A stretch of DNA of 64,000 bases from Gammaproteobacteria bacterium (GCA_963662545.2 CAXXLL010000002.1:1952001-2016000), one strand, 5' to 3'. Shown: positions 1-64,000, counted from the stretch's first letter. Notes: generated by a model not told the origin, from the sequence alone. Numbers and translations: made by a program.

Positions 1-68
1 AACAGGCGCAAGACCCCTAAACGGCCTACCAGGCCCGTTTTCGACAAGTTCCCGTCGGCTGTCATCAT
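1..68 (-). CDS. 5' end of a divergent CDS running off the window (MMTADGNLSKTGLVGRLGVLRL...)
   Basis: ATG ATG at 68/65 on minus strand, open to the window edge; no motif recognised. Confidence 0.3.
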   Translation of the reverse strand, partial: MMTADGNLSKTGLVGRLGVLRL

Positions 69-334
69 CGCGTCACGGATAATACACTTAGGAGCCCGTC
101 GGGCGTAGGGCGAAAATACTCGGCAACTGCTATGGCCTTGCGCCACCTCCGACTTCCATGCGGTCGAGCGGCGGTGGGAAATCGGTCCATCTTTTCGATA
201 ACGGGTTCTAATTACTCACCACTATTCCGCTCAAATGATCGAAAAGCACGCCTCGATTTCGCACTCGCCTCGCCACGGCTTCCCAAGCCATACGGGATCC
301 TAGGTACGGCCGCCAACCAGCTCGACCCGGCATC

Positions 335-1609
335 GTGAGCACCCGCTTTTCCGAATTTGCGCAGCGCTTCATCGGGCCGACTGGGACACGGCTGCTCATG
401 GACGATCTGGGCGAAGTCCTGTCCAGCGATCGCGATCTGTGCAATCTCGGGGGTGGCAATCCCGCGCAAATTCCTGCCATGCAGACGATTTTCCGCGACC
501 GACTGCATCAAATCATCGACGCGGGGTCATTCGACCGACTGGCCGGTAGCTATGACGGCCCCCAGGGTCACCTCCCTTTGCTGAGGGCTATCGCCGATTT
601 GTTGAATCGCGAATACGGTTGGGGGATCTCCGCCGATAACGTGGCGATGACCGTGGGGAGCCAGTCCAGTTTTTTCATTCTCTTCAACCTACTTAGCGGG
701 AAGTGCGGTGACGGACGGCGACGGCGGATCCAACTGCCCCTGACACCTGAATATATCGGATATGCAGATATTGCCGTCGAGCCGTATGCTATTCAGGCAA
801 CTCGACCCGCGATTGATTTCCTCGACGATCACATCTTTAAATACCGGGTCGATTTCGATCGATTTGCCATCGATGATTCGACTGGCGCCGTGTGTGTAAG
901 CCGCCCGACCAATCCGACCGGGAATGTGCTGTCCGAAGATGAAATGTCGAGGCTCATGAAATTGACGCGCGACGCCGGTGTGCCGTTCATCATCGACAAC
1001 GCCTATGGCGTGCCTTTCCCTAATATTGTGTTCTCGGATGCGCGCCCGATTTTCGACGATCACGTCATCTACTGCATGAGCCTGTCCAAGCTCGGCCTGC
1101 CGGGTATGCGCACGGGAATAGTCATTGCCAGCAGCGAGATCATCGAGGCGGTGCGTAGCATGAACGCCATATTCAGTCTTGCGACTGGGAGCCTCGGCGC
1201 CGGCATTGTTACGCCGCTGGTGGCCAGCGGGGAAATCCTGCAACTCAGCCGCGAGGTGATACAGCCCTTTTATCGCTCGCGCGTCGAACAAGCCGTGTCC
1301 TGGTGTCACGACCAACTCGAGGGACTGGACTATTTTATTCACAAACCCGAAGGCGCGATTTTTCTATGGTTGTGGTTTCCGCGCCTACCGATCACTGCCG
1401 CGCGCTTGTACGCACGCCTCAAGGAGCGAAACGTACTCGTCATTCCCGGGAATTATTTCTTCCCCGGATTGAACGAATCATGGGAGCACATGCACGAATG
1501 CATACGGATATCGTACGCACGGTCGGCTGAACAAGTCGAGCACGGTATTCGCATCATCGCCGATGAGGTCCGGCAGGCGTTCCGCGGCGCGCAAAATGGA
1601 AAGTCCTAG
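335..1609 (+). CDS. avtA: Valine--pyruvate aminotransferase (PLP class I/II)
   Basis: GGGNPAQIP N-terminal motif, SRPTNPTGN, IDNAYG, SLSKLGLPG PLP-lysine motif. Confidence 0.9.
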   Translation: MSTRFSEFAQRFIGPTGTRLLMDDLGEVLSSDRDLCNLGGGNPAQIPAMQTIFRDRLHQIIDAGSFDRLAGSYDGPQGHLPLLRAIADLLNREYGWGISADNVAMTVGSQSSFFILFNLLSGKCGDGRRRRIQLPLTPEYIGYADIAVEPYAIQATRPAIDFLDDHIFKYRVDFDRFAIDDSTGAVCVSRPTNPTGNVLSEDEMSRLMKLTRDAGVPFIIDNAYGVPFPNIVFSDARPIFDDHVIYCMSLSKLGLPGMRTGIVIASSEIIEAVRSMNAIFSLATGSLGAGIVTPLVASGEILQLSREVIQPFYRSRVEQAVSWCHDQLEGLDYFIHKPEGAIFLWLWFPRLPITAARLYARLKERNVLVIPGNYFFPGLNESWEHMHECIRISYARSAEQVEHGIRIIADEVRQAFRGAQNGKS

Positions 1610-1610
1610 A

Positions 1611-2486
1611 ATGACCGGGCACACGATACGCCGTATTGGTCACCGCGAGGTCTTTGCGGTCGGGCTCGGTGGCATGCCGGCTTCGATCGCCGGTCGGCCT
1701 GAACACGCCACCGCCATCGAGTTGATCAGCCGTTTTGTCGAACTCGGAGGAAACTTCATCGACACGGCGAACGTATATTGCGTGGATGACGAAGACCTCG
1801 GGCACAACGAGCGGCTGATACGTGAAGCATTGTCCGCCGTTGCGGATCGGGATGCCATCATGGTGGCTACGAAAGGCGGGATGCGCAGACCGGGTGGTCG
1901 CTGGATCACGGACGCTCGTCCCGATTGGTTGCGAGCATCGTGCGAACGATCGTTGAGTGATCTTGGGGTCGATCGCATCGACCTCTATCAACTGCATGCA
2001 ATCGACCCAAAGGTAACGCTGGACGAAAGCATCGGGGAACTTTTGCGCCTGGTCGAGGAAGGCAAGATCGCGGCAATTGGTATTTCAAATGTCGGCCTCG
2101 AGTCCTTGAAACGTGCTGCCTCCATCGCGCCCATCGTCTCCGTACAAAACCGCTGTAGCATTTTCTGCAAACGAGATTTTCATAATGGCGTAATCGATTA
2201 TTGCGCAGCTGCCGCCATCAGCTACATTGCGCATAGTCCCCTGGGCGGGTATCGCAGCTACGCACGCACGGGTGAGAATGAAATGATCAATCGGATAGCA
2301 TACGAACACGGGACATCGCCATACCAGGTCGCGCTTGCCTGGCTGCTGCGCGAGGCGTCGCAACTGATTGCGATTCCAGGAGCCCGGCGAACGGTAAGCG
2401 TCGAGGACAGTCATGCGGCGGTGGACTTGACGCTCAAGGAGTCGGAACGCGCTGTACTCGCTCAAATTCCCGACCGGACCGTGTGA
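1611..2486 (+). CDS. Aldo/keto reductase
   Basis: GLGGM, FIDTANVY, ATKGG, IDLYQLH, IGISN, IPGAR; start at ATG 1611 or 1596. Confidence 0.9.
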   Translation: MTGHTIRRIGHREVFAVGLGGMPASIAGRPEHATAIELISRFVELGGNFIDTANVYCVDDEDLGHNERLIREALSAVADRDAIMVATKGGMRRPGGRWITDARPDWLRASCERSLSDLGVDRIDLYQLHAIDPKVTLDESIGELLRLVEEGKIAAIGISNVGLESLKRAASIAPIVSVQNRCSIFCKRDFHNGVIDYCAAAAISYIAHSPLGGYRSYARTGENEMINRIAYEHGTSPYQVALAWLLREASQLIAIPGARRTVSVEDSHAAVDLTLKESERAVLAQIPDRTV

Positions 2487-2534
2487 GCGCGCGAATTGTT
2501 CATGAGGACCGGGAATGCTCGATAAATAGGCGCG

Positions 2535-3521
2535 CTAGATTAGAGAAAATAGACTGCTGCTTTGCCCAAACATCCGTTCCAGTATCGACTTCTTGCGTGC
2601 CGCCCTGACCTGAAAGACGTCCACCTCGGCGGCCTTTGCGCATAAATAATCGTCACTCGTCGAGATTCGATCGATAAGTCCTAATTCAAGGGCCCGCGTA
2701 CCGAACCAGTGCTCACCGGTCGCCACACGTTCCAGGTTTAATTCGGGCCGTTGCACGGCGATGAATTCCTTGAACAAGGTATGTGCGTCCTCGATTTCTT
2801 CCTGATACTTCTGGCGATCCTCGTCCGTATTCTCTCCAAACAGAGTGAGGGTTCGCTTGTACTTGCCAGCGGTAATCTGCTCGAAATCGATATCGTGCTT
2901 CTTGAGCAGGCGACTGAAATTCGGAAGCTGTGCTATGACGCCAATCGAGCCAATGATCGCAAATGGAGCAGCGATGATTTCGTCCGCAACACAGGCCATC
3001 ATGTAGCCGCCGCTCGCAGCGACCTTGTCGACGATGACGGTCAGGCGCAAGCCCTTATCTCTTATCCGACGAAGCTGCGAGGACGCGAGACCGTAGCCAT
3101 GCACCGTGCCGCCTGAGCTTTCCAATATGACGGCGACTTCGTCCCCTTCGGCTGCCACCGATAATATTGCGGTTATTTCCTCGCGCAGGGTGGACACGGC
3201 ATGCGCGCGAATATCGCCGGTAAATTCACACACGAAAATTCGCGTTCTAGTATCCGTGGATTCCAGACGGGCTTTGTTTTCCTTTTTGACCTGCTTAATG
3301 CGCTTTTTGAATTCCTTCGGCTGCATTAAGACCGACTCTAGGGCCAACGAGGTTTCGAGAAGCTTGTCGTTTAGTTTACGGATCTCGATCGGCGTTTCAG
3401 CGAGATGCCGGCGCCGCGATTGAATCAAGACAAGGGCGATGAAGAGCGGTATCGCGATGATGGCGACAACGGTGATCAATTTTGCGGCGAAAAGACCGTA
3501 ATCGAAGAAATATTCCATCAA
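2535..3521 (-). CDS. sohB: Protease SohB (S49)
   Basis: N-terminal TM, ESSGGTVHGYGLASSQL, VDKVAASGGYMMACVA, TAGKYKRTLT. Confidence 0.93.
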   Translation of the reverse strand: MMEYFFDYGLFAAKLITVVAIIAIPLFIALVLIQSRRRHLAETPIEIRKLNDKLLETSLALESVLMQPKEFKKRIKQVKKENKARLESTDTRTRIFVCEFTGDIRAHAVSTLREEITAILSVAAEGDEVAVILESSGGTVHGYGLASSQLRRIRDKGLRLTVIVDKVAASGGYMMACVADEIIAAPFAIIGSIGVIAQLPNFSRLLKKHDIDFEQITAGKYKRTLTLFGENTDEDRQKYQEEIEDAHTLFKEFIAVQRPELNLERVATGEHWFGTRALELGLIDRISTSDDYLCAKAAEVDVFQVRAARKKSILERMFGQSSSLFSLI

Positions 3522-3944
3522 CGGGGGACCCGGTTATCGTTTCGGTAAATCGTGAAACCGCAGTATATGGAGATGTAAGAACTTCGGCGTTCGCTCGCGC
3601 GACGCTAGGCCGAGCGCATCGTATTATACTCAGCCGCCATCTCAACGGCGGATATTACCTGTATCGAGCGATACAGGAAGATGCTATCGCCGTCCTGCTA
3701 AACTTTAAAAAAAATCTCGCTGGAAATAGGGGAACTGCTTGCTAGGTGGATTGATTTGCAGGATGCACGGCAACGGGCAGCGAGCCGACGCGATCACGTG
3801 TCGGCTCAGTATGATATCGACGGATGAGTCCTGTAATGCGGACTGGTCCCTTGCCGCATCATTAGCCCGCAGCGCATTAAAGAGGGGTTAATGACGGCGG
3901 GTTGATGCCGGCACGACCCGAACCTCCGCTAAGCGAAGTTCGGG

Positions 3945-4385
3945 CTAGTTGTCTCTGCTCCGGCATGAACGAAGGTAACACTCGGTATAACAGATGCGCT
4001 CGACGATTCGCGCGCGTGTCGCGTCATCCGGGGAAGCGAGCCACAGGCCGATTTCGAAGCCCTCTGTTTCCTCCCGAACCATGACCACGGTACCGGCGAA
4101 GCGTTGTATATCGCCGCGTAACGGGATCTCGAGTTCAATGCGGGTTCCCGCTGGAATGTATTTCGCTGAATGAAAGCTCAGGCCGAGGTCCCCCGAAGTG
4201 GAGTCCGTCTGCCGGTTGCGCCAGGTGAACATATTACGTCGCCGGTACCGGATCGGAAATTGTGCAGGGTGCGGAATGAAATCATTCCGCACTGCGTCGA
4301 AACGCGCACGGTTGTACGCCTGCACAGGATTGGGCATTAGATAATCATCATCACCAATAGCACGATGGCTTGTGTTCATGTGCAT
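3945..4385 (-). CDS. PilZ-domain protein with degenerate c-di-GMP motifs
   Basis: FIPHP..FPI, GLSFHS...IPAGTRIELEIP...GTVV...FEIGL...RARIVERICY pattern. Confidence 0.7.
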   Translation of the reverse strand: MHMNTSHRAIGDDDYLMPNPVQAYNRARFDAVRNDFIPHPAQFPIRYRRRNMFTWRNRQTDSTSGDLGLSFHSAKYIPAGTRIELEIPLRGDIQRFAGTVVMVREETEGFEIGLWLASPDDATRARIVERICYTECYLRSCRSRDN

Positions 4386-4440
4386 GGTCCAGACCCCGCA
4401 AATCTATATCTACAATGTTTTTAATAAGTTGTGGGGTGTA

Positions 4441-4469
4441 TTTATAGTTAATTCTACTTTTTATGTCAA
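4441..4469 (-). promoter_or_regulatory. Near-consensus sigma70 promoter for the PilZ gene
   Basis: Minus strand TTGACA-N17-TATAAA in an AT-rich tract about 55 bp upstream of the ATG. Confidence 0.75.
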
Positions 4470-4580
4470 GAAAACCTCCAATAATTCATAGAATTGAGGT
4501 GTACACCTGATATTTCGCATTAGAAATAGGCTGGGACGGACGATTGAACACGGCCCTGCGCGGAAAGTTCGCCTTTACGA

Positions 4581-5417
4581 TCAGAGTCTTGCGCTAACGT
4601 CTAACCAGGTGCCCACGAGTTCGATCGTATTGCCGTCCCCGCCATGGACGGCACGAACCGAATCCACCACCGTCAGATAATTGCCGTCGCGGTGACGGAC
4701 TCGGTATTCGAACACGGCGTAGGTTTCCTCGCCGTTGAGAAGACTGTCGATGATGCTGCGATACATCGTACGATTGTCAGGATGTATCAAATCGCCCCAG
4801 AATTCGGGTTCGATGACCGCGGCCGTCCGTTCGAATCCGGTAAGACTGTGGAAATTTTTGCTGATGTAACTGGGTCGCAGCACACCGTCTTCATAGGAAT
4901 TGCTGTAGAGCACTGCCGGACTAAACTCCACCCAGTACTCGAGTAACTCGTTGGCTTCGTCGAGATCTTGGACTTTTTCGTCGAGCTCCGCGTTCGTCCT
5001 TGCCAGCTGTTCGCGTAAGGCCCGTTCACTCCGGACCAGCCGAAAATAATCCGCGGCTTCCGTTACCGCTTGCACGAGTGCTTCCGATTTCCACGGTTTG
5101 CGCACGAAACGGTAGACTTTGCCGTCATGCAGGGCGGCGATCGCAACATCCTGGTCGTCCAGCGCCGTCACCATGACACCGATTGCATCCGGCCAACGCT
5201 GCTTGATGGTTTGTAATAACTCGACACCGTCCATATCGGGCATGATGTAATCGGTGACGACTACCGCGTACGGACCCGATTTCTCCATGGCTTCAAGGGC
5301 AGAGCTCGCGCTGCTCACGAAGGTACAATCGAAATCACCCGACAGCTGCCGTTCCATCAAAGATGTTGCGTCGATTTGATCATCGACGCACAGAATTTTG
5401 ATGTCTCGATTAGCCAT
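4581..5417 (-). CDS. Response regulator: REC + coiled coil + PAS, no output domain
   Basis: ILCVDD, VVTDYIMPDMDG, RFVRKPW; PAS motifs IHPD..R and EYRVRHRDG. Confidence 0.85.
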   Translation of the reverse strand: MANRDIKILCVDDQIDATSLMERQLSGDFDCTFVSSASSALEAMEKSGPYAVVVTDYIMPDMDGVELLQTIKQRWPDAIGVMVTALDDQDVAIAALHDGKVYRFVRKPWKSEALVQAVTEAADYFRLVRSERALREQLARTNAELDEKVQDLDEANELLEYWVEFSPAVLYSNSYEDGVLRPSYISKNFHSLTGFERTAAVIEPEFWGDLIHPDNRTMYRSIIDSLLNGEETYAVFEYRVRHRDGNYLTVVDSVRAVHGGDGNTIELVGTWLDVSARL

Positions 5418-5965
5418 GGTCGTGCGCGTTTATCATACGTTCACACTATCGGTTGCGGCCTTGATCGCTTTTTTTGTGTGGCCGGATCGCGTTGATCGGA
5501 TTCGAGTCTGTCTATCTTAACCATATCGGACCCGCTTTGGCGCCGCGCGCTTTCCGTCGGCGCCAGACGTGAAAAACCTGCCATGACCGGTGCTCGCACG
5601 GCCTTATTCAAGTCTGTTCTACGCACTGGTTGACGGCGGCGGATGACGGTCCGGCAGTTCGATATTGACGATACGATTCGAGCGGCATGGCAATCTTAGG
5701 CCACATCGAACTCGCCGTTTCGCGCAGCCTTTCGCGACTCTCCAACTGGAACTTCCTGCAGACAATTGCACGGGTAGGCGTGTCGTGCTGAGGCGCGCAG
5801 TGCGTGATAAGCTGGACGAGGTCAGGAGTTCGGTCATTGATTTCGACGCTTGTTAGCGGTAATCGAGCATCCCTTGCGCGGCGTAAGCTAGGGCGGGTCC
5901 ACCTGACACGCTGGTGAAAAACAGGGTTTTTCACCAGCGTCCTAATAGACCCATTGGAGGCCACG

Positions 5966-6721
5966 ATGAGAATGAACAAGGCCTGGCCCGTCGTGGTCAT
6001 CAGCGCCATCGGATTTTTTCCGCCAGCAGTTCTTGCGGATTGGACCGACTGGCTCAACGTCATTACGGGGGACGGCAAACAAGAAGCGGGCGCGGGCGCG
6101 GGCGCCGTCGCGGCACTGGCCGACAGCGAGATTGCGGACGGTCTGCGGGCGGCGCTGGAGAAGGGAGTCATGAGCGCCGTTGAACGGTTGGGCGCCGAAG
6201 ACGGCTTCCTCGCCAACACCAAGGTTCGTATTCCAGTACCCAAATCCCTCGAACTCATCCAGGATGGCTTGCGCACCATGGGGCGCGCCGACATCGCCGA
6301 CGATTTCGTAGAGAGCATGAACAAGGCCGCAGAACGTGCAGTGCCCGAGGCTACAACGGTTTTCACCGGAGCGATCAGGAAAATGACCATCGCCGACGCG
6401 CGCGGCATTCTCGATGGCGGGGAAACGGCGGCGACGGAATACCTGCAGCGAACGAGCAAAGACGAGTTGCGGGACCGATTCACCCCTATCGTCGACGGCG
6501 CCGTCAGGGAAGCCGGCGCGACCCGATCCTACCAAATGCTCCTGGATAAAGCCGGACTCCTTGGAAAATTCGTGAACACCGACAAACTCAATCTCACGGA
6601 TTACGTGACCGACAAGGCGCTCGACGGCATTTATCTCATGATCGGTCAGGAAGAAAAGAAAATTCGCGCAAATCCGGCGGCGCGTTCGACCGAGCTGTTG
6701 AAGAAAGTTTTTGGCAGTTGA
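5966..6721 (+). CDS. DUF4197 family exported protein
   Basis: Signal peptide; GLRAALEKG, LGAEDGF, SMNKAAERAVP, EEKKIRANP..R..ELLKKVFG; GGAGG RBS. Confidence 0.88.
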   Translation: MRMNKAWPVVVISAIGFFPPAVLADWTDWLNVITGDGKQEAGAGAGAVAALADSEIADGLRAALEKGVMSAVERLGAEDGFLANTKVRIPVPKSLELIQDGLRTMGRADIADDFVESMNKAAERAVPEATTVFTGAIRKMTIADARGILDGGETAATEYLQRTSKDELRDRFTPIVDGAVREAGATRSYQMLLDKAGLLGKFVNTDKLNLTDYVTDKALDGIYLMIGQEEKKIRANPAARSTELLKKVFGS

Positions 6722-6755
6722 ATGCCGCCTGATGGAGAGTGAAACGAGCAGGCGG

Positions 6756-7574
6756 TCAAGTCGGCATCGGGTGCCAGCCTGCGTCAGCCCAGAGCTGACC
6801 ACTAACGGCTGAATTTCTGATCAGAAAACAAATGGCGTCTGCAATTTCCTCGGGTCGAATCAAGCGTTTGATCTGCGTGGCCGGCAATACCTGGGTTTCG
6901 ATGTAATCATCGCCCAAGGCACGCACCATCGGTGTATCGGTGAATCCCGGGTGGATCACCGCGCACCGCACGCCGTAATACATGGCCTCTTTCATGAGGG
7001 TTGATGCGGCGCCCTCGAGACCGACCTTGGTCGTCGCATAGGAAATTTGCCCCTTGTTGCCCTGCGAAGAAACGGAGCCGATGAAGATGATGGCACCCTG
7101 CGTGCCTTCTTCCGGACCCCATTGTTTGAGTCCGCGGGTGAATCTGTCCTCGGCCATCTGCGCAATGGTTTCCAGCGCCCAGTAAATTGGGGCGATGAGG
7201 TTCACTTCCACGACCTGGCGAAAGTTTTCTATGGGGTAGAGTTTCGCTTTACCACGATTCTTATTCATTTTGACAGCGAGGTCGTCGCGGGTAATACCGG
7301 CCGCCGGCACGCAGATATTGACGGGGCCATACTCGCGGCGCATGGTTTCGAAGACCTCGTGGCGAAAGATCTCGTCGGTGGTATCGCCCTGGAATGCGCG
7401 GACCGCGCGCCCGCCGTTCAAGGCACTCAATTCCGCGGCGGTCTCGTCTACCGAGTCGGACACGTCGACCAAGACCAAAGCACTCACGCCGTATTTGTAG
7501 AGTTCTTTCGCCGCGGCTCTCCCGATACCGCTGGCTGCTCCGGTGACTACGGCAATTTTTCCTTTGATTTCCAT
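6756..7574 (-). CDS. SDR family oxidoreductase
   Basis: TGAASGIG, AGITRD, YATTK, PGFTDTPM. Confidence 0.9.
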   Translation of the reverse strand: MEIKGKIAVVTGAASGIGRAAAKELYKYGVSALVLVDVSDSVDETAAELSALNGGRAVRAFQGDTTDEIFRHEVFETMRREYGPVNICVPAAGITRDDLAVKMNKNRGKAKLYPIENFRQVVEVNLIAPIYWALETIAQMAEDRFTRGLKQWGPEEGTQGAIIFIGSVSSQGNKGQISYATTKVGLEGAASTLMKEAMYYGVRCAVIHPGFTDTPMVRALGDDYIETQVLPATQIKRLIRPEEIADAICFLIRNSAVSGQLWADAGWHPMPT

Positions 7575-7721
7575 CGCTTACCCCAGAAGTAGTCAAGCTT
7601 GCTCAAGCCCATTATAGTCGCATTATTGTGCACTGCAATATTCACCGTGCGAACGAACTGACAGGGCGGAAACCGAGCGCACCATCAGCATGTTCGTGCA
7701 TCGGCTACCACTCGGTGAACC

Positions 7722-8753
7722 TTGAGAAAGGCGACCATTTCCGTGCTTGATACGCCCCTCGATCTGTCCACCTGTCCAGCACTGGACGCAAGCCGCGAAT
7801 ACTCGAATGCACTCGTCCAACGGGCGCGTGAGGCCCTGACTGCGACGGCTCCAAATCTCGAACACCTCGAGACTATCGCGGTTTGCGGCTCGCTCGGCCG
7901 CCTCGAGGCCAATTCCTCCTCGGATATCGATTGCATCATCGTCGTCAATGGACCGACCGGGACCGCTGAGTCCGATGCACTCGCCGAACGCATTTCACAA
8001 GTGCTCAGTCCGCTCGAACTCAAGGCGTCCAAGCCGTGGGGCATTTATCGCGAACCCATAAGCACCGCATCGCTACTCGATACCGCCGCGCTAGGGAGCC
8101 TCGAAGAGCGCGCCGAAGTATTCGGCAAACGGTTGCAACTGCTGCTAGATGCGCGACCACTATTGCACGAGAAAGCTTTCACACGCCTGCAGGCGCGCGT
8201 TGTCGACTGGTACGCAACGGGATTTCTCGATGTAAATCCAGGCAGTAGCTGGACCTATTTGATCAACGATTTAATGCGGTATCTGCATTCTTATGCGGCG
8301 TGGCAGCAGTACAAGTTCGAAAGGACGAACGACGACAGCTGGCAATTGCGCCAGGCGAAATTTCGCAGCACCCGGCTCGTGACGCTGGCGGGGCTGCTCG
8401 TGCTGCTGGGTGAAAGTAACCACGATATCGGTAAACGGGACTGGTTGAACGATCGCCTCGCATATTCGCCCCTGGAAAGGCTGGCGCTGGTGATGAACAA
8501 GTATGATCGCAGCGCTTTCGATGAATTCTTGGACGCATATGAAGTCATTCATCGTCTGATCAGTGATCGGGCGATACGCGATGAATTATTGACGACCGGT
8601 CCAGATTCAATCGCCACACTCGCTCGAGAGCCATTGCGGGCTTACGCGCAAATACACGAAGTGTCCGGGAACATCATCCAAGTGCTTACGCGTTTCATTC
8701 TTGCCCGTCAGGCAGACTGGGATCCGCGATTCTACGAGCGTTTGATCTTTTAA
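7722..8753 (+). CDS. Pol-beta-superfamily nucleotidyltransferase with helical C-terminal domain
   Basis: GSLGRLEANSSSDIDCII matches hG[GS]x9-13DhD; C-terminal LINDLMRY and W.LR..KFR..R. Confidence 0.75.
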   Translation: MRKATISVLDTPLDLSTCPALDASREYSNALVQRAREALTATAPNLEHLETIAVCGSLGRLEANSSSDIDCIIVVNGPTGTAESDALAERISQVLSPLELKASKPWGIYREPISTASLLDTAALGSLEERAEVFGKRLQLLLDARPLLHEKAFTRLQARVVDWYATGFLDVNPGSSWTYLINDLMRYLHSYAAWQQYKFERTNDDSWQLRQAKFRSTRLVTLAGLLVLLGESNHDIGKRDWLNDRLAYSPLERLALVMNKYDRSAFDEFLDAYEVIHRLISDRAIRDELLTTGPDSIATLAREPLRAYAQIHEVSGNIIQVLTRFILARQADWDPRFYERLIF

Positions 8754-8760
8754 GCGGCTG

Positions 8761-8993
8761 TTAGCAGCCTGTCGGATTTAGGGAATCGTAGCGAGGCAGT
8801 TGGGCGAGCGGGCTGAGAGGTGCCATGATTTGACGCGAACAGTCGGGCTATTCAATGAAAAATTCGTCGGGAACGAATTTTCGCGACAGCCCCATAGGGG
8901 TGAAGCGCAGGGATACGCTGAACAAATTCATGCCGCATCTGAACCGCTATCCCAACGCCCAAGTCAATTCTCCTAAGTCAGACAAGCTGCCAA
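8761..8993. mobile_element. Degenerate MITE-like element, family D
   Basis: Ends TTAG-CAGCCTGTCGGATTTAGGGA ... TCCTAAGTCAGACAAGCTG-CCAA are imperfect inverted repeats; lies between convergent genes. Confidence 0.65.
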
Positions 8994-9000
8994 GTTCAGT

Positions 9001-10248
9001 TCAATCGTAGTGAATAGCCCGGGCCGGATCGATCGATGCGGCACGAATGGCCGGATAAATGGTGGCGGTTACGGATAAAAAGAGGCTGGCGATAGCGACC
9101 ATGGCAATATCTCCGAAGTGGAGATCGGCCGGCAGGTAATCGATGAAGTAGACCTCGGAGTTGATCAAGTCGACATCGAGTGCCGCTTCGATGAACTTTG
9201 CGACGGAATTGCTCTCAGCTGCGCCCAAGGCACCCAGGATCGCACCGATAACGACACCCGCGGCACCGAGGATTAATCCCTGTAGCAGGAAGAGAATAAC
9301 GACGTCGAATCGGCTGGCTCCCATGGTACGAAGTATCGCAATATCAGGGATCTTCTCCGTCACCACCATGATCATGTTCGCCGCAATATTGAACGCGGCA
9401 ACGGCGATGATAAGAATGAGAATTACGAACATGATGCGTTTCTGTGATTCCAGCGCTAGAAAAAAATTCTGGTAGTACTGGGTCCAATCGATCGCCAAAA
9501 ACTCCGGCCCGAGCGAAAGAGCAATCGTGCGCGCCGCCTCGGGCGCGATCGATGCGTGTTCGAAGCGTAGCCTCACGCCCGACACGGCATCTCCCAGCCG
9601 AAAAATGCGGCGCGCCTCGTCGAGTGAGGCCAACATCAACGCCGAATCGAATTGATGCATACCGACGTGAAAGATCCCTGCGACCACCAGGCGTTCGTAT
9701 CGCGGCGCAACGGCATTGCCACCGCTATCCCATATCGGGACCAGCAGCGTTACCGTGTCTCCGGTTTGTGCCCGCAGGTCGCGCGCCAGGCTCGCGCCAA
9801 GGAGCACACGACCCGGCCCTGAGCTAAGCGTACCGATTTCGGCTGCGGACAAATAATTCTCTAGATCGGTGACCCTCATTTCGCGCAACGGAACGATACC
9901 TTCTACCACCGCGCCCTTAACCTTACCCTTGTGGCTTAACATGCCGCTTGCCCTCACGTAAGGGCTGGTGGCGACGACTCGCGGATCCTGCCGAATTCGA
10001 TCGTCTATCGCCTCCCAATCGCTGATCGCCGACCCTTGCTGCACGATAACCGCATGGGCTGTCATGCCAAGGACGTGCCGCGTGACTTCGCGTTCGAACC
10101 CGTTCATCACTGAAAGAACGATAACCAAGGCGGCAACCCCGATCGCAATCCCGGCGATGGAGACGATGGACACGAATGATGCGAACCTATTTCGCCGTTT
10201 GGAGCACATGTAACGGGCAGCCGTAAACAGCGTAAAAGGTTGATACAT
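9001..10248 (-). CDS. Lipoprotein-releasing ABC transporter permease (LolC/LolE family)
   Basis: IAIGVAALVIVLSVMNGFE, IIAVAAFNI, IAILRTMGAS, YFIDYLP, TIYPAIRAA. Confidence 0.92.
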   Translation of the reverse strand: MYQPFTLFTAARYMCSKRRNRFASFVSIVSIAGIAIGVAALVIVLSVMNGFEREVTRHVLGMTAHAVIVQQGSAISDWEAIDDRIRQDPRVVATSPYVRASGMLSHKGKVKGAVVEGIVPLREMRVTDLENYLSAAEIGTLSSGPGRVLLGASLARDLRAQTGDTVTLLVPIWDSGGNAVAPRYERLVVAGIFHVGMHQFDSALMLASLDEARRIFRLGDAVSGVRLRFEHASIAPEAARTIALSLGPEFLAIDWTQYYQNFFLALESQKRIMFVILILIIAVAAFNIAANMIMVVTEKIPDIAILRTMGASRFDVVILFLLQGLILGAAGVVIGAILGALGAAESNSVAKFIEAALDVDLINSEVYFIDYLPADLHFGDIAMVAIASLFLSVTATIYPAIRAASIDPARAIHYD

Positions 10249-10254
10249 ACTTAG

Positions 10255-10416
10255 GGAACCTCTGAATAAGTCATGGTGCGTCTGAATGGTTCATGCAATG
10301 GTGCAGATCAAGGCACGAATCGCAGGTAATAGCGGGGACTAGGGCTAAGGTTCGTGACGTAAGGCTCCGCGATTTCATGGGCAAGGCAGGTGGGCCATGA
10401 CTTTTTCAGAGGTTCC
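10255..10416. mobile_element. MITE family A, copy 1 (162 bp)
   Basis: 22-bp TIRs GGAACCTCTGAATAAGTCATGG / CCATGACTTTTTCAGAGGTTCC, TTAG on both flanks; homologous to 34988-35149 and 36914-37075. Confidence 0.9.
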
Positions 10417-10436
10417 TTAGGTGCCAGTACCGGAGC

Positions 10437-10829
10437 TTATTGGTCGAGCGGGGCGAGGTTACCGATATTCTCTTCCCAGTTTCGCCCATCGAACATGCGG
10501 ATTTCCAGCGCTTCGATCATTTCCGGATCGATGCAATGCAGGTTGACGCTATAGCCCTGTGGGTGTGAGCGCGGCACGTAAAACGATTTCACACCGCAAA
10601 TGGAGCAGAACAAGTGCCGCGCAATTTCGGTATTGAACGTGTAATTCGTCAGTCTGTTTTCGCCTTGCAAGAGCCTGAAGCCACTCCGTGGGACGATTAA
10701 GTGCAGATATGCGGATTTGCGACAGATCGAGCAATTGCACTCTTCGACCTGCAATCGCCTCGGTGCATCGACCTCGAATCTGACTGCACCGCAATGACAG
10801 CTTCCTCGATGCGTTACTTTCTCAGCCAA
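10437..10829 (-). CDS. GFA / CENP-V family protein
   Basis: GSCHCGAVRF, CNCSICRK, FCSICG zinc motifs. Confidence 0.92.
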   Translation of the reverse strand: MAEKVTHRGSCHCGAVRFEVDAPRRLQVEECNCSICRKSAYLHLIVPRSGFRLLQGENRLTNYTFNTEIARHLFCSICGVKSFYVPRSHPQGYSVNLHCIDPEMIEALEIRMFDGRNWEENIGNLAPLDQ

Positions 10830-10913
10830 CGCCTAGCAGCCATCGGAAATCGCGCAGCGCCTGAAGTTTTCAATAGGAATTTCGTCGCTCACGGAAGGAT
10901 GTCTAAGCGCTGT

Positions 10914-11150
10914 CTAGTCGGCTTCCTGCTCGACGCACAAACCCCACATGACCTTGTATCGATTACCAGCGCTGCGCTGAACCGACCACAATGGCTCGTG
11001 AGGTTCGCGAGATAAGCCATTACCCCGCCATGATTCGGATGCAGAGGGGAACATCTCGCGCGTTGCTATGCCTGCGTTGATGAGGCGATCGCGGGTCGCG
11101 CAATACCAAACACCGTACGAATCGCAGTAGACTTCGATTCGATCAGTCAC
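10914..11150 (-). CDS. Small hypothetical protein
   Basis: 78-aa ORF with GTG start filling an intergenic gap; no motif. Confidence 0.4.
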   Translation of the reverse strand: MTDRIEVYCDSYGVWYCATRDRLINAGIATREMFPSASESWRGNGLSREPHEPLWSVQRSAGNRYKVMWGLCVEQEAD

Positions 11151-11452
11151 GCTACGTCCATCCCGGAGCCATAAGACAATGTTAGACTCTTACCTGATGG
11201 GGCGTAAAGCTATAACGAACGGTCCGTTGCAATTCGAGGATTCGTATAATTCGAAATGGGCAATTCGGTTCGGACCGACGATGACGAGCACGATATTTGA
11301 GGGTCGCAGAGCGCGCATTTTTGAAAAATGAGCGTAGATAAGGCGCTCGCCATACGCACCGTGCCAGCCTGCTAGAATCATATAGACGGACGCTGCGCGG
11401 AATAACAGGCGCAAGGCAGTCGTACCATAACTTATTCAAGGGTTTCTTAAGG

Positions 11453-12079
11453 ATGCGAAAGACTGTGGAACTCCCGTCTACCGAAAATGCCTTGCCCGGC
11501 CGTGACACGCCCATTGCAGTGCCGGCGAAGCACTTCGTCCTCGACACACCCCTCAAACCGCCGTTCCCCGAGAATAGCGAACGAGCTTATCTCGGCTTGG
11601 GGTGTTTCTGGGGCGCGGAAAAATGCTTTTGGAACCTGGAAGGTGTGCACTCGACGGCAGTTGGATACGCTGGCGGGCTCACGCCCAATCCAACCTACGA
11701 GGAAGTCTGCACCGGTTTGACCGGGCACAACGAAGTGGTGCAAATCGTGTTTCTTACCGAGCGCGTCAGCTATGCGCGTTTACTTGACATATTTTGGGAG
11801 GCCCACGACCCGACCCAGGGAATGCGCCAGGGTAATGATGCCGGTACCCAGTATCGCTCCGGCATCTATTTCGCGAATGACGAGCAGCGGCGCGCCGCCG
11901 AAGATTCACTCGCACGTTATCAGCAGGTCCTCGCCGCCGCGGGATACGGCGTCATCACCACTGAGATCATTCCCGCCCCGGTGTTTTATTTTGCCGAAGA
12001 CTATCATCAGCAATACCTCGCCAAGAATCCAAACGGCTACTGCGGATTGGGCGGAACCGGGGTGTCTTGCGCCGCATAA
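11453..12079 (+). CDS. msrA: Peptide methionine sulfoxide reductase A
   Basis: [45 protein letters not shown]. Confidence 0.97.
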
Positions 12080-12101
12080 AAAGGACGCCCCGAAGGGCGT
12101 C
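12078..12101 (-). terminator. Intrinsic terminator between convergent genes
   Basis: GACGCCC-cgaa-GGGCGTC hairpin with a T5 tail on the minus strand. Confidence 0.6.
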
Positions 12102-12163
12102 AGAGCGATTGCACGCGGGAGAAATGAAATTCAGGTTGCAGGAGCCCGGATATTGCCGTCGAA

Positions 12164-12697
12164 TCAAATGCGCCCGTCGTATTTGAATAAGCCCAGCATC
12201 TCAGCGGCGACTCGACCCGGTATCGGAATGAGATCAGCGCTTGGTTCAGCTGGCCTGGCATGATTGACCGTATTGAAATAGACATCGATCCAGTGCGGCG
12301 CTGCGCGGCGAGTCCGTGACGCCCGGCGCAGCTGAGTAATCACCTCATCCAGCGTGGTCAGGTGCACGCCCAATTGGAGGTCACCCGCCAGCGGAACAAA
12401 GGGTAACCCCCCATCAATGACCACTGGCTGAGTGTCCAGACCAGAATTTTCCAGGCCTTGTGCTGCGAAAACGCTATACGGCAACAAGAGCAACAGCGAC
12501 GAGATCAACATCCATCGCCAGCCCCGCTTTGCCGTATCGAGGGCTCGACCTGTCCGCCGATTTGAACCGGCGCCAATCTCGGCACTGGTGCCTGTAACAT
12601 TCGGTTTCGGCAAGACCGCGGACGGCCTATCGGGCAAGGACGCATCTACCGGCGGCGTCATTGAAAACTTATGCTTGGCCACTTTAGACATTTTCAT
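12164..12697 (-). CDS. Hypothetical membrane-anchored or exported protein
   Basis: Hydrophobic segment WMLISSLLLLLPYSVFA; overlaps the 3' end of the VPLP-CTERM gene; start uncertain. Confidence 0.5.
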   Translation of the reverse strand: MKMSKVAKHKFSMTPPVDASLPDRPSAVLPKPNVTGTSAEIGAGSNRRTGRALDTAKRGWRWMLISSLLLLLPYSVFAAQGLENSGLDTQPVVIDGGLPFVPLAGDLQLGVHLTTLDEVITQLRRASRTRRAAPHWIDVYFNTVNHARPAEPSADLIPIPGRVAAEMLGLFKYDGRI

Positions 12698-13286
12698 GAT
12701 GCTCCGAGATTTGCATCAATTCGGATTCGGAACCCGTTCCGCGACGCGTGAAACCGGCGAAGGCCATCGCTGACAGCATCAGCACCACGGAATTCGGCAG
12801 CGGCACGGCTGCGGCGCCCGGATTATTGAAATAGTTGTCGATCAATGACGTGTTGATGGCGGAGAATGCGGTCGTACTCGACCAGGCGTTGCTCCCCCGC
12901 TGTGTGGAGTCGAACATGAAGGTGCCGGAACCCTGGATGGTGTAGTTCACGCCGTCGAACAGCACGTTCGCCCATTGGAAACTGACCTGTGGGACCTGGT
13001 AATCGAATGTGAGGCGCAGCTGTCCTTGCGGGGGCTGTACAGTCGGACCCGAATACACGATCTCGGCAGGGGTTAGAACGTTGTTAATCCAGGTGTTCAT
13101 CTGCCCGCCGAAGCTGAGATTCGTAAACTGCAGTGCGGCCACGTCGTCCGAGAAGAAGAATCCGTAGTTCATCTCGTCGGTATTGGAGAACCGGATCGAT
13201 TGGGTTGCGGCGGGGGCGGCGAGCGCCCCTCCCATCAACATGAGGGCCAAAGTGTATTTGGCCAGTTTTTCCCATTTTGCGTGCAT
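12684..13286 (-). CDS. PEP-CTERM / VPLPA-CTERM sorting-signal surface protein
   Basis: Signal peptide; Ser/Thr/Asn-rich body; C-terminal VPLPNS + hydrophobic helix + RR. Confidence 0.82.
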   Translation of the reverse strand: MHAKWEKLAKYTLALMLMGGALAAPAATQSIRFSNTDEMNYGFFFSDDVAALQFTNLSFGGQMNTWINNVLTPAEIVYSGPTVQPPQGQLRLTFDYQVPQVSFQWANVLFDGVNYTIQGSGTFMFDSTQRGSNAWSSTTAFSAINTSLIDNYFNNPGAAAVPLPNSVVLMLSAMAFAGFTRRGTGSESELMQISEHHENV

Positions 13287-13321
13287 CGTTGTATCCAAAT
13301 AGCTTGATTTTGCCTAGATCG

Positions 13322-13338
13322 AGCAATTCAGATGCCAG
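13322..13338 (-). promoter_or_regulatory. Sigma54 (-24/-12) promoter
   Basis: Minus strand CTGGCATCTGAATTGCT = TGGCA-N6-TTGC, GG-N10-GC spacing, about 35 bp upstream of ATG 13286. Confidence 0.7.
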
Positions 13339-13370
13339 AAACGCGGAAGAAAGGGTGATCACTGAGAATA

Positions 13371-13497
13371 TGTGACGACAGTCACACGCGATGCGCGCAA
13401 CTCTGTGACGCGATCCCCAAACCGGCCCGTGGTTTGTGATCGGTATCACAGAGGAGCTTGTGGACTCCGCGAAGTATCTTTTGTGACGTCGTCGACA
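13371..13497. promoter_or_regulatory. Array of TGTGA-N6-TCACA / TGT-N10-ACA boxes
   Basis: Perfect boxes at 13371-13386 and 13435-13450; TGT-N10-ACA at 13482-13497; half match at 13404-13419. Confidence 0.65.
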
Positions 13498-13567
13498 GTT
13501 CGACAGCCGGCCGCCAGGCAGGGCCCGCCTGGCGACGCAAAATGTCGTCAATAAGTGACGCGCAAGG

Positions 13568-15823
13568 TCATGTTGCCGCAGCCACGCGGATAGGCAGAGA
13601 GTTGATCCTTTTATCGGTCAAAATCGATACCGCGTTGGCGACTGCCGGTGCGATAGGCGGGGTGCCCGGTTCGCCGACGCCGCCGGGTTCCGCCCCGCTT
13701 TCGATCACATGGGTCTCTATGCGCGGCATTTCCTTCAAGGAGAGCATGCGGTAATCCGGGAAATTCCACTGCATGATGCGCCCACCCTCGACCCGGACCT
13801 CGCCGTACAAGGCCGCTGTCAGCCCAAAAACGATGCCGCTTTCCATCTGCGCGATGACGATATCCGGATTGACGACGCGCCCGCAATCGATGACGCAGAC
13901 CACTCGATGCACCCGAATCTGCCCCTTATCTAGGGACACTTCAGCGATTTGCCCCACGATCGAACCAAAAGATTCGTGCAGGGCGACGCCCCGCGCGTGA
14001 CCTGCGCCAAGCGCCTCGCTCCAGCCTGCCGAATCGCGCAGCAGCTTGAGTACGCGGGTTTCGCGCGGATGGTTCTCAAGGTGAGAGAGCCGGAAATCGA
14101 TCGGATCCGCCCCCGCCGCGGCAGCCAATTCATCCATGAAACACTCCGTGAAAAAAGCATTGAATGAATTCCCAACACTGCGCCAGAAACCGATTGGGAC
14201 GTGACTCTCTACGGCCGTGTGTTCGACCAGTCGATGGGGTGTTGCATAGGACAGGAAAGCGGCGCCTTCGGCGTTGGTGCGGTCGGGGCCGCCCAGTGGA
14301 AGATTCGGAAACGCGCGGCCGAGAACCGCCTGACCGACCGACGGCGAAGCGATCTGATTGTGCCAGGCCAGAATGCGCCCGTCATCGTCCAGGCGCGCCC
14401 TAAACCTCGAAAGGGCCGGTGGCCGATACGTGTCGTGCTGAATATCCTCTTCGCGCGAATAGACGAGTTTCACCGAGATGCCGGGCAAGCGCTGAGCAAT
14501 GCTGATCGCGCGGAGCATGACATCAGGCTCGCCGCGACGACCAAAGCCACCACCTAACAGGGGGGTGTGGATGTGAACGTCCTCGGCGGGAAGGTCGAGT
14601 CGCCGGGCCGCAATCATTCGCAGCAGGTCCGGCGCCTGATTCCCCTGCCAGATATCGGCGCGATCGCCGGTGATTCGAACCGAGCAGTTCATCGGCTCCA
14701 TACAGGCATGGGCGAGAAGGGGGACCCGATACTCAGCGACAATGGCGTCTTTCCCGGTCAGTTGCTCGACGGCGTCGCCTTTACTTTCGTAAGTAAAGAA
14801 ATCGCCATCGTCGAGAGCTTGTTCGAACGCTTCAAGCATGCTCGATGACGAGACTGCGGCGTGCGGCCCGGGGGCGAATTCAATTTCGAGCGCGTCGAGT
14901 GCCTGCTGTGCGTGCCAGTAATTATCGGCAACGACAGCCACCGCGTCCTCCAGTTCGACGATTTCGACGAGGCCCGGCATCGATTCGGTTTTGTGCGCGT
15001 CGACCTTGACCAGCGAACCGCCGAACACAGGGGACGTCTTGACTGCGGCGACGAGAAGATCGTCGGTGGTGAAATCGATGCCGAACTCGGCGCCGCCCAC
15101 GACTTTTGCAGGAACGTCGGTCCGCGGAACCGGTTTTCCAAGTAAGCGAAAATCGGGCCCCGGCTTCAATGCGACGTCGGGCACGGGATCGAGACGCGCT
15201 GCTTCTATCGCTAGGGCGCCGTACGTCAAGGAACGGCCGGTTGCGGCGTGAGTCACCACGCCTTCTTCAGTGTCAAGGTCGTTGGGATGAACTTCGAGTC
15301 GCGCCGCCGCGGCACGCACCAGCATGTCACGCGCCGCCGCGCCCGCCGTGCGCATCGGCAGCCAGGCATCGCGCACACTGGTACTCCCGCCCGTTATTTG
15401 GACAGCCAGCATGCGTCCGACCCGTGCAAAGGTCCATCGTGCCGTTGACGGTAGCCAGGATTTGTCGTTTGGATCGAAGGGAGCACTGTTGATCATCACG
15501 ACGATGTTGCCATAGACAGAATCGATCGGTGCCTGTTCGACCCGAATCGCGCTCCAGGCGACATCGAGTTCTTCGGCGACGAGCATGGGCAGCGAAGTGT
15601 AGACACCCTGTCCCATTTCGGCGCGCGGGACCGCAACGGTGACTACGCCGTCCCCGCCGATCTTGAGCCACGCATTCAGAGCAACTTCGCCTTCGCCCAC
15701 TGGGAAGACGTCAGGGTCACCCAACAGATCACGGGGTTTGAACAGGCCGTACCCGACCAACAATCCGCCGCCAACGAGCGCACCGGTTAACAGAAAGCGG
15801 CGGCGGCCCGGTGAAAAACTCAT
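13568..15823 (-). CDS. Xanthine dehydrogenase-family molybdopterin subunit (IorB-like), probable Tat substrate
   Basis: [12 protein letters not shown]; [40 protein letters not shown]; ATG overlaps upstream TGA. Confidence 0.92.
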
Positions 15824-16296
15824 TGGTCTTGCTGATTTGCCATAGTCGTTGCCCGATGGATCGCGCGACGTACCCGCTGGTAGGTGCCGCAACGACAGAT
15901 ATTCGTCATTGTCCGATCGATGTCTTCGTCGCTCGGAGATGGCTTTTCGTTCAGTAGCGCCGCAGCGGCCATGATCATGCCGGACTGGCAGTACCCACAT
16001 TGCGGGACTTGTTCGGTAATCCAAGCCTGCTGAATCGGATGCAACCGTTTCCTGGCCAGTCCCTCGATTGTGGTAATCGATTTTCCAGCAACTACCGCAA
16101 CCGGCAGTTTGCAGGTGCGTACCGCACGACCGCCGACGTGCACGGTACAGGCACCGCAGGCAGCAACCCCGCACCCGAATTTGGTTCCGGTCAACCCGAG
16201 CACGTCGCGCAACACCCATAACAGAGGCATGTCGGGATCGACTTCCAAAGTGACGGCATCGCCGTTTACAGTCATGGACAATTCCATGAAGCTCAC
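15820..16296 (-). CDS. (2Fe-2S)-binding small subunit (IorA-like)
   Basis: [30 protein letters not shown]. Confidence 0.95.
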
Positions 16297-16431
16297 GCTA
16301 ACGTCGTTTCCGGTTCTTGTCCAGATAGACCGTAGACGCCTTCATGTGAATCGACGAAACTGCCGTCTGCCGCGCGTACGATTGGACAGCGGTGCCTACG
16401 GAGGATCACGAGTTCGATGAAGTGATGGACG

Positions 16432-17190
16432 ATGATGCCGAAACAAACTTGGAATCCTGACAAGTACGCACGACATGCGGGGTTCGTAGCCGAACTCGGA
16501 GGCGATTTGATCGAGATGCTCGCCCCGGCACGGGGTGAAATGATCCTCGACCTCGGCTGCGGGGACGGGGCGCTCACCGCGAAGCTTCTATCACTTGGTT
16601 GCCGCGTCCTCGCCATCGACAGCAGCGCCGAACAGGTTGCAGCGGCGGCGGCGCGCAATCTTGACGCGCAGGTCGTGGACGCCGAGGCGATGACTTATGA
16701 AGCCGCTTTCGAAGGCGTGTTCAGCAACGCCGCCCTGCACTGGATGAAACGGCCCGAGGCCGTGATCGATGGCGTCTGGCGGGCGTTGCGTCCGGCGGGA
16801 CGATTCGTTGGCGAAATGGGCGGCGCGCGAAACGTACAGGCCGTGGTCGATGCCGTTACCAAAGTTCTCGGCGAGCGGGGCATTGACGCCGTGGCATGCA
16901 ATCCGTGGTTCTTCCCGGACGAAGCGACCTACCGTAAACTGCTTCAGGATCAGGGATTCGACGTCGAATTCATGCAACTGTTTCCGCGCCCAACGCCGCT
17001 CGACGGCGACATCGTGCATTGGCTGAAACTTTTCACGCAGTCCTTTGTTGCGGACGTCGATGAGAGCGAACACGAGGGAATTTATTCCGCCGTCAGCGCC
17101 CAGCTGGAAACTACCCTGCGAGACGATGACGGGAATTGGTTCGTGGATTACGTGCGCCTGCGTTTCAAGGCGATCAAGCCCGCGAGCTAA
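16432..17190 (+). CDS. Class I SAM-dependent methyltransferase (Tam-like)
   Basis: ILDLGCGDG, VFSNAALHW, DYVRLRF. Confidence 0.9.
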   Translation: MMPKQTWNPDKYARHAGFVAELGGDLIEMLAPARGEMILDLGCGDGALTAKLLSLGCRVLAIDSSAEQVAAAAARNLDAQVVDAEAMTYEAAFEGVFSNAALHWMKRPEAVIDGVWRALRPAGRFVGEMGGARNVQAVVDAVTKVLGERGIDAVACNPWFFPDEATYRKLLQDQGFDVEFMQLFPRPTPLDGDIVHWLKLFTQSFVADVDESEHEGIYSAVSAQLETTLRDDDGNWFVDYVRLRFKAIKPAS

Positions 17191-17214
17191 GGAACCTCTG
17201 AATAAGTCATGGTG
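17187..17214. repeat. Solo family-A MITE terminus
   Basis: CTAA + GGAACCTCTGAATAAGTCATGGTG, 24/24 match to the family-A left end; no internal part or second TIR. Confidence 0.85.
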
Positions 17215-17994
17215 GTCGCGAGCGCATTAACGATCGACAGGCGCGGGACGCCCCGGGGTAGCGTGATTTATGCGGCCCTGCAGGGTGTCACCGCTCTCAA
17301 CGTCGTAGACGCGGAGATTCTGACCCGCGCAGCGTCGGTACTCGCGGAGGCCCTACAGCAACCGGGGGTACGCTGCCTGGTATTGTCGGGACGCGACGAC
17401 CGGACTTTCATCGGCGGTGCCAATCTGCACGCGCTGCGTAACCTCGATCAGAATTCGGCCGAACCCTTTATTCGGTCGATTCACGATTTCTGCGCCGCGC
17501 TTCGCGGCGCACGGGTGCCCGTAATCGCCGCGATGCGAGGTTACTGTCTCGGCGCCGGACTCGAGATTGCAGCGGCTTGCGATATTCGCGTGGGTGATCG
17601 GTCCGTGCGTTGCGGAATGCCGGAAGTTCGAGTCGGCGTGCCATCGGTCGTCGAGGCCGCTTTGCTGCCGAACCTCATCGGTTGGGGCAAAGCCCGGGAA
17701 CTGCTTTTCCGCGGCAATATTATCGATGCCGAGGAAGCCAAGGCAGTCGGGCTGTTGCAACACCTCGTCGACCCCGAGATGCTGGACGAACGAGTCGACG
17801 ACATCGTGCAAGACATCATCGCCGGCGCTCCGGGGGCTATAGCTGCGCAAAAGCGCCTGCTGTCTAAATGGGAGGACAGTAGCCTTACACAGGCGATCGA
17901 ACTGGGCGTCGCCGCGCTCGTCGAGGCCTATGCCGGTGATGAGCCACAGGTTTATATCGATCGATTTTTCGAGGAACGCGGAAAACGCCGCTGA
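17209..17994 (+). CDS. Enoyl-CoA hydratase/isomerase family protein
   Basis: FIGGANL, GYCLGAGLEIAAACDIR, GMPEVRVG. Confidence 0.9.
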   Translation: MVVASALTIDRRGTPRGSVIYAALQGVTALNVVDAEILTRAASVLAEALQQPGVRCLVLSGRDDRTFIGGANLHALRNLDQNSAEPFIRSIHDFCAALRGARVPVIAAMRGYCLGAGLEIAAACDIRVGDRSVRCGMPEVRVGVPSVVEAALLPNLIGWGKARELLFRGNIIDAEEAKAVGLLQHLVDPEMLDERVDDIVQDIIAGAPGAIAAQKRLLSKWEDSSLTQAIELGVAALVEAYAGDEPQVYIDRFFEERGKRR

Positions 17995-18064
17995 TCGCTC
18001 TGATGGCGCTGACGGAGCAGGGCGATCAACTACGTTATCTGCGACGATGCGCAATCGATATTAG

Positions 18065-18325
18065 AACCTATCTCAAAATTATCCGCCTGTGCGTTGTGCG
18101 TGGGCGCGCGATGGTGAGGCGCAGTGCGCAGGGCTGAGTTCCGCTATGTACAAGCGCTGCAACGAAGCCAGCGCGCGCCCACGCGCAACCCGAGGCCTAA
18201 GGCGATTTTCACGCATTTCGGCGTTGCTCGTCGCTCATTTAGCTGATGCTTTGCCACGCTCCTCGCGCCTTGATACTCGGCGAAAATTGCTCCCGGCGCA
18301 CACGTGGATAATTTTGAGATAGGTT
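18065..18325. mobile_element. MITE family B, copy 1 (261 bp)
   Basis: 20-bp perfect TIRs AACCTATCTCAAAATTATCC / GGATAATTTTGAGATAGGTT, flanks TTAG / CTAA; inverted homolog at 36381-36642. Confidence 0.9.
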
Positions 18326-18352
18326 CTAATAACAGGTTGCATGCCTCGCCTT

Positions 18353-19297
18353 TTAAACCCCCTGGTTCAAGCTCTCTAGATGCATTGTTACGCATTCGCT
18401 CAGACGTTCAAGATGATAGCCGCCTTCGAGCACGGATAGCAGTCGACCGCCCGCATACCTGTCGGCTACTTCCATGAGCCGATCGGACATCCAGCCGAAA
18501 AATTCCGTCGTTAGCCGTACATCAGCCAAGGGGTCGTCGCCATGTGCGTCGAACCCTGCGGAGACAATCACGCATTCAGGAGCAAACGCTTCCAGCCTGG
18601 GGATGATCTGCCCGACGAAAGCGCGCTCGTAATCGGCATCCGTCGCGCCCGCCGGCATCGGACAGTTGAGCGTCGCGCCCTGGCCGCGGCCGACGCCCGT
18701 CTCCGACGCCGCGCCTGTACCAGGATAATAAGGATACTGGTGCGTGCTCACGTACAGCACCGACGGATCGGCTTCAAAGCTGTGTTGGGTGCCGTTACCG
18801 TGGTGCACGTCAAAGTCGACGATGGCGATCTTGTCGAAATCGTGCCGGTTCTGCAGATATTTGGCCAGAATTGCGACGTTGTTGAACAGGCAGAAACCCA
18901 TGGCCGCCTCGCGCTCGGCATGATGTCCCGGCGGCCGTAGCAGGGCGAATCCGTTATCAATAACCCCTGCTACGACCGCATCGGCCAGAACCAGCGGTGC
19001 ACCCGCCGCTAGATAGGCAACGTCGCAAGATCCCTCCGAGATCGTTACATCGGCCGTATCCAGGAAAGGCGCGCCACTTTCGCATGCCTGTGCGGCCCGC
19101 TTGATGTAGGTCAAACTATGTACGGCTTCAATAAGCTCGACGTCCGCTGCTCGCGCCTCCAGGCGTTCAAGCGATCCGTACCAGGGTAACTTACCTAGCG
19201 TCGACATAACGGCGGTCATACGCGCGGGGCGTTCCGGATGCCCGGGTCCAGTGTCATGAGACAGAAATCGATCGTCGTATACGAATCCCGTTGTCAC
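18353..19297 (-). CDS. Histone deacetylase-family amidohydrolase
   Basis: HPERPAR, RPPGHHA, GFCLFNNVA, DFDVHHGNGT, SAGFDAH..DPL, LEGGY. Confidence 0.95.
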   Translation of the reverse strand: MTTGFVYDDRFLSHDTGPGHPERPARMTAVMSTLGKLPWYGSLERLEARAADVELIEAVHSLTYIKRAAQACESGAPFLDTADVTISEGSCDVAYLAAGAPLVLADAVVAGVIDNGFALLRPPGHHAEREAAMGFCLFNNVAILAKYLQNRHDFDKIAIVDFDVHHGNGTQHSFEADPSVLYVSTHQYPYYPGTGAASETGVGRGQGATLNCPMPAGATDADYERAFVGQIIPRLEAFAPECVIVSAGFDAHGDDPLADVRLTTEFFGWMSDRLMEVADRYAGGRLLSVLEGGYHLERLSECVTMHLESLNQGV

Positions 19298-19481
19298 ACT
19301 CGCTCCCAGTCACCGAGTTTGCGGACTATTCATTCGAGAATGCCCCGGGTGGGTGATGCTATCCCAAATCCGCGTAGGTGATCTCGCTGTAGTCAGTACC
19401 TACCACGCGACTGAGAAAATCTTCTCCCACGTGGATGCCCGGGAGTTCGCCGTGCATGATCGCAATCGAAGTCCGCGATCT

Positions 19482-20039
19482 ATGAAAACTCTGCCCGATT
19501 TCATCGAAGAACCGCTCGAAATCCTTTCTATAGGTATCAATCCGTCTTTGCACGCCGTTCAGGCCGGTTATCCATTCGCGTTCGAACGCAATCGTTTTTG
19601 GCCTGCGCTCAACGCCTCGCGTTTAATCGATAAGGAACTAACGCCGGGTGTTCACGCCATGCATATCCTGGCGCGCCGATATGGTATGGGTTTCACTGAC
19701 ATCGTCAAAAGACCGACACGCGGCATAAAAGACTTATGCGCCGCTGATTTCGCGCGCTGGGCACCCACTCTGCTCGAAAAAATTGATCGTTTCAAGCCAA
19801 TTATCCTATGGTTCCATGGAAAGATAGCCGCAAAGGAATTCCTGAAACGCGCCGTGCGATGCGATACGGTGCCGCAGTGGGGTTTGCAACCGTTTCGGAT
19901 CTGCCGGGCCGCTTGTTTCGTCTCGCCGAATCCCAGTCCGGCAAACGCGGCCTTTTCATTGGAGCACATCATAGGGAGCTACGACGAACTCGCCGATCTG
20001 CGCGATGAGACGACGATATCGCCCGGCCCGCCGCAGTAA
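19482..20039 (+). CDS. mug: Mismatch-specific uracil-DNA glycosylase (Mug/TDG family)
   Basis: IGINPS, FA..RNRFW, TDIVKRPT, PNPSPAN; start MKTLPD. Confidence 0.82.
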   Translation: MKTLPDFIEEPLEILSIGINPSLHAVQAGYPFAFERNRFWPALNASRLIDKELTPGVHAMHILARRYGMGFTDIVKRPTRGIKDLCAADFARWAPTLLEKIDRFKPIILWFHGKIAAKEFLKRAVRCDTVPQWGLQPFRICRAACFVSPNPSPANAAFSLEHIIGSYDELADLRDETTISPGPPQ

Positions 20040-20206
20040 AAGCATGGTGAAAGTTGCGCCTTAGTCCGCCTATTGCACGATGGCGGCCGCGTCGTTCAGA
20101 GGAGTCGTCGAGCAAACAGCATTGATCACGCCATTCGACGATATTCAAGCAAAACGTAATGGGTACCGCCGTTTACGACCTTCGACGGCACCGCGCGGTG
20201 TAGCGC

Positions 20207-22429
20207 TCAGTGTATGCGAGTATCCGCGGCTTGGCTTGGTGTGGCGGGCACCATGCGCGGATCGGGCGTGCGCTTGGTGATCCCTTCGACATCCACCAGC
20301 CGCTTGTCCGGTGTCTGCGCTGCAATCCAATCGCGCAGAATCCGGCCGGCTTCCGAGAGAACTACGTCGAAATTATCGTCGTCTTCCTTCGTCGCTTCAT
20401 CGTCGGAGTCGTCGTCGCCAGGATTTTCAGGCAAGGGATCGAGCCCGCGAGCAAGCCTGATCTGGTTCTCACGCGCCCGCTGCTCGACTCGTGCCTTGTG
20501 ATACTCCTTACGGCGCTCTGCTTCCACCAGGGACAACTCCCTCTTCGCCCGCGCATCCTTGATCGCCCGTTCGGTGGCCAGCAGCGCCTGAAACGCGGGG
20601 TCTTGCAGAATGCGCTGCTCGTGAAGATCGCGTACGCCATTGAGGGTATCGCGGACGACCTTTATCGGCTTGTATTTTGCGGGGTCAATCGACGCCCACG
20701 GCAGTGCGTTATCGAGCGAGCGTTCACCATGGTCTTGCAGGCTGATGATCGTCGGCAGGACGATATCGGGCAGTACACCGCGGTGCTGCGTGCTGCCACC
20801 GTCGATGCGGAAGAATTGGGCAATGGTCGCTTTCAGTTGGCCAAGCTTGCCGTTCATCGATCGGTCGTAACGGTTTAGATCGACCAGGTTTTGCACCGTT
20901 CCCTTGCCGAAAGTCGGTTCGCCGATGATGATTCCGCGCCGATAATCCTGAATGGCGCCCGCAAAAATTTCCGACGCTGAGGCACTGTTGCGGTCGACCA
21001 GAACGAGTAAGGGACCATCGTAGGAGGTTCCCCGATCACGATCCCGCTCGACTTGAATGCGCCCTTGCGAATCGCGTACCTGCACGACCGGCCCACGATC
21101 GATAAACAGACCAGTGAGTTCAGTTGCCTCGCTCAGCGAACCGCCGCCGTTACCGCGCAAATCGACGACCAGCCCCGCGATATCCTGCTGTTTGAGGTCC
21201 TCGATGATCCTGCGGGCGTCGCGCGTGGTACTGCGATAATTCTTGTCGCCGGCGCTGCGCGCTTCGAAGTCCATATAAAACGTGGGGATGTCGATCACGC
21301 CGATCCGAATCTCACCGATGATATCCGGGAATTCGAGGGTTGAACCCTTGGCCGCTTGCTCCTCGAGTTTGATGGTGTTGCGGGTTATCGAGATGATGTC
21401 GGTAGGACCGTCGAGTCCTACACCCTTAGGCAGTATTTCCAGGCGGACGACCGAACTCTTGGGTCCGCGAATCAGGTCGACCACGTCATCCAGACGCCAC
21501 CCGACCACGCCGATCACAGGACCATCGCTGTCCTGCCCGATACCAACGATGCGGTCGTCGGCGTGGAGTTTGTCGCTCAGATCCGCAGGTCCTCCGGGGA
21601 CGATTTCGCGCACGAGAGTCAGCTCGTTTTCATTCTGTAAAACCGCACCGATCCCCTCGAGTGACAAGCTCATGCGGATCTTGAAGTTCTCCGAGGTACG
21701 CGGCGAAAAATAAGTCGTATGTGGATCGATGGCCGTGGTATACGCGTTGATCAAGGTCTGGAATACGTCCTCATTGTTAAGCTGGGCGGTGCGGCGAAAC
21801 AGACCTGTGTAGCGCTTGCGGAGCGTGTCGATGAGTTCTTCCGGATCTTTGTTCGCCAGACGCAGTGACAGCACATCGTTTTTAACGCGTTTACGCCAAA
21901 TTTCGTCAAGCTCGGCGCGATCGGCAGGCCAGAGCGCGTCTTTGCGATCGAAATTGATTTTTTCGTCCCGTTCGAAGTCGAAATTCATATCCAGAATTTG
22001 CACTGCGTACTCGACCCGCTGCTGAAGTCGTTCGCGGAACCGAATGAAAATATCAAACAGCGGATTGAGGCTGGAACTTCGGAGATAATCATCAACGCGC
22101 GTAGCGTGGCGCTCGAACTCATCGATATCGGATTGCATAAAATAACTGCGCATCGGATCCAGCGTGTCGATATAGCGCTCGAGAATGGCGGCTGAGAGAT
22201 CATCGTCCAAGACCGCATTCTTATAATGGTAGTTGGAGATTACATGCGTGATCAGCCGTGTCGCCCGTCGGTGTTCCGGCAGGGGTTTCAGATCTTCGAG
22301 CGGAACGATCGGTGCAGTTGCGCTCGCGGCCCCCAACCAAAAGGCAATGAAAACCACGAACAGGGCGTTGACTGATCGTGGCATGCACGTCTTCGTCACG
22401 TATGATCCGGATTGAATCGTTTCAAACAT
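20207..22429 (-). CDS. prc: Carboxy-terminal processing (tail-specific) protease
   Basis: DPHTTYFSP, SLEGIGAVL PDZ, DLRGNGGGSL, SASASEIFAGAIQDY, TFGKGTVQ. Confidence 0.95.
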   Translation of the reverse strand: MFETIQSGSYVTKTCMPRSVNALFVVFIAFWLGAASATAPIVPLEDLKPLPEHRRATRLITHVISNYHYKNAVLDDDLSAAILERYIDTLDPMRSYFMQSDIDEFERHATRVDDYLRSSSLNPLFDIFIRFRERLQQRVEYAVQILDMNFDFERDEKINFDRKDALWPADRAELDEIWRKRVKNDVLSLRLANKDPEELIDTLRKRYTGLFRRTAQLNNEDVFQTLINAYTTAIDPHTTYFSPRTSENFKIRMSLSLEGIGAVLQNENELTLVREIVPGGPADLSDKLHADDRIVGIGQDSDGPVIGVVGWRLDDVVDLIRGPKSSVVRLEILPKGVGLDGPTDIISITRNTIKLEEQAAKGSTLEFPDIIGEIRIGVIDIPTFYMDFEARSAGDKNYRSTTRDARRIIEDLKQQDIAGLVVDLRGNGGGSLSEATELTGLFIDRGPVVQVRDSQGRIQVERDRDRGTSYDGPLLVLVDRNSASASEIFAGAIQDYRRGIIIGEPTFGKGTVQNLVDLNRYDRSMNGKLGQLKATIAQFFRIDGGSTQHRGVLPDIVLPTIISLQDHGERSLDNALPWASIDPAKYKPIKVVRDTLNGVRDLHEQRILQDPAFQALLATERAIKDARAKRELSLVEAERRKEYHKARVEQRARENQIRLARGLDPLPENPGDDDSDDEATKEDDDNFDVVLSEAGRILRDWIAAQTPDKRLVDVEGITKRTPDPRMVPATPSQAADTRIH

Positions 22430-22638
22430 TGTGTGGCTAGTGTAGCGTAAATCGCCTGGATTGAGTTTCCCGCCGGGCGACGCGTCATATTAACCCCTTT
22501 GGAACTTTACAATTCTTGACGATCGAAACCACTAGAAACGGAAATTCGCGGCCTCCTGAAATCTATTCGTTGCAAAGCGCGATCGTCGATCGCCGGCTGC
22601 TCGATCCATGATCAAGCCATCTTCTAATCACTGGCTCA

Positions 22639-23790
22639 ATGTTCGCCGCGGTGCCATTAATGCGTGAGATTCATGCCGATGAGCCATGGTTCATCAACAC
22701 CCTCGATGGCCTCGATGCGCTACGGGAACGGTTGACTACGGCGACCTTCATCGGCATTGACACGGAATTCGAACGTCGACGAACGTACTTCGCGGAGTTA
22801 TGCCTGGTGCAACTGGCCGTCGACGACGAGATGGTTTGTGTCGATCCAATAGCAATTGGAACGATCGCGCCGCTCGTCGAAGCGCTTGACGAATCCGCCA
22901 CCCCCAAAATTCTACATGCCGCCCGCCAGGATTTGGAAGTCCTAGCTCAGACAGGTGGCGCGTTGTTCGAACCGTTGCTCGATACGCAAATTGCCGCCGG
23001 CCTCGCCGGTTATTCCGAACAGATTGGATACGCTGACCTAACGGCCGAGCTGTTTGGAATCACGCTTGATAAGTCGCAAACGCGTACGGACTGGCGAAAG
23101 CGCCCGTTAAGTCCTGCGCAGATCGATTATGCAATCGACGATGTCCGCTACCTGAAACCGATTATGGAACGTTTGCAACCTCGCCTCATCGAGCTGGATC
23201 GACAAGCCTGGCTCGAAGAAGATTGTACGGCACTAACTCGACCTGAAATCTACGACGTTCCCGTCGAAGATGCGTGGCAACGGGTCAAGGGCATGGGGCA
23301 GCTCACGAACGACGTATTCGGCCGCGGTGTAGCGCTGGCCAGTTGGCGCGAAACGACGGCGCGTGAACGCAACCTGCCACGAAGGTGGATTATCAAGGAC
23401 AGTGAACTCGTCCGCATCGCTGCCAATCGACCGGCTAGCTTGCAGGATCTTCAGACGCAATGTGAACTGGGCCCGCCTGCCACGCGCCGTTACGGTGCTG
23501 AGCTGATCGCGATGGTCAATGCCCCGCTCGCTACCAGCGACATCTCGCGGCCGAGCATGCAGCAATACTCTGCCGTCGGGAAAAAGGCACTCAAATTGCT
23601 AGGCGCCCGGGTTGGCGAAATTGGACAGACACTCGGAATCGCGCCGTCGCTCATCATGACCCGCAAAGAAATGGAACGGATCGTCGGCGGTGAAATGCCC
23701 GCTCGCATCGCCAATGGCTGGCGAGGGGAAGTTGCGGGCGACGCGATCGCGGCAGTCCTCGAGATGACGCCCGGACTATCGCATGTGTGA
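22639..23790 (+). CDS. rnd: Ribonuclease D
   Basis: IDTEF.R.RTY, KILHAARQDLE, DTQIAA, TDWRKRPLS..QIDYA..DV, HRDC-like region. Confidence 0.93.
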   Translation: MFAAVPLMREIHADEPWFINTLDGLDALRERLTTATFIGIDTEFERRRTYFAELCLVQLAVDDEMVCVDPIAIGTIAPLVEALDESATPKILHAARQDLEVLAQTGGALFEPLLDTQIAAGLAGYSEQIGYADLTAELFGITLDKSQTRTDWRKRPLSPAQIDYAIDDVRYLKPIMERLQPRLIELDRQAWLEEDCTALTRPEIYDVPVEDAWQRVKGMGQLTNDVFGRGVALASWRETTARERNLPRRWIIKDSELVRIAANRPASLQDLQTQCELGPPATRRYGAELIAMVNAPLATSDISRPSMQQYSAVGKKALKLLGARVGEIGQTLGIAPSLIMTRKEMERIVGGEMPARIANGWRGEVAGDAIAAVLEMTPGLSHV

Positions 23791-24772
23791 AGTAATACAC
23801 CATGTCAGGCGCCGCGCCGAAGGCGCTACGTCAGGATCGGCTCCGCGGCGCTCTCGATCAGGGCTGTCGGCGGCCGCTATTATGGTCGTTGCTCCCATGG
23901 CGGTATGGGGCATTGAGATCGCGCCGATTTTCAGTAATGACCCCATCGTGCCGGCATGGCTCGGGCAGATTGTGGCCGAAGTCGTTATTTCCGCAGAGTC
24001 GATCGAGTCTTATGGTGTCATATTCACCGACGTCGAACTTCCATTTTGGTTTGATCGAGGTGTGGTTTCATCCCAAGATTCGCGCGTGAAACTGGGTGAG
24101 GGCGATCTGAAACTGGCGTTTCGGCATGACCCTGACGGGATCACGGCGATAAGCGGACGAGGACGGGATATCCACCTCGGCCGAATCGAGGTCTTCAACG
24201 AATACATCGACGGCTTGCCGGTAGATATCGCGTTTGATCTCGAGGGCATGGGCGACAGTACGCGTGAGATCGCAGCGTCGGCCGCAGGACATTTAAAGCT
24301 GAGGAACACGGCCGGTGGCGCCATCAAAAAGTTCGCCGGCGCAAAACGAAATCCTCTTGGGAAATTGTTGGCCGCGTTAAATCCATTTCGAACCAAAAAC
24401 TCGGCGACGCCGGTTGAATGCCTCGCCATCGAACTGCACGTCACCAATGGTGTCGGCGAGTCCGAACATGGATTCGAGCTGCAAACCCAGCGCATCAATG
24501 TAGTCGGAGGTGGGCGGATCGATCTCACTGACGAAACCCTGCAGCTCGTATTCAAGCCGGAGGCGCGCCAGGGCGTTAATCTGAGCAGTCTGGCCGCGGG
24601 CGACGTCGTCACCCTGAAGGGGTCGCTGGCGAGCCCGGAGGTGAAGATCATGACCGGGCGTGTGCTGGAGAAAGCATTCTCCCTGGGCGCTACGGTCGCA
24701 ACCCTAGGGGGATTGGCATCGCATGCATCCTTGTGCGCGAACGACGTACAGCCGCAACCTGCGTTACCCTAA
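23783..24772 (+). CDS. AsmA-like C-terminal-domain protein
   Basis: LNPF, T.VECL, GGGRIDL.DETL.L.FKP, KGSLASPEV; start uncertain. Confidence 0.65.
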   Translation: MCEVIHHVRRRAEGATSGSAPRRSRSGLSAAAIMVVAPMAVWGIEIAPIFSNDPIVPAWLGQIVAEVVISAESIESYGVIFTDVELPFWFDRGVVSSQDSRVKLGEGDLKLAFRHDPDGITAISGRGRDIHLGRIEVFNEYIDGLPVDIAFDLEGMGDSTREIAASAAGHLKLRNTAGGAIKKFAGAKRNPLGKLLAALNPFRTKNSATPVECLAIELHVTNGVGESEHGFELQTQRINVVGGGRIDLTDETLQLVFKPEARQGVNLSSLAAGDVVTLKGSLASPEVKIMTGRVLEKAFSLGATVATLGGLASHASLCANDVQPQPALP

Positions 24773-24869
24773 GAATCCCGGACATCTGGCGCACCTGTCC
24801 TCAGCCGGCATCCGCCGTCCTTTATGCAACAGGCGGGATAGGGTGCCGGATGAGGTGTCGCCCCGGAAT

Positions 24870-25148
24870 TCAGAGGTAGTTCGAAAATTCCTTTTCGAAG
24901 TTCGCGAACGACATCTGTATGACGTTGATGTCGAAGCTCGGCAGGATGTCGGACTTGGCTTCCCGCTCGAGAAGAAACCTGAATGCGGTTTCGACGCATT
25001 CAACATGCGTGATCTTGCTGTCAGTCAGCCGGCGGTAGGTATCGTCATTCAGTGTGACACGATGTTGTGTTTCTCCTGCGGAGTCGGAGACCACTACGTT
25101 GAACACCATCGAATCCTGTTCGTCAGTCTTTTGTTCGACTGCAATCAT
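24870..25148 (-). CDS. Conserved-looking small hypothetical protein
   Basis: 92-aa ORF, T.H.VTL...F.FLLERE...IL..FDI..I pattern; function unknown. Confidence 0.65.
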   Translation of the reverse strand: MIAVEQKTDEQDSMVFNVVVSDSAGETQHRVTLNDDTYRRLTDSKITHVECVETAFRFLLEREAKSDILPSFDINVIQMSFANFEKEFSNYL

Positions 25149-25299
25149 AGCGCGCGATTCCAGATTCCGATGGTTTAGAGTTTAACAGGATGGCAAAAAA
25201 ATGTGTGCCCATCATAATTAACCCTGCGACTTACGAGAACGCCCGACCCGGCGCGCGCCATCCATCATGAGCCCGGGCGTCGTGGCAGTTCGCCGCATG

Positions 25300-25980
25300 T
25301 CATTTGAGCACGTCGAGGAGTTCAATCTCGAACACGAGAGTCTCGTTGGGCCCGATCGCCGAACCCGCGCCGTTGATGCCGTAGGCCAGGTCTGGCGGAA
25401 TCGTGACCAACCACCGCGACCCTACCCGCATCAGCGGTAGGACTTCGCGCCATCCGCGGATCACTCCGTCGAGTCCGAAAGTGGTAGGTTCACCCCGCTT
25501 CTTCGAATTGTCGAATTCGCGCCCGTCGATCAATGCGCCGGAATAATGAACTGTGACCTTGTCCTTCGGCAATGGCTGGGCGCCGTCACCCTTACGCAGG
25601 ACCTCGTACTGAATACCGTTAGCCATGGTCGTAACGCCCTCTTTGGTCTTGTTTGTGGCCATGTATTTCTTCCCTTTCTGGAGATTCTGCCCAGCCAGTT
25701 CGTGCTTGAGTTCGCCCGCTTTTTGCGACTCCTTGCGCAAAGCCGCGGACATTTCCTCGGCGGGCAGTCTCGGTTGCGCCCCGTCAAGAGCGTCGCGCAT
25801 CGCCATGTATACGGCGTCTGGATCCAGGGGCGCACCCTGGCGCATTAGGCTTTGGGCAAAATTGATTCCAATTGCATAACTGTATTTTTCGGCGTCCGTT
25901 TCTAAAGACGTACCCACCGCCAACGTATCGGCGACCATCAACGCGAAACTGAAATAAAGCAGATATTTTCTCATGGCCAT
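25300..25980 (-). CDS. FKBP-type PPIase (FkpA/Mip-like) with signal peptide
   Basis: KYSYAIG, GIQYEVL, VHYSG.LIDG.EFDNS, GVIRGW, IPPDLAYG, LVFEIELL. Confidence 0.95.
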   Translation of the reverse strand: MAMRKYLLYFSFALMVADTLAVGTSLETDAEKYSYAIGINFAQSLMRQGAPLDPDAVYMAMRDALDGAQPRLPAEEMSAALRKESQKAGELKHELAGQNLQKGKKYMATNKTKEGVTTMANGIQYEVLRKGDGAQPLPKDKVTVHYSGALIDGREFDNSKKRGEPTTFGLDGVIRGWREVLPLMRVGSRWLVTIPPDLAYGINGAGSAIGPNETLVFEIELLDVLK

Positions 25981-26012
25981 TCCTTCACATATTTTACCCA
26001 TTTATTTTCTTC

Positions 26013-26650
26013 TCAGAGCGCGCCCAGCGCTTGAAGTTTGTCCCGTATGCGTTGCGCGAGATCGCGATATCCCGCCGCATTCGGATGCACGGCGTCTGCC
26101 TTGAGACCGTTGTCACCAAGTATTTCTGCGAGCGCATCGGCTTCGATCGGGACGCTCAGAGCTTGCGCCAATTCGACATAGAATTCGGCGGGACGCAACC
26201 AAAGACCGGGTTTAGGCACACCTAGCAACAGCACGGAAATGCCACGTTCGCGCGCCATCAAGATCATCTGCTCAAGGTTGTCACGCGCCAGATTCAGTCA
26301 AGGTTGTCACGCGCCAGATTCAAACCCTTCTTGCGAAGCATATCGTTGGCGCCGTGGCATAGTATGATCAACTTTGGTTTTACCGCGTCTAGCACGCCGC
26401 CCAGGCGGGCCAGACCCGCCGCAGATAACTCTCCCGGTAGGCCGGCGTTGACGACCTCGCGCCCGATCAGATTGGCGAGCAGGGCAGGATAGCTGTTTTC
26501 GGCATTCGCACCGGTGCCCCGGGTCAGACTGTTACCAAAGGCGAGAATGACGGCGTCGGCGTCCAAGCGTGGCAGGCTTAAGTCTTCGCCCGAGCAGCCG
26601 CCGAGTACGATTAGCGCCGGCAGCAAACCGTAAAGAATAAGTCGATTCAT
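26013..26650 (-). pseudogene. GDSL/SGNH arylesterase lipoprotein, split by a 26-bp tandem duplication
   Basis: Lipobox LGGC, FGNSLT, NAG.PGE, GAND in the first ORF; D.VHPN..GY in the second; 25-mer repeated at 26272-26296 and 26298-26322. Confidence 0.85.
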
Positions 26651-28431
26651 GGCAGATTTACCGCCGGGTAATACATCCCCAGCGCTCGGCGCTGCCAGAT
26701 TTCACCCGTGCGTTTGCGCTCTTCGACTGTCGAAAAGCGGTAATCGTACAGCAAAGCGCGCACGTAACGCGGTGGTTTTTCGGCGAATGGATTATGTCGA
26801 AGTAAAGCGGTGACATCGCGTGAATTCTGCAGCAAGCGCAGCAGAAAATTACCGAACCAGGGCGCGCGATCGGCTGTCGACAGCGCTGCGAACCACATCT
26901 GCCAGTCGAGCCTCGGTTGATGCGGAATATTCCAGCGCGGTGCGTACGAGAGATCACCGGGCTTATAACGAAACTCGTAGACAGCCCAATCGCGTCCGTC
27001 ATTCGATCCCTGCACTATGATCTCCGGCCGCGTCGTGGTCATCACTGCAAACAACCCGTAACCGTTGACGATACGAAACGGGATGAACGGGGAGAGAACC
27101 TGTGTCATCAGTTTCGGCATGTCGGAACGTACGAACGGACGCGCCAAGAAGTACATATTGTGCAACACGATGACGAAGACCGTGGCCGTCAGCAGCAACC
27201 GGACGGGTATGGCTGAGCGATGAGATTGCCGTACCGTGAATCCCTGCGATCGGCGGAACTGCTGATCGTCGATCAGGAACAGACACAAAGCGATCGTCAG
27301 GAAATTGAAGAAATTGTAATTTCCAGTTATCAAAATACCGATTTCGAGCAGAACGAAGCCGGCTGCGGCGAGCATGCGCGGCCTCCGCGCCATAAAAATC
27401 AGAAAGGGGAAGGCGAGTTCAACGACGAAGGTCGCGGTAATGCAGAAGCGATTAAACAAGGCGGGCAACTGGTGTGCATACCATGCTAGGGGTGTCGGTA
27501 AGGGCTGAGTTTCGTAGTGAAAATCAAGCGCAGACAACGCCGCCCAGCTCGGATCGCCGCTCAGCAGTTTCACGCAACCTGACAAGATCATGAATCGAAA
27601 CAGCAACAACCGGAACAACCATGGCACGATCGCGGTTCTCAACGGCAGAAAGACGGCGAGAAAACCCGCTTCGAGCAGCAGCAGGTCCCATTGGTAACCC
27701 ATGAACACCTGGCCGGCCGTAAACAGAGACAAATAAAGGAGGTAACACGCGATCAAAAGCGGGATTGGGAAAAACCCCGCCGCTATGACCAGCGCCGCCG
27801 CTGCGCCTGTCAGGCAGCCGGCAACGAGAATCGGATCGCCGTGGGCGACCCAGAAAACCGACGGATATCGCCACCAGGCTCCAGATGGCACGGCTAAGGT
27901 GATCGCATTGAAATATCGCTCGACCGGCAATATGCCGTCGCTACCGATCAATGCAGTGATCTGGAGCGCGAGCGAGACGAAGGCAACAAAGTAAACTAGG
28001 GCGATCGCGCGCACGAATATCGACGATGCCCTGTCGTATTGCGCGGGGTACCGCTCGCCCCCCCAAAAAAGGCGCACGGCGGAGTCCGCATAATCACGGC
28101 GGCGGGAGACGAAGGTATATCCCCATTCCGAGATGCGTGTGGCCAGACGGCTACGGCGAAGTAGCGCGGCGTAGATCCCGCAACCGCCATAAGAAAGGAT
28201 GCGAAAACTCGCGGCGGCGCCCGCGGAATAATGCCCGTCGGGCTCGATTAACTGCACCGCGCGCCGGCATTCTTGTGCGGTCAGACCGGGATGCTCCGCC
28301 AGTACTTCTTGATAGGGACGGTATTCGACCTTCGATCCGGTCAGGCGCTGCCAGTAGCGCACCCAGTAGGCGCAAAAACGGCAATCACCGTCATACAGGA
28401 GCCGTGGCTTCTGAGGGGCGCCGCGCTCCAT
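26647..28431 (-). CDS. DCC1-like thiol-disulfide domain fused to lipase maturation factor (LMF) domain
   Basis: YDGDCRFC at N-terminus; YQWDLLLLEAGF, SGCVKL.SGD, HYETQPLP, GNYNFFN, PHQPRLDWQMWFAAL. Confidence 0.92.
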   Translation of the reverse strand: MERGAPQKPRLLYDGDCRFCAYWVRYWQRLTGSKVEYRPYQEVLAEHPGLTAQECRRAVQLIEPDGHYSAGAAASFRILSYGGCGIYAALLRRSRLATRISEWGYTFVSRRRDYADSAVRLFWGGERYPAQYDRASSIFVRAIALVYFVAFVSLALQITALIGSDGILPVERYFNAITLAVPSGAWWRYPSVFWVAHGDPILVAGCLTGAAAALVIAAGFFPIPLLIACYLLYLSLFTAGQVFMGYQWDLLLLEAGFLAVFLPLRTAIVPWLFRLLLFRFMILSGCVKLLSGDPSWAALSALDFHYETQPLPTPLAWYAHQLPALFNRFCITATFVVELAFPFLIFMARRPRMLAAAGFVLLEIGILITGNYNFFNFLTIALCLFLIDDQQFRRSQGFTVRQSHRSAIPVRLLLTATVFVIVLHNMYFLARPFVRSDMPKLMTQVLSPFIPFRIVNGYGLFAVMTTTRPEIIVQGSNDGRDWAVYEFRYKPGDLSYAPRWNIPHQPRLDWQMWFAALSTADRAPWFGNFLLRLLQNSRDVTALLRHNPFAEKPPRYVRALLYDYRFSTVEERKRTGEIWQRRALGMYYPAVNLP

Positions 28432-28509
28432 CGATCATGCGTCCCGCGCCATACGCGCGATCTTAAAGCTTGAACTGGCACGTCGAAAGACTACGGCGCT
28501 ACAAAATAA

Positions 28510-28600
28510 AACCACAGAGATCACAGAGCACACCGAGGTAAGATAAAAACGACCATTACCATGCCCCATTTTATTGTCTTGCTCTGTGATCTCTGTGGTT
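28510..28600. repeat. Inverted-repeat element with 9-nt periodic arms, copy 1
   Basis: Perfect 21-bp IR AACCACAGAGATCACAGAGCA / TGCTCTGTGATCTCTGTGGTT; homolog at 54315-54415. Confidence 0.8.
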
Positions 28601-28641
28601 AATTTCGATGGTATTTGGACCATGGAGATTTTAGAACTAGT

Positions 28642-29673
28642 TTATGACGGGCGCTCCCGGCGCCTCGTCATCCCCCCCTTGCTTGAGGGCGCTTGCACGA
28701 AAATTCGTTTCGGCGGCAAGTATTGCCCTAGCCTTTCAAGCGTCCACGTCACCATGTCACCTATGGTGTCTTCCGTATATCCGAGGCTGCCGTTCCGCTC
28801 CACGAAGCGTCCTGCGTAAAGTGGTTCTTCCGGGTAGAGCCGAGTGATTGCCTTGGCGAAGGTGGACGGCATACGAAACGTGCCGACGGTCGCCGAATGA
28901 ATCGTGCTCCCATCGAGGCGCGAAAACACGGTGTCGATAAATTCTCCGTAAATACGCTCAAAATCTTCAATCAAGATCAATGGATCGAATCGAATGCCCA
29001 GTGGCCAGCCGCAATCCGCCAGTCGTTGCATCGCTTCGAGCCGCGCGTCGAGGTCCGGTGTCCTGTGTTCCAAGGTCGCGACGACCGGTTGTGGGCTAAG
29101 ACTGAACGCGCAAACCACGCGCGAATGCGCCTTCATGCCAATGAGCGAGCGAATCTGCGTGCTCTTGGTACGCAGTTCAAGCCAGGCGTTTTTCAACTTC
29201 GCGAAAGCAGGAACGAAATCTCCGACGAAGCCCGTCACTGGATCGAGTGCGAGGCTGTCGCAATCGTAACCCGAGAAGAACCAGACGTCTTCCCGTGTTT
29301 CCCCGCATACGCGCTCGATATCCGCAATGAAATCCTCGTAATTAACGAACAGCACATAGTGGGCCGAGCGAAACATCCCCTGCAGGAAACAGTAGCGGCA
29401 GTCATAGAGGCAATTGAGCATGTGCGAAAAATAATAGCCGCGGGCACCGTCAATGCCGTACCCCGCCGGAATGGGCAGCACGCGCCGGTTTATCTTTCGC
29501 GCGAGGATCAGCGCCGGCCGTGTTTTCTGCAATCGAAAATTCTGCTGACGTCGATTGAAGACTTCACCATAATGCCGGCACTCTACGATTCGCGCATTCT
29601 TAAACCTCGCGATGATCTCACGCGAACGCCTGTGCTTCGCGACGGCGTCTTCGACGTAAATCGTATCGATCAC
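28642..29673 (-). CDS. Spore photoproduct lyase-like radical SAM protein
   Basis: NCLYDCRYCFLQG CxxxCxxC, DSLALD, LELRTKS, FSLSP, G.RFDP. Confidence 0.85.
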   Translation of the reverse strand: MIDTIYVEDAVAKHRRSREIIARFKNARIVECRHYGEVFNRRQQNFRLQKTRPALILARKINRRVLPIPAGYGIDGARGYYFSHMLNCLYDCRYCFLQGMFRSAHYVLFVNYEDFIADIERVCGETREDVWFFSGYDCDSLALDPVTGFVGDFVPAFAKLKNAWLELRTKSTQIRSLIGMKAHSRVVCAFSLSPQPVVATLEHRTPDLDARLEAMQRLADCGWPLGIRFDPLILIEDFERIYGEFIDTVFSRLDGSTIHSATVGTFRMPSTFAKAITRLYPEEPLYAGRFVERNGSLGYTEDTIGDMVTWTLERLGQYLPPKRIFVQAPSSKGGMTRRRERPS

Positions 29674-29675
29674 GA

Positions 29676-30509
29676 TTACTCGGGCGCACGCACAAGCAGC
29701 GGCAGAGAATCGACGAAGGCTTTGAGATGAGCAAGCACTTCGCTGGCACTGCGACAGTCATTCAGATCCGATCCGAATCGGCCGGCTCCGTTCGTCAGCG
29801 CTGCATAGCGCTGCTGCAATCGGCGCAACTGCTCGGACTGGGAATGGGTGAATCGCCAGCGCTGAAGAATTCCTGCCAGGCGCCGTTGATCGGGCGGTGG
29901 CGGCAATAGTGCTGCGACGGTTCGAACACGCTCGACCAATGCCGTCAGACACACGATGCCACCTCGAATCAATGCCCTGACCTGCTCGCCGTTGATCATA
30001 TGAAGATCCGAGGCCTTATTATCAGACACGATTTTAAGAACGTGTACGAGTTCGCCATGGGTGAGCGCTACTGCCGCCGTGACGAACCCTGCCGCCTCCA
30101 TGTCACAGCACGCGTCACACGGGTAGGCCGTAACCGGGTGATCGTAGGTCGACACTGTGCCGGTGCGGCACGGGGCATTGAACAAGATAGTCGGGTAGTA
30201 CGAACGGCCCGCAGGCGGTGAGGTGACTTTTTCAGCCAGAACTGGCGTGCCCAGAGGCAGGTTTCGATGCCCCGCAATGCCGCAATTGATCCAGATGTCG
30301 CCACCCGAGGCACCGTCACGCCCGCCAAGGAATCCGACGGCAGCGGCACTTAGGAGAGTTCCCACGCCGGAAATGATCAAGCGTAGTCCTGCGCCCTCGT
30401 AGATCTCGAACGGCTCCGTAGAAACGCGACGCAGACCCAAGGCATTGCGGATCGGTGCGGCCTCGCTGCTCAGCGCCGTAACGATGTTTACCGTGGACAC
30501 AGCCGGCAT
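29676..30509 (-). CDS. Nucleoside phosphorylase/nucleosidase-fold protein
   Basis: VTAL..EA, SGVG, INCGIAG, DMEAAGF, KIVSDN; helical C-terminal extension. Confidence 0.8.
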   Translation of the reverse strand: MPAVSTVNIVTALSSEAAPIRNALGLRRVSTEPFEIYEGAGLRLIISGVGTLLSAAAVGFLGGRDGASGGDIWINCGIAGHRNLPLGTPVLAEKVTSPPAGRSYYPTILFNAPCRTGTVSTYDHPVTAYPCDACCDMEAAGFVTAAVALTHGELVHVLKIVSDNKASDLHMINGEQVRALIRGGIVCLTALVERVRTVAALLPPPPDQRRLAGILQRWRFTHSQSEQLRRLQQRYAALTNGAGRFGSDLNDCRSASEVLAHLKAFVDSLPLLVRAPE

Positions 30510-31349
30510 CGAATCGACTCGTAGCGGGAAGCTTCCACATCACGTCCCCGCTTAGACGCCCCGGTGATGTAAATATCGAGCTTGTTGGCCAGCGACCCAA
30601 GCGCCGCTTCACGTTGGATTCCAGTCAAGGTACCCGAATCGATCAATTGGACCAGGGCCTTGATGCGAAAGCGGTCGAGCGCCGGGATCCTGCGTGATAG
30701 CTGATCATCATGGCCGCCGTGTTTGACGACCAGTGCTTCCGGGACGAATAGCACCGGTTCGCGGGCAGTGAGTCGCAGCCACAGATCGTAGTCCTCACAT
30801 GCGGGAAGTGATTCGTCGAACCAGCCGATATCGTCAAAGACGGAGCGGCGCAGCAGCGCACTCGAGGGCGAGATCGCACACATGTGCAGGCAACGCTCGA
30901 AGATCCAGCCGCCGTGCTTACGGTGCTTGGTTTTCTGCGTGATCGGACGGCCATTGCGAATCCAGATCTCGTCGCAGTGGATCAAGCGGCAACGCGGGGC
31001 TTCCGCGAGCGCCTCCACCTGGCGTTCGAGCTTCGAGGCTTTCCAGATATCGTCGGAATCGAGCAGGGCGATCCAATCCGCGCCAGCAGCGCGGATCCCT
31101 TCATTGCGCGCCGCGCTCACGCCCCGATGGCGCCGGTAGAGGTAGCGCACATTTGGAAACGAGTTTCGCATCAAGGCCGCGGTGCCGTCGCTCGAACCGT
31201 CATCGACAACGATCACTTCCGACGGCTTTAAGGTCTGCGCCAACACCGATTCCAGCGCTGCGCTCAACCGGTCTGCCCGATTGTAGCTTGGAATGACGAC
31301 ACTGATATCGATGCTTCCGATCCGCGGCTTTCTACCCGCTAGGACTCAT
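30488..31349 (-). pseudogene. Family 2 glycosyltransferase with an apparent +1 frameshift near its start
   Basis: ISVVIPSYNR, VVDDGSSD, GVSAARN, LDSDD, EDYDLW; ATG 31349 is out of frame by one base (extra G in the run at 31335-31337). Confidence 0.8.
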
Positions 31350-32029
31350 TGGAGTAGCGGGACGCTCGGGCGTTTCAAAAACGGCGTCAGGATCGTGCCG
31401 ACGACGAACCCTCCTATATGGGCGTGCCACGCGACGCCGGGAACGGTCGGGTCCGATAGGAGTGAACTCACGATCTGAACGACGAACCACAATATGATCA
31501 GCAGACCTGCCGATACGCCCAGGGGAGCAAGCGTAGTCCCCAGCGGCAGCATGACGAGCACACGCGTGCGCGCATGCAACAGCAGGTAGGCACCGAGGAC
31601 GCCCGATACGGCGCCGCCGGCACCGACCATCGGCACCAGCGAATGCGGCGAAACCACGGTCTGTACGAGGGCTGCGCAGGCGGCGCAAAACAGAAAGAAA
31701 CCGACGAAGCGTCCGTGGCCCAGAGCAGCCTCTACCTTGGTAGCGAATACCCACAGGTACAGCAGGTTGCCGGCGAGGTACAGCAAACTGGCGTGCAGAA
31801 AGATCGACGTAAGCAGCGTCCAGGGCGGTGCGATCAGGTCCAGCGATTCTGACAACGCGGCGTGGCCCGTCAGCACGCCTGGAATCAGGCCGAGTACATA
31901 GATCGCTTGTGTGAATCCGCTCCCGCCCAGAGTCATCTGCCAGAAGTAGGCCCAGATACACACGATCATGATGCCGACTGTGCAAATAGGCTTGATGGCG
32001 GTTGAATTATCATTATGAATCGGGGTCAT
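31346..32029 (-). CDS. Rhomboid-family membrane protein lacking the catalytic Ser
   Basis: TSIFLH, GNLLYLW.F...VE..LG, GAGGAVSGVLGAY (GxSG reads GAGG), AHIGGF. Confidence 0.85.
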   Translation of the reverse strand: MTPIHNDNSTAIKPICTVGIMIVCIWAYFWQMTLGGSGFTQAIYVLGLIPGVLTGHAALSESLDLIAPPWTLLTSIFLHASLLYLAGNLLYLWVFATKVEAALGHGRFVGFFLFCAACAALVQTVVSPHSLVPMVGAGGAVSGVLGAYLLLHARTRVLVMLPLGTTLAPLGVSAGLLIILWFVVQIVSSLLSDPTVPGVAWHAHIGGFVVGTILTPFLKRPSVPLLQ

Positions 32030-32068
32030 GATCGCTGCGATCTCACCGGGAGTAGGTGACGGCTCGGC

Positions 32069-32617
32069 TCATTCCCGCGGCGAGGGATCGAAGCCGTATA
32101 CCAAGCCGACGCGACTGCGTTCGATCATCGCAATGGATAAATTCGCACCTCGCCACTCCATGGCCGACGGTATGTCGTCCGCGCCCTCGAATCGCAGCAG
32201 CTCCGAGCAGGTTTCAAGATCGCGATCGTCCAACACGCCGATGCCGATGCCGCTGACTAGCAGAAGGTTTCCTTGGTCGTCGGCCAGAACGGTTTGGAGG
32301 TCATTACCAGCGATGCCGGTATGGGTGGCAAAGCCCTCTTGCGGATGGTAGCGGAACACCCAGGGCGTATATTCGAGATCGACAAACACGCGCTGGGGCC
32401 CGTTCTGAACGTACCAACGTCCCCGTTCATCCGCCCGATAATGCTGCGACAGAAAAGCAATCGCACGCGCGTGGCGGATCGGTTCACCCTGAATGCGCCA
32501 ACCGCCGCGGCGATCCAGTGCTAGCCACCCGAAGCATTGCGGCACATTCGGCCACTTCGCCATGGCGCGCACTACGGCGTCGTCGAATTCGGGCATGCGT
32601 TTATCCTGGGCGGTCAT
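32069..32617 (-). CDS. DUF2946-like protein
   Basis: D..V.RAMAKWPNVP.CFGWLALD.RG.WR, QNGPQRVFVDL.YTPW. Confidence 0.75.
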   Translation of the reverse strand: MTAQDKRMPEFDDAVVRAMAKWPNVPQCFGWLALDRRGGWRIQGEPIRHARAIAFLSQHYRADERGRWYVQNGPQRVFVDLEYTPWVFRYHPQEGFATHTGIAGNDLQTVLADDQGNLLLVSGIGIGVLDDRDLETCSELLRFEGADDIPSAMEWRGANLSIAMIERSRVGLVYGFDPSPRE

Positions 32618-33910
32618 TCATCGCATCCCCGGCAGTGCCGAGGCCACCTCGACGATAGCCGCCGTCAAGCTAGCCAGTTCCTCATCGTCGATGATGTAGG
32701 GTGGCATCACGTAGATCAAACGTCCGAACGGACGCACCCACACGCCCCGTTCGACGAATGCTAGCGGTACCCGATGCATGTCGACGGGCTCTTCGACTTC
32801 GACAACACCAATGGCGCCCAACACGCGCACGTCGCGAACGTTCGCGAGTTCACGGCATGGAGCGAGGCCTTGCATGAGCGTTCGTTCGATGCGCGCGATG
32901 TTTTTTCGCCAGTCGGATTCCAACAGGAGATCAATGCTCGCGCGCGCGCAAGCGCAGGCCAGTGGATTGGCCATGAAAGTGGGGCCGTGCATGAACACGC
33001 CGGGTTCACCGCGACAGATGGTGTCTGCGACTTCGCGGCTGGTCAACGTTGCGGCAAGTGTCATGTAACCGCCCGTCAGTGCTTTACCAAGGCACATGAT
33101 GTCCGGCGATATCCGCGCGTGATCGCACCCGAACAACTCCCCTGAGCGCGCGAAACCCGTTGCGATCTCGTCAGCGATCAATAACAGTCCATGCTCGTCG
33201 CAGATTTGGCGCACGGCCGCGAGGTATTGCGGATGATAAAACCACATACCTCCCGCTCCCTGTACCACGGGTTCGAGCACAACGGCGGCGATGTCCTTCT
33301 CATGCGCTTCGACGAGCGCGCGAAAGGGCTCGAAATCTGCAGGATCCCACGCCGCGGTAAAAGCGATATCCGGCCGTGGAGCGAACAGATGTTGTGGCAA
33401 CACCTCGCTGAACAGGCTGTGCATGCCGGTGACCGGATCACAGACTGCCATCGCGCCGAAGGTGTCGCCATGATAGCCGCCGCGTATGGTGAGCAGCCGG
33501 CGTTGGGGCTCACCGCGGGCTGCGCGGTACTGCAAAGCCATTTTTATGGCGACTTCGACCGCGACGGATCCCGAATCGGCGAAGAACACGTGTTCGAGTC
33601 CGGCCGGCGCAAGATCGATCAGTCGCCGCGCCAGATCGACCGCGCCTTCGTGGGTCAATCCACCGAACATGACGTGGGCCATGGCGTCGAGCTGGACGCG
33701 CACGGCGTCGTTTAAGCGTGGATGGTTGTAGCCGTGTATCGCGGACCACCACGATGCCATACCGTCGATGAGTTCGCGCCCGTCGGCGAGTTGAATACGC
33801 GTTCCCGCAGCACCGATCACCGGAAAGACCGGTGGGGGATCGACCATAGAGCTGTAGGGATGCCAGAGGTGCTCCCGATCGTAGGCGAGCCAGGCCGGGG
33901 AGGCGCTCAC
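32618..33910 (-). CDS. bioA: Adenosylmethionine--8-amino-7-oxononanoate transaminase
   Basis: HLWHPYSSM, DGMASWW, DSGSVAVEVAIKMALQY, YHGDT, DEIATGF, GKALTGG, HGPTFMANPLAC. Confidence 0.97.
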   Translation of the reverse strand: MSASPAWLAYDREHLWHPYSSMVDPPPVFPVIGAAGTRIQLADGRELIDGMASWWSAIHGYNHPRLNDAVRVQLDAMAHVMFGGLTHEGAVDLARRLIDLAPAGLEHVFFADSGSVAVEVAIKMALQYRAARGEPQRRLLTIRGGYHGDTFGAMAVCDPVTGMHSLFSEVLPQHLFAPRPDIAFTAAWDPADFEPFRALVEAHEKDIAAVVLEPVVQGAGGMWFYHPQYLAAVRQICDEHGLLLIADEIATGFARSGELFGCDHARISPDIMCLGKALTGGYMTLAATLTSREVADTICRGEPGVFMHGPTFMANPLACACARASIDLLLESDWRKNIARIERTLMQGLAPCRELANVRDVRVLGAIGVVEVEEPVDMHRVPLAFVERGVWVRPFGRLIYVMPPYIIDDEELASLTAAIVEVASALPGMR

Positions 33911-34959
33911 GATGCGTCGACAGCCTGCCAGTGAAGTTCACCCGGCGGGTCGAACACGACGATCGTCCCGGCCTTCGAGGATCGGGTGTGCCGCTTCCCG
34001 TCGCGCGTTCGACGTTCGAAGCTCATCTCGGCATCATTCACCGGCAGGCCGTAAAACGCGGGACCATTCAAGGATGCGAACGCCTCGAACCGATCGAGCG
34101 CGCGTTCTTCCTCGAACACCCGCAGGTATGCAGCCAGTGCGACCGGCGCATTGTAGATACCGGCGCATCCACAGTCTGATTCCTTCGTTGTTGCAGGGTG
34201 CGGCGCAGAGTCGGTACCGAGAAAGAAGCGGGCGTCGCCGGAACACGCGGCGCCACGCAAGGCGCGCCGGTGACGTTCGCGCTTAGCGAGCGGCAGGCAG
34301 TACATGTGAGGACGCAGGCCGCCGGCGAACATCGCATTGCGATTGATCATGAGATGATGCGGCGTGATCGTCGCCGTCAGCCAACGCGTGTCGCCGGCCA
34401 GAACGAAGTCAATCGCATCTGCCGTCGTAACGTGCTCGAACACGATCTTGAGTTCCGGATGGCGCTGTCGCAGCGGATCCAGCACGCGGTCGATGAAGAC
34501 CGCTTCGCGATCGAATACGTCGACGTCCGCATCGATTACTTCACCGTGCACGAGCAAGGGCAAGCCCACCCCGGACATCGCCTCGAACACACCGTCGAGC
34601 CGGCGGATATCGGTAACGCCCGCTTCCGAATGGGTCGTCGCGCCAGCCGGGTACAACTTGGCCGCGGTGAAAACTCCGTCGCGCGCGCCGGCAAGTAAAT
34701 CGTCGATTTGCGTAGTATCGGTCAGGTAACAAGTCATGAGGGGCTCGAATTGCGAACCATCGGGAAGACTCTTTTCGATACGCCGCCGGTAAGCATCGGC
34801 GTCCATCGCCAAGGTCACGGGCGGAGTGAGGTTCGGCATGACGATCGCGCGTCTGAAATGGCGCGCGGTGTCTGCGATCACGGCATCGAGCAGGGGCCCG
34901 TCGCGCAGATGAACGTGCCAGTCGTCGGGGTAGGGTATGGTCAATGAGGACTCGGACAT
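33907..34959 (-). CDS. pyrC: Dihydroorotase (homodimeric type)
   Basis: DDWHVHLRDG, IVMPNL, KLYPAGATT, HGEV, FEHVTT, YCLP, GTDSAPH. Confidence 0.97.
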   Translation of the reverse strand: MSESSLTIPYPDDWHVHLRDGPLLDAVIADTARHFRRAIVMPNLTPPVTLAMDADAYRRRIEKSLPDGSQFEPLMTCYLTDTTQIDDLLAGARDGVFTAAKLYPAGATTHSEAGVTDIRRLDGVFEAMSGVGLPLLVHGEVIDADVDVFDREAVFIDRVLDPLRQRHPELKIVFEHVTTADAIDFVLAGDTRWLTATITPHHLMINRNAMFAGGLRPHMYCLPLAKRERHRRALRGAACSGDARFFLGTDSAPHPATTKESDCGCAGIYNAPVALAAYLRVFEEERALDRFEAFASLNGPAFYGLPVNDAEMSFERRTRDGKRHTRSSKAGTIVVFDPPGELHWQAVDAS

Positions 34960-34987
34960 CGGTAGCTGAGATTAGCACGCGTGCTAG

Positions 34988-35149
34988 GGACCCTCTGAAT
35001 AAGTCATGGTGCGTCTGAATTGTTCATGCAATGGCGCAGATCAAGGCACGAACCGCAGGCCATAGCGGGAATTAGGGCTAAGGTTCGGAACGTAAGGCTC
35101 CGCAATTTCATGGGCAAGGCAGAAGTGCCATGACTTATTCAGAGGTTTC
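34988..35149. mobile_element. MITE family A, copy 2 (162 bp)
   Basis: TIRs GGACCCTCTGAATAAGTCATGG / CCATGACTTATTCAGAGGTTTC, flanks CTAG / TTAA. Confidence 0.9.
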
Positions 35150-35164
35150 TTAACAGGCCTGTCG

Positions 35165-36322
35165 CTACAACGCACCGGTTTTCTTCAACGCATCGACTTC
35201 GTCGAGGCTGAATCCCCAATCGACCAGCGCCGCGTCGTTATCCTGGCCGGCGAGTGGCGGTGCGCTCGGCACCTCAGGTGCGGTACGGCTGAAACGGGGC
35301 ATGGGCGCCGGTTGCGTGACGCCTTCGATCTCGATGAAAGCCTGGCGTGCCCGGTTGTGCGGGTGGCGCGGCGCTTCTTCGAAGTCGAGCACCGGCGCGT
35401 AACAGGCGTCCGTACCCAACAATAGTTGATCCCATTCATCACGCGTTCGCGTCTTGAATATCGCTTCGAACTTTTCCTTGAATTCAGGCCAGCGCTCGGC
35501 GTTCATACGGTCGTTCCTCAGACCCTCGTCCGTGACTTTTAGCAAGTCCAACAAGAGTTCATAGAACTGCGGTTCGGCGGCGGCAATGGTGATGTATTTG
35601 CCGTCGCTGGTCTCATAGGTATCGTAAAAATGCGCGCCGCCGTCGATGCGGTTTTTGCCTTTCTCTCGCCATGCCCCCTGCGCGTGAATGCCGTACATCA
35701 TGGTCGTCAACAACGCCGCGCCCTCACACATGGCGACATCGATGACCTGACCATGGCCCGATTCCCGCGCTTCGAAAAAGGCGCAAGCCATGCCGAAGGC
35801 GAGCATACAGGCGCCACCGCCGTAATCACCGACGTAATTTGCCGGCGCGTACGGCTTTTCGCCGGGGCGGCCAAGCAGGTGGAGCGCGCCGGCAATTGCA
35901 ATGTAATTGGCGTCATGGCCGGACGCGTGGGCAAGCGGCCCGGTCTGTCCCCAACCGGTCATGCGCCCGTACACGAGGCGTTGGTTGCGTTCCAGGCAAA
36001 CATCGGGCCCGAGGCCGAGGCGTTCAAGTACGCCTGGCCGAAAAGGATCGATCATACCGTCGGCTGAATCGAGCAGCTTTAAGGCCGCATCGACTCCCGT
36101 GGATTTTTTCAGATCGAGTGCGATCGAGCGTTTGCCCCGATTGAGCAGGCCGTACTTGCCGGGGTTGTAAGAATCCCATTTTTCGCCAGGATATGCCCGC
36201 ACGGGGATCTTTCGATCGATGCGCAACACTACTGCGCCCATATCTGACAGCATCATGCCGCACAGGGGGCCCGGACCGATGCCGGCCTGTTCGATGATGC
36301 GAAGTCCCGCTAATGGTCCCAC
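35165..36322 (-). CDS. Family III CoA-transferase (alpha-methylacyl-CoA racemase-like)
   Basis: GPLAGLR, GIGPGP, NRGKRSIALDLK, FRPGVLERLGLGP, GRMTGWGQ, GHDANY, DYGGG. Confidence 0.92.
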   Translation of the reverse strand: MGPLAGLRIIEQAGIGPGPLCGMMLSDMGAVVLRIDRKIPVRAYPGEKWDSYNPGKYGLLNRGKRSIALDLKKSTGVDAALKLLDSADGMIDPFRPGVLERLGLGPDVCLERNQRLVYGRMTGWGQTGPLAHASGHDANYIAIAGALHLLGRPGEKPYAPANYVGDYGGGACMLAFGMACAFFEARESGHGQVIDVAMCEGAALLTTMMYGIHAQGAWREKGKNRIDGGAHFYDTYETSDGKYITIAAAEPQFYELLLDLLKVTDEGLRNDRMNAERWPEFKEKFEAIFKTRTRDEWDQLLLGTDACYAPVLDFEEAPRHPHNRARQAFIEIEGVTQPAPMPRFSRTAPEVPSAPPLAGQDNDAALVDWGFSLDEVDALKKTGAL

Positions 36323-36380
36323 GTCGTTCTCCCGCGCTACGTGAGCGCTTTATGCGTTGGTGGTTTGATGACAAATCTAG

Positions 36381-36642
36381 AACCTATTGCAAAATTATCC
36401 GCGTGTGCGCCGGGGGCCATTTTCACGCAGTTCAAGGAGCGAGGAGCGTGGCAAAGCATAAGCTAAATGAGCGATGAGCAACGCCAAAATGCGTGATAAG
36501 GGGTCCCGCCCGAAGGGTTGTGCTCTGAAAGCGCGCTTGTTTCTTTGCAGCGCTTGTACATAGAGCAACTCAGCCCTGCGCACTGCGCCTCGCCATCGCG
36601 CGCCCACGCACAACGCGCATGCGGATAATTTTGAGATAGGTA
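36381..36642. mobile_element. MITE family B, copy 2 (inverted relative to copy 1)
   Basis: TIRs AACCTATTGCAAAATTATCCGC / GCGGATAATTTTGAGATAGGTA, CTAG on both flanks. Confidence 0.9.
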
Positions 36643-36646
36643 CTAG

Positions 36647-36803
36647 TGTGCTGTCCCGTAATAAACCTTCATAATTCGCTGGTCCTCGCACCACGCTGCG
36701 GCGTTGCTCGTCGTTGCCGTATTCCCGATACGACGCCTCCTCGCGCCTTGCACCGCGGCACGAGTCCTGCGCGACTTATCGAAGTTTATTACGGGACAGC
36801 ACA
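36647..36803. mobile_element. MITE family C, copy 1 (157 bp)
   Basis: 20-bp perfect TIRs TGTGCTGTCCCGTAATAAAC / GTTTATTACGGGACAGCACA, CTAG on both flanks; I see one mismatch to 41623-41779. Confidence 0.93.
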
Positions 36804-36913
36804 CTAGTGTATTGTCTTACAAGGGCGAGTAAGTAGCCGCCGCCCAGTTACAGGCACTTTTCCTAAGCGTGCGGGGGTTCGGTGCCGTCGAGAAGCAAAA
36901 CGTCGAGATCGAA

Positions 36914-37075
36914 GCAACCTCTGAATAAGTCATGGTGGGTCTGAATGGTTCATGCAATGGTGCAGATCAAGGCACGGATCGCCGGCCATAGCAGGGACTA
37001 TTAACAAGGTTCGTAACGCCGAACTGCGCGATTTCATGGGCAAGGCAGATGGGCCATGACTTATTCAGAGGTTCC
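36914..37075. mobile_element. MITE family A, copy 3 (162 bp)
   Basis: GCAACCTCTGAATAAGTCATGG / CCATGACTTATTCAGAGGTTCC-CTAA. Confidence 0.88.
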
Positions 37076-37300
37076 CTAAGACCTCATCCTCGCCCGTTTA
37101 TCCAACTGATTGAAAGATCTCGATTGCCTTCCCGAAGCCGACCGACTCCTCGTCGATGGCAGATCACATTGTAAAAAAGCGTTAATGCCGGTTCCGGTCT
37201 ATCCTGGGAGTGAGTATGATGCGCGGTCAACCCCGTGAATCGCGGCTGAAGAGCAGCGTCGAATTTCATCTCGCAAGCCAATGAGTGATCACTCGAGCCG

Positions 37301-38254
37301 ATGGTGCCGGTGAATTCCGAAGCGTCCGAAAAGAATACGGACGGCGCCGAGGTGAGCGCGGTCAACGGCGCCATATGCACGATTGACGGCAAGGATTGCA
37401 TCTATTATGACGGCTATTGGATCCGAAATTACGAAGTTCCCAAAAACAAGGCCGCCGCACGCAGGGAACTCATCGATCAGCTGACCAAGCGGGTTTTCCA
37501 CCACACCGAACCCGGCATTAATACACCCGGCTACAACCTCGACGATGCCCGGCATGCCTTCGAGAATGAAACGCAGCCAGCGCGCAAACGCGTTAACGCC
37601 GCCATGCTGGCCGGCGCACTCCTGAATCGCGGTTCGGACATCTTCACGATGATTTTCGAGCTGAATAAACGGGGTATCGAAATTACCAAATCGAACGAAC
37701 TCATGCTCGAGTGCGAGTCCTGTTTTCTCGAGGCTTTCGACCTCGGCAAACACGTCAAGCATTACAGCGGCGAGGAGGGGCTCGACGAACTCTGGGGCGA
37801 ACCGCTGAAGGTTTTTTCCATGCCGATCGCCAGTTTCTACGAGTCGCGCTATATCAAGATTGCCCAGACCATGGCAGCCATCGATACCGTTGCCGCGCGA
37901 ATCCTGGAAACCTTTTTGAGCGTACGGGGTTTCGAGAATCTTCCTGAAAGCGTCGTTGCCTATGCCAAGGCGGCCAAACTCGAAAGCGAAACCATCAAAT
38001 CCGACCCTGCGATCTTCGAAGTGTGGCCAGATTTCGTCGTGACCGGTGACAAACTCGCCGCGTTCGAGCCGACACGGGCGATGACGAAGGAAGATCGTGC
38101 CATTTCGGTCCAAGGCGCTAAACTCGTACGCGAGGGCAAGCGCTTGATCGAATGGATCGCGTTTGCGCGGGTACCGATGCCGAAGACAACCGAAAAATAT
38201 TTTCAGGAATGTGCGGCCTTCAAGAACGCCGTCGAGGCGGCCCGCGCCGCCTGA
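37301..38254 (+). CDS. Hypothetical protein, predicted mostly helical
   Basis: 317-aa ORF with coding-like composition; YYDGYWIR, FHHTEPGINTPG, AMLAGALLNR, DELWGEP, FYESRYIKIA. Confidence 0.8.
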   Translation: MVPVNSEASEKNTDGAEVSAVNGAICTIDGKDCIYYDGYWIRNYEVPKNKAAARRELIDQLTKRVFHHTEPGINTPGYNLDDARHAFENETQPARKRVNAAMLAGALLNRGSDIFTMIFELNKRGIEITKSNELMLECESCFLEAFDLGKHVKHYSGEEGLDELWGEPLKVFSMPIASFYESRYIKIAQTMAAIDTVAARILETFLSVRGFENLPESVVAYAKAAKLESETIKSDPAIFEVWPDFVVTGDKLAAFEPTRAMTKEDRAISVQGAKLVREGKRLIEWIAFARVPMPKTTEKYFQECAAFKNAVEAARAA

Positions 38255-38284
38255 TCGCCCGCTCGCTGCGGCGCGCGAAATCCG

Positions 38285-39727
38285 GTGGACGCGCTTTCGA
38301 AAATCGCAAGTGTCGTCGGCCCAGCCAACCTCCTCACTGACACAAAGCTGACGGCGCGCTATCTCGTCGACGAACGCCGTCTGTACCAGGGACGGGCACG
38401 CGCGGTCGTGCGTCCTGGTTCGACCGATGAAATGAGCCGGGTCGTGCGAATCTGTTACGAAAACAGCATCGCAATGGTGCCCCAGGGTGGTAACACCGGA
38501 TATTGCGGCGGTGCGACGCCTGACGACTCGGGCTCGCAACTGGTGATCAGCCTCGAACGCCTGAATCGCGTGCTCGAGGTCGACAGCAGCGGCCATTCTA
38601 TGACCCTCGAAGCGGGCGTCGTCCTGGCGAGCGCGCAACAGGCAGCGGTCGAACACGGTTTGCTGTTTCCATTGAGCATGGGCTCGGAGGGCAGCTGCCA
38701 GATCGGGGGCAATCTGTCGACTAACGCCGGCGGGGTCGTGGTGCTCAAATACGGGACGGCCGGAGATCTCGTGCTGGGCCTGGAGGTGGTCTTGCCCGAC
38801 GGCCGCATCCTGCCAGGCTTGTCGGCCTTGCGAAAGGACAACACCGGCTATGATCTCAAACGACTGTTTCTGGGGGCGGAAGGAACCCTGGGAATAATTA
38901 CGGCGGCGGTCGTCAAGCTATTCCCGCGCGCACGCTCATCCTGTGTGGCTTGGGCCGCCGTAACCGACATCGAAGCGGCCTGCGAGTTGCTGGCCAGATT
39001 ACGTGCGGAGAGCGGCGACACCGTGACGTCTTTTGAATACGTTTCATCGTTGTCTCTGGCCCACGTCATCGCAGCCCTGACCCATGTCAGGCAGCCGCTC
39101 GAAGGTGATTACACCCACTACGTGCTCACGGAATGTGCGACGGACGCCGTGCCCATCGAACAGGCCTTCGCGACAGCCATGGCGGACGGGCTCGTTCTTG
39201 ACGCGACGCTTGCCCAAAGCGAAGCACAGCGACGCGCTTTGTGGCAGATCCGCGAATCGATTCCAGAAGCGGAGAAACGGTTGGGCGGATCGATCAAGCA
39301 CGACGTTTCAGTCACCATTATCGACGTCCCGCGCTTTATCGAACACGCGCGTCAGTCGATCGAAGCGGAGTGGCCGGATGCGCGCCTGTCGATTTACGGC
39401 CATATTGGCGACGGCAATGTGCATTTCAACGTGCTGGCGCCAGGCAACGCCGATGCCCTCGCTTTTAAGCGATCCCACGGCGACCGTATCAGCCGCATCG
39501 TTCACGACCTCGCGCACGAAATGAACGGAAGCTTCAGTGCGGAGCATGGCATCGGCCAACTCAAACGGAATTTACTCGCTCAATATGCCGGGGATGTTTC
39601 GCTCGAACTCATGTGCACGATCAAACGCGCGCTAGACCCCAAAGGTCTGATGAATCCAGGCAAAGTGGTGGCGTTGGAAGCACCGCGCGCCAGCGACGGC
39701 ATAAAAAGGGATGATAGGTCTGGATAA
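38285..39727 (+). CDS. FAD-linked oxidoreductase (D-2-hydroxyacid / D-2-hydroxyglutarate dehydrogenase-like)
   Basis: PQGGNTG, GSCQIGGNLSTNAGG, LRKDNTGYDL, GAEGTLGIIT, KHDVSV, GHIGDGNVH, SAEHGIG, MNPGK. Confidence 0.92.
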   Translation: MDALSKIASVVGPANLLTDTKLTARYLVDERRLYQGRARAVVRPGSTDEMSRVVRICYENSIAMVPQGGNTGYCGGATPDDSGSQLVISLERLNRVLEVDSSGHSMTLEAGVVLASAQQAAVEHGLLFPLSMGSEGSCQIGGNLSTNAGGVVVLKYGTAGDLVLGLEVVLPDGRILPGLSALRKDNTGYDLKRLFLGAEGTLGIITAAVVKLFPRARSSCVAWAAVTDIEAACELLARLRAESGDTVTSFEYVSSLSLAHVIAALTHVRQPLEGDYTHYVLTECATDAVPIEQAFATAMADGLVLDATLAQSEAQRRALWQIRESIPEAEKRLGGSIKHDVSVTIIDVPRFIEHARQSIEAEWPDARLSIYGHIGDGNVHFNVLAPGNADALAFKRSHGDRISRIVHDLAHEMNGSFSAEHGIGQLKRNLLAQYAGDVSLELMCTIKRALDPKGLMNPGKVVALEAPRASDGIKRDDRSG

Positions 39728-39822
39728 GTCCATATGCTTCAATTTCGACGCCTGAGACCGATCTTGCCGACCGTCATCGAAGCGTCTCCGGCGCTCGTAT
39801 AACAACGTACCTGATCATCGGA

Positions 39823-41016
39823 ATGCAGGAGCACTACGACTACCTGGTGGTTGGCGCGGGCATCGTCGGCCTGGCGACGGCGCGACGGCTGCAGGACAGG
39901 TTCCCCGATGCCGCAGTCGCGGTACTGGAGAAGGAAGCCCGTGTTGCAACCCATCAAAGCGGTCACAACAGCGGCGTGATTCATGCGGGCGTGTACTATG
40001 CACCCGGCAGTATGAAAGCACGCTTGTGCCGCGCAGGGATTCGCCGAACGATAGAATTTTGCGAGAACAACGCCGTCGAATATCGCCGTTGCGGCAAGCT
40101 CATCGTCGCCACCAGCGACGCCGAGCGCGAACGTTTAGCCGGCATCGGTGATCGCGCCACGAAGAACGGCTGTCACTGCGAGTATCTGGATGGAATCGCG
40201 ATTCGCGATCTCGAGCCCAATGTGACGGGCGTCGCCGCACTGAAAATTACCGATACCGGCATCGCCGATTATGCGGCGCTGTGCCGGACACTCGCAGTCC
40301 TCATCGAAGACGGCGGGGGCACAGTCAGCCTGAACACGCGAGTAGAATCGATCGACGAGCGAACTAACGAAGTTCGGATAGGAAGCAATCGCGGACCATT
40401 CACCGCGAAACACCTGATCGTATGCGGCGGCCTGCAAGCGGATCGCCTTGCGCGCATGGCGGGCCTCGAGATCGATTTTGCGATCGTACCGTTTCGCGGC
40501 GATTACTACCGATTACCGCAAGCGCGTTCAACGCTCGTCTCCACCCTGATCTATCCGGTGCCCGATCCGCGCTTACCCTTTCTTGGCGTTCATTTGACCT
40601 TGACGGTCGATGGTTCGATTACGGTAGGACCCACCGCCATGCTTGCATTCGAGCGCGAAGCGTATCGCCGTTGGGCGTTCGACGTTCGCGACGCGCGGGA
40701 AATGTTCGGGTTCGCCGGTACCTGGCGAATGCTGGCCCGTTTTCCACGGGCCGGTTTAACCGAGTTGGTGCATGCCGCGAGCCGCAAGCGTTACTTGAAC
40801 CTGGTGCGAAATTATTGTCCGGCCCTGAGGCTCGACGATCTGCGCGATCATGAATGTGGTATTCGCGCGCAGGCGGTAACGCGTGCAGGCAATATGATTC
40901 ACGATTTCCTATTGAAACGTACGCCGCGCAGCGTTCACGTTTGCAACGCACCTTCGCCGGCGGCGACCTCCGCCTTCCCGATCGCGGACACTATCGTCGC
41001 GAGCCTGGCGGATTGA
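39823..41016 (+). CDS. lhgO: L-2-hydroxyglutarate oxidase
   Basis: GAGIVGLA, HQSGHNSGVIHAGVYY.PGS.KA, PFRGDY, YPVPDP.LPFLGVH, NAPSPAATS. Confidence 0.93.
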   Translation: MQEHYDYLVVGAGIVGLATARRLQDRFPDAAVAVLEKEARVATHQSGHNSGVIHAGVYYAPGSMKARLCRAGIRRTIEFCENNAVEYRRCGKLIVATSDAERERLAGIGDRATKNGCHCEYLDGIAIRDLEPNVTGVAALKITDTGIADYAALCRTLAVLIEDGGGTVSLNTRVESIDERTNEVRIGSNRGPFTAKHLIVCGGLQADRLARMAGLEIDFAIVPFRGDYYRLPQARSTLVSTLIYPVPDPRLPFLGVHLTLTVDGSITVGPTAMLAFEREAYRRWAFDVRDAREMFGFAGTWRMLARFPRAGLTELVHAASRKRYLNLVRNYCPALRLDDLRDHECGIRAQAVTRAGNMIHDFLLKRTPRSVHVCNAPSPAATSAFPIADTIVASLAD

Positions 41017-41034
41017 CGAACCGGCGCCATTTAG

Positions 41035-41622
41035 ATGAACGCAAAGCCGCTCAAACGCTGTCCCTGGGTCGACCTCGATAAGACCGACTACGTCGCGTAT
41101 CACGATACGGAGTGGGGCGTGCCGGTCTACGACGATCAAGTCATGTTTGAATTCCTAACGCTCGAAGCCGCCCAGGCGGGCTTGAGCTGGTACACAGTCC
41201 TGAAAAAGCGCGAACATTACCGCAAGGCTTTCGCAGCCTTCGATCCGGTAAAGGTCGCGCGCTTCACGCCGAAGCGGATCGAAGTGCTGTTGCAGAACAA
41301 AGGGCTGATCCGCAATCGATTGAAAATCGAAGCAGCCGTTGGCAACGCACGGGCTTTTCTCGAAGTGCAGCAGGCCTATGACGGTTTTTGCAACTACATC
41401 TGGTCGTTCGTCGAAGGCAAGCCAAAAGTCAACGTGCTGCGCAAACGCGCGGACTTCGTCGCGACGAGCCCCGCGTCAGACCGCCTGAGCAAGGATCTAA
41501 AAAAGCGCGGATTTAAGTTCGTTGGTACGACCATCGTCTACGCGCACATGCAGGCCACCGGGCTCGTCAATGACCACACCGTCTCGTGTTTTCGGCGCAG
41601 GGAAATCATCGCCGGGTACTAG
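41035..41622 (+). CDS. tag: DNA-3-methyladenine glycosylase I
   Basis: RCPW, YHDTEWG.P, LEAAQAGLSW, IRNRLKI, KKRGFKFVG, MQATGLVNDH...C. Confidence 0.96.
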   Translation: MNAKPLKRCPWVDLDKTDYVAYHDTEWGVPVYDDQVMFEFLTLEAAQAGLSWYTVLKKREHYRKAFAAFDPVKVARFTPKRIEVLLQNKGLIRNRLKIEAAVGNARAFLEVQQAYDGFCNYIWSFVEGKPKVNVLRKRADFVATSPASDRLSKDLKKRGFKFVGTTIVYAHMQATGLVNDHTVSCFRRREIIAGY

Positions 41623-41779
41623 TGTGCTGTCCCGTAATAAACCTTCATAATTCGCTGGTCCTCGCACCACGCTGCGGCGTTGCTCGTCGTTGCCGTATTC
41701 CCGATACGACGCCTCCTCGCGCCTTGCATCGCGGCACGAGTCCTGCGCGACTTATCGAAGTTTATTACGGGACAGCACA
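41623..41779. mobile_element. MITE family C, copy 2 (157 bp)
   Basis: Same TIRs as 36647-36803; left CTAG contains the tag stop codon. Confidence 0.93.
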
Positions 41780-41783
41780 CTAG

Positions 41784-41831
41784 AATCTATCTCTAAATTA
41801 TTCGCGTATGCGAATAATTTAGAGATAGATT
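41784..41831. repeat. TIR-only family-B-like mini element (perfect 22-bp hairpin)
   Basis: AATCTATCTCTAAATTATTCGC-gtat-GCGAATAATTTAGAGATAGATT, CTAG on both flanks. Confidence 0.85.
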
Positions 41832-41877
41832 CTAGACATCCACGTCCTTAGAACGCGGTTGTTTAGCGAGTGTTTAT

Positions 41878-43137
41878 TCAGAATTTGACGGGAATACGCG
41901 TCCATTCGCCATCCCTGAACCGGATGGCGGTTGCGCGTCCGCCCGTGACCACCATCGATCCATCGGGCATCGCGATGGGCGTCTTCAGCCACGACAGGAG
42001 ATTCAATACCGTTCGATCGGCGAGCTGCCACTCGCCACCGTCCAGCAGGCCGATGAGACCGACCGCACCCGCGATGACGGGTTTCTCGTCATCGCCGATC
42101 GTAACCCCGAAAATACCTTCGCGACCCGAACTGGGATTATCCGACCAGGTCTCGCCGCCGTCGTGGCTCACCTGACTCACGCCGCCGGCACCGGTCAGCC
42201 ACATCTCATCGCCTTTTTGAACGCCGGCGAGCCAGTAAGCGGGTTCCGGTTCGTGGGGTACGATCTCGGTATCCCGTCTCACCCAGGTCGCGCCATTGTC
42301 CTCGCTTTGCAGGATCATGCCGAATTCACCGGCAATGGTCACCTTACCGGATTCCACCAGGACGACATTCCACGATACGTCGCCGGGCCGGAACGGCGGA
42401 CCGGGATTGAAATCGAGTTCGATCGTCGCCGGCGGGTCCTGGTCAAGTGGTGTGCTGACCTGCACGAATCCTGTGTCCGCAAGTACTTCGTAATGAGCGG
42501 GCGTCTCCGCGGGTTTACCGCCGACCGTAGCGCTGAACTTGATCGAATCGAGTTTCAGGTTACTGATGCCCAGATACCAATCCGCCTCGTGGTCGCCGAC
42601 AAACCTCACCTGGGGCTGCTTGACCTCGCTTTCCGTGATGTCGACGATTTCGAATTCCCTGCCGTCCGTACTCCTGGCCAGTAAACCGCGCCCGCCTACG
42701 GCCCATACATTACCGCCTTCGGCCGAGATATCGAGTACGGGCTCATTGTATTCCGACAATGCCGCGATGAATTCGATGGTCTTGCCATCGAACCAATAGA
42801 CACGGCCGGTCGACGACCCGATCAGCACGTCGGTATCGGACATTTTTCCAAGCGCGGTGAAATCTTCATTGGGGACGTCTGCGATGAGATGGAGTTGCGC
42901 GGAGGACTCACCGACCTCGAGCGTGCCGACGAGACCGTGATGGCCCGTGACGACGATGCGCTCGAGCCCCGGCAGGTAGGCTGCATCGAGAAAATCAGTC
43001 CGCTGCACCGAGCGTTTCGTTGCAGTCGACGCGCCGCCATAGGCAAGGGTAAGTGCCGGGACCAGGCCCATCAACGCGAGCAGAACCAGGGCCCCGGAAA
43101 AAGATCGTAATCGGTTTGCAATCATCGCCTCAGCCAT
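41878..43137 (-). CDS. YCF48-like (BNR/Asp-box beta-propeller) exported protein
   Basis: Signal peptide; VGGRGLLARSTDG, AGEFGMILQSEDNGATW, SHDGGETW. Confidence 0.85.
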   Translation of the reverse strand: MAEAMIANRLRSFSGALVLLALMGLVPALTLAYGGASTATKRSVQRTDFLDAAYLPGLERIVVTGHHGLVGTLEVGESSAQLHLIADVPNEDFTALGKMSDTDVLIGSSTGRVYWFDGKTIEFIAALSEYNEPVLDISAEGGNVWAVGGRGLLARSTDGREFEIVDITESEVKQPQVRFVGDHEADWYLGISNLKLDSIKFSATVGGKPAETPAHYEVLADTGFVQVSTPLDQDPPATIELDFNPGPPFRPGDVSWNVVLVESGKVTIAGEFGMILQSEDNGATWVRRDTEIVPHEPEPAYWLAGVQKGDEMWLTGAGGVSQVSHDGGETWSDNPSSGREGIFGVTIGDDEKPVIAGAVGLIGLLDGGEWQLADRTVLNLLSWLKTPIAMPDGSMVVTGGRATAIRFRDGEWTRIPVKF

Positions 43138-43282
43138 TCGGAATAAATTTGAGTTGAATTCACAATTGGGATTCCAAGTCGCGCATCATAGGCGACCTGG
43201 GTGACTCCCCCCCGCGGACAGGCGCGCTAAAATAGCAATAACACCGCATGCGACACAAGACCGAACGGTTGGCCGTGCGTCG

Positions 43283-43828
43283 TCAAGCTTGGTTGACGCT
43301 GCCGTAGCGTCCGCGGTAATAGAGCAGGGGCTCGGTTTCCGCCGAGTCATTGGCGAAGACGTGCTCGACCTCGCCGCAGAAGATCTGATGATCCCCGCCA
43401 GCCACCACTTCACTCACCTTACATTCAATCGATAGCAGGGTGTTGGCGAGAATGGGCGCCCCGGTCCTTCCGCCGGCATATTCTACACCCGAAAATTTAT
43501 CGTTCCCCTTTTTGGCAAAGCGGTTCGACAGTTCCTGCTGCGCCTGCGTCAGGACGTTGACGCAAAATACCCGGCTGTCCAGCATCGCCTTCAGCGTGTC
43601 GGACCCGTTGTCAACACACACCAGAAACATCGGCGGATCGAGCGACAGCGAAGTGACCGCGTTCATCGTGAGGCCAAACGGTTTTCCGTCCGTATCGACG
43701 GTGGTGACGATCGACACGCCGGAAGCCCACAGGCCGCAGGCGGTTCTGAAATCATCCGAACTGATCACGCTGTCACCCTTGCGAAACTCTTCTTTTGGGG
43801 TTGATCCGAGGCTCACCTTGCCGTTCAC
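43283..43828 (-). CDS. Flavin reductase family protein
   Basis: FR..CG.WASGVSIVTT, SLSLDPP, FCVNVL, GGDHQIFCGEV, PLLYYRG. Confidence 0.93.
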   Translation of the reverse strand: MNGKVSLGSTPKEEFRKGDSVISSDDFRTACGLWASGVSIVTTVDTDGKPFGLTMNAVTSLSLDPPMFLVCVDNGSDTLKAMLDSRVFCVNVLTQAQQELSNRFAKKGNDKFSGVEYAGGRTGAPILANTLLSIECKVSEVVAGGDHQIFCGEVEHVFANDSAETEPLLYYRGRYGSVNQA

Positions 43829-43932
43829 GCTGCTTTAAAAACCACGCGGCTCGCCGCCATAAGTTTGAGCCGTTGTGCGATCGGCACCCGTAAATTTTGG
43901 GACTTATATACGTGTTTACCCAAGGGCAGAAT

Positions 43933-44106
43933 TCAACCGTCCTTTGATTTTCGCGTCTTCACTGACTTCATGTAATTCCATTTCTTCTTGGGTGGGCCTC
44001 TCATAATCGAGCGCGCGATGTTTTCGGCCGTGTCGGGGATTGGCTCAGGCATCGTGTTCTTGACTGGACGACCACGGCTGCGCTTTTTGGCCGGTTCTAT
44101 AGTCAT
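43933..44106 (-). CDS. 57-aa basic peptide with AT-hook-like RGRP motif (not in the ORF track)
   Basis: MTIEPAKKRSRGRPVKNTMPEPIPDTAENIARSIMRGPPKKKWNYMKSVKTRKSKDG; ATGA overlap with the MTase-HNH stop. Confidence 0.65.
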   Translation of the reverse strand: MTIEPAKKRSRGRPVKNTMPEPIPDTAENIARSIMRGPPKKKWNYMKSVKTRKSKDG

Positions 44107-45396
44107 GTTGCGCTCCCTGTCGCCATGTAGCCCTTACGCTTGTTCTCCCGCCGCAATCCCGATAGCGTATAGATATTGCTCTTGAGTCGGTTGCACGGGC
44201 CACACAGTAGAATGCGATTCGAGACGTGGTTGATCCCGCCGTCGGCGCGGGGCGTGTTGTGATCCAGTTCGAGGTAGCGCGGATCGTCAAACCCACGGTC
44301 GCAGCCATGACAGCGCGGGCCATGCTGGCCTAGCAGAAAGTCGTACATTTCGGCGCGGCTCAGGCGCTGGCCTTCCGGCTCCCGTACACTTTCCTTCACG
44401 CGCAGGAACGGTGCTGCGGTCTCGCCATCATCCGTGCGGGCCGGCGGATCGGCGGTGAACGTTACGTCACCGAATAGTCCCGTGGCATCCCTCAGGCGGT
44501 CCACAACGACCTCATGGGCCTTCTCCCATATGTCCATGCCAACCCACTGCCTTTGCAGTCTCTCGGCGGCCACAAGCGTGGTGGCGCATCCCGCGAACGG
44601 GTCAAGAACTATGTCGCCGGGGTTGGAACTGGCGCGGATCATCCGCTCATAGAGCGCTAGCGGCTTCTGTGTTGGGTAGCCGACCCGTTCACTGGCCATC
44701 CCGTTTATCGTTGGAATATCCCAAACATCTGCTGGCAATTTAAGAGACTTATCGGATGTCTTCGCCTTATCGGCCGCCATGGTCGCGCTCGCAGATCCTG
44801 TTTCCAGTCGCCGCAATACTTCATTTTCGCGCTTGTCCATGACTTCTTCCGCATTGAACGACCAGATTTTCCCCTTTGCGTAGATAAAGAATGAGATCGT
44901 GTTTTCGATTCCACCTTTTCGCCGTGTGGTAGCCCCACGAATACCGCCATACCAACTCATTCTGGAAATAGTTCTTGCCGAACACGGCGTCCATGAGTGC
45001 TTTTAGGTAATGCGAGGCGGTGGGATCGCAGTGGAGGTAAATACTCCCCGTAGGCTTCAACACCCGGCGCATGGCGAGCAACCGGACGGCCATGAAGCAA
45101 AGAAATGCCCCCATGTCGTCGCCATAGCTGGACCGTGAGCCTTGGATCATGTTCATAACACGAGGATGATCGTCGGCGATCTCATCCACCCATTCCTGAT
45201 GCACGTCCCTCTCCCACGACCAGCGATCTTGAAAGCGCGCCCCTGCGGCAAGGCTGTCTGGTGTTGCGTGGAAGTCACGCCCTTTGTTGAACGGCGGGTC
45301 CGTGGCGATGAGGTCCACGGACCCCGAATTCATGGCACGGAGGAAGGGCAGGTTATCGCCGTGGAACAGCGTCCGGTTGCGCCAGTTGGCAGTCAC
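44103..45396 (-). pseudogene. Beta-class N6/N4 DNA methyltransferase fused to a C-terminal HNH endonuclease; +1 frameshift near 44885
   Basis: DPPF and GSIYLHCD in frame 1; YPTQKP, LDPFAGCATT and CHGC..DH..P...GG..H..N...LCGPCN in frame 2; junction ATT CTT TAT C TAC GCA AAG. Confidence 0.88.
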
Positions 45397-46328
45397 GCGA
45401 CCAAATCCCTATAACGCAACCGCTTCCCGACCATGCTACGAGCAGCAGCCTCCATCTGGTCTATAGTGTCAGCGGGGCGATCATTATGGCGACCGGAGAA
45501 TTCACCAATGTAGCGGCCTAGGTGCTTCTCGCTCATATGGTGGTAAGTACCGTGATAACCGCGCTTCAACAGGCTCCAAAACGACTCTATCCCGTTGGTA
45601 TGCGCCATGCCGTTCACATACTCACTGATGCTGTGCTTCACGGTTTCATGCTCGAACGGCATACCCTGATATCCGCCGTGATCGTCGGTGTAAACCGTCG
45701 CGCCCTTGGCGGCGCGCTCGCCGACGAAGCCCTGTAGGGTCTTGGCGTCCGTGTTGCCAACCACAGTGGCGCTCACTGCGTTGGTCGCGCGGTCCTTGGC
45801 TCCGACGATGATGGCCTTGCCGACGCCACCACGGCCCGCCCGTAGCTTCTTGTTGGCGTGCTTGTTCTTTTCCTTGCCACCGATGAAGGTTTCGTCCACC
45901 TCGACCGGCCCCGCGAAAGGCGAGTCTGGGTCGCTCCACGACTCTCTGATCCGGTGCGCTAGGTGCCACGCGGTTTTCTGTGTGATGCCCAAGTCGCGGT
46001 GAAGCTTCATGCTGGACGTGCCTTTGATGCCCGTCATCATTAGGTAGATCGCCATCGCCCATATCTGAAAGCCGAGTTTTGATCCTTCCATAAGCGTGCC
46101 GAGCTTGACCGAAAAATCCTTGCGGCAATCTCGGCAGCGATAGGGCTGCGGCTTGCGCGTCGCGCGCTCCTGCACGTTAAGGGAGACACAGCACGGGCAG
46201 TGCGCGCCATCCGGCCAGCGCGCTTTGACAAACCATCGCTCGGCTGTTGCGTCATCGGGAAACATGCGGGTAAGTTCGATCAGCGTGAGGCCTTTGCGGT
46301 AGTGTTTCCCTGGTGCTTTATGTGCCAT
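45393..46328 (-). CDS. IS1595-family transposase
   Basis: RWPDG..CP.C / YRCRDCRKDFSV zinc ribbon, HTH SSMKLHRDLGITQKTAW, VEVDETFIGG, VYTD, HTNGIESFW. Confidence 0.96.
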   Translation of the reverse strand: MAHKAPGKHYRKGLTLIELTRMFPDDATAERWFVKARWPDGAHCPCCVSLNVQERATRKPQPYRCRDCRKDFSVKLGTLMEGSKLGFQIWAMAIYLMMTGIKGTSSMKLHRDLGITQKTAWHLAHRIRESWSDPDSPFAGPVEVDETFIGGKEKNKHANKKLRAGRGGVGKAIIVGAKDRATNAVSATVVGNTDAKTLQGFVGERAAKGATVYTDDHGGYQGMPFEHETVKHSISEYVNGMAHTNGIESFWSLLKRGYHGTYHHMSEKHLGRYIGEFSGRHNDRPADTIDQMEAAARSMVGKRLRYRDLVA

Positions 46329-46343
46329 GATCCTGCCTCCTAA

Positions 46344-46607
46344 TTATGGAAACAGTTTACCCAACCATCGACGGAATGTCAAGCGAAACGTGGGTTTTTC
46401 AGCGGGCCTCTTACCTATCTTCACAGTCATTTCCGGTGCATCGAACTTGGTATCGGCCTCAATCTTCGCGTCGAATTCGCGGTGTAGGTAATCCAGGATG
46501 CGATCCTGAGTGCGTTTAATCTCCTTATATCTGGAGCGGCTTAAATACATTTCCACGAACACCGCGATGAGGCTGATGACAAGGGCCGCAATTCCGATCC
46601 ACTCCAC
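46344..46607 (-). CDS. Small single-TM hypothetical protein (IS passenger)
   Basis: N-terminal hydrophobic helix WIGIAALVISLIAVFV, GTG start, inside the TIRs. Confidence 0.55.
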   Translation of the reverse strand: MEWIGIAALVISLIAVFVEMYLSRSRYKEIKRTQDRILDYLHREFDAKIEADTKFDAPEMTVKIGKRPAEKPTFRLTFRRWLGKLFP

Positions 46608-46625
46608 CCCTTGATCATGGCAGCC

Positions 46626-46985
46626 TCACCCACCGGGCACCAACCACCAAATCATTGCCAAAGTAATGAGCGCGGAAGACACGAAGAGGGTGAAAGCGGC
46701 GATTGGGCTTAAGCCGGGGTAACGAGATCTTGGTCCAGCTCTCTTATTCACTACGGCGCTGGATGTTGCGGGAGGAAACGCGGGGGAGGCGGAAGTCTCT
46801 CGATCGATGTAATGCACTATCAGCCAAAGAACAGCGCACAGAAAAGCCAATCCAAATGGGATCCATGGGGATACTTGCGGCAACATCACTTGGACCCCCC
46901 AGAGCACCAAGCCCAAGATAACACCGGGAAGGATAACCTTGACGGAATCCAGACTTCTTTTACATGTGACGCTGAATAGCCGCAC
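46626..46985 (-). CDS. Small multi-TM hypothetical protein (IS passenger)
   Basis: Three hydrophobic segments, inside the TIRs; start uncertain. Confidence 0.5.
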   Translation of the reverse strand: MRLFSVTCKRSLDSVKVILPGVILGLVLWGVQVMLPQVSPWIPFGLAFLCAVLWLIVHYIDRETSASPAFPPATSSAVVNKRAGPRSRYPGLSPIAAFTLFVSSALITLAMIWWLVPGG

Positions 46986-47168
46986 GTCCCCATCATGGCA
47001 GCCTCCCCCCTACGCAGCCACGATCTTGGGTAGGCACGCATATAAGCCCCTAAATTTTCCCGATAAAGGTCGCGGACGTTTGCAGGGCACCCGTGTCTCA
47101 CCCGTGTGTATTACGCGCCCGACGCGGACCGAATCTTCGTCACGAATGAACACAAGATATGGAAAATA

Positions 47169-47342
47169 CTACCGCGTTGTCCCGTAATAATCTTCAATCA
47201 AGTCGCCCGGCTCTCCGGCTGGTAGCCGGCGCGAAGCGGCGTCTTTATCCAGACATATTCGTCCGCAACACAATTCTGTCGGGTACAGAATTGGACGCGA
47301 AGCGCGCTCACAGGTTGAGCGCCAGGGATGGCGCAAATCCAA
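47169..47342. repeat. Truncated chimeric MITE remnant: family-C-like left end with family-D-like internal hairpins
   Basis: CTAC-CGCGTTGTCCCGTAATAATCTTCA resembles the C TIR; 47272-47342 resembles 8859-8925; no right TIR found. Confidence 0.5.
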
Positions 47343-47604
47343 TGTGGACCGCCGCAGGCGGGGGGGGCTTGGAGGCCATTGCCGGACGGCCTATTCGCGC
47401 CGATTTTGCCTGATTCCGTAATCGGCTTGGCGGACACCCCGACGATCGGGCCTTCGGGATCAAGCCATGGGTCAAAACCCTCGATGGCGATGCCGTTCGG
47501 TGTGCCTCTCGAGCCCTCATCGACGCAATCGAGGCGGCTGCAATGAACTTCCATTGACTAATGATTTGGCAGAACAGGCTTCAAATGATTTTTCAACAAG
47601 AAAT

Positions 47605-47624
47605 ATGTTGCGCCAATGCAACAT
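47605..47624. promoter_or_regulatory. Candidate operator palindrome upstream of the RND gene
   Basis: ATGTTGC-gccaat-GCAACAT in an AT-rich tract. Confidence 0.4.
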
Positions 47625-47728
47625 GATCACTGTTTATCTTTTGCAACAACCATGTCAAAATCCGCGTTGCCGCGGACTGCAGCCGTTGTATTTACACGTC
47701 TGCACAGCGGAACCCAGGGGGAGAAGAC

Positions 47729-50170
47729 TTGCAACACGCCGAAGACGCCGTCAGAAGAGGCCAAAAGGTCGCGAACTGGGTTCTCGATCACCGGCTGATC
47801 ACGATCTTGTTCGTGCTCGTCCCCACCCTGATTCTCGCTTATGCGCTACCGTCGATCGAAGTGTATTCCCGCTTCGCGGATCTATTACCGGCGAAGCACA
47901 CCTACATCAAAAACTACAACCGGATGAAGCAAACCTTTGGCGGCGCCAATGTCGTCACCATGTCACTCGAAGTCGTGGGCGAAGGAGATATCTTCACGGT
48001 TGAAACGCTGAATAAAATAAAGCTCGTGACCCAAGAGGTCGACATCATTCAGGGCGTCAACCACTACCAGGTGGCGAGCATCGCGCATCCGAAGATCCGG
48101 CGTATCCGCACCACCTCGGGTGGTTTAATCAAATCCGAACCCGTCCTGCCACGGATTATCCCGACCGATCCGGAAGGCCTCAAGAAACTCCGGGAAGAAT
48201 CGTTCAACAACGACATCATTTACGGCACCTACATTTCGGCGGACGGCAAAGCAGCATTGATACTGGCCGGCTTCGACGAAGAACGCCTGGATTACAACAA
48301 GATCTTCACGCGCTTGCAGGAACTCAAGGCCGAAGTCGAAGCGAGCGGTACAACCAAGCTCTATGTCGCCGGTGAGCCGATGTTGAAGGGGTGGATCTAC
48401 TACCATTCGTCGGAACTGGCACTGATCTTCGGCATTACGTTCGGCGTGATGGTGCTGCTGCTCTTTCTGCACTTTAGGTCACTGGCCGGCGTCATCGTAC
48501 CGATGCTCGGCACCGGCATGGCCGCGATCTGGGGGCTGGGCCTGGTCGGGTGGTTGGGCTACAACCTCGATCCGCTGATTCTGGTCGTGCCGATCTTGAT
48601 CTCGGCGCGCACCGCGAGCCATTGCGTGCAGATGATGGAGCGCTACCACGACGAGATCCGCCTCGGCGCAACGCGCGACGCGGCCGTGCGCAAGAGCATG
48701 GGCGAGCTCATCGTACCGGCATCGATCGCCATTTTCACCGATGCCGGGGGGCTTTTGGTACTCGCCGTCTCCTCGATCCCGATCATTGCGAAACTCGGAA
48801 TTTTCTGCAGCTTCTGGTCTATGAGCAACTTGCTCACCGTGACCATACTGGTGCCCCTGATGTTGTCCTACCTGCCGGCGCCGAAGGTGAGTCGCGACGA
48901 AGAGCACAAGCACGTCTACGCGCGGATCATGGCGAGCTGGTCGGTGTTTCTGACCTCGCCAAAGGCATCCGTACCGATCTTCGGTTTTGCGGGCATTTTG
49001 ATTGTGATCGCTGTTTACTACGCCAAGGACGCGGTCGTGGGCGAGAACAAACCGGGATCGCCGATCCTTTTCCAGGAATCTGAATACAACCTTGCCGCCG
49101 CGAAAATCGCCGGCAAGTTCGCGGGCGCCAACCAGTTCAGCATCTATTTCGAGTCCGAAGAAGCCCACACGATGAAGAAACCCGAAGTCGTGGAGGTGAT
49201 GGAGGAATTCGGCCGCCACATGGCGAATACGATCAACTTTGGCGGCACCCGCGATATTCCGAACCTGGTGCGCTCGATCAACCGCCTGTATCACTATGAC
49301 GACCCACGCTGGTCGCTGGTGCCGTCAACGCAGCGCGACGTCGGCAATACCCTGTTCATGTACGAGGCAGGCGCGGCCATTCCGGGCGTCATTCTCGAGT
49401 ACATGGATCTCGAAGGCCGCACGGCGAACTTCGTCGTGTTCTTCAAGGACGCGACCGGGCCAACGGTATACGCAGCGATCGACGCCGCCGAGGAATTCCT
49501 CGAGGCGCATCCCATCGAGGGCGTCACGCCGCGCTTTGCGGGTGGCATCATCGGCACAACCGCGGCAGCGAACCAGGAAGTCGAGCAATCCGAATTACTG
49601 CAGACGCTCCTCATCATGGTCGTCGTCATGACCTCGGTGATGCTGACCTACCGTTCCGTGACCGCGGCCTTGCTGGTGTTCGTGGTACTGGCGATGGCCG
49701 TTTTGATCAACCGCGCCTACATGGGTTTTCGCGGCATCGGATTGAACGTCAACACGCTGCCGGTGACGGCCGTCGGTATCGGTATCGGCGTGGACTACGC
49801 GATCTACATGCTGGACCGCATCCGCGAGGAAGTGCGCCACCGCACCATCGACGATGCGGTACGGGTGGCGCTGTCGACGACGGGCGCGGCGGTATTGTTC
49901 ACCGCGGTCACCGTGGTCGCGGGTATTTTCTACTGGATTCCGGGTTCTTCACTGCGATTCAACAGCGAAATGGCGATGCTGCTGTCACTGCTCATGGTCA
50001 GCAACATGATCGGCGCCATCTCGCTGCTGCCGCTCCTGGTCAAAGTTTTCAAACCGAGCTTCGTGATGAAGACACACCTCGACGAAATGGATACGGGCGA
50101 CGAGGGCAGCCGCGCCGTCGAAGATTTATCGCTTGCACATCATGAGCATGAACCGGCCAAGGGCACCTGA
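47729..50170 (+). CDS. RND/MMPL-family transporter
   Basis: Duplicated periplasmic loop + TM architecture, FGGAN, AGEP, GIGIGVDYAIY, TTGAAV; TTG start with GGGGAG RBS. Confidence 0.92.
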   Translation: MQHAEDAVRRGQKVANWVLDHRLITILFVLVPTLILAYALPSIEVYSRFADLLPAKHTYIKNYNRMKQTFGGANVVTMSLEVVGEGDIFTVETLNKIKLVTQEVDIIQGVNHYQVASIAHPKIRRIRTTSGGLIKSEPVLPRIIPTDPEGLKKLREESFNNDIIYGTYISADGKAALILAGFDEERLDYNKIFTRLQELKAEVEASGTTKLYVAGEPMLKGWIYYHSSELALIFGITFGVMVLLLFLHFRSLAGVIVPMLGTGMAAIWGLGLVGWLGYNLDPLILVVPILISARTASHCVQMMERYHDEIRLGATRDAAVRKSMGELIVPASIAIFTDAGGLLVLAVSSIPIIAKLGIFCSFWSMSNLLTVTILVPLMLSYLPAPKVSRDEEHKHVYARIMASWSVFLTSPKASVPIFGFAGILIVIAVYYAKDAVVGENKPGSPILFQESEYNLAAAKIAGKFAGANQFSIYFESEEAHTMKKPEVVEVMEEFGRHMANTINFGGTRDIPNLVRSINRLYHYDDPRWSLVPSTQRDVGNTLFMYEAGAAIPGVILEYMDLEGRTANFVVFFKDATGPTVYAAIDAAEEFLEAHPIEGVTPRFAGGIIGTTAAANQEVEQSELLQTLLIMVVVMTSVMLTYRSVTAALLVFVVLAMAVLINRAYMGFRGIGLNVNTLPVTAVGIGIGVDYAIYMLDRIREEVRHRTIDDAVRVALSTTGAAVLFTAVTVVAGIFYWIPGSSLRFNSEMAMLLSLLMVSNMIGAISLLPLLVKVFKPSFVMKTHLDEMDTGDEGSRAVEDLSLAHHEHEPAKGT

Positions 50171-50205
50171 ACGGCGCTCGCGGTCATTACCAATACGGGG
50201 AAACC

Positions 50206-52743
50206 ATGGGAGATAAAACCATGTCGTACTTTAAAGGCGCTTTACAAGCGACCCTGGCTTTGCTGTTGCTGGCAGTCCTTGCCATGCCGGTACAAGCCCG
50301 CATCGTCATCGACGCGTTGGGTGGCGAACTGATAGTCGAAGGGTTTCTTAAGAGTGAAACACGCGCAAGATTGTTCGCGGGTTCGTCGCACCTCGGGCAG
50401 TGGATTCAGAAGTTCCAGGTCGAGGCAGCACTGGAATACACCGACATCGGCATTTTCGATGAACTGGCCTTCGTGGTGATCGCCCGGCCCGAGTACGACA
50501 TCGTGCAGGACATGGGCGACCTGTCCAGCAATCGCGTTGGTGACGGCACCACGCAACCCGGGCGGTCGGATCTCGACACGTTCAATTTCGCCAACGATGG
50601 CCTGGGGTTCGCGGGATTTGACTTCATCCTCGGAGGGCGCGCTGTGGCCGGTACAGGCCCCCATGTCAGCACGCATACCACGGGCGGCATCGGCAGGCTC
50701 GTGCAGCACGGGTTGGCCAACCCGAGTTTCCTCGCACAGAACTTCGAAGTCGCCTTCCAGCGGACCGCGGAAAACAACAAACCATCCAATACGAACTCTA
50801 CCTTTTTCGGAACTTCGAGCCTTGGGGCGGGGCAGTCTGCGTTTCCACTGGTCGTGCAGAAATCCTCGAACCTGAACCTGGATTGCCACCGCTGTGTCGA
50901 CCTCAACGTCGACAACCTCGACGTCGCGACGGGCAATACGGATTCGAACGGTCGCTTTTATCCTTTCCGCGAAATGTACGTGGACGGCATTATCGGCGAC
51001 TGGTGGATCCGCGTCGGCAAGCAGCAGATCGTCTGGGGCAAGACCGATTTCTTCCGCTTGCAGGACTTGATCAACCCGGTCGACTTCGGCCAGCACTTCT
51101 TCTTCGACTCCTTCGAGGACATCCGCATCCCGCAGTGGATGGCGTCGATCCAGTACAAGGCCGGTTCTATCGGGCCCTTGACCGACAACGCCTTTCAGGT
51201 GGTGTGGAATTTCGACGAGTTTCAGCCCATAGGTCTGGGCAACCCGTCCCACTTCTGGGCGCATCCGTTTTCTAAGGACACCAGTACTTTCGCGATCTTC
51301 AACACCTACTTCTCGGTAGAGCCCTGCGTGGACGCAAACACCGCCGCCGGTGGCAACGCCAACGGGCTGAATACCAACGGTACCGTGTTTGCCACGTCCG
51401 ATACCTGTGGGTCGCTGGGTCCGAACGACCCCCGTCTGCCCTCAGGCTTTGGACAGCCCGTCGGTTTGAGCCACAGCGAGCGGCCGGATTGGGATATCGA
51501 GAACACGGAAGCCGGCTTCCGCTGGGAGTTTCGTGTCAGCGATTTTCGTGTCGCCCTCTCGCACTGGTATGGCTGGGGCGACATCCCGGTATTCAAGTTC
51601 CATTCGGTCAACCTGCCGACGCGCTACATCACTGGACTGGCACCGAATGATGTGCTCATCGGCGACTTGAATGCCCTGCGCCAGGACATCAACGCGATCA
51701 ATGGTGTGCCGGCTGGCGGTGCGCCCGCCGCGTCCCCGCTCGGATTCGCGCAGGCGCGAATCGCCGCCGGCGTTCTCACGCCCTACGCGACGGGAATAGG
51801 GGGTTCAGCGGTAAATAATTCCGGCGTTTTCGGCGGCGCTGTTCTGGCCGGCGTGAATGACCCGATAGTGGTCACTACCCCGCAAATGGCCGCACGTCTG
51901 TTAGCCAACGGCGCCAATGACCCGGCACTGGCAATGGCGGCACAAAACGCTCTGGCTACCGGTAACTACCAGCCCTTGTGGAGTGGGGTGGACCCGGTGC
52001 TCGCGGGCGCCGGTGGTGCCGCGGGCGGTTATGCGCCGTTCTTCAATTGCGGATCGCAGTATGGCGGCACCTTCTGCAGCCCGGTGGCCGGCGGCCAAAC
52101 CTCCATCGTGCACGACCGGGCGCACACGGTCGGTCTCGCGGTAGACTACTTCGAGTCCTGGTCCGGTGTCGTATTGCGCATCGAGTCTTCGTGGACTTTC
52201 GATGAGCTGGTCAACAACACCCGCTCGGCCGACTGGGTCGACAACAGCGACGTCATGCGATTTTCGCTCGGTTTCGACCGTCCGACCTTCATCCCGTTCC
52301 TGAACAGGACCCGCACGTTCTTCCTCTCCCTGCAGATCTTCGATACCTGGTATTGGGATCACGAGGGCGACAAGAACACCGGGTACTTCGTCGACGAACA
52401 CAACTGGATCACGACTTTCTTCTTCCTCGCGAACTATATGCGCGACACCGTGAAACCGGTCGGGTTCTACGTGTGGGAAGAGGCTACCAACTCCCACGTT
52501 GCGGGGTTCAACGTCGAATGGCTGATCGATAACCACTGGTCCGTCAAGGGTGGTTTTCACCTCATCTGGGAAGGCGACGAGAATACGACGCATGACACCG
52601 GTCCCTTCACCAACTTCATCGCGACGGGCCCTGACTTCGTACAGGATCCATATGTGACGTCCGTCTTGGGCCTGGCGCGCGAGGGTCTCGGCGCTCTGCG
52701 CAATTACGACGAAGTGTTCTTTGAACTCAAGTACCAGTTCTGA
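50206..52743 (+). CDS. DUF1302-family outer-membrane protein with large insertions
   Basis: Signal peptide, REMYVD, RVGKQQIVWGKTD.FRLQDLINPVDF, EDIRIPQWM, C-terminal ELKYQF. Confidence 0.85.
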   Translation: MGDKTMSYFKGALQATLALLLLAVLAMPVQARIVIDALGGELIVEGFLKSETRARLFAGSSHLGQWIQKFQVEAALEYTDIGIFDELAFVVIARPEYDIVQDMGDLSSNRVGDGTTQPGRSDLDTFNFANDGLGFAGFDFILGGRAVAGTGPHVSTHTTGGIGRLVQHGLANPSFLAQNFEVAFQRTAENNKPSNTNSTFFGTSSLGAGQSAFPLVVQKSSNLNLDCHRCVDLNVDNLDVATGNTDSNGRFYPFREMYVDGIIGDWWIRVGKQQIVWGKTDFFRLQDLINPVDFGQHFFFDSFEDIRIPQWMASIQYKAGSIGPLTDNAFQVVWNFDEFQPIGLGNPSHFWAHPFSKDTSTFAIFNTYFSVEPCVDANTAAGGNANGLNTNGTVFATSDTCGSLGPNDPRLPSGFGQPVGLSHSERPDWDIENTEAGFRWEFRVSDFRVALSHWYGWGDIPVFKFHSVNLPTRYITGLAPNDVLIGDLNALRQDINAINGVPAGGAPAASPLGFAQARIAAGVLTPYATGIGGSAVNNSGVFGGAVLAGVNDPIVVTTPQMAARLLANGANDPALAMAAQNALATGNYQPLWSGVDPVLAGAGGAAGGYAPFFNCGSQYGGTFCSPVAGGQTSIVHDRAHTVGLAVDYFESWSGVVLRIESSWTFDELVNNTRSADWVDNSDVMRFSLGFDRPTFIPFLNRTRTFFLSLQIFDTWYWDHEGDKNTGYFVDEHNWITTFFFLANYMRDTVKPVGFYVWEEATNSHVAGFNVEWLIDNHWSVKGGFHLIWEGDENTTHDTGPFTNFIATGPDFVQDPYVTSVLGLAREGLGALRNYDEVFFELKYQF

Positions 52744-52836
52744 GGATTAGTGATAGGGAAAATAACATCTTGTTTGGCATTGCGAGCGTGATCCGGCAAC
52801 GGATTTGATCGCGGCCTGAAAGAGTTTCGAAGCGAA

Positions 52837-52871
52837 TGGCGGGGGACGCAAGGTCTCCCGCCAATTTTTTT
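52837..52871 (+). terminator. Intrinsic terminator
   Basis: TGGCGGGGGAC-gcaag-GTCTCCCGCCA followed by A and T7. Confidence 0.8.
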
Positions 52872-53029
52872 GTGACGCTTCGCGCCGATTGGGAATTCCG
52901 TCGGGCGCGACGTAAACTAGCCCCCTTACGATTGCCTGTTGCTCGGAACCTTTATCGATGCGGCGGGTCGATCAACACGAACGGGCCGTTCGGCATTGCG
53001 CTCATTACTTTTCCCGGAGGATTTTTTCC

Positions 53030-54190
53030 ATGGTAAAAAATGCATTATCGGCGACCCTCGTCCTCCTTCTGATCATGTGCGGGGAGCGGGCCATGGCGAC
53101 TGACGAGGAACGGGCCGTCCGGGATGCGGTCGAGGTTGCTCGTGAACTCCTTGAATCCGACGATTTCTATGATCAGATTGCCGGGGCCGGTACGCTGGTC
53201 GATATCGGCGACATGGAGTCGCTCCAGTTCTTGACCGATTACATGGACCACGACGACTGGTCGCTGCAGCGCGCGGCCATTGACATGATGTTGAGCGTTC
53301 AACATCCCGCCGGGCTGGACCTTATTTATCGGCTGGCGTCGATACGCACCACCGGCGTCTTTATGAAATTTCTCACCGAATCGATCGCGAGCAAGCCGCG
53401 CGAGGACATGGCCGAATTCCTGATGAATGCGCTCGTCCAAAGCCAAGACCCGTGGATCCAGCGATACACCCTGCAGGCGCTCGCACTCATGCCGGTAGAC
53501 GATAAGGAAGCGCGGATCACGGCCTTTGCCGAAGCCGAATCGACGTACGCGACAGCGCGCGCCTATGCGTACTACGTCCTGATGGATACGCCGTCGCGCG
53601 AGAAATCGCTGGCCAAGCTCATCGAAATTTCGTCGAGTGGCGACGATCCGGCCCAGGAAGCCGCGGCGATCGGCCTCGGCCTCGTCGACAACGACGAAAC
53701 AAAAGCGGCACTAGCGTACATGCGGTCCTTGAATTCTCCGACGGTACAGATCGCTGCCCTGGCGAGCGCGGCAGGGTTCGGCGTCGAAGACGCGATTGCA
53801 CAGCTGATCGATACCATTGTGAATGGCAAGGGCCTGGACAGTTCGGTGGCGGCAGCGAGTATCCGGCGCGTGCCGGCCGATATCGCAGTGCAGATCTCGG
53901 AAACACTGTTGAGCTGCTGCGAATTAGATTCGGACTCCGGGACGCGCCTGATCGAGTCGTGGGGATGGATCGACGCCGATCCTGCGAAAATCTACGCTTG
54001 GAGCCTGCGCCACGAGAATCCCGATATCCGCATGCAGGCCGTGTGGTTGGTCGGTCAGCGTGAAGACAGCGAATACCTCGATGACATCATTCCCATGCTC
54101 AAGGACGACGATTCCGGCATCAGAGGCATGGCCGCATGGTCCATCGTGCGCTTGCTCGGAGACAAGTACGACCCCGGCGTGGAAATATAG
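53030..54190 (+). CDS. Exported HEAT-repeat protein
   Basis: Signal peptide; repeated helical units such as L.D.D..IR..AAW, NPDIRMQAVW, AQEAAAIGLG. Confidence 0.78.
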   Translation: MVKNALSATLVLLLIMCGERAMATDEERAVRDAVEVARELLESDDFYDQIAGAGTLVDIGDMESLQFLTDYMDHDDWSLQRAAIDMMLSVQHPAGLDLIYRLASIRTTGVFMKFLTESIASKPREDMAEFLMNALVQSQDPWIQRYTLQALALMPVDDKEARITAFAEAESTYATARAYAYYVLMDTPSREKSLAKLIEISSSGDDPAQEAAAIGLGLVDNDETKAALAYMRSLNSPTVQIAALASAAGFGVEDAIAQLIDTIVNGKGLDSSVAAASIRRVPADIAVQISETLLSCCELDSDSGTRLIESWGWIDADPAKIYAWSLRHENPDIRMQAVWLVGQREDSEYLDDIIPMLKDDDSGIRGMAAWSIVRLLGDKYDPGVEI

Positions 54191-54314
54191 GCAGACGCCG
54201 CGTTGCGGTCCGAATCCTGACGGCGAACCAGAAGAGCGCGGACCGCGGCGCGGGCGTTTTGCCGCGGCAGCGATCAGGGCTCATGCAGAAAAATAGAAAA
54301 TAACAGCAAGATAA

Positions 54315-54415
54315 AACCACGAAGAACACAAAGAACACGGAGGGAAGAAAGAAAATGACCTTGTACATGCCATATTTTACTTTTTTGCTCCGTGTTCTTT
54401 GCGTTCTTCGTGGTT
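54315..54415. repeat. Inverted-repeat element with 9-nt periodic arms, copy 2
   Basis: 27/28 IR AACCACGAAGAACACAAAGAACACGGAG / CTCCGTGTTCTTTGCGTTCTTCGTGGTT. Confidence 0.8.
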
Positions 54416-54438
54416 CACTGCGATTGGTTTTGGGAACT

Positions 54439-55719
54439 GTGGGTTTACGGACTAAGCTATGCGCCCTGGCCTTTCTCATCTGGACCGCGGCCGGGCAGGC
54501 CGGGGACTTCGATTTCGATGTCGCCGAAGCAATGGAACTTTCACCGCCGCCGGGTACCGTGATCTCGAGCGATAATCTGGAACAGGCGGCCCAATTGCTG
54601 GACCCCGATTTCGCCGAATTAATAGCTCAGGGCTGGCTGACGATCACCGTCGGTGAGCCCATCTCATTTGATCCGCACCCGGCATACATCCAGGCGACAG
54701 AGCGCTACGGGGCAAACACCCAGCTCGGCGCTAATCCGGGTGAGTTGATCAATTACGTCGCCGGGCGGCCATTCCCTGGTGAGCTATCGACCAGCGATCC
54801 GCGCGCGGGCGAGAAACTCGCCTTGAACATGCGTTACGCCTACGCCGGCGACGGCGGAATAATTCCGGAAATGTACTGGCATTACCGCGACATGCGCAGC
54901 CAGCGGATAGAGCGGGTGCTCGAATTTGAGGCTGCGCAAATGCGCTTCATGCACCGCCATGTGATCGAACCCACACCCGAACTCAAGAACAACACCTACA
55001 AAGTCTATAGCGCCATCACCCTGACAGCCTTGGAACCCGGAGACGTTCGCCATACAAAGCTGATGATTTTCTACAACAGTGACGACAACGCCGAAGAACA
55101 AGGCTGGATGTACGTCCCACTCCTGCGGCGCGTGCGCCGCGTCGCGACGACCATGCGCACCGATTCATTTCTCGGCAGCGACATCATGATCGAAGATTTC
55201 CTCGGCTATAGCGGGCGCATCAAGGACATGGAGTGGAGCTTCGGCGGCACGCGGTACATCCTGCTGCCCATGTACCGTCACGATCAGATCGAGGTATCCG
55301 ATAAGAAGGCGCGGCGTTACGACCACCACTTCGTGGACTTTGAAGGGCATTCAGGATGTTTTCCGAAAGTCACCTGGCAGGTACGCAAGGTCTATATACT
55401 CGAAGGGACGCCCAAGCGCTCCGATCACCCATTATCTAAACGGTTCTTCTATGTCGACGCGCAGACGCTCGCACCGGTATTCGGCAAGGTCTACGACCGC
55501 GGTGGCGTTCTGTGGAAATATCTCATGGCCGGCCTGGCGCACCCCGACTCGCATCTGGAACAAAATTACGGCAGCGGCGTTCCCATGTTCGATTCATCCG
55601 CCGTGATCGATGTCCAGAACATGCATTGCACGACCCTGCAGATGATCACTCTCGCCAATATGCCCAAGATGAAGCAACGTGATTTCGAACCGTCGTCGCT
55701 CAATGTGGGTGCCCGCTGA
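54439..55719 (+). CDS. DUF1329-family periplasmic protein
   Basis: NYVAGRPFP, DPRAGEK, WMYVP.LRRVRR, Y..R...YVD; probable GTG start at 54439 because the longer start runs through a repeat. Confidence 0.85.
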   Translation: MGLRTKLCALAFLIWTAAGQAGDFDFDVAEAMELSPPPGTVISSDNLEQAAQLLDPDFAELIAQGWLTITVGEPISFDPHPAYIQATERYGANTQLGANPGELINYVAGRPFPGELSTSDPRAGEKLALNMRYAYAGDGGIIPEMYWHYRDMRSQRIERVLEFEAAQMRFMHRHVIEPTPELKNNTYKVYSAITLTALEPGDVRHTKLMIFYNSDDNAEEQGWMYVPLLRRVRRVATTMRTDSFLGSDIMIEDFLGYSGRIKDMEWSFGGTRYILLPMYRHDQIEVSDKKARRYDHHFVDFEGHSGCFPKVTWQVRKVYILEGTPKRSDHPLSKRFFYVDAQTLAPVFGKVYDRGGVLWKYLMAGLAHPDSHLEQNYGSGVPMFDSSAVIDVQNMHCTTLQMITLANMPKMKQRDFEPSSLNVGAR

Positions 55720-55773
55720 ACGGCCAAAGACAGCAACAACAACCGTCGTCAATCCGAATTGGAGGAATTAATC

Positions 55774-56679
55774 ATGGCGAGCCCACAAGCAAATGCAATC
55801 AAGGATCTTTACCGGCATTGGGTTGAGGCGATGGCCGCTAATCCCGAAATGACACTCGACGAAATGCGCGATTTGTTCGATGCCTGGGGTGATATTACGG
55901 GCGAACCGGGCGGCGTCGATTACATCGAGGTCGATGCGGGCGGCGTACAGGCGATGTGGGCCGTGCCCAAGGGCTGCCATGAGGATCGCGTTGCCCTGTG
56001 CACCCACGGCGGCGGCTATGTCGTCGGCTCGATGTACACCCACCGCAAGATATTCGGTCATATCGCGAAGGCCGTCGGCTGCAAGGCTTTGATTCTCCAT
56101 TACCGCCGGGCGCCCGAGCATCCGCATCCGGCACAGGTCGAAGATTCCGTCACCGCTTACGGCTGGCTGCTGGACCAGGGCTACAAACCCGAGCACATTT
56201 TCACGACAGGCGATTCCGCTGGCGGCGCACTGTGCACTTCGGTATTGCTCGGCATCCGGGACAAGGATTTGCCCCTGCCAGCCGCTTCCTTGCCAATGTC
56301 GCCCTGGTACGACCTCGAGGGTACGGGTGAAACCCTGAAGACCAACGCGGACAAGGACTGCCTGGTGCAAAAGGAAGTACTCCAGGGGATGGCAGGCATG
56401 TTTCTCGGCGACGCCTCGAGCAAAGATCCGCTCGCGAATCTGCTCTACGCCGACTTGTCCGGCCTGCCGCCTATCTATATCCAGGTCGGCGGTGACGAAA
56501 CCCTGTTGGACGATTCGTTGCGGTTCGAGAAAAAGGCCAAGGCGGCCGGCGTGGATGTCAAGGTCGACGTCAGTCCGGAAATGCAGCACGTGTTCCAGTT
56601 CATGGCCGGCAAGGCGCCGGAAGCGGACGACGCCGTGCAGAAAATGGCTGCCTGGGTCAAACCGCAGCTGGGCCTGTAA
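55774..56679 (+). CDS. HSL-family alpha/beta hydrolase (esterase/lactonase)
   Basis: HGGGY, YRRAPEHP, GDSAGG, E.LLDDS, MQHVF; GGAGG RBS. Confidence 0.93.
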   Translation: MASPQANAIKDLYRHWVEAMAANPEMTLDEMRDLFDAWGDITGEPGGVDYIEVDAGGVQAMWAVPKGCHEDRVALCTHGGGYVVGSMYTHRKIFGHIAKAVGCKALILHYRRAPEHPHPAQVEDSVTAYGWLLDQGYKPEHIFTTGDSAGGALCTSVLLGIRDKDLPLPAASLPMSPWYDLEGTGETLKTNADKDCLVQKEVLQGMAGMFLGDASSKDPLANLLYADLSGLPPIYIQVGGDETLLDDSLRFEKKAKAAGVDVKVDVSPEMQHVFQFMAGKAPEADDAVQKMAAWVKPQLGL

Positions 56680-56775
56680 GGCCCGCGATCGGCATGCTTT
56701 TGATCGAATCGAACGCGACCGATTGAACCGGGGCGGCGAATGCCGTCCCGGGACGGATGACGCTAAAGCGCCAAC

Positions 56776-57558
56776 ATGGACAACAAGGATTATGACCCGC
56801 GCGAACTCTTTGACCTGACCGGCAAACGCATCTTCATCACCGGCGCCTCGATGGGTCTGGGCAAGCGTTTCGCTTGGACGCTGGCACGCGCCGGCGGTGA
56901 AGTCATACTTGCAGCCCGCAGCGAAGACAAGCTCAAGGAACTGGGTGCAACCATTGCCGCGTTCGGCGGCCGTTTTGAAATCACCAAGCTGGACGTTCGA
57001 GATCGGGATGCCATTCGCCGCTGCATCGATGGCGTGGAGAATGAAGGTCCCATCGACGTACTCGTCAATAATGCGGGTGTCGCCATCGTCGGAGCGCCCG
57101 AAAATTACGCGGACGATGACTGGGACCAGGTCTACGAAACAAATCTGCGCGCGCCGTGGACGCTGGCCCAGGCCGTGATCAAACATCGTGTCGTAGATGG
57201 AAGGCCTTGCAGTATCGTGAATATCGCCTCGGTCCTAGGGTTCCGACCGCTCGGCCACATCGCGCCCTATGCGGCAGCCAAGGCCGGCCTGATCAATCTC
57301 GGGCGGGAACTGTGCGTGGATCTCGCGCACAAGGGCATCCGTATCAACGCACTCGCACCGGGTTACTTTGAAACGGAAATGAACCGCGATTGGCTCAAAT
57401 CTGACGCCGGCGAACGCCTGCGGCAACGCATTCCGACCGGGCGCTTCGGGCAGCCGGAAGATCTCGACGGCGCCATCCTGTTTCTTGCCTCGGACGCGTC
57501 GCGCTTCATGAACGGCAACGTAATCGTCGTCGACGGCGGGCACAGCGCCGGATTGTAA
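56776..57558 (+). CDS. SDR family oxidoreductase
   Basis: TGASMGLG, NNAG, YAAAK, PGYFETEMN, VDGG. Confidence 0.93.
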   Translation: MDNKDYDPRELFDLTGKRIFITGASMGLGKRFAWTLARAGGEVILAARSEDKLKELGATIAAFGGRFEITKLDVRDRDAIRRCIDGVENEGPIDVLVNNAGVAIVGAPENYADDDWDQVYETNLRAPWTLAQAVIKHRVVDGRPCSIVNIASVLGFRPLGHIAPYAAAKAGLINLGRELCVDLAHKGIRINALAPGYFETEMNRDWLKSDAGERLRQRIPTGRFGQPEDLDGAILFLASDASRFMNGNVIVVDGGHSAGL

Positions 57559-57565
57559 ATCCGAA

Positions 57566-57587
57566 ATTCGCCCGTTTGCGGGCGAAT
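57566..57587. terminator. Hairpin between convergent genes (possible bidirectional terminator, REP-like)
   Basis: ATTCGCCCG-tttg-CGGGCGAAT; no clear U tract. Confidence 0.45.
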
Positions 57588-57614
57588 CAACGCCCGATAT
57601 GCCTGCAACCCCAA

Positions 57615-58637
57615 CTACAACGCCCACAACACAAGACGCCAATCGAGCACCGCGCTTTCCTCGTATTCAGCCGTATCTGCATTCGCGCGCCGGGCGAAAC
57701 TCTCGGCGCGCAACTCACAAAGGTCGCCGCCGCCGTTGACGGCTTCCCGCCTGACCAGGGTGAACTCCGTGCGGATGATGTCCTCTTCAAGCACCGGACC
57801 GAGATGATCGCAGCCCTGCCAGCCTATCAAGGTGACGATATTCGGCATCGCGCGGCTGATCTGAGCGAGGGCGAGCGAAATCGTGTGTCCACCGTTGACC
57901 AGACGTTTGCCGAGATAACTCCGCGAAGCATCGGTATGGGTAAACGCGATGTTGCCGGTCATACGCACCAGTTCCGGAGCACAGGTGACCGTGTCCCGCG
58001 GCGCGATCGTAACCTTATCGCCCGCTGCAAACACCAGCGCCGGCACGTTAAAACGCTCCGGCGCTAAGGGCCTGAGGTCCCAATTCGACGGAATCGCCGC
58101 ACCTAATTGAACATCATCCAGCGCCTCCGGTATCCAGTCGAAGGAATCATCAGCACCCGTTTCGACTTGTGGATCGCGGCAGAGAATCATCGGGCAGCGC
58201 CAGTACTTCATGACGCACTCGCCATCGGCATTCGAGGTTTCCATTTCCAGCGCAAGCATGCCGGTTGCGGCCCGGCCCGGTTTCACCCGGTTCTGGCGTA
58301 GGCCCACTACTTTGGTCACGGTCTCGAGCGTGTCACCGATGAACACCGGCTTCAGCAGTAACAAACCGCGATAGAAGAGATTTCCCTTGACGTGCTGGGA
58401 GACGAAAGTCGTCTGGCCGTTGACCAGATTGATCACCAGCATCGGGTGTACCAGCGGTCTTTCCGAGCCAGTGACCGCACGAGACAGCACATGATCAAGG
58501 GGCAGGCGCATTCGATCGCCCGTCAGCGCCTGGTAATAAACGGCGTGACCTTCAGTCACGGTCACCGACGGCGCGCCGAAGGTCTGCCCCGTCTCGAAAT
58601 CCTCGAAATAGGGACCGTCGATGCGATGCGTGGTCAT
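57615..58637 (-). CDS. Double hot-dog MaoC-family acyl-CoA (de)hydratase
   Basis: GPYFEDF..GQ, NLFYRGL...PVFIGDTL, HTD, NGGHTISLA, CDHLGPV.E.D. Confidence 0.85.
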   Translation of the reverse strand: MTTHRIDGPYFEDFETGQTFGAPSVTVTEGHAVYYQALTGDRMRLPLDHVLSRAVTGSERPLVHPMLVINLVNGQTTFVSQHVKGNLFYRGLLLLKPVFIGDTLETVTKVVGLRQNRVKPGRAATGMLALEMETSNADGECVMKYWRCPMILCRDPQVETGADDSFDWIPEALDDVQLGAAIPSNWDLRPLAPERFNVPALVFAAGDKVTIAPRDTVTCAPELVRMTGNIAFTHTDASRSYLGKRLVNGGHTISLALAQISRAMPNIVTLIGWQGCDHLGPVLEEDIIRTEFTLVRREAVNGGGDLCELRAESFARRANADTAEYEESAVLDWRLVLWAL

Positions 58638-58689
58638 CTCGGATTCTTCGCTGTCACCATGGCGTTCGAATTTCGGCGCGGCGGATGCT

Positions 58690-58752
58690 TGTAGGCGCCC
58701 GCTCGCGGGCGAGCCGGCCGGGGCCCCATTCGCCGGCAAGCCGGCTCCTACA
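58690..58752. repeat. GTAG-family REP doublet (REPIN-like)
   Basis: TGTAGGCGCCCGCTCGCGGGCGA ... TTCGCCGGCAAGCCGGCTCCTACA in inverted orientation, each GTAG + short hairpin. Confidence 0.75.
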
Positions 58753-58793
58753 TCTGGTTTCTCCAGGAAGGGGCCAAGATCTTCGAAAACAAA

Positions 58794-59729
58794 TCACCTA
58801 ATCGCTATCGGATTGATGATCATCTGGACGGTACCCGTCATGCGCGCCGGCCCAAGCACGAACATGAATTCATACGCCTTGTCGGCGGCGAGTTCCCGCG
58901 TATCCATGTTTTCGAGAATGTAAATACCGGCGTAAGTGATGAGGATCTGGTGCACCTTGTAGAGCACATTCTCCGTTTCGGGCGGTAACACTTCGAGACC
59001 CCAGGTGTCGGCGCCGACCGCCATCACGTCTTTCTCGACGAGGTACTCGGCACCGCTGATGCCGAGACCCGGTTCCGCCTTGCCGAACCGCACCGGATCA
59101 GACTCGATGATTTCCAGCCATCCGGAATGGAACAGCACGACGTCACCTTTCTCGATGCTTACACCCTGTTTCTTTTCACACGCAGCTATGTCTTCGCGCG
59201 TGTAGGGCGTGCCTTCCGGCAGCATGTCTTTACCCATGCAGCTCGCCATATTGAGCAGGACGCCACGGGTAACAATCGGCGGCAGGTCTTCCATGCCGAA
59301 TTTCGTCACGCCGTCGACTTTGGCGAAATCCCGGGCCAGATTGCCGTTATAGAACACGCCGTCGGTCGCTGCATGGCCCAGGCCATCGAGCTGTGAACCG
59401 ACACCGATCCAACCGGCGATGATGTCGTCGAGAAAATTGAACTTGTTTGAACCGTAGGAGTCACCGTTGTACTGATTCGGATAGACGATACGAATGTTGA
59501 ATGTCCGGGGAGGAAAGGCCGGCGTCTCGTCGTTCGTCTCGATGCCAAGACGATAAGTTTTGCCCGTCTTGATGAGCTTGGCCGCCTTCAAGGTCAGTTC
59601 CGGCCCGAGCATATTGAACGAACCCAAGGTGTCGTCTTGACCCCATTTCGAGGGCCACCATTTCTCCTCGGCGCTGGTCATGCCGGTACACGCCGATGCG
59701 ATAATCAGCATAAGCAAACGAACCATCAT
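58794..59729 (-). CDS. Cyclase (kynurenine formamidase-like) family protein with signal peptide
   Basis: WG.DD.LG..N, SQLDGLGH, IVTRGVLL, GDVVLFHSGW, EPG, GADTWGLE, ILEN, NPIAIR. Confidence 0.88.
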   Translation of the reverse strand: MMVRLLMLIIASACTGMTSAEEKWWPSKWGQDDTLGSFNMLGPELTLKAAKLIKTGKTYRLGIETNDETPAFPPRTFNIRIVYPNQYNGDSYGSNKFNFLDDIIAGWIGVGSQLDGLGHAATDGVFYNGNLARDFAKVDGVTKFGMEDLPPIVTRGVLLNMASCMGKDMLPEGTPYTREDIAACEKKQGVSIEKGDVVLFHSGWLEIIESDPVRFGKAEPGLGISGAEYLVEKDVMAVGADTWGLEVLPPETENVLYKVHQILITYAGIYILENMDTRELAADKAYEFMFVLGPARMTGTVQMIINPIAIR

Positions 59730-59790
59730 TGTTATCTCCCGTTGATTGACCGCGCGATTCTAACGCGAAAGGCATTCTTGTCGTTCGGGT

Positions 59791-60900
59791 TCAGGCAAAC
59801 TCGGCGCGAATCGACGCCCCGTGTTCGTCCAGCGCCGGGACGCGGGCCGGTTGCGGCGCCTCGTCTCCCGTGCGCCGCACCAGTGATACCCGCTGACCCG
59901 AGGACACCACCTCCTTTTTTACGAGCGCGGGATGGTGCTGCAAATCACTGATATCGTTGATGTTACCGCAGGCGATACCCGCCTTCTCGAGCCTCGCCGC
60001 CATCTCTGCGCGGTTGAATTGCGTAAAAAAGGCCTCGATTTCCCCGCGCAGGCCGTCCTTGTTTTCGACGCGCGACATATTGGTCTTATAGCGCAGGTCT
60101 TCGGTCAACGCCGGGCGCCCGAGAATTTCGGTACACAGCTGCATCCATTCGCGCTGATTCTGCACGACGATGAAGATCGGTCCGTCCAAAGTTTCGAACG
60201 CGCCATAGGGTGCTATCTGTGCGTGGTCCATACCGGTCCCGCCCAGGAGCTTGCCGCCATATTCGTAAGTCGCCAAAGGTACTGCGAGCCATTCCGAGGT
60301 CACTTCGAACAGCGATACTTCGACGTGCGCTCCGCGTTCATCCCGTGCGCGACGGATCAGCGCTTTTAAAATTTCGCCGTAAGCGGTGAGGCCGGTGGAA
60401 ATATCACAGATCGAAGCACCCACCTTTGAAGGATGTCCCGGTGGCCCGGTTACCGAGCACAGGCCCGATTCCGCCTGGATCAGAGCGTCATAGGCCTTCA
60501 TTCCGGCATAAGGTCCGGTCTGGCCATAACCCGAAATACTGCACATCACCAGGCGGGGATTCAGCGCCTTGACCGCAAAGTAGCCGAAGCCCAGGCGATC
60601 GACCGCACCCGGACGTAGATTCTGAATAAAAACATCCGCACGCTGAATAATCGTCGTCAGCAAGGTCCGGTCGCCCTCACGCTTGAGATCGACCGCCAGC
60701 GATTCCTTGCCGGCATTGAGCCAGACGAAATATCCACTTTCACCGTTGATAACATCATCATAGGCTCGGGCGAAATCGCCTTCCAGGCGTTCGAGCTTGA
60801 TCACCCTCGCACCGCCCTCGGCCAGCAGTCGGCTACAGTAGGGTGCAGCGACTGCCTGTTCCAGCGAGACGACGAGCAATCCGTCCAGGGAAGCGGTCAC
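59791..60900 (-). CDS. Family III CoA-transferase (CaiB/BaiF)
   Basis: LEQAVAAPYCS, GDFARAYD, WLNAGKES, QNLRPGA, SISGYG..GPY, KAYD.LIQAESG. Confidence 0.92.
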   Translation of the reverse strand: MTASLDGLLVVSLEQAVAAPYCSRLLAEGGARVIKLERLEGDFARAYDDVINGESGYFVWLNAGKESLAVDLKREGDRTLLTTIIQRADVFIQNLRPGAVDRLGFGYFAVKALNPRLVMCSISGYGQTGPYAGMKAYDALIQAESGLCSVTGPPGHPSKVGASICDISTGLTAYGEILKALIRRARDERGAHVEVSLFEVTSEWLAVPLATYEYGGKLLGGTGMDHAQIAPYGAFETLDGPIFIVVQNQREWMQLCTEILGRPALTEDLRYKTNMSRVENKDGLRGEIEAFFTQFNRAEMAARLEKAGIACGNINDISDLQHHPALVKKEVVSSGQRVSLVRRTGDEAPQPARVPALDEHGASIRAEFA

Positions 60901-60909
60901 GAATTGTAG

Positions 60910-61063
60910 TGCGCCGTCCCGCGAAAAACTTTCATAATTCGCTGGTCTTTTTCATCCCCAGCCGCGCTCGTCCTTGCGTAGAGCCCGCTACGCGGCGTCC
61001 TCGCGCCTTGCCAGAAACGAAAAATCCAGCGCGACTTACGCAACTTTTTCGCGGGACGGCACA
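60910..61063. mobile_element. MITE family C, diverged variant (154 bp)
   Basis: TIRs TGCGCCGTCCCGCGAAAAA / TTTTTCGCGGGACGGCACA, flanks GTAG / CTAG; shares TTCATAATTCGCTGG and GCGCGACTTA with C copies. Confidence 0.85.
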
Positions 61064-62227
61064 CTAGTACGAACGTGGCAAGTCGAGTTCGTGCTCGCCG
61101 ATGAAAGCAAGGATCAGATTGGTCGAGATGGGTGCAATCCGGTAGAGGCGCGTTTCGCGGAACTTCCTCTCGATATCGTATTCCTCGGCGACGGCAAAAC
61201 CGCCGAAGGTTTGCATACAAGTGTCCGCCGCCTCCCACGACGCTTCCGATGCCAGCAGTTTGGCGAGATTGGCATACATGCCGGCGTTGTCGCCCGAATC
61301 ATAAATCCGGCATGACTTTTCCAGGACCGCTTCGGCCGCCTCGGTCTGCGCAAAAGCGCGCGCGATCGGGAACTGGATCCCCTGGTTCTGTCCGATTGGG
61401 CGGCCGAATACGATGCGTTCACGCGCGTAATCGGACGCCTTCTTGATGAACCAGCGGGCATCGCCGATGCATTCGGCCGCGACCAGGATCCGCTCCGCAT
61501 TCATGCCCGAAAGAATATAGCGAAATCCCTTGCCTTCCTCGCCGATCAGGCTCGACGCCGGGATCGGTACCTTGTCGAAAAAGATCTCGGTGGTCGAATG
61601 ATTGATCATGGTGCGGATCGGCTTGATGGTCATGCCATTTTTTTTCGCTTCGCGCATGTCGATCAGGAACACCGACAAGCCATCCAAACGCTTCTTGACC
61701 TCATCCTTCGGCGTCGTGCGCGCCAGCAGGATCATGAGATCCGAATATTCGGCGCGCGAAGTCCAGACTTTCTGGCCATTCACGATATAGCGATCGCCAT
61801 CGCGCACGGCCATGGTCGAGATGCTGCTGGTGTCCGTTCCCGCGGTCGGCTCGGTGACGCCGAACGCCTGCAAACGCAGCTCGCCCAAGGCGATGCCGGG
61901 CAGGTACTGCGCTTTCTGCTCCTTGCTGCCGTGGCGCAGCACGGTGCCCATCGTGTACATCTGGGCGTGGCAGGCGCCGGCGTTGGCGCCGAATTCGTGG
62001 ATGGCTTTCAAGATTTCCGCGCCAACGGCGATCGGCAGGCCACTGCCGCCGTATTCTTCCGGGATCAGCGAAGCCAGCAAGCCGAGTTCGGTCAGCTTGT
62101 CGACGAACTCCTTGGGGTAGGCGCGATCACGGTCCTTTGCACGCCAGTACTCGCCCGGGAATTCTTCGCAGACCTTCTTGATGGTAGCGCGCAGTTGCGC
62201 TACCACTTCCTGGTGTTCGTCGGTCAT
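61064..62227 (-). CDS. Acyl-CoA dehydrogenase
   Basis: IPEEYGGSG, FGVTEP.AGTD, NGQKVWTS, LIGEEGKGF, R..FGRPI, QTFGG; stop TAG is the MITE CTAG. Confidence 0.95.
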   Translation of the reverse strand: MTDEHQEVVAQLRATIKKVCEEFPGEYWRAKDRDRAYPKEFVDKLTELGLLASLIPEEYGGSGLPIAVGAEILKAIHEFGANAGACHAQMYTMGTVLRHGSKEQKAQYLPGIALGELRLQAFGVTEPTAGTDTSSISTMAVRDGDRYIVNGQKVWTSRAEYSDLMILLARTTPKDEVKKRLDGLSVFLIDMREAKKNGMTIKPIRTMINHSTTEIFFDKVPIPASSLIGEEGKGFRYILSGMNAERILVAAECIGDARWFIKKASDYARERIVFGRPIGQNQGIQFPIARAFAQTEAAEAVLEKSCRIYDSGDNAGMYANLAKLLASEASWEAADTCMQTFGGFAVAEEYDIERKFRETRLYRIAPISTNLILAFIGEHELDLPRSY

Positions 62228-62340
62228 GGCGATGCTCGTTTCAGGTAGTCACAGTCGCTGCGTCAACGAAGTCAGCAGCGCACGTCGCCGGTAAGTCGAC
62301 TTCTACGGACAACGACATTTTTATCCCGCCGAGATGATCC

Positions 62341-62364
62341 GTAGGAGCCCGCTTGTGGGCGAAT
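62341..62364 (+). repeat. Single GTAG-family REP
   Basis: GTAGGAGCCCGCTTGTGGGCGAAT, same pattern as 58690-58752. Confidence 0.65.
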
Positions 62365-62390
62365 ACTTAGCCGAATGGCAACGACGCACC

Positions 62391-63239
62391 TCAATTCAGT
62401 GCACGAATCTTGTCGAGCACCGGCAGCAGGTAACGGTTGAAAACCTCGGGATTCTCACTCATCGGAAAATGTCCGATTTCTTCCATGATGATGCATTCCG
62501 AGTTCTTCGTATTCTTCGCCGCTTCTTCCGTCATTTCAGCCGTACAGGCAAAGTCGTAAATACCGGTCATGTAATAAATGGGCACCTTGCCCGACAGCTT
62601 CTCGGTGCGGCCGCGAAAATCGTGATCGACGCTGTAGAAATAGAGGTCGCCCTTGAATACTCCGGGACCGCCCTGGGCGTAATACCACCAGGTTTCCCAG
62701 CGGTATTTGTCCGGGCTTTGCGGCGCCATCAGGCCGAACACCGAGGTCGCACAGGTTTCGCCGCCATGTATATGCGAGTGCCGCAGCCAGTCGATATGCC
62801 AGCCCGGAGAATATTCACAGGCCTCGATGGCAATCAGCGCTTTGAGTTCGCTCTCGTACTTCTCGGCCAGGTGCATGCAGATGTTACCACCCATGGAGCT
62901 GCCCAAGATGACCGGTTTGTCGAGACCCAGTTCACGGCAGAAGGACATCAAGATGCCGGCATAGAATTTGGCCGTTAACTTGTACTCTTCGTCTTCCTTG
63001 TACCAGTCGTATGGCGGGATGGATTTTCCATGTCGGGGAAGGTCGAACGCGATGACGCGAAAATTCTTGTTGATCGCCGCATCGCACAATTGATGACGCC
63101 ACTCGCGAGAATCGGTGCCGGCTGTATGCAGGCAAACCAGAGGTATGCCTTCGCCGGCTTCTTCAAAAAAGATACGGTATTCGGTTCCTTCGTACGGAAT
63201 CCAGATGTAACGTCCCACGATCGGTTCAATATTTGCCAC
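62391..63239 (-). CDS. Alpha/beta hydrolase
   Basis: LHTAG, AFDLPRHGKS, GSSMGG nucleophile elbow, GHFPMSENP. Confidence 0.9.
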   Translation of the reverse strand: MANIEPIVGRYIWIPYEGTEYRIFFEEAGEGIPLVCLHTAGTDSREWRHQLCDAAINKNFRVIAFDLPRHGKSIPPYDWYKEDEEYKLTAKFYAGILMSFCRELGLDKPVILGSSMGGNICMHLAEKYESELKALIAIEACEYSPGWHIDWLRHSHIHGGETCATSVFGLMAPQSPDKYRWETWWYYAQGGPGVFKGDLYFYSVDHDFRGRTEKLSGKVPIYYMTGIYDFACTAEMTEEAAKNTKNSECIIMEEIGHFPMSENPEVFNRYLLPVLDKIRALN

Positions 63240-63263
63240 TTTAGTCTCCCTCAAAACAGGCGC

Positions 63264-63641
63264 TCAGATTTCGCGCATCCGGTCGAGCGCCCACATCAAC
63301 GCGCGCATGTTCTGCCACAAGACCATCTGGTCCCCTTCGAGCGTTACCCGCCCGTGCAGCGGGTGCGCCATCGCCCACAAGTCGTTGTACATGGGGGGCG
63401 GGGTTTCCTGACAGAATTTCTCCCAGCTTTCTGCCGGACCCTTGATGGCGAGTTCGTAACAGGTTTCCGGCCCGAGCTCATCGACGATTTCGGCCAGTTT
63501 TCCTTGGTCAAACGAAACGACGTACTGCTGGTCGCCGAAACCGAAGAGCAGATTCGCAGTGAAGTGTTTACCGATCCAGCTCATGGGACCGTTGTTATTG
63601 ACTGCATCCTGCCATTTCTTCATCCAGGACATGTCGAACAT
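63264..63641 (-). CDS. SCP2-like small protein
   Basis: F...W...W...VN, GPAESWEKF, LEGD...LWQN pattern; GAGGAGG RBS. Confidence 0.65.
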   Translation of the reverse strand: MFDMSWMKKWQDAVNNNGPMSWIGKHFTANLLFGFGDQQYVVSFDQGKLAEIVDELGPETCYELAIKGPAESWEKFCQETPPPMYNDLWAMAHPLHGRVTLEGDQMVLWQNMRALMWALDRMREI

Positions 63642-63820
63642 GGTGTACCTCCTCCCTCTGTGATCACCGAAACCCCGTCAACGCCAAGCGCATGCGAGCG
63701 CTGGTTACAACCCACGTCTCGGGACAACGTCTCTTTAAGCAATAGGTAAATTATACGTTAGATTAAATCGAGTTCTTCGTCGACCCGTGGCGTGCGGAAG
63801 ACCGGCTCGATCCGCGCTGC

Positions 63821-64000
63821 TCAGCCCAAACCCAGCCGCAGGATCCGATCATTTTCCTCGTGCCGCGCGGCATCCGGATCCGGCTGACTGGGCACGGCAT
63901 CGATGGCGTCCACATAGGGCTGGGGAAAGTCATGGAGGCGGGCACCTGCTAGTACGAAGCCCTTGTACCAGTCATAAGGCTTGAGGCGCGTATCGATGCT
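63821..64000 (-). CDS. C-terminus of a gamma-glutamylcyclotransferase-like protein (partial, not in the ORF track)
   Basis: SIDTRLKPYDWYKGFVLAGARLHDFPQPYVDAIDAVPSQPDPDAARHEENDRILRLGLG*. Confidence 0.65.
   Translation of the reverse strand, partial: SIDTRLKPYDWYKGFVLAGARLHDFPQPYVDAIDAVPSQPDPDAARHEENDRILRLGLG

Follow-up and report, generated by a model that had tools for sequence, protein, structure and literature searches.

The window, a stretch of 64,000 nucleotides from a Gammaproteobacteria bacterium genome, carries elements of three short, non-coding, multi-copy repeat families (A, B and C) bounded by inverted ends, most of them built around a structured core of about 50 nt. A first-pass annotation had described ten copies of this core as one covarying module carried inside MITEs, and at all ten positions we find the sequence it gave, on the strand it gave. 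The elements and their cores are the following:

10254..10417 (+): family A MITE, copy 1, 164 bp, TA on both sides
10309-10359 (+): core of family A copy 1, with a 5' arm of 55 nt and a 3' arm of 58 nt
18064..18326: family B two-core MITE, 263 bp, TA-flanked, the cores facing each other
18115-18164 (+): its Watson-Crick-type core
18222-18272 (-): its G.A-type core
34987..35150 (+): family A MITE, copy 2, core at 35042-35092
36380..36643: family B two-core MITE, TA-flanked, in the orientation opposite to the 18064..18326 copy
36433-36483 (+): its G.A-type core
36543-36592 (-): its Watson-Crick-type core
36646..36804 (-): family C MITE, 159 bp, G.A-type core at 36702-36750 (-)
36913..37076 (+): family A MITE, copy 3, core at 36968-37018; left flank GA, not TA
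41622..41780 (-): family C MITE, core at 41678-41726 (-), 99% identical to the 36646..36804 copy
41783..41832: B-type element consisting of two terminal repeats only, without core, 50 bp, TA-flanked
60909..61064 (-): family C MITE of a subfamily whose 3' flank lacks AAC, core at 60962-61010 (-)

The ten cores align almost without gaps over 61 columns. Their helices ACGAAYC/GGTTCGK, GCAGTGC/GCGCTGC and GCGAGGAG/CGACGAGC are present as first described, as are four deviating flanks (GACG, CAAGGA, AAAG and GCGG) and the variant near 60.9 kb, which reads GCGAGGAC/GGACGAGC with the apex GCGTAG/CTACGC; in this last core the pair closing the helix has changed from G:C to C:G and the apical stem is a different one. 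Some elements lie directly against one another: the family C copy 36646..36804 has as its insertion point the TA that terminates the B copy 36380..36643, and the coreless B-type element abuts the family C copy 41622..41780.

Design, covariation and strand preference of the core

The core runs from 5'-CAAGGC through helix 1, a small purine-rich internal loop, helix 2 and a loop of 5–6 nt to AACG(C)-3'. Helix 1 comprises 7 bp, either Watson-Crick throughout or in the order G:C, C:G, G.A, A.G, N:N', G.A, A.G. In 49 modules taken from the genome, pairing reaches 68.4% of cells, compared with 23.9–33.3% when the 3' partners are slid, and none of 500 shuffles reached the observed pairing values. The same holds in other taxa (88 matches, 86 distinct, 78 loci), where 89.0% of cells are paired against 24.0–43.4% after sliding, and where double-sided changes number 233 against 77.1 ± 6.5 in shuffles (0/500); because the copies are kin, p-values throughout are overstated. 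As the search pattern or model behind the cross-phylum sets fixes or favours the flanks, part of the flank conservation seen there is by construction. The covariation proposed at first pass is strong, both in this genome and between phyla. Each free position of helix 1 uses all four Watson-Crick pair types across phyla, and the pair enclosed by the tandem G.A steps switches between G:C, A:T and C:G by lineage while the G.A pairs stay, which bears out the initial tandem G.A reading; in one lineage two G:C pairs stand in for the first tandem G.A. Base composition predicts about 159 matches to the strict flank pattern in the genome, and 406 are present, an excess that takes in MITE copies together with a many-copy IS matching by chance (52 copies under a looser pattern).

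The pairing is also asymmetric between strands. Over the five free pairs of helix 1 (110 distinct sequences), G.T/T.G cells outnumber A.C/C.A cells by 48 to 9, and over two pairs of helix 2 by 35 to 6, so that the seven pairs together hold 83 wobbles and 15 A.C-type mismatches, a ratio of roughly 5:1. In predicted folds the sense strand is the better one in 100 of 108 cross-phylum elements and, for the arms alone, in 112/113 family A and 13/13 family C elements; family A copy 1 (10254..10417) gives -77.6 kcal/mol on the sense strand and -55.9 on the other. These models show that the whole element, beyond the core alone, is predicted to fold as a rod on the core-sense strand. The suggestion of a selected fold of one strand is upheld by the covariation, the excess of G.T over A.C and the stabler sense strand in predicted folds: pairing and unpaired flank bases are kept, on one strand only, which shows that the fold is under selection.

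Carrier families and their distribution

Genome-wide, full copies number 132 for family A, 11 for B and 25 for C, with TA on both sides of 90 of the A copies and 21 of the C copies. A one-core element of about 160 bp consists of TA, an arm of about 55 nt, the 50-nt core, an arm of 55–58 nt and TA; two-core elements (about 265 bp) hold facing cores on opposite strands, usually one of the Watson-Crick and one of the G.A type, and loci with paired matches have the + match first and the - match second in 12/12 cases. Of 38 elements whose TA-flanked ends could be called, 28 have 51–56 nt between terminus and core, regardless of TIR, and the carrier ends have a loose consensus in common. The first-pass annotation had the module travel as cargo in unrelated TIRs. 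The three TIR types do mark different families; 'unrelated' is overstated because TA targets, the end consensus and one geometry are common to all, and the arms are strand-asymmetric too, so that the cargo claim does not stand as written. A single MITE superfamily of common origin, its ends drifting apart, accounts for this better than cargo captured again and again.

Family C has a partner in a 1159-bp element (G000:C2:710903-712061) that has 36–48 nt in common with it at both ends and encodes HTH_23/28/29/32 and DDE_3 (IS630-type), split across two frames; a search of the same genome found no autonomous partner for family A or B. The 50-bp B elements made of TIRs alone occur in about ten copies and the C subfamily whose 3' flank lacks AAC has been amplified in two genomes, and the core is therefore dispensable for movement. 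One further C-type element (L194) carries another core.

Of 61 related genomes searched with a covariance model, 24 have the core; counted by genus, it is present in 16 of 42. Further afield, the strict pattern matched at least 117 stretches in other taxa, and among the matches listed are Burkholderiales, other Gammaproteobacteria and Paracoccaceae (Proteobacteria) as well as Gemmatimonadota, Acidobacteriota, Clostridia and Endomicrobia, a much wider spread than the initial survey of one window had seen. C-type TIR pairs, searched for by their ends with no regard to the core, occurred in 13 of 81 genomes. Of the 17 elements aligned from this search, 14 hold CAAGGC, and conservation in this core-blind sample is higher in the flanks of the core than in the arm segments next to them. 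Rfam 15 gave no family match at gathering score in the window or in nine loci of other phyla, and the sole match at E up to 10 within 36300-37150 was a chance snoRNA (E 6.8); literature searches did not find a description of the core. Judged from sequence, the core is a strand-specific, multi-phylum hairpin without an Rfam match.

Comparison with known repeats and folded sites

Comparisons with published systems follow the portions of their descriptions available to us. RUP of Streptococcus pneumoniae (107 bp, proposed partner IS630-Spn1) is likewise short and non-coding, with TIRs, a TA target, IS630-family-like ends and mobilisation in trans (PMC2229807). The present elements differ from it in their fixed 55 + 50 + 55–58 nt design and cross-phylum core; a conserved structured core common to other families or phyla is absent from the available portion of the RUP description (PMC2229807). 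Correia/NEMIS elements of Neisseria resemble ours in being TA-flanked, with inverted repeats, long hairpins and a central motif, which in their case is functional, and they have known RNA-hairpin effects (PMC2229807); their centre is a duplex IHF site and genus-restricted, whereas here a covarying strand-specific hairpin spans several phyla. The RAYT-mobilised REP/REPIN/BIME repeats, thought to act as ssDNA or RNA, share a strand-specific imperfect hairpin, a conserved unpaired foot tag, facing pairs and a wide distribution (PMC3733652), but measure 20–40 nt against about 50 nt for our core, which lies inside TIR-bounded, TA-flanked elements. Their GTAG/CGTC tag (PMC3733652) is absent, the core flanks being CAAGGC and AACG(C). 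The genome has seven Y1_Tnp matches, the nearest about 4.9 kb from a core, and the five longest Y1 genes have other repeats in their flanks, one of them its own GTAG-type repeats.

The attC site of integrons is a folded single-strand recombination site with short conserved flanks, covarying helices, extrahelical bases and strand choice. As attC is commonly described, the core is like it in its short conserved flanks, variable covarying helices, unpaired bases and strand choice, and unlike it in that our elements have TIRs and TA duplications. The core's two flanks are not mutually complementary, set against the attC consensus as generally known, and no recurrent integrase or other neighbour lies within 2.5 kb among the matches listed (117 loci); we rejected this candidate. 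The ssoA of rolling-circle plasmids, a one-strand, one-orientation ssDNA hairpin recognised by host RNA polymerase (PMC5703833, PMC4598088), is comparable as a large imperfect strand-specific hairpin of about 160 nt, with a short conserved motif in its apical loop; it is known from Gram-positive plasmids, not transposons. Its RSB (PMC4598088), at up to 4 mismatches, occurs in 0/168 elements of the genome and 1/105 of other taxa, and its CS-6 hexamer (PMC4598088) in just 5/168 of the former. MRSC-65-2, reported by the Breaker laboratory in 2024, is a multi-phylum single long covarying stem with repeated UYCCGG, present in dozens of copies per genome, judged selfish and possibly acting as DNA (PMC11109978). 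Our elements are similarly abundant and multi-phylum with a long covarying stem; set against its published description, they hold 0.01 (A), 0.45 (B), 0 (C) and 0.42 (other taxa) TYCCGG per element, an apparent difference, and may still belong to this motif.

Possible roles of the core

We read the core, tentatively and with somewhat less than even confidence, as the conserved centre of an old cross-phylum superfamily of TA-inserting IS630-type MITEs that acts single-stranded. Its most likely role would be that of a cis-acting ssDNA/RNA recognition centre serving the element itself. The element would work in single-stranded form, where we prefer folded ssDNA that replication forks or transfer expose to RNA as its state, and the core would be the nucleation and putative protein-recognition centre of that fold. 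It may serve the element's own persistence or amplification and not control of adjacent host genes, while basic mobilisation would work without it. In 72 of 114 family A copies the sense strand is the leading-strand template (p = 0.006), a modest bias whose replication direction rests on GC skew and whose p ranges from 0.006 to 0.11 with local skew windows. Hairpins on the lagging-strand template are prone to deletion, and together with the bias this suggests that the sense hairpin forms as ssDNA in vivo.

That the folded form is instead RNA is possible, if on the unlikely side. The sense core would then act as a structured RNA domain in read-through or end-driven transcripts, as a nuclease-resistant, processing or insulating hairpin that spares host transcripts, or as a protein-binding small RNA. 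RNA has its classic signatures in the G.U-type asymmetry and the tandem G.A pairs, transcription coming into a two-core element from either side would read the nearer core in sense orientation (12/12 loci), and Correia elements (with RNase III) and ERIC, other bacterial MITEs, act as RNA hairpins (PMC2229807). Against RNA, tandem contexts reveal no orientation bias to neighbouring genes (36 same, 37 opposite), a search for internal promoters or terminators in the elements was convincing in no case, and a replication-linked bias is unexpected. The apical loops seen are also unlike the usual extra-stable RNA tetraloops as these are commonly known.

Several points weigh against the single-strand reading that we favour. 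IS630/Tc1-type transposases are known as double-strand cut-and-paste enzymes. Since, in addition, the ISY100 transposase is enough on its own in vitro (PMC2170065), known facts demand no single-strand step. The dispensability of the core for movement and the C-type element with another core also count against this reading. In a further-reaching version, which we consider unlikely, the core marks a single-stranded stage in the life of IS630/Tc1-mariner-type MITEs, in which ssDNA fold-back at forks or in transferred DNA would offer a host-readable loading, priming or protection signal, with a logic comparable to attC or a single-strand origin. If true, such a stage would give MITEs a replicative route, explaining their excess over parent insertion sequences, and would explain the two-core elements as providing each strand with one sense core, located about 55 nt in from its own 5' end.

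We give only a slim chance to a core without function of its own, inherited from an ancestral MITE, its hairpin kept by the whole-element palindrome through a few spreading master copies or through repair templated by the other arm. The arms covary as well as the core, recombinants with mismatched arm types occur in the B alignment, mobility without the core is possible, and paired and unpaired positions of single copies decay at similar rates. A strand-neutral process, however, predicts equal G.T and A.C, against the 83 and 15 counted over seven pairs; the unpaired flanks are kept better than neighbouring paired arms in the core-blind sample, and the core is conserved across phyla even though each free helix-1 position admits four Watson-Crick pair types.

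It is very improbable that the core works as duplex DNA, as the site of a protein with a bending or architectural role that helps the two ends meet. Its place in the middle of the element, a set distance away from either end, the sharp bending that elements of about 160 bp need to join their ends, and the IHF site in the Correia centre, with its proposed end-joining role (PMC2229807), speak for such a site, which predicts kept sequence; what we observe is kept pairing with freely changing helix sequence, and strand asymmetry is meaningless in duplex DNA. A host-domesticated terminator, attenuator or small-RNA gene family is already disfavoured and highly improbable: many copies are intergenic (0/114 A cores within crude gene calls), but A cores in tandem, convergent and divergent gaps (73/15/26) stay close to background (2487/715/716), the orientation preference is missing, no recurrent neighbouring gene occurs within 2.5 kb among the 117 loci listed from other taxa, and T-run terminators are no commoner than in shuffles.

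In the usual view, MITEs are two transposase-binding ends with meaningless filler between them. In the present MITEs no part is better conserved than this 'filler': from Proteobacteria to Gemmatimonadota, Acidobacteriota and Firmicutes it stays a strand-specific hairpin whose unpaired bases and geometry are fixed, as the ends drift apart. It provides a very large natural collection of sequences in which a helix based on tandem G.A pairs covaries, and its covariance model is a sensitive annotation marker for repeats often mistaken for riboswitch-like leaders. The conserved core points to an unrecognised reader of folded single strands, be it a protein or a process, in one of the most widespread transposon superfamilies.

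Core-bearing repeats in the window and its genome

The first-pass annotation had placed ten hairpin modules of ~50 nt (here, cores) in the window, G000:C2:1952001-2016000 of a 5.58-Mb assembly with 58% G+C (G000, the window's own genome; C2 and C3, its contigs). Their coordinates and strands all agree with the window sequence, and the ten cores belong to eight repeat copies of three families with inverted ends:

10254-10417: family A, inverted-end repeat
34987-35150: family A, inverted-end repeat
36913-37076: family A, inverted-end repeat
18064-18326: family B, two modules facing one another
36380-36643: family B, two modules facing one another
36646-36804: family C, inverted-end repeat
41622-41780: family C, inverted-end repeat
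60909-61064: family C, inverted-end repeat

TA lies at the borders of every copy; the sole exception is the left border of 36913-37076, the third A copy. The first C copy begins in the TA that closes the second B copy (36642-36646), and nested or abutting insertions occur at shared TA/CTAG sites; a 50-bp B-type element made of two terminal repeats alone likewise abuts the second C copy (41780-41834). A solo family A terminal repeat (17190-17214, 25 nt after TA) stands with the rest of its element absent. The stretch 47163-47198 resembles a C-type terminal repeat (78–79% to C ends), with no second copy found by BLAST, while a coreless inverted repeat at 54315-54415 (42-nt arms, 86% complementary) represents a separate family of about ten partial or complete genome copies. 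Contigs from four DNA runs over 34000-42000 break at the repeats and yielded no usable presence/absence joint, and plasmid records gave no BLAST match to 36370-37085.

Genome-wide, counting only copies that span 80% or more of the full length, BLAST with overlaps removed recovered 132 of family A, 11 of B and 25 of C, with TA on both sides in 90 of the 132 A and 21 of the 25 C copies. Family B additionally includes single-core forms and about ten forms of ~50 bp consisting of terminal inverted repeats (TIRs) only. Family C has an autonomous partner of 1,159 bp, with 36–48 nt in common at each end, which codes in two frames for HTH_23/28/29/32 and DDE_3, a domain set that we take, following Pfam usage, to be IS630 family architecture; no partner IS for A or B was found in this genome. 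An origin of the core's 5′ flank in the ribosome-binding region upstream of the partner's transposase was considered and rejected, because the core-sense 5′ arm matches the opposite IS end.

A covariance model seeded with 49 cores of G000 matched every one of the 150 candidates scored there, giving at least 150 matches. Among 27 matches inspected (the weakest, together with others scoring in the lower half), 25 lay in family A copies, one in a truncated A copy and one in a B-like element with other ends; none lay outside such elements. The flank pattern of the first-pass annotation is by itself not specific, since an IS with at least 52 near-identical copies in G000 fits it by chance; a loose regular-expression search of the genome for more carriers returned noise for the most part.

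Elsewhere in G000, an IS630-type IS with a 380-aa transposase and a second, putative IS with a 460-aa ORF are each found within an A core. In family C cores the apical loop serves as a landing site for a 63–65-bp multi-hairpin micro-element, seen outside the window apparently singly or in short tandem arrays (inserts of about 65, 63, 137 and 304 bp in total):

G000:C3:2237380-2237630: micro-element landing
G000:C3:2354075-2354325: micro-element landing
G000:C2:2168118-2168438: micro-element landing
G000:C3:1649278-1649745: micro-element landing

Core anatomy and selection on the fold

The ten window cores align nearly gap-free over 61 columns. From 5′ to 3′ the core comprises CAAGGC, helix 1 with 7 bp, a small internal loop (in Watson-Crick-type cores, GCA on the 5′ side and AA on the 3′ side), helix 2 with 6–8 bp, a 5–6-nt loop and lastly AACG, usually then C. 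Helix 1 comes in two kinds: wholly Watson-Crick or wobble, in A and one B core, or G.A type (G:C, C:G, G.A, A.G, N:N′, G.A, A.G), in the second B core and C. Type-specific anchors counted 114 A-type, 31 G.A-type and 15 Watson-Crick B-type cores in G000, one of the last 15 being a chance-like match of 53 nt.

The tandem G.A pairs proposed in the first-pass annotation gain support from the pair between the two steps, which is mostly G:C and elsewhere A:T (loci L053 and L056) or C:G (L059, the Gemmatimonadota copies and a subfamily of the related genome G002). Support comes also from locus L055, which has G:C, G:C in place of the first tandem G.A, and from one lineage (genome G084) with C.A where other lineages show A.G. 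The conserved flanks may themselves be read as pairs, A.G, G:C, G.A (5′ AGG facing 5′ ACG), a motif that would then recur inside the G.A-type helix. A kink-turn reading, judged by eye, was rejected on the unfitting order of bulge and G.A pairs.

In the 49 cores of G000, 68.4% of cells are paired against 23.9–33.3% when the 3′ partners are slid by 1–3 columns, and 0 of 500 shuffles reached the observed values. Covariation evidence inside family A is modest: linked double changes occur at two pairs, one going from T:G/T:A to G:C and the other from C:G to A:T, intermediates are numerous and single copies decay throughout. Mutual information within the family is dominated by subfamily linkage and structurally uninformative.

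The strong evidence for a selected fold comes from other genomes. In a cross-taxon set of 88 model matches (86 distinct) at 78 loci of other taxa, aligned by fitting to the model, with loci found through a pattern in which flanks and four apical pairs are fixed, 89.0% of cells are paired (24.0–43.4% slid), both sides have changed in 233 cells (77.1 ± 6.5 shuffled) and the covariation score was equalled by 0 of 500 shuffles. The unbiased pairs, namely the five free ones of helix 1 and the outer ones of helix 2, use all four Watson-Crick types.

Carriers, distribution and known systems

As a core-blind control against circularity, C-type end pairs alone were searched for; among 81 genomes of the family, 13 had them, as did 5 of 18 genera. 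Seventeen elements found by their ends were aligned, of which 14 carry exact CAAGGC, two diverged flanks and one (L194) a different filling; across them, the core flanks and helix 1 are kept better than the arm segments towards the ends. In the 38 of 99 distinct elements whose TA-flanked end pair could be called automatically, the 5′ terminus lies 51–56 nt from the core in 28, and the 3′ distance is either 54–57 nt (17 elements) or 142–172 nt (17 elements), classes that correspond to one-core and two-hairpin forms. The window copies match this geometry (A 55/58, B 51–54, C 54/56). Two matches ~110 nt apart occur in 12 loci of relatives, always facing, and 11 of the 12 combine a Watson-Crick with a G.A-type core.

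The TIRs, initially described as unrelated, do differ by family, but they have a loose consensus, TA throughout and one geometry in common. The simplest reading makes the carriers one old superfamily, with ends that track shifts in the specificity of IS630-type transposases around a centre that stays held, in place of a cargo captured again and again.

The covariance model detected the core in 24 of 61 sampled related genomes, the window's genome counted (same family 19/36, other families of the class 4/24, genera 16/42). A strict pattern run over one-genome-per-species contigs gave at least 117 stretches; among the matches listed are Comamonas, Acidovorax, Polaromonas, Curvibacter, Roseateles, Chromobacterium, Nitrosospira, Halopseudomonas, Alteromonas, Psychromonas, Methylophaga, Chromatiales, Lysobacterales, Paracoccaceae, Gemmatimonadota/Longimicrobiales, Acidobacteriota/Thermoanaerobaculia, Clostridia, Eubacteriales and Endomicrobia. 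Carriers in culture include Acidovorax facilis DSM 649 and Curvibacter lanceolatus ATCC 14669. The module is present in several phyla, within other TIR pairs, and the original observation holds with a broader extent than first stated. In folded examples from other phyla the core again sits between inverted ends that are flanked by TA and vary in sequence. A Longimicrobiales MAG (L109, 5580-6100) has three head-to-tail core-bearing 174-bp copies spaced by exactly 174 bp, and L107 and L113 have similar core pairs at 171 and 162 bp. No recurrent protein accompanies the core at 117 loci, where the shared neighbours were confined to genes syntenic among close relatives and to spurious GC-rich frames, and tblastn found no IS630 transposase beside cores at ~150 loci. 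A phage feature is ruled out by just 4 pattern matches in 2.9 million viral contigs.

REP/RAYT, attC and ssoA are the closest known systems and partly alike in working, but membership fails for each: the REP/RAYT tag is absent with no linked Y1 transposase; the flanks are non-complementary, without the integrase context of attC; and the elements lack, with few exceptions, the RSB and CS-6 motifs of ssoA. At G000:C3:129419-129907 a Y1_Tnp (RAYT-like) gene has GTAG-tagged palindromes on both sides, a classical REP/RAYT pair with no relation to the core. In Rfam, no family matched at gathering score and none convincingly at E up to 10. Literature searches on MITEs, IS630-type repeats and Chunjie turned up no description of the core, and the passages searched in bacterial MITE reviews describe no core common to several families. 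A 2024 survey of 50 genomes reports abundant 'mobile/repeat sequence candidates', including MRSC-65-2, a long stem present in several phyla whose defining feature is a UYCCGG repeat (PMC11109978). That repeat, compared by description, is not a feature here; the core may be among the survey's motifs. We regard it as a strongly constrained and apparently undescribed variant of an element type already known.

Strand specificity and possible function

At the five free pairs of helix 1, 110 distinct cores show G.T/T.G in 48 cells and A.C/C.A in 9, and at two helix-2 pairs in 35 and 6, whereas a strand-neutral process should produce equal counts. Folding-energy predictions, which ignore G.A pairs, agree with the wobble counts.

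Predicted folds in which the sense strand (the strand carrying CAAGGC...AACG) is the more stable
A cores: 80 of 95
Cross-phylum cores: 78 of 110
Cross-phylum cores with 55/57-nt arms: 100 of 108 (mean −82.8 vs −71.3 kcal/mol)
A arms alone: 112 of 113
C arms alone: 13 of 13
Cross-phylum inner arms: 83 of 111

Single copies follow suit, with predicted energies of −77.6 kcal/mol (sense) and −55.9 (opposite) for the first A copy as RNA, and −52.3 and −44.6 for the first C copy as DNA. Since arms and single copies alike are predicted to fold better on the sense strand, the entire element, beyond the core, is shaped for one strand. The copies being kin, significance computed on these counts is overstated. 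Of the original proposal of a selected single-stranded fold travelling as cargo, selection (from covariation) and folding on one strand (from the wobble excess and the predicted folds) are supported, and the cargo part as worded is not.

Family A copies are oriented non-randomly with respect to replication. Cumulative skew suggests that C2 and C3 form one chromosome, with an origin near C3:1.72 Mb and a terminus near C2:1.86 Mb. Judged from GC skew, 72 of 114 A copies have their sense strand as template for the leading strand (p = 0.006, or 0.006–0.11 with local skew windows, values that overstate significance because element copies are kin), with the same direction in all four segments, the smallest at just 6 vs 5. 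Hairpins on the lagging-strand template are deletion-prone. Since the more stable strand is depleted there, the hairpin probably does form in single-stranded DNA in vivo.

Tentatively, we favour an element that acts in cis as a single strand, to the benefit of the transposon. A domain acting as RNA seems unlikely; the wobble excess would suit it, but searches for internal sigma-70 promoters and terminators gave 1 and 2 sites (0.5 and 0.9 shuffled), none positioned to drive the core. Descent without function is improbable. In its favour, the core is unneeded for movement, as TIR-only elements exist and a C subfamily whose 3′ flank has lost AAC amplified in G000 and G002; against it, the cross-taxon covariation speaks for selection. 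An architectural site working as duplex, in which the strands should be equivalent, is very improbable given the unequal wobble and A.C counts. Host domestication is the remotest of these readings, as A cores in tandem gene contexts lie 36 in the same and 37 in the opposite orientation and are spread over gap types near background (crude gene calls), which is evidence against host-level use.

For the cis-acting element that we favour, folded single-stranded DNA would be the working form in preference to RNA, and the core could provide a nucleation and recognition centre for a conserved protein.
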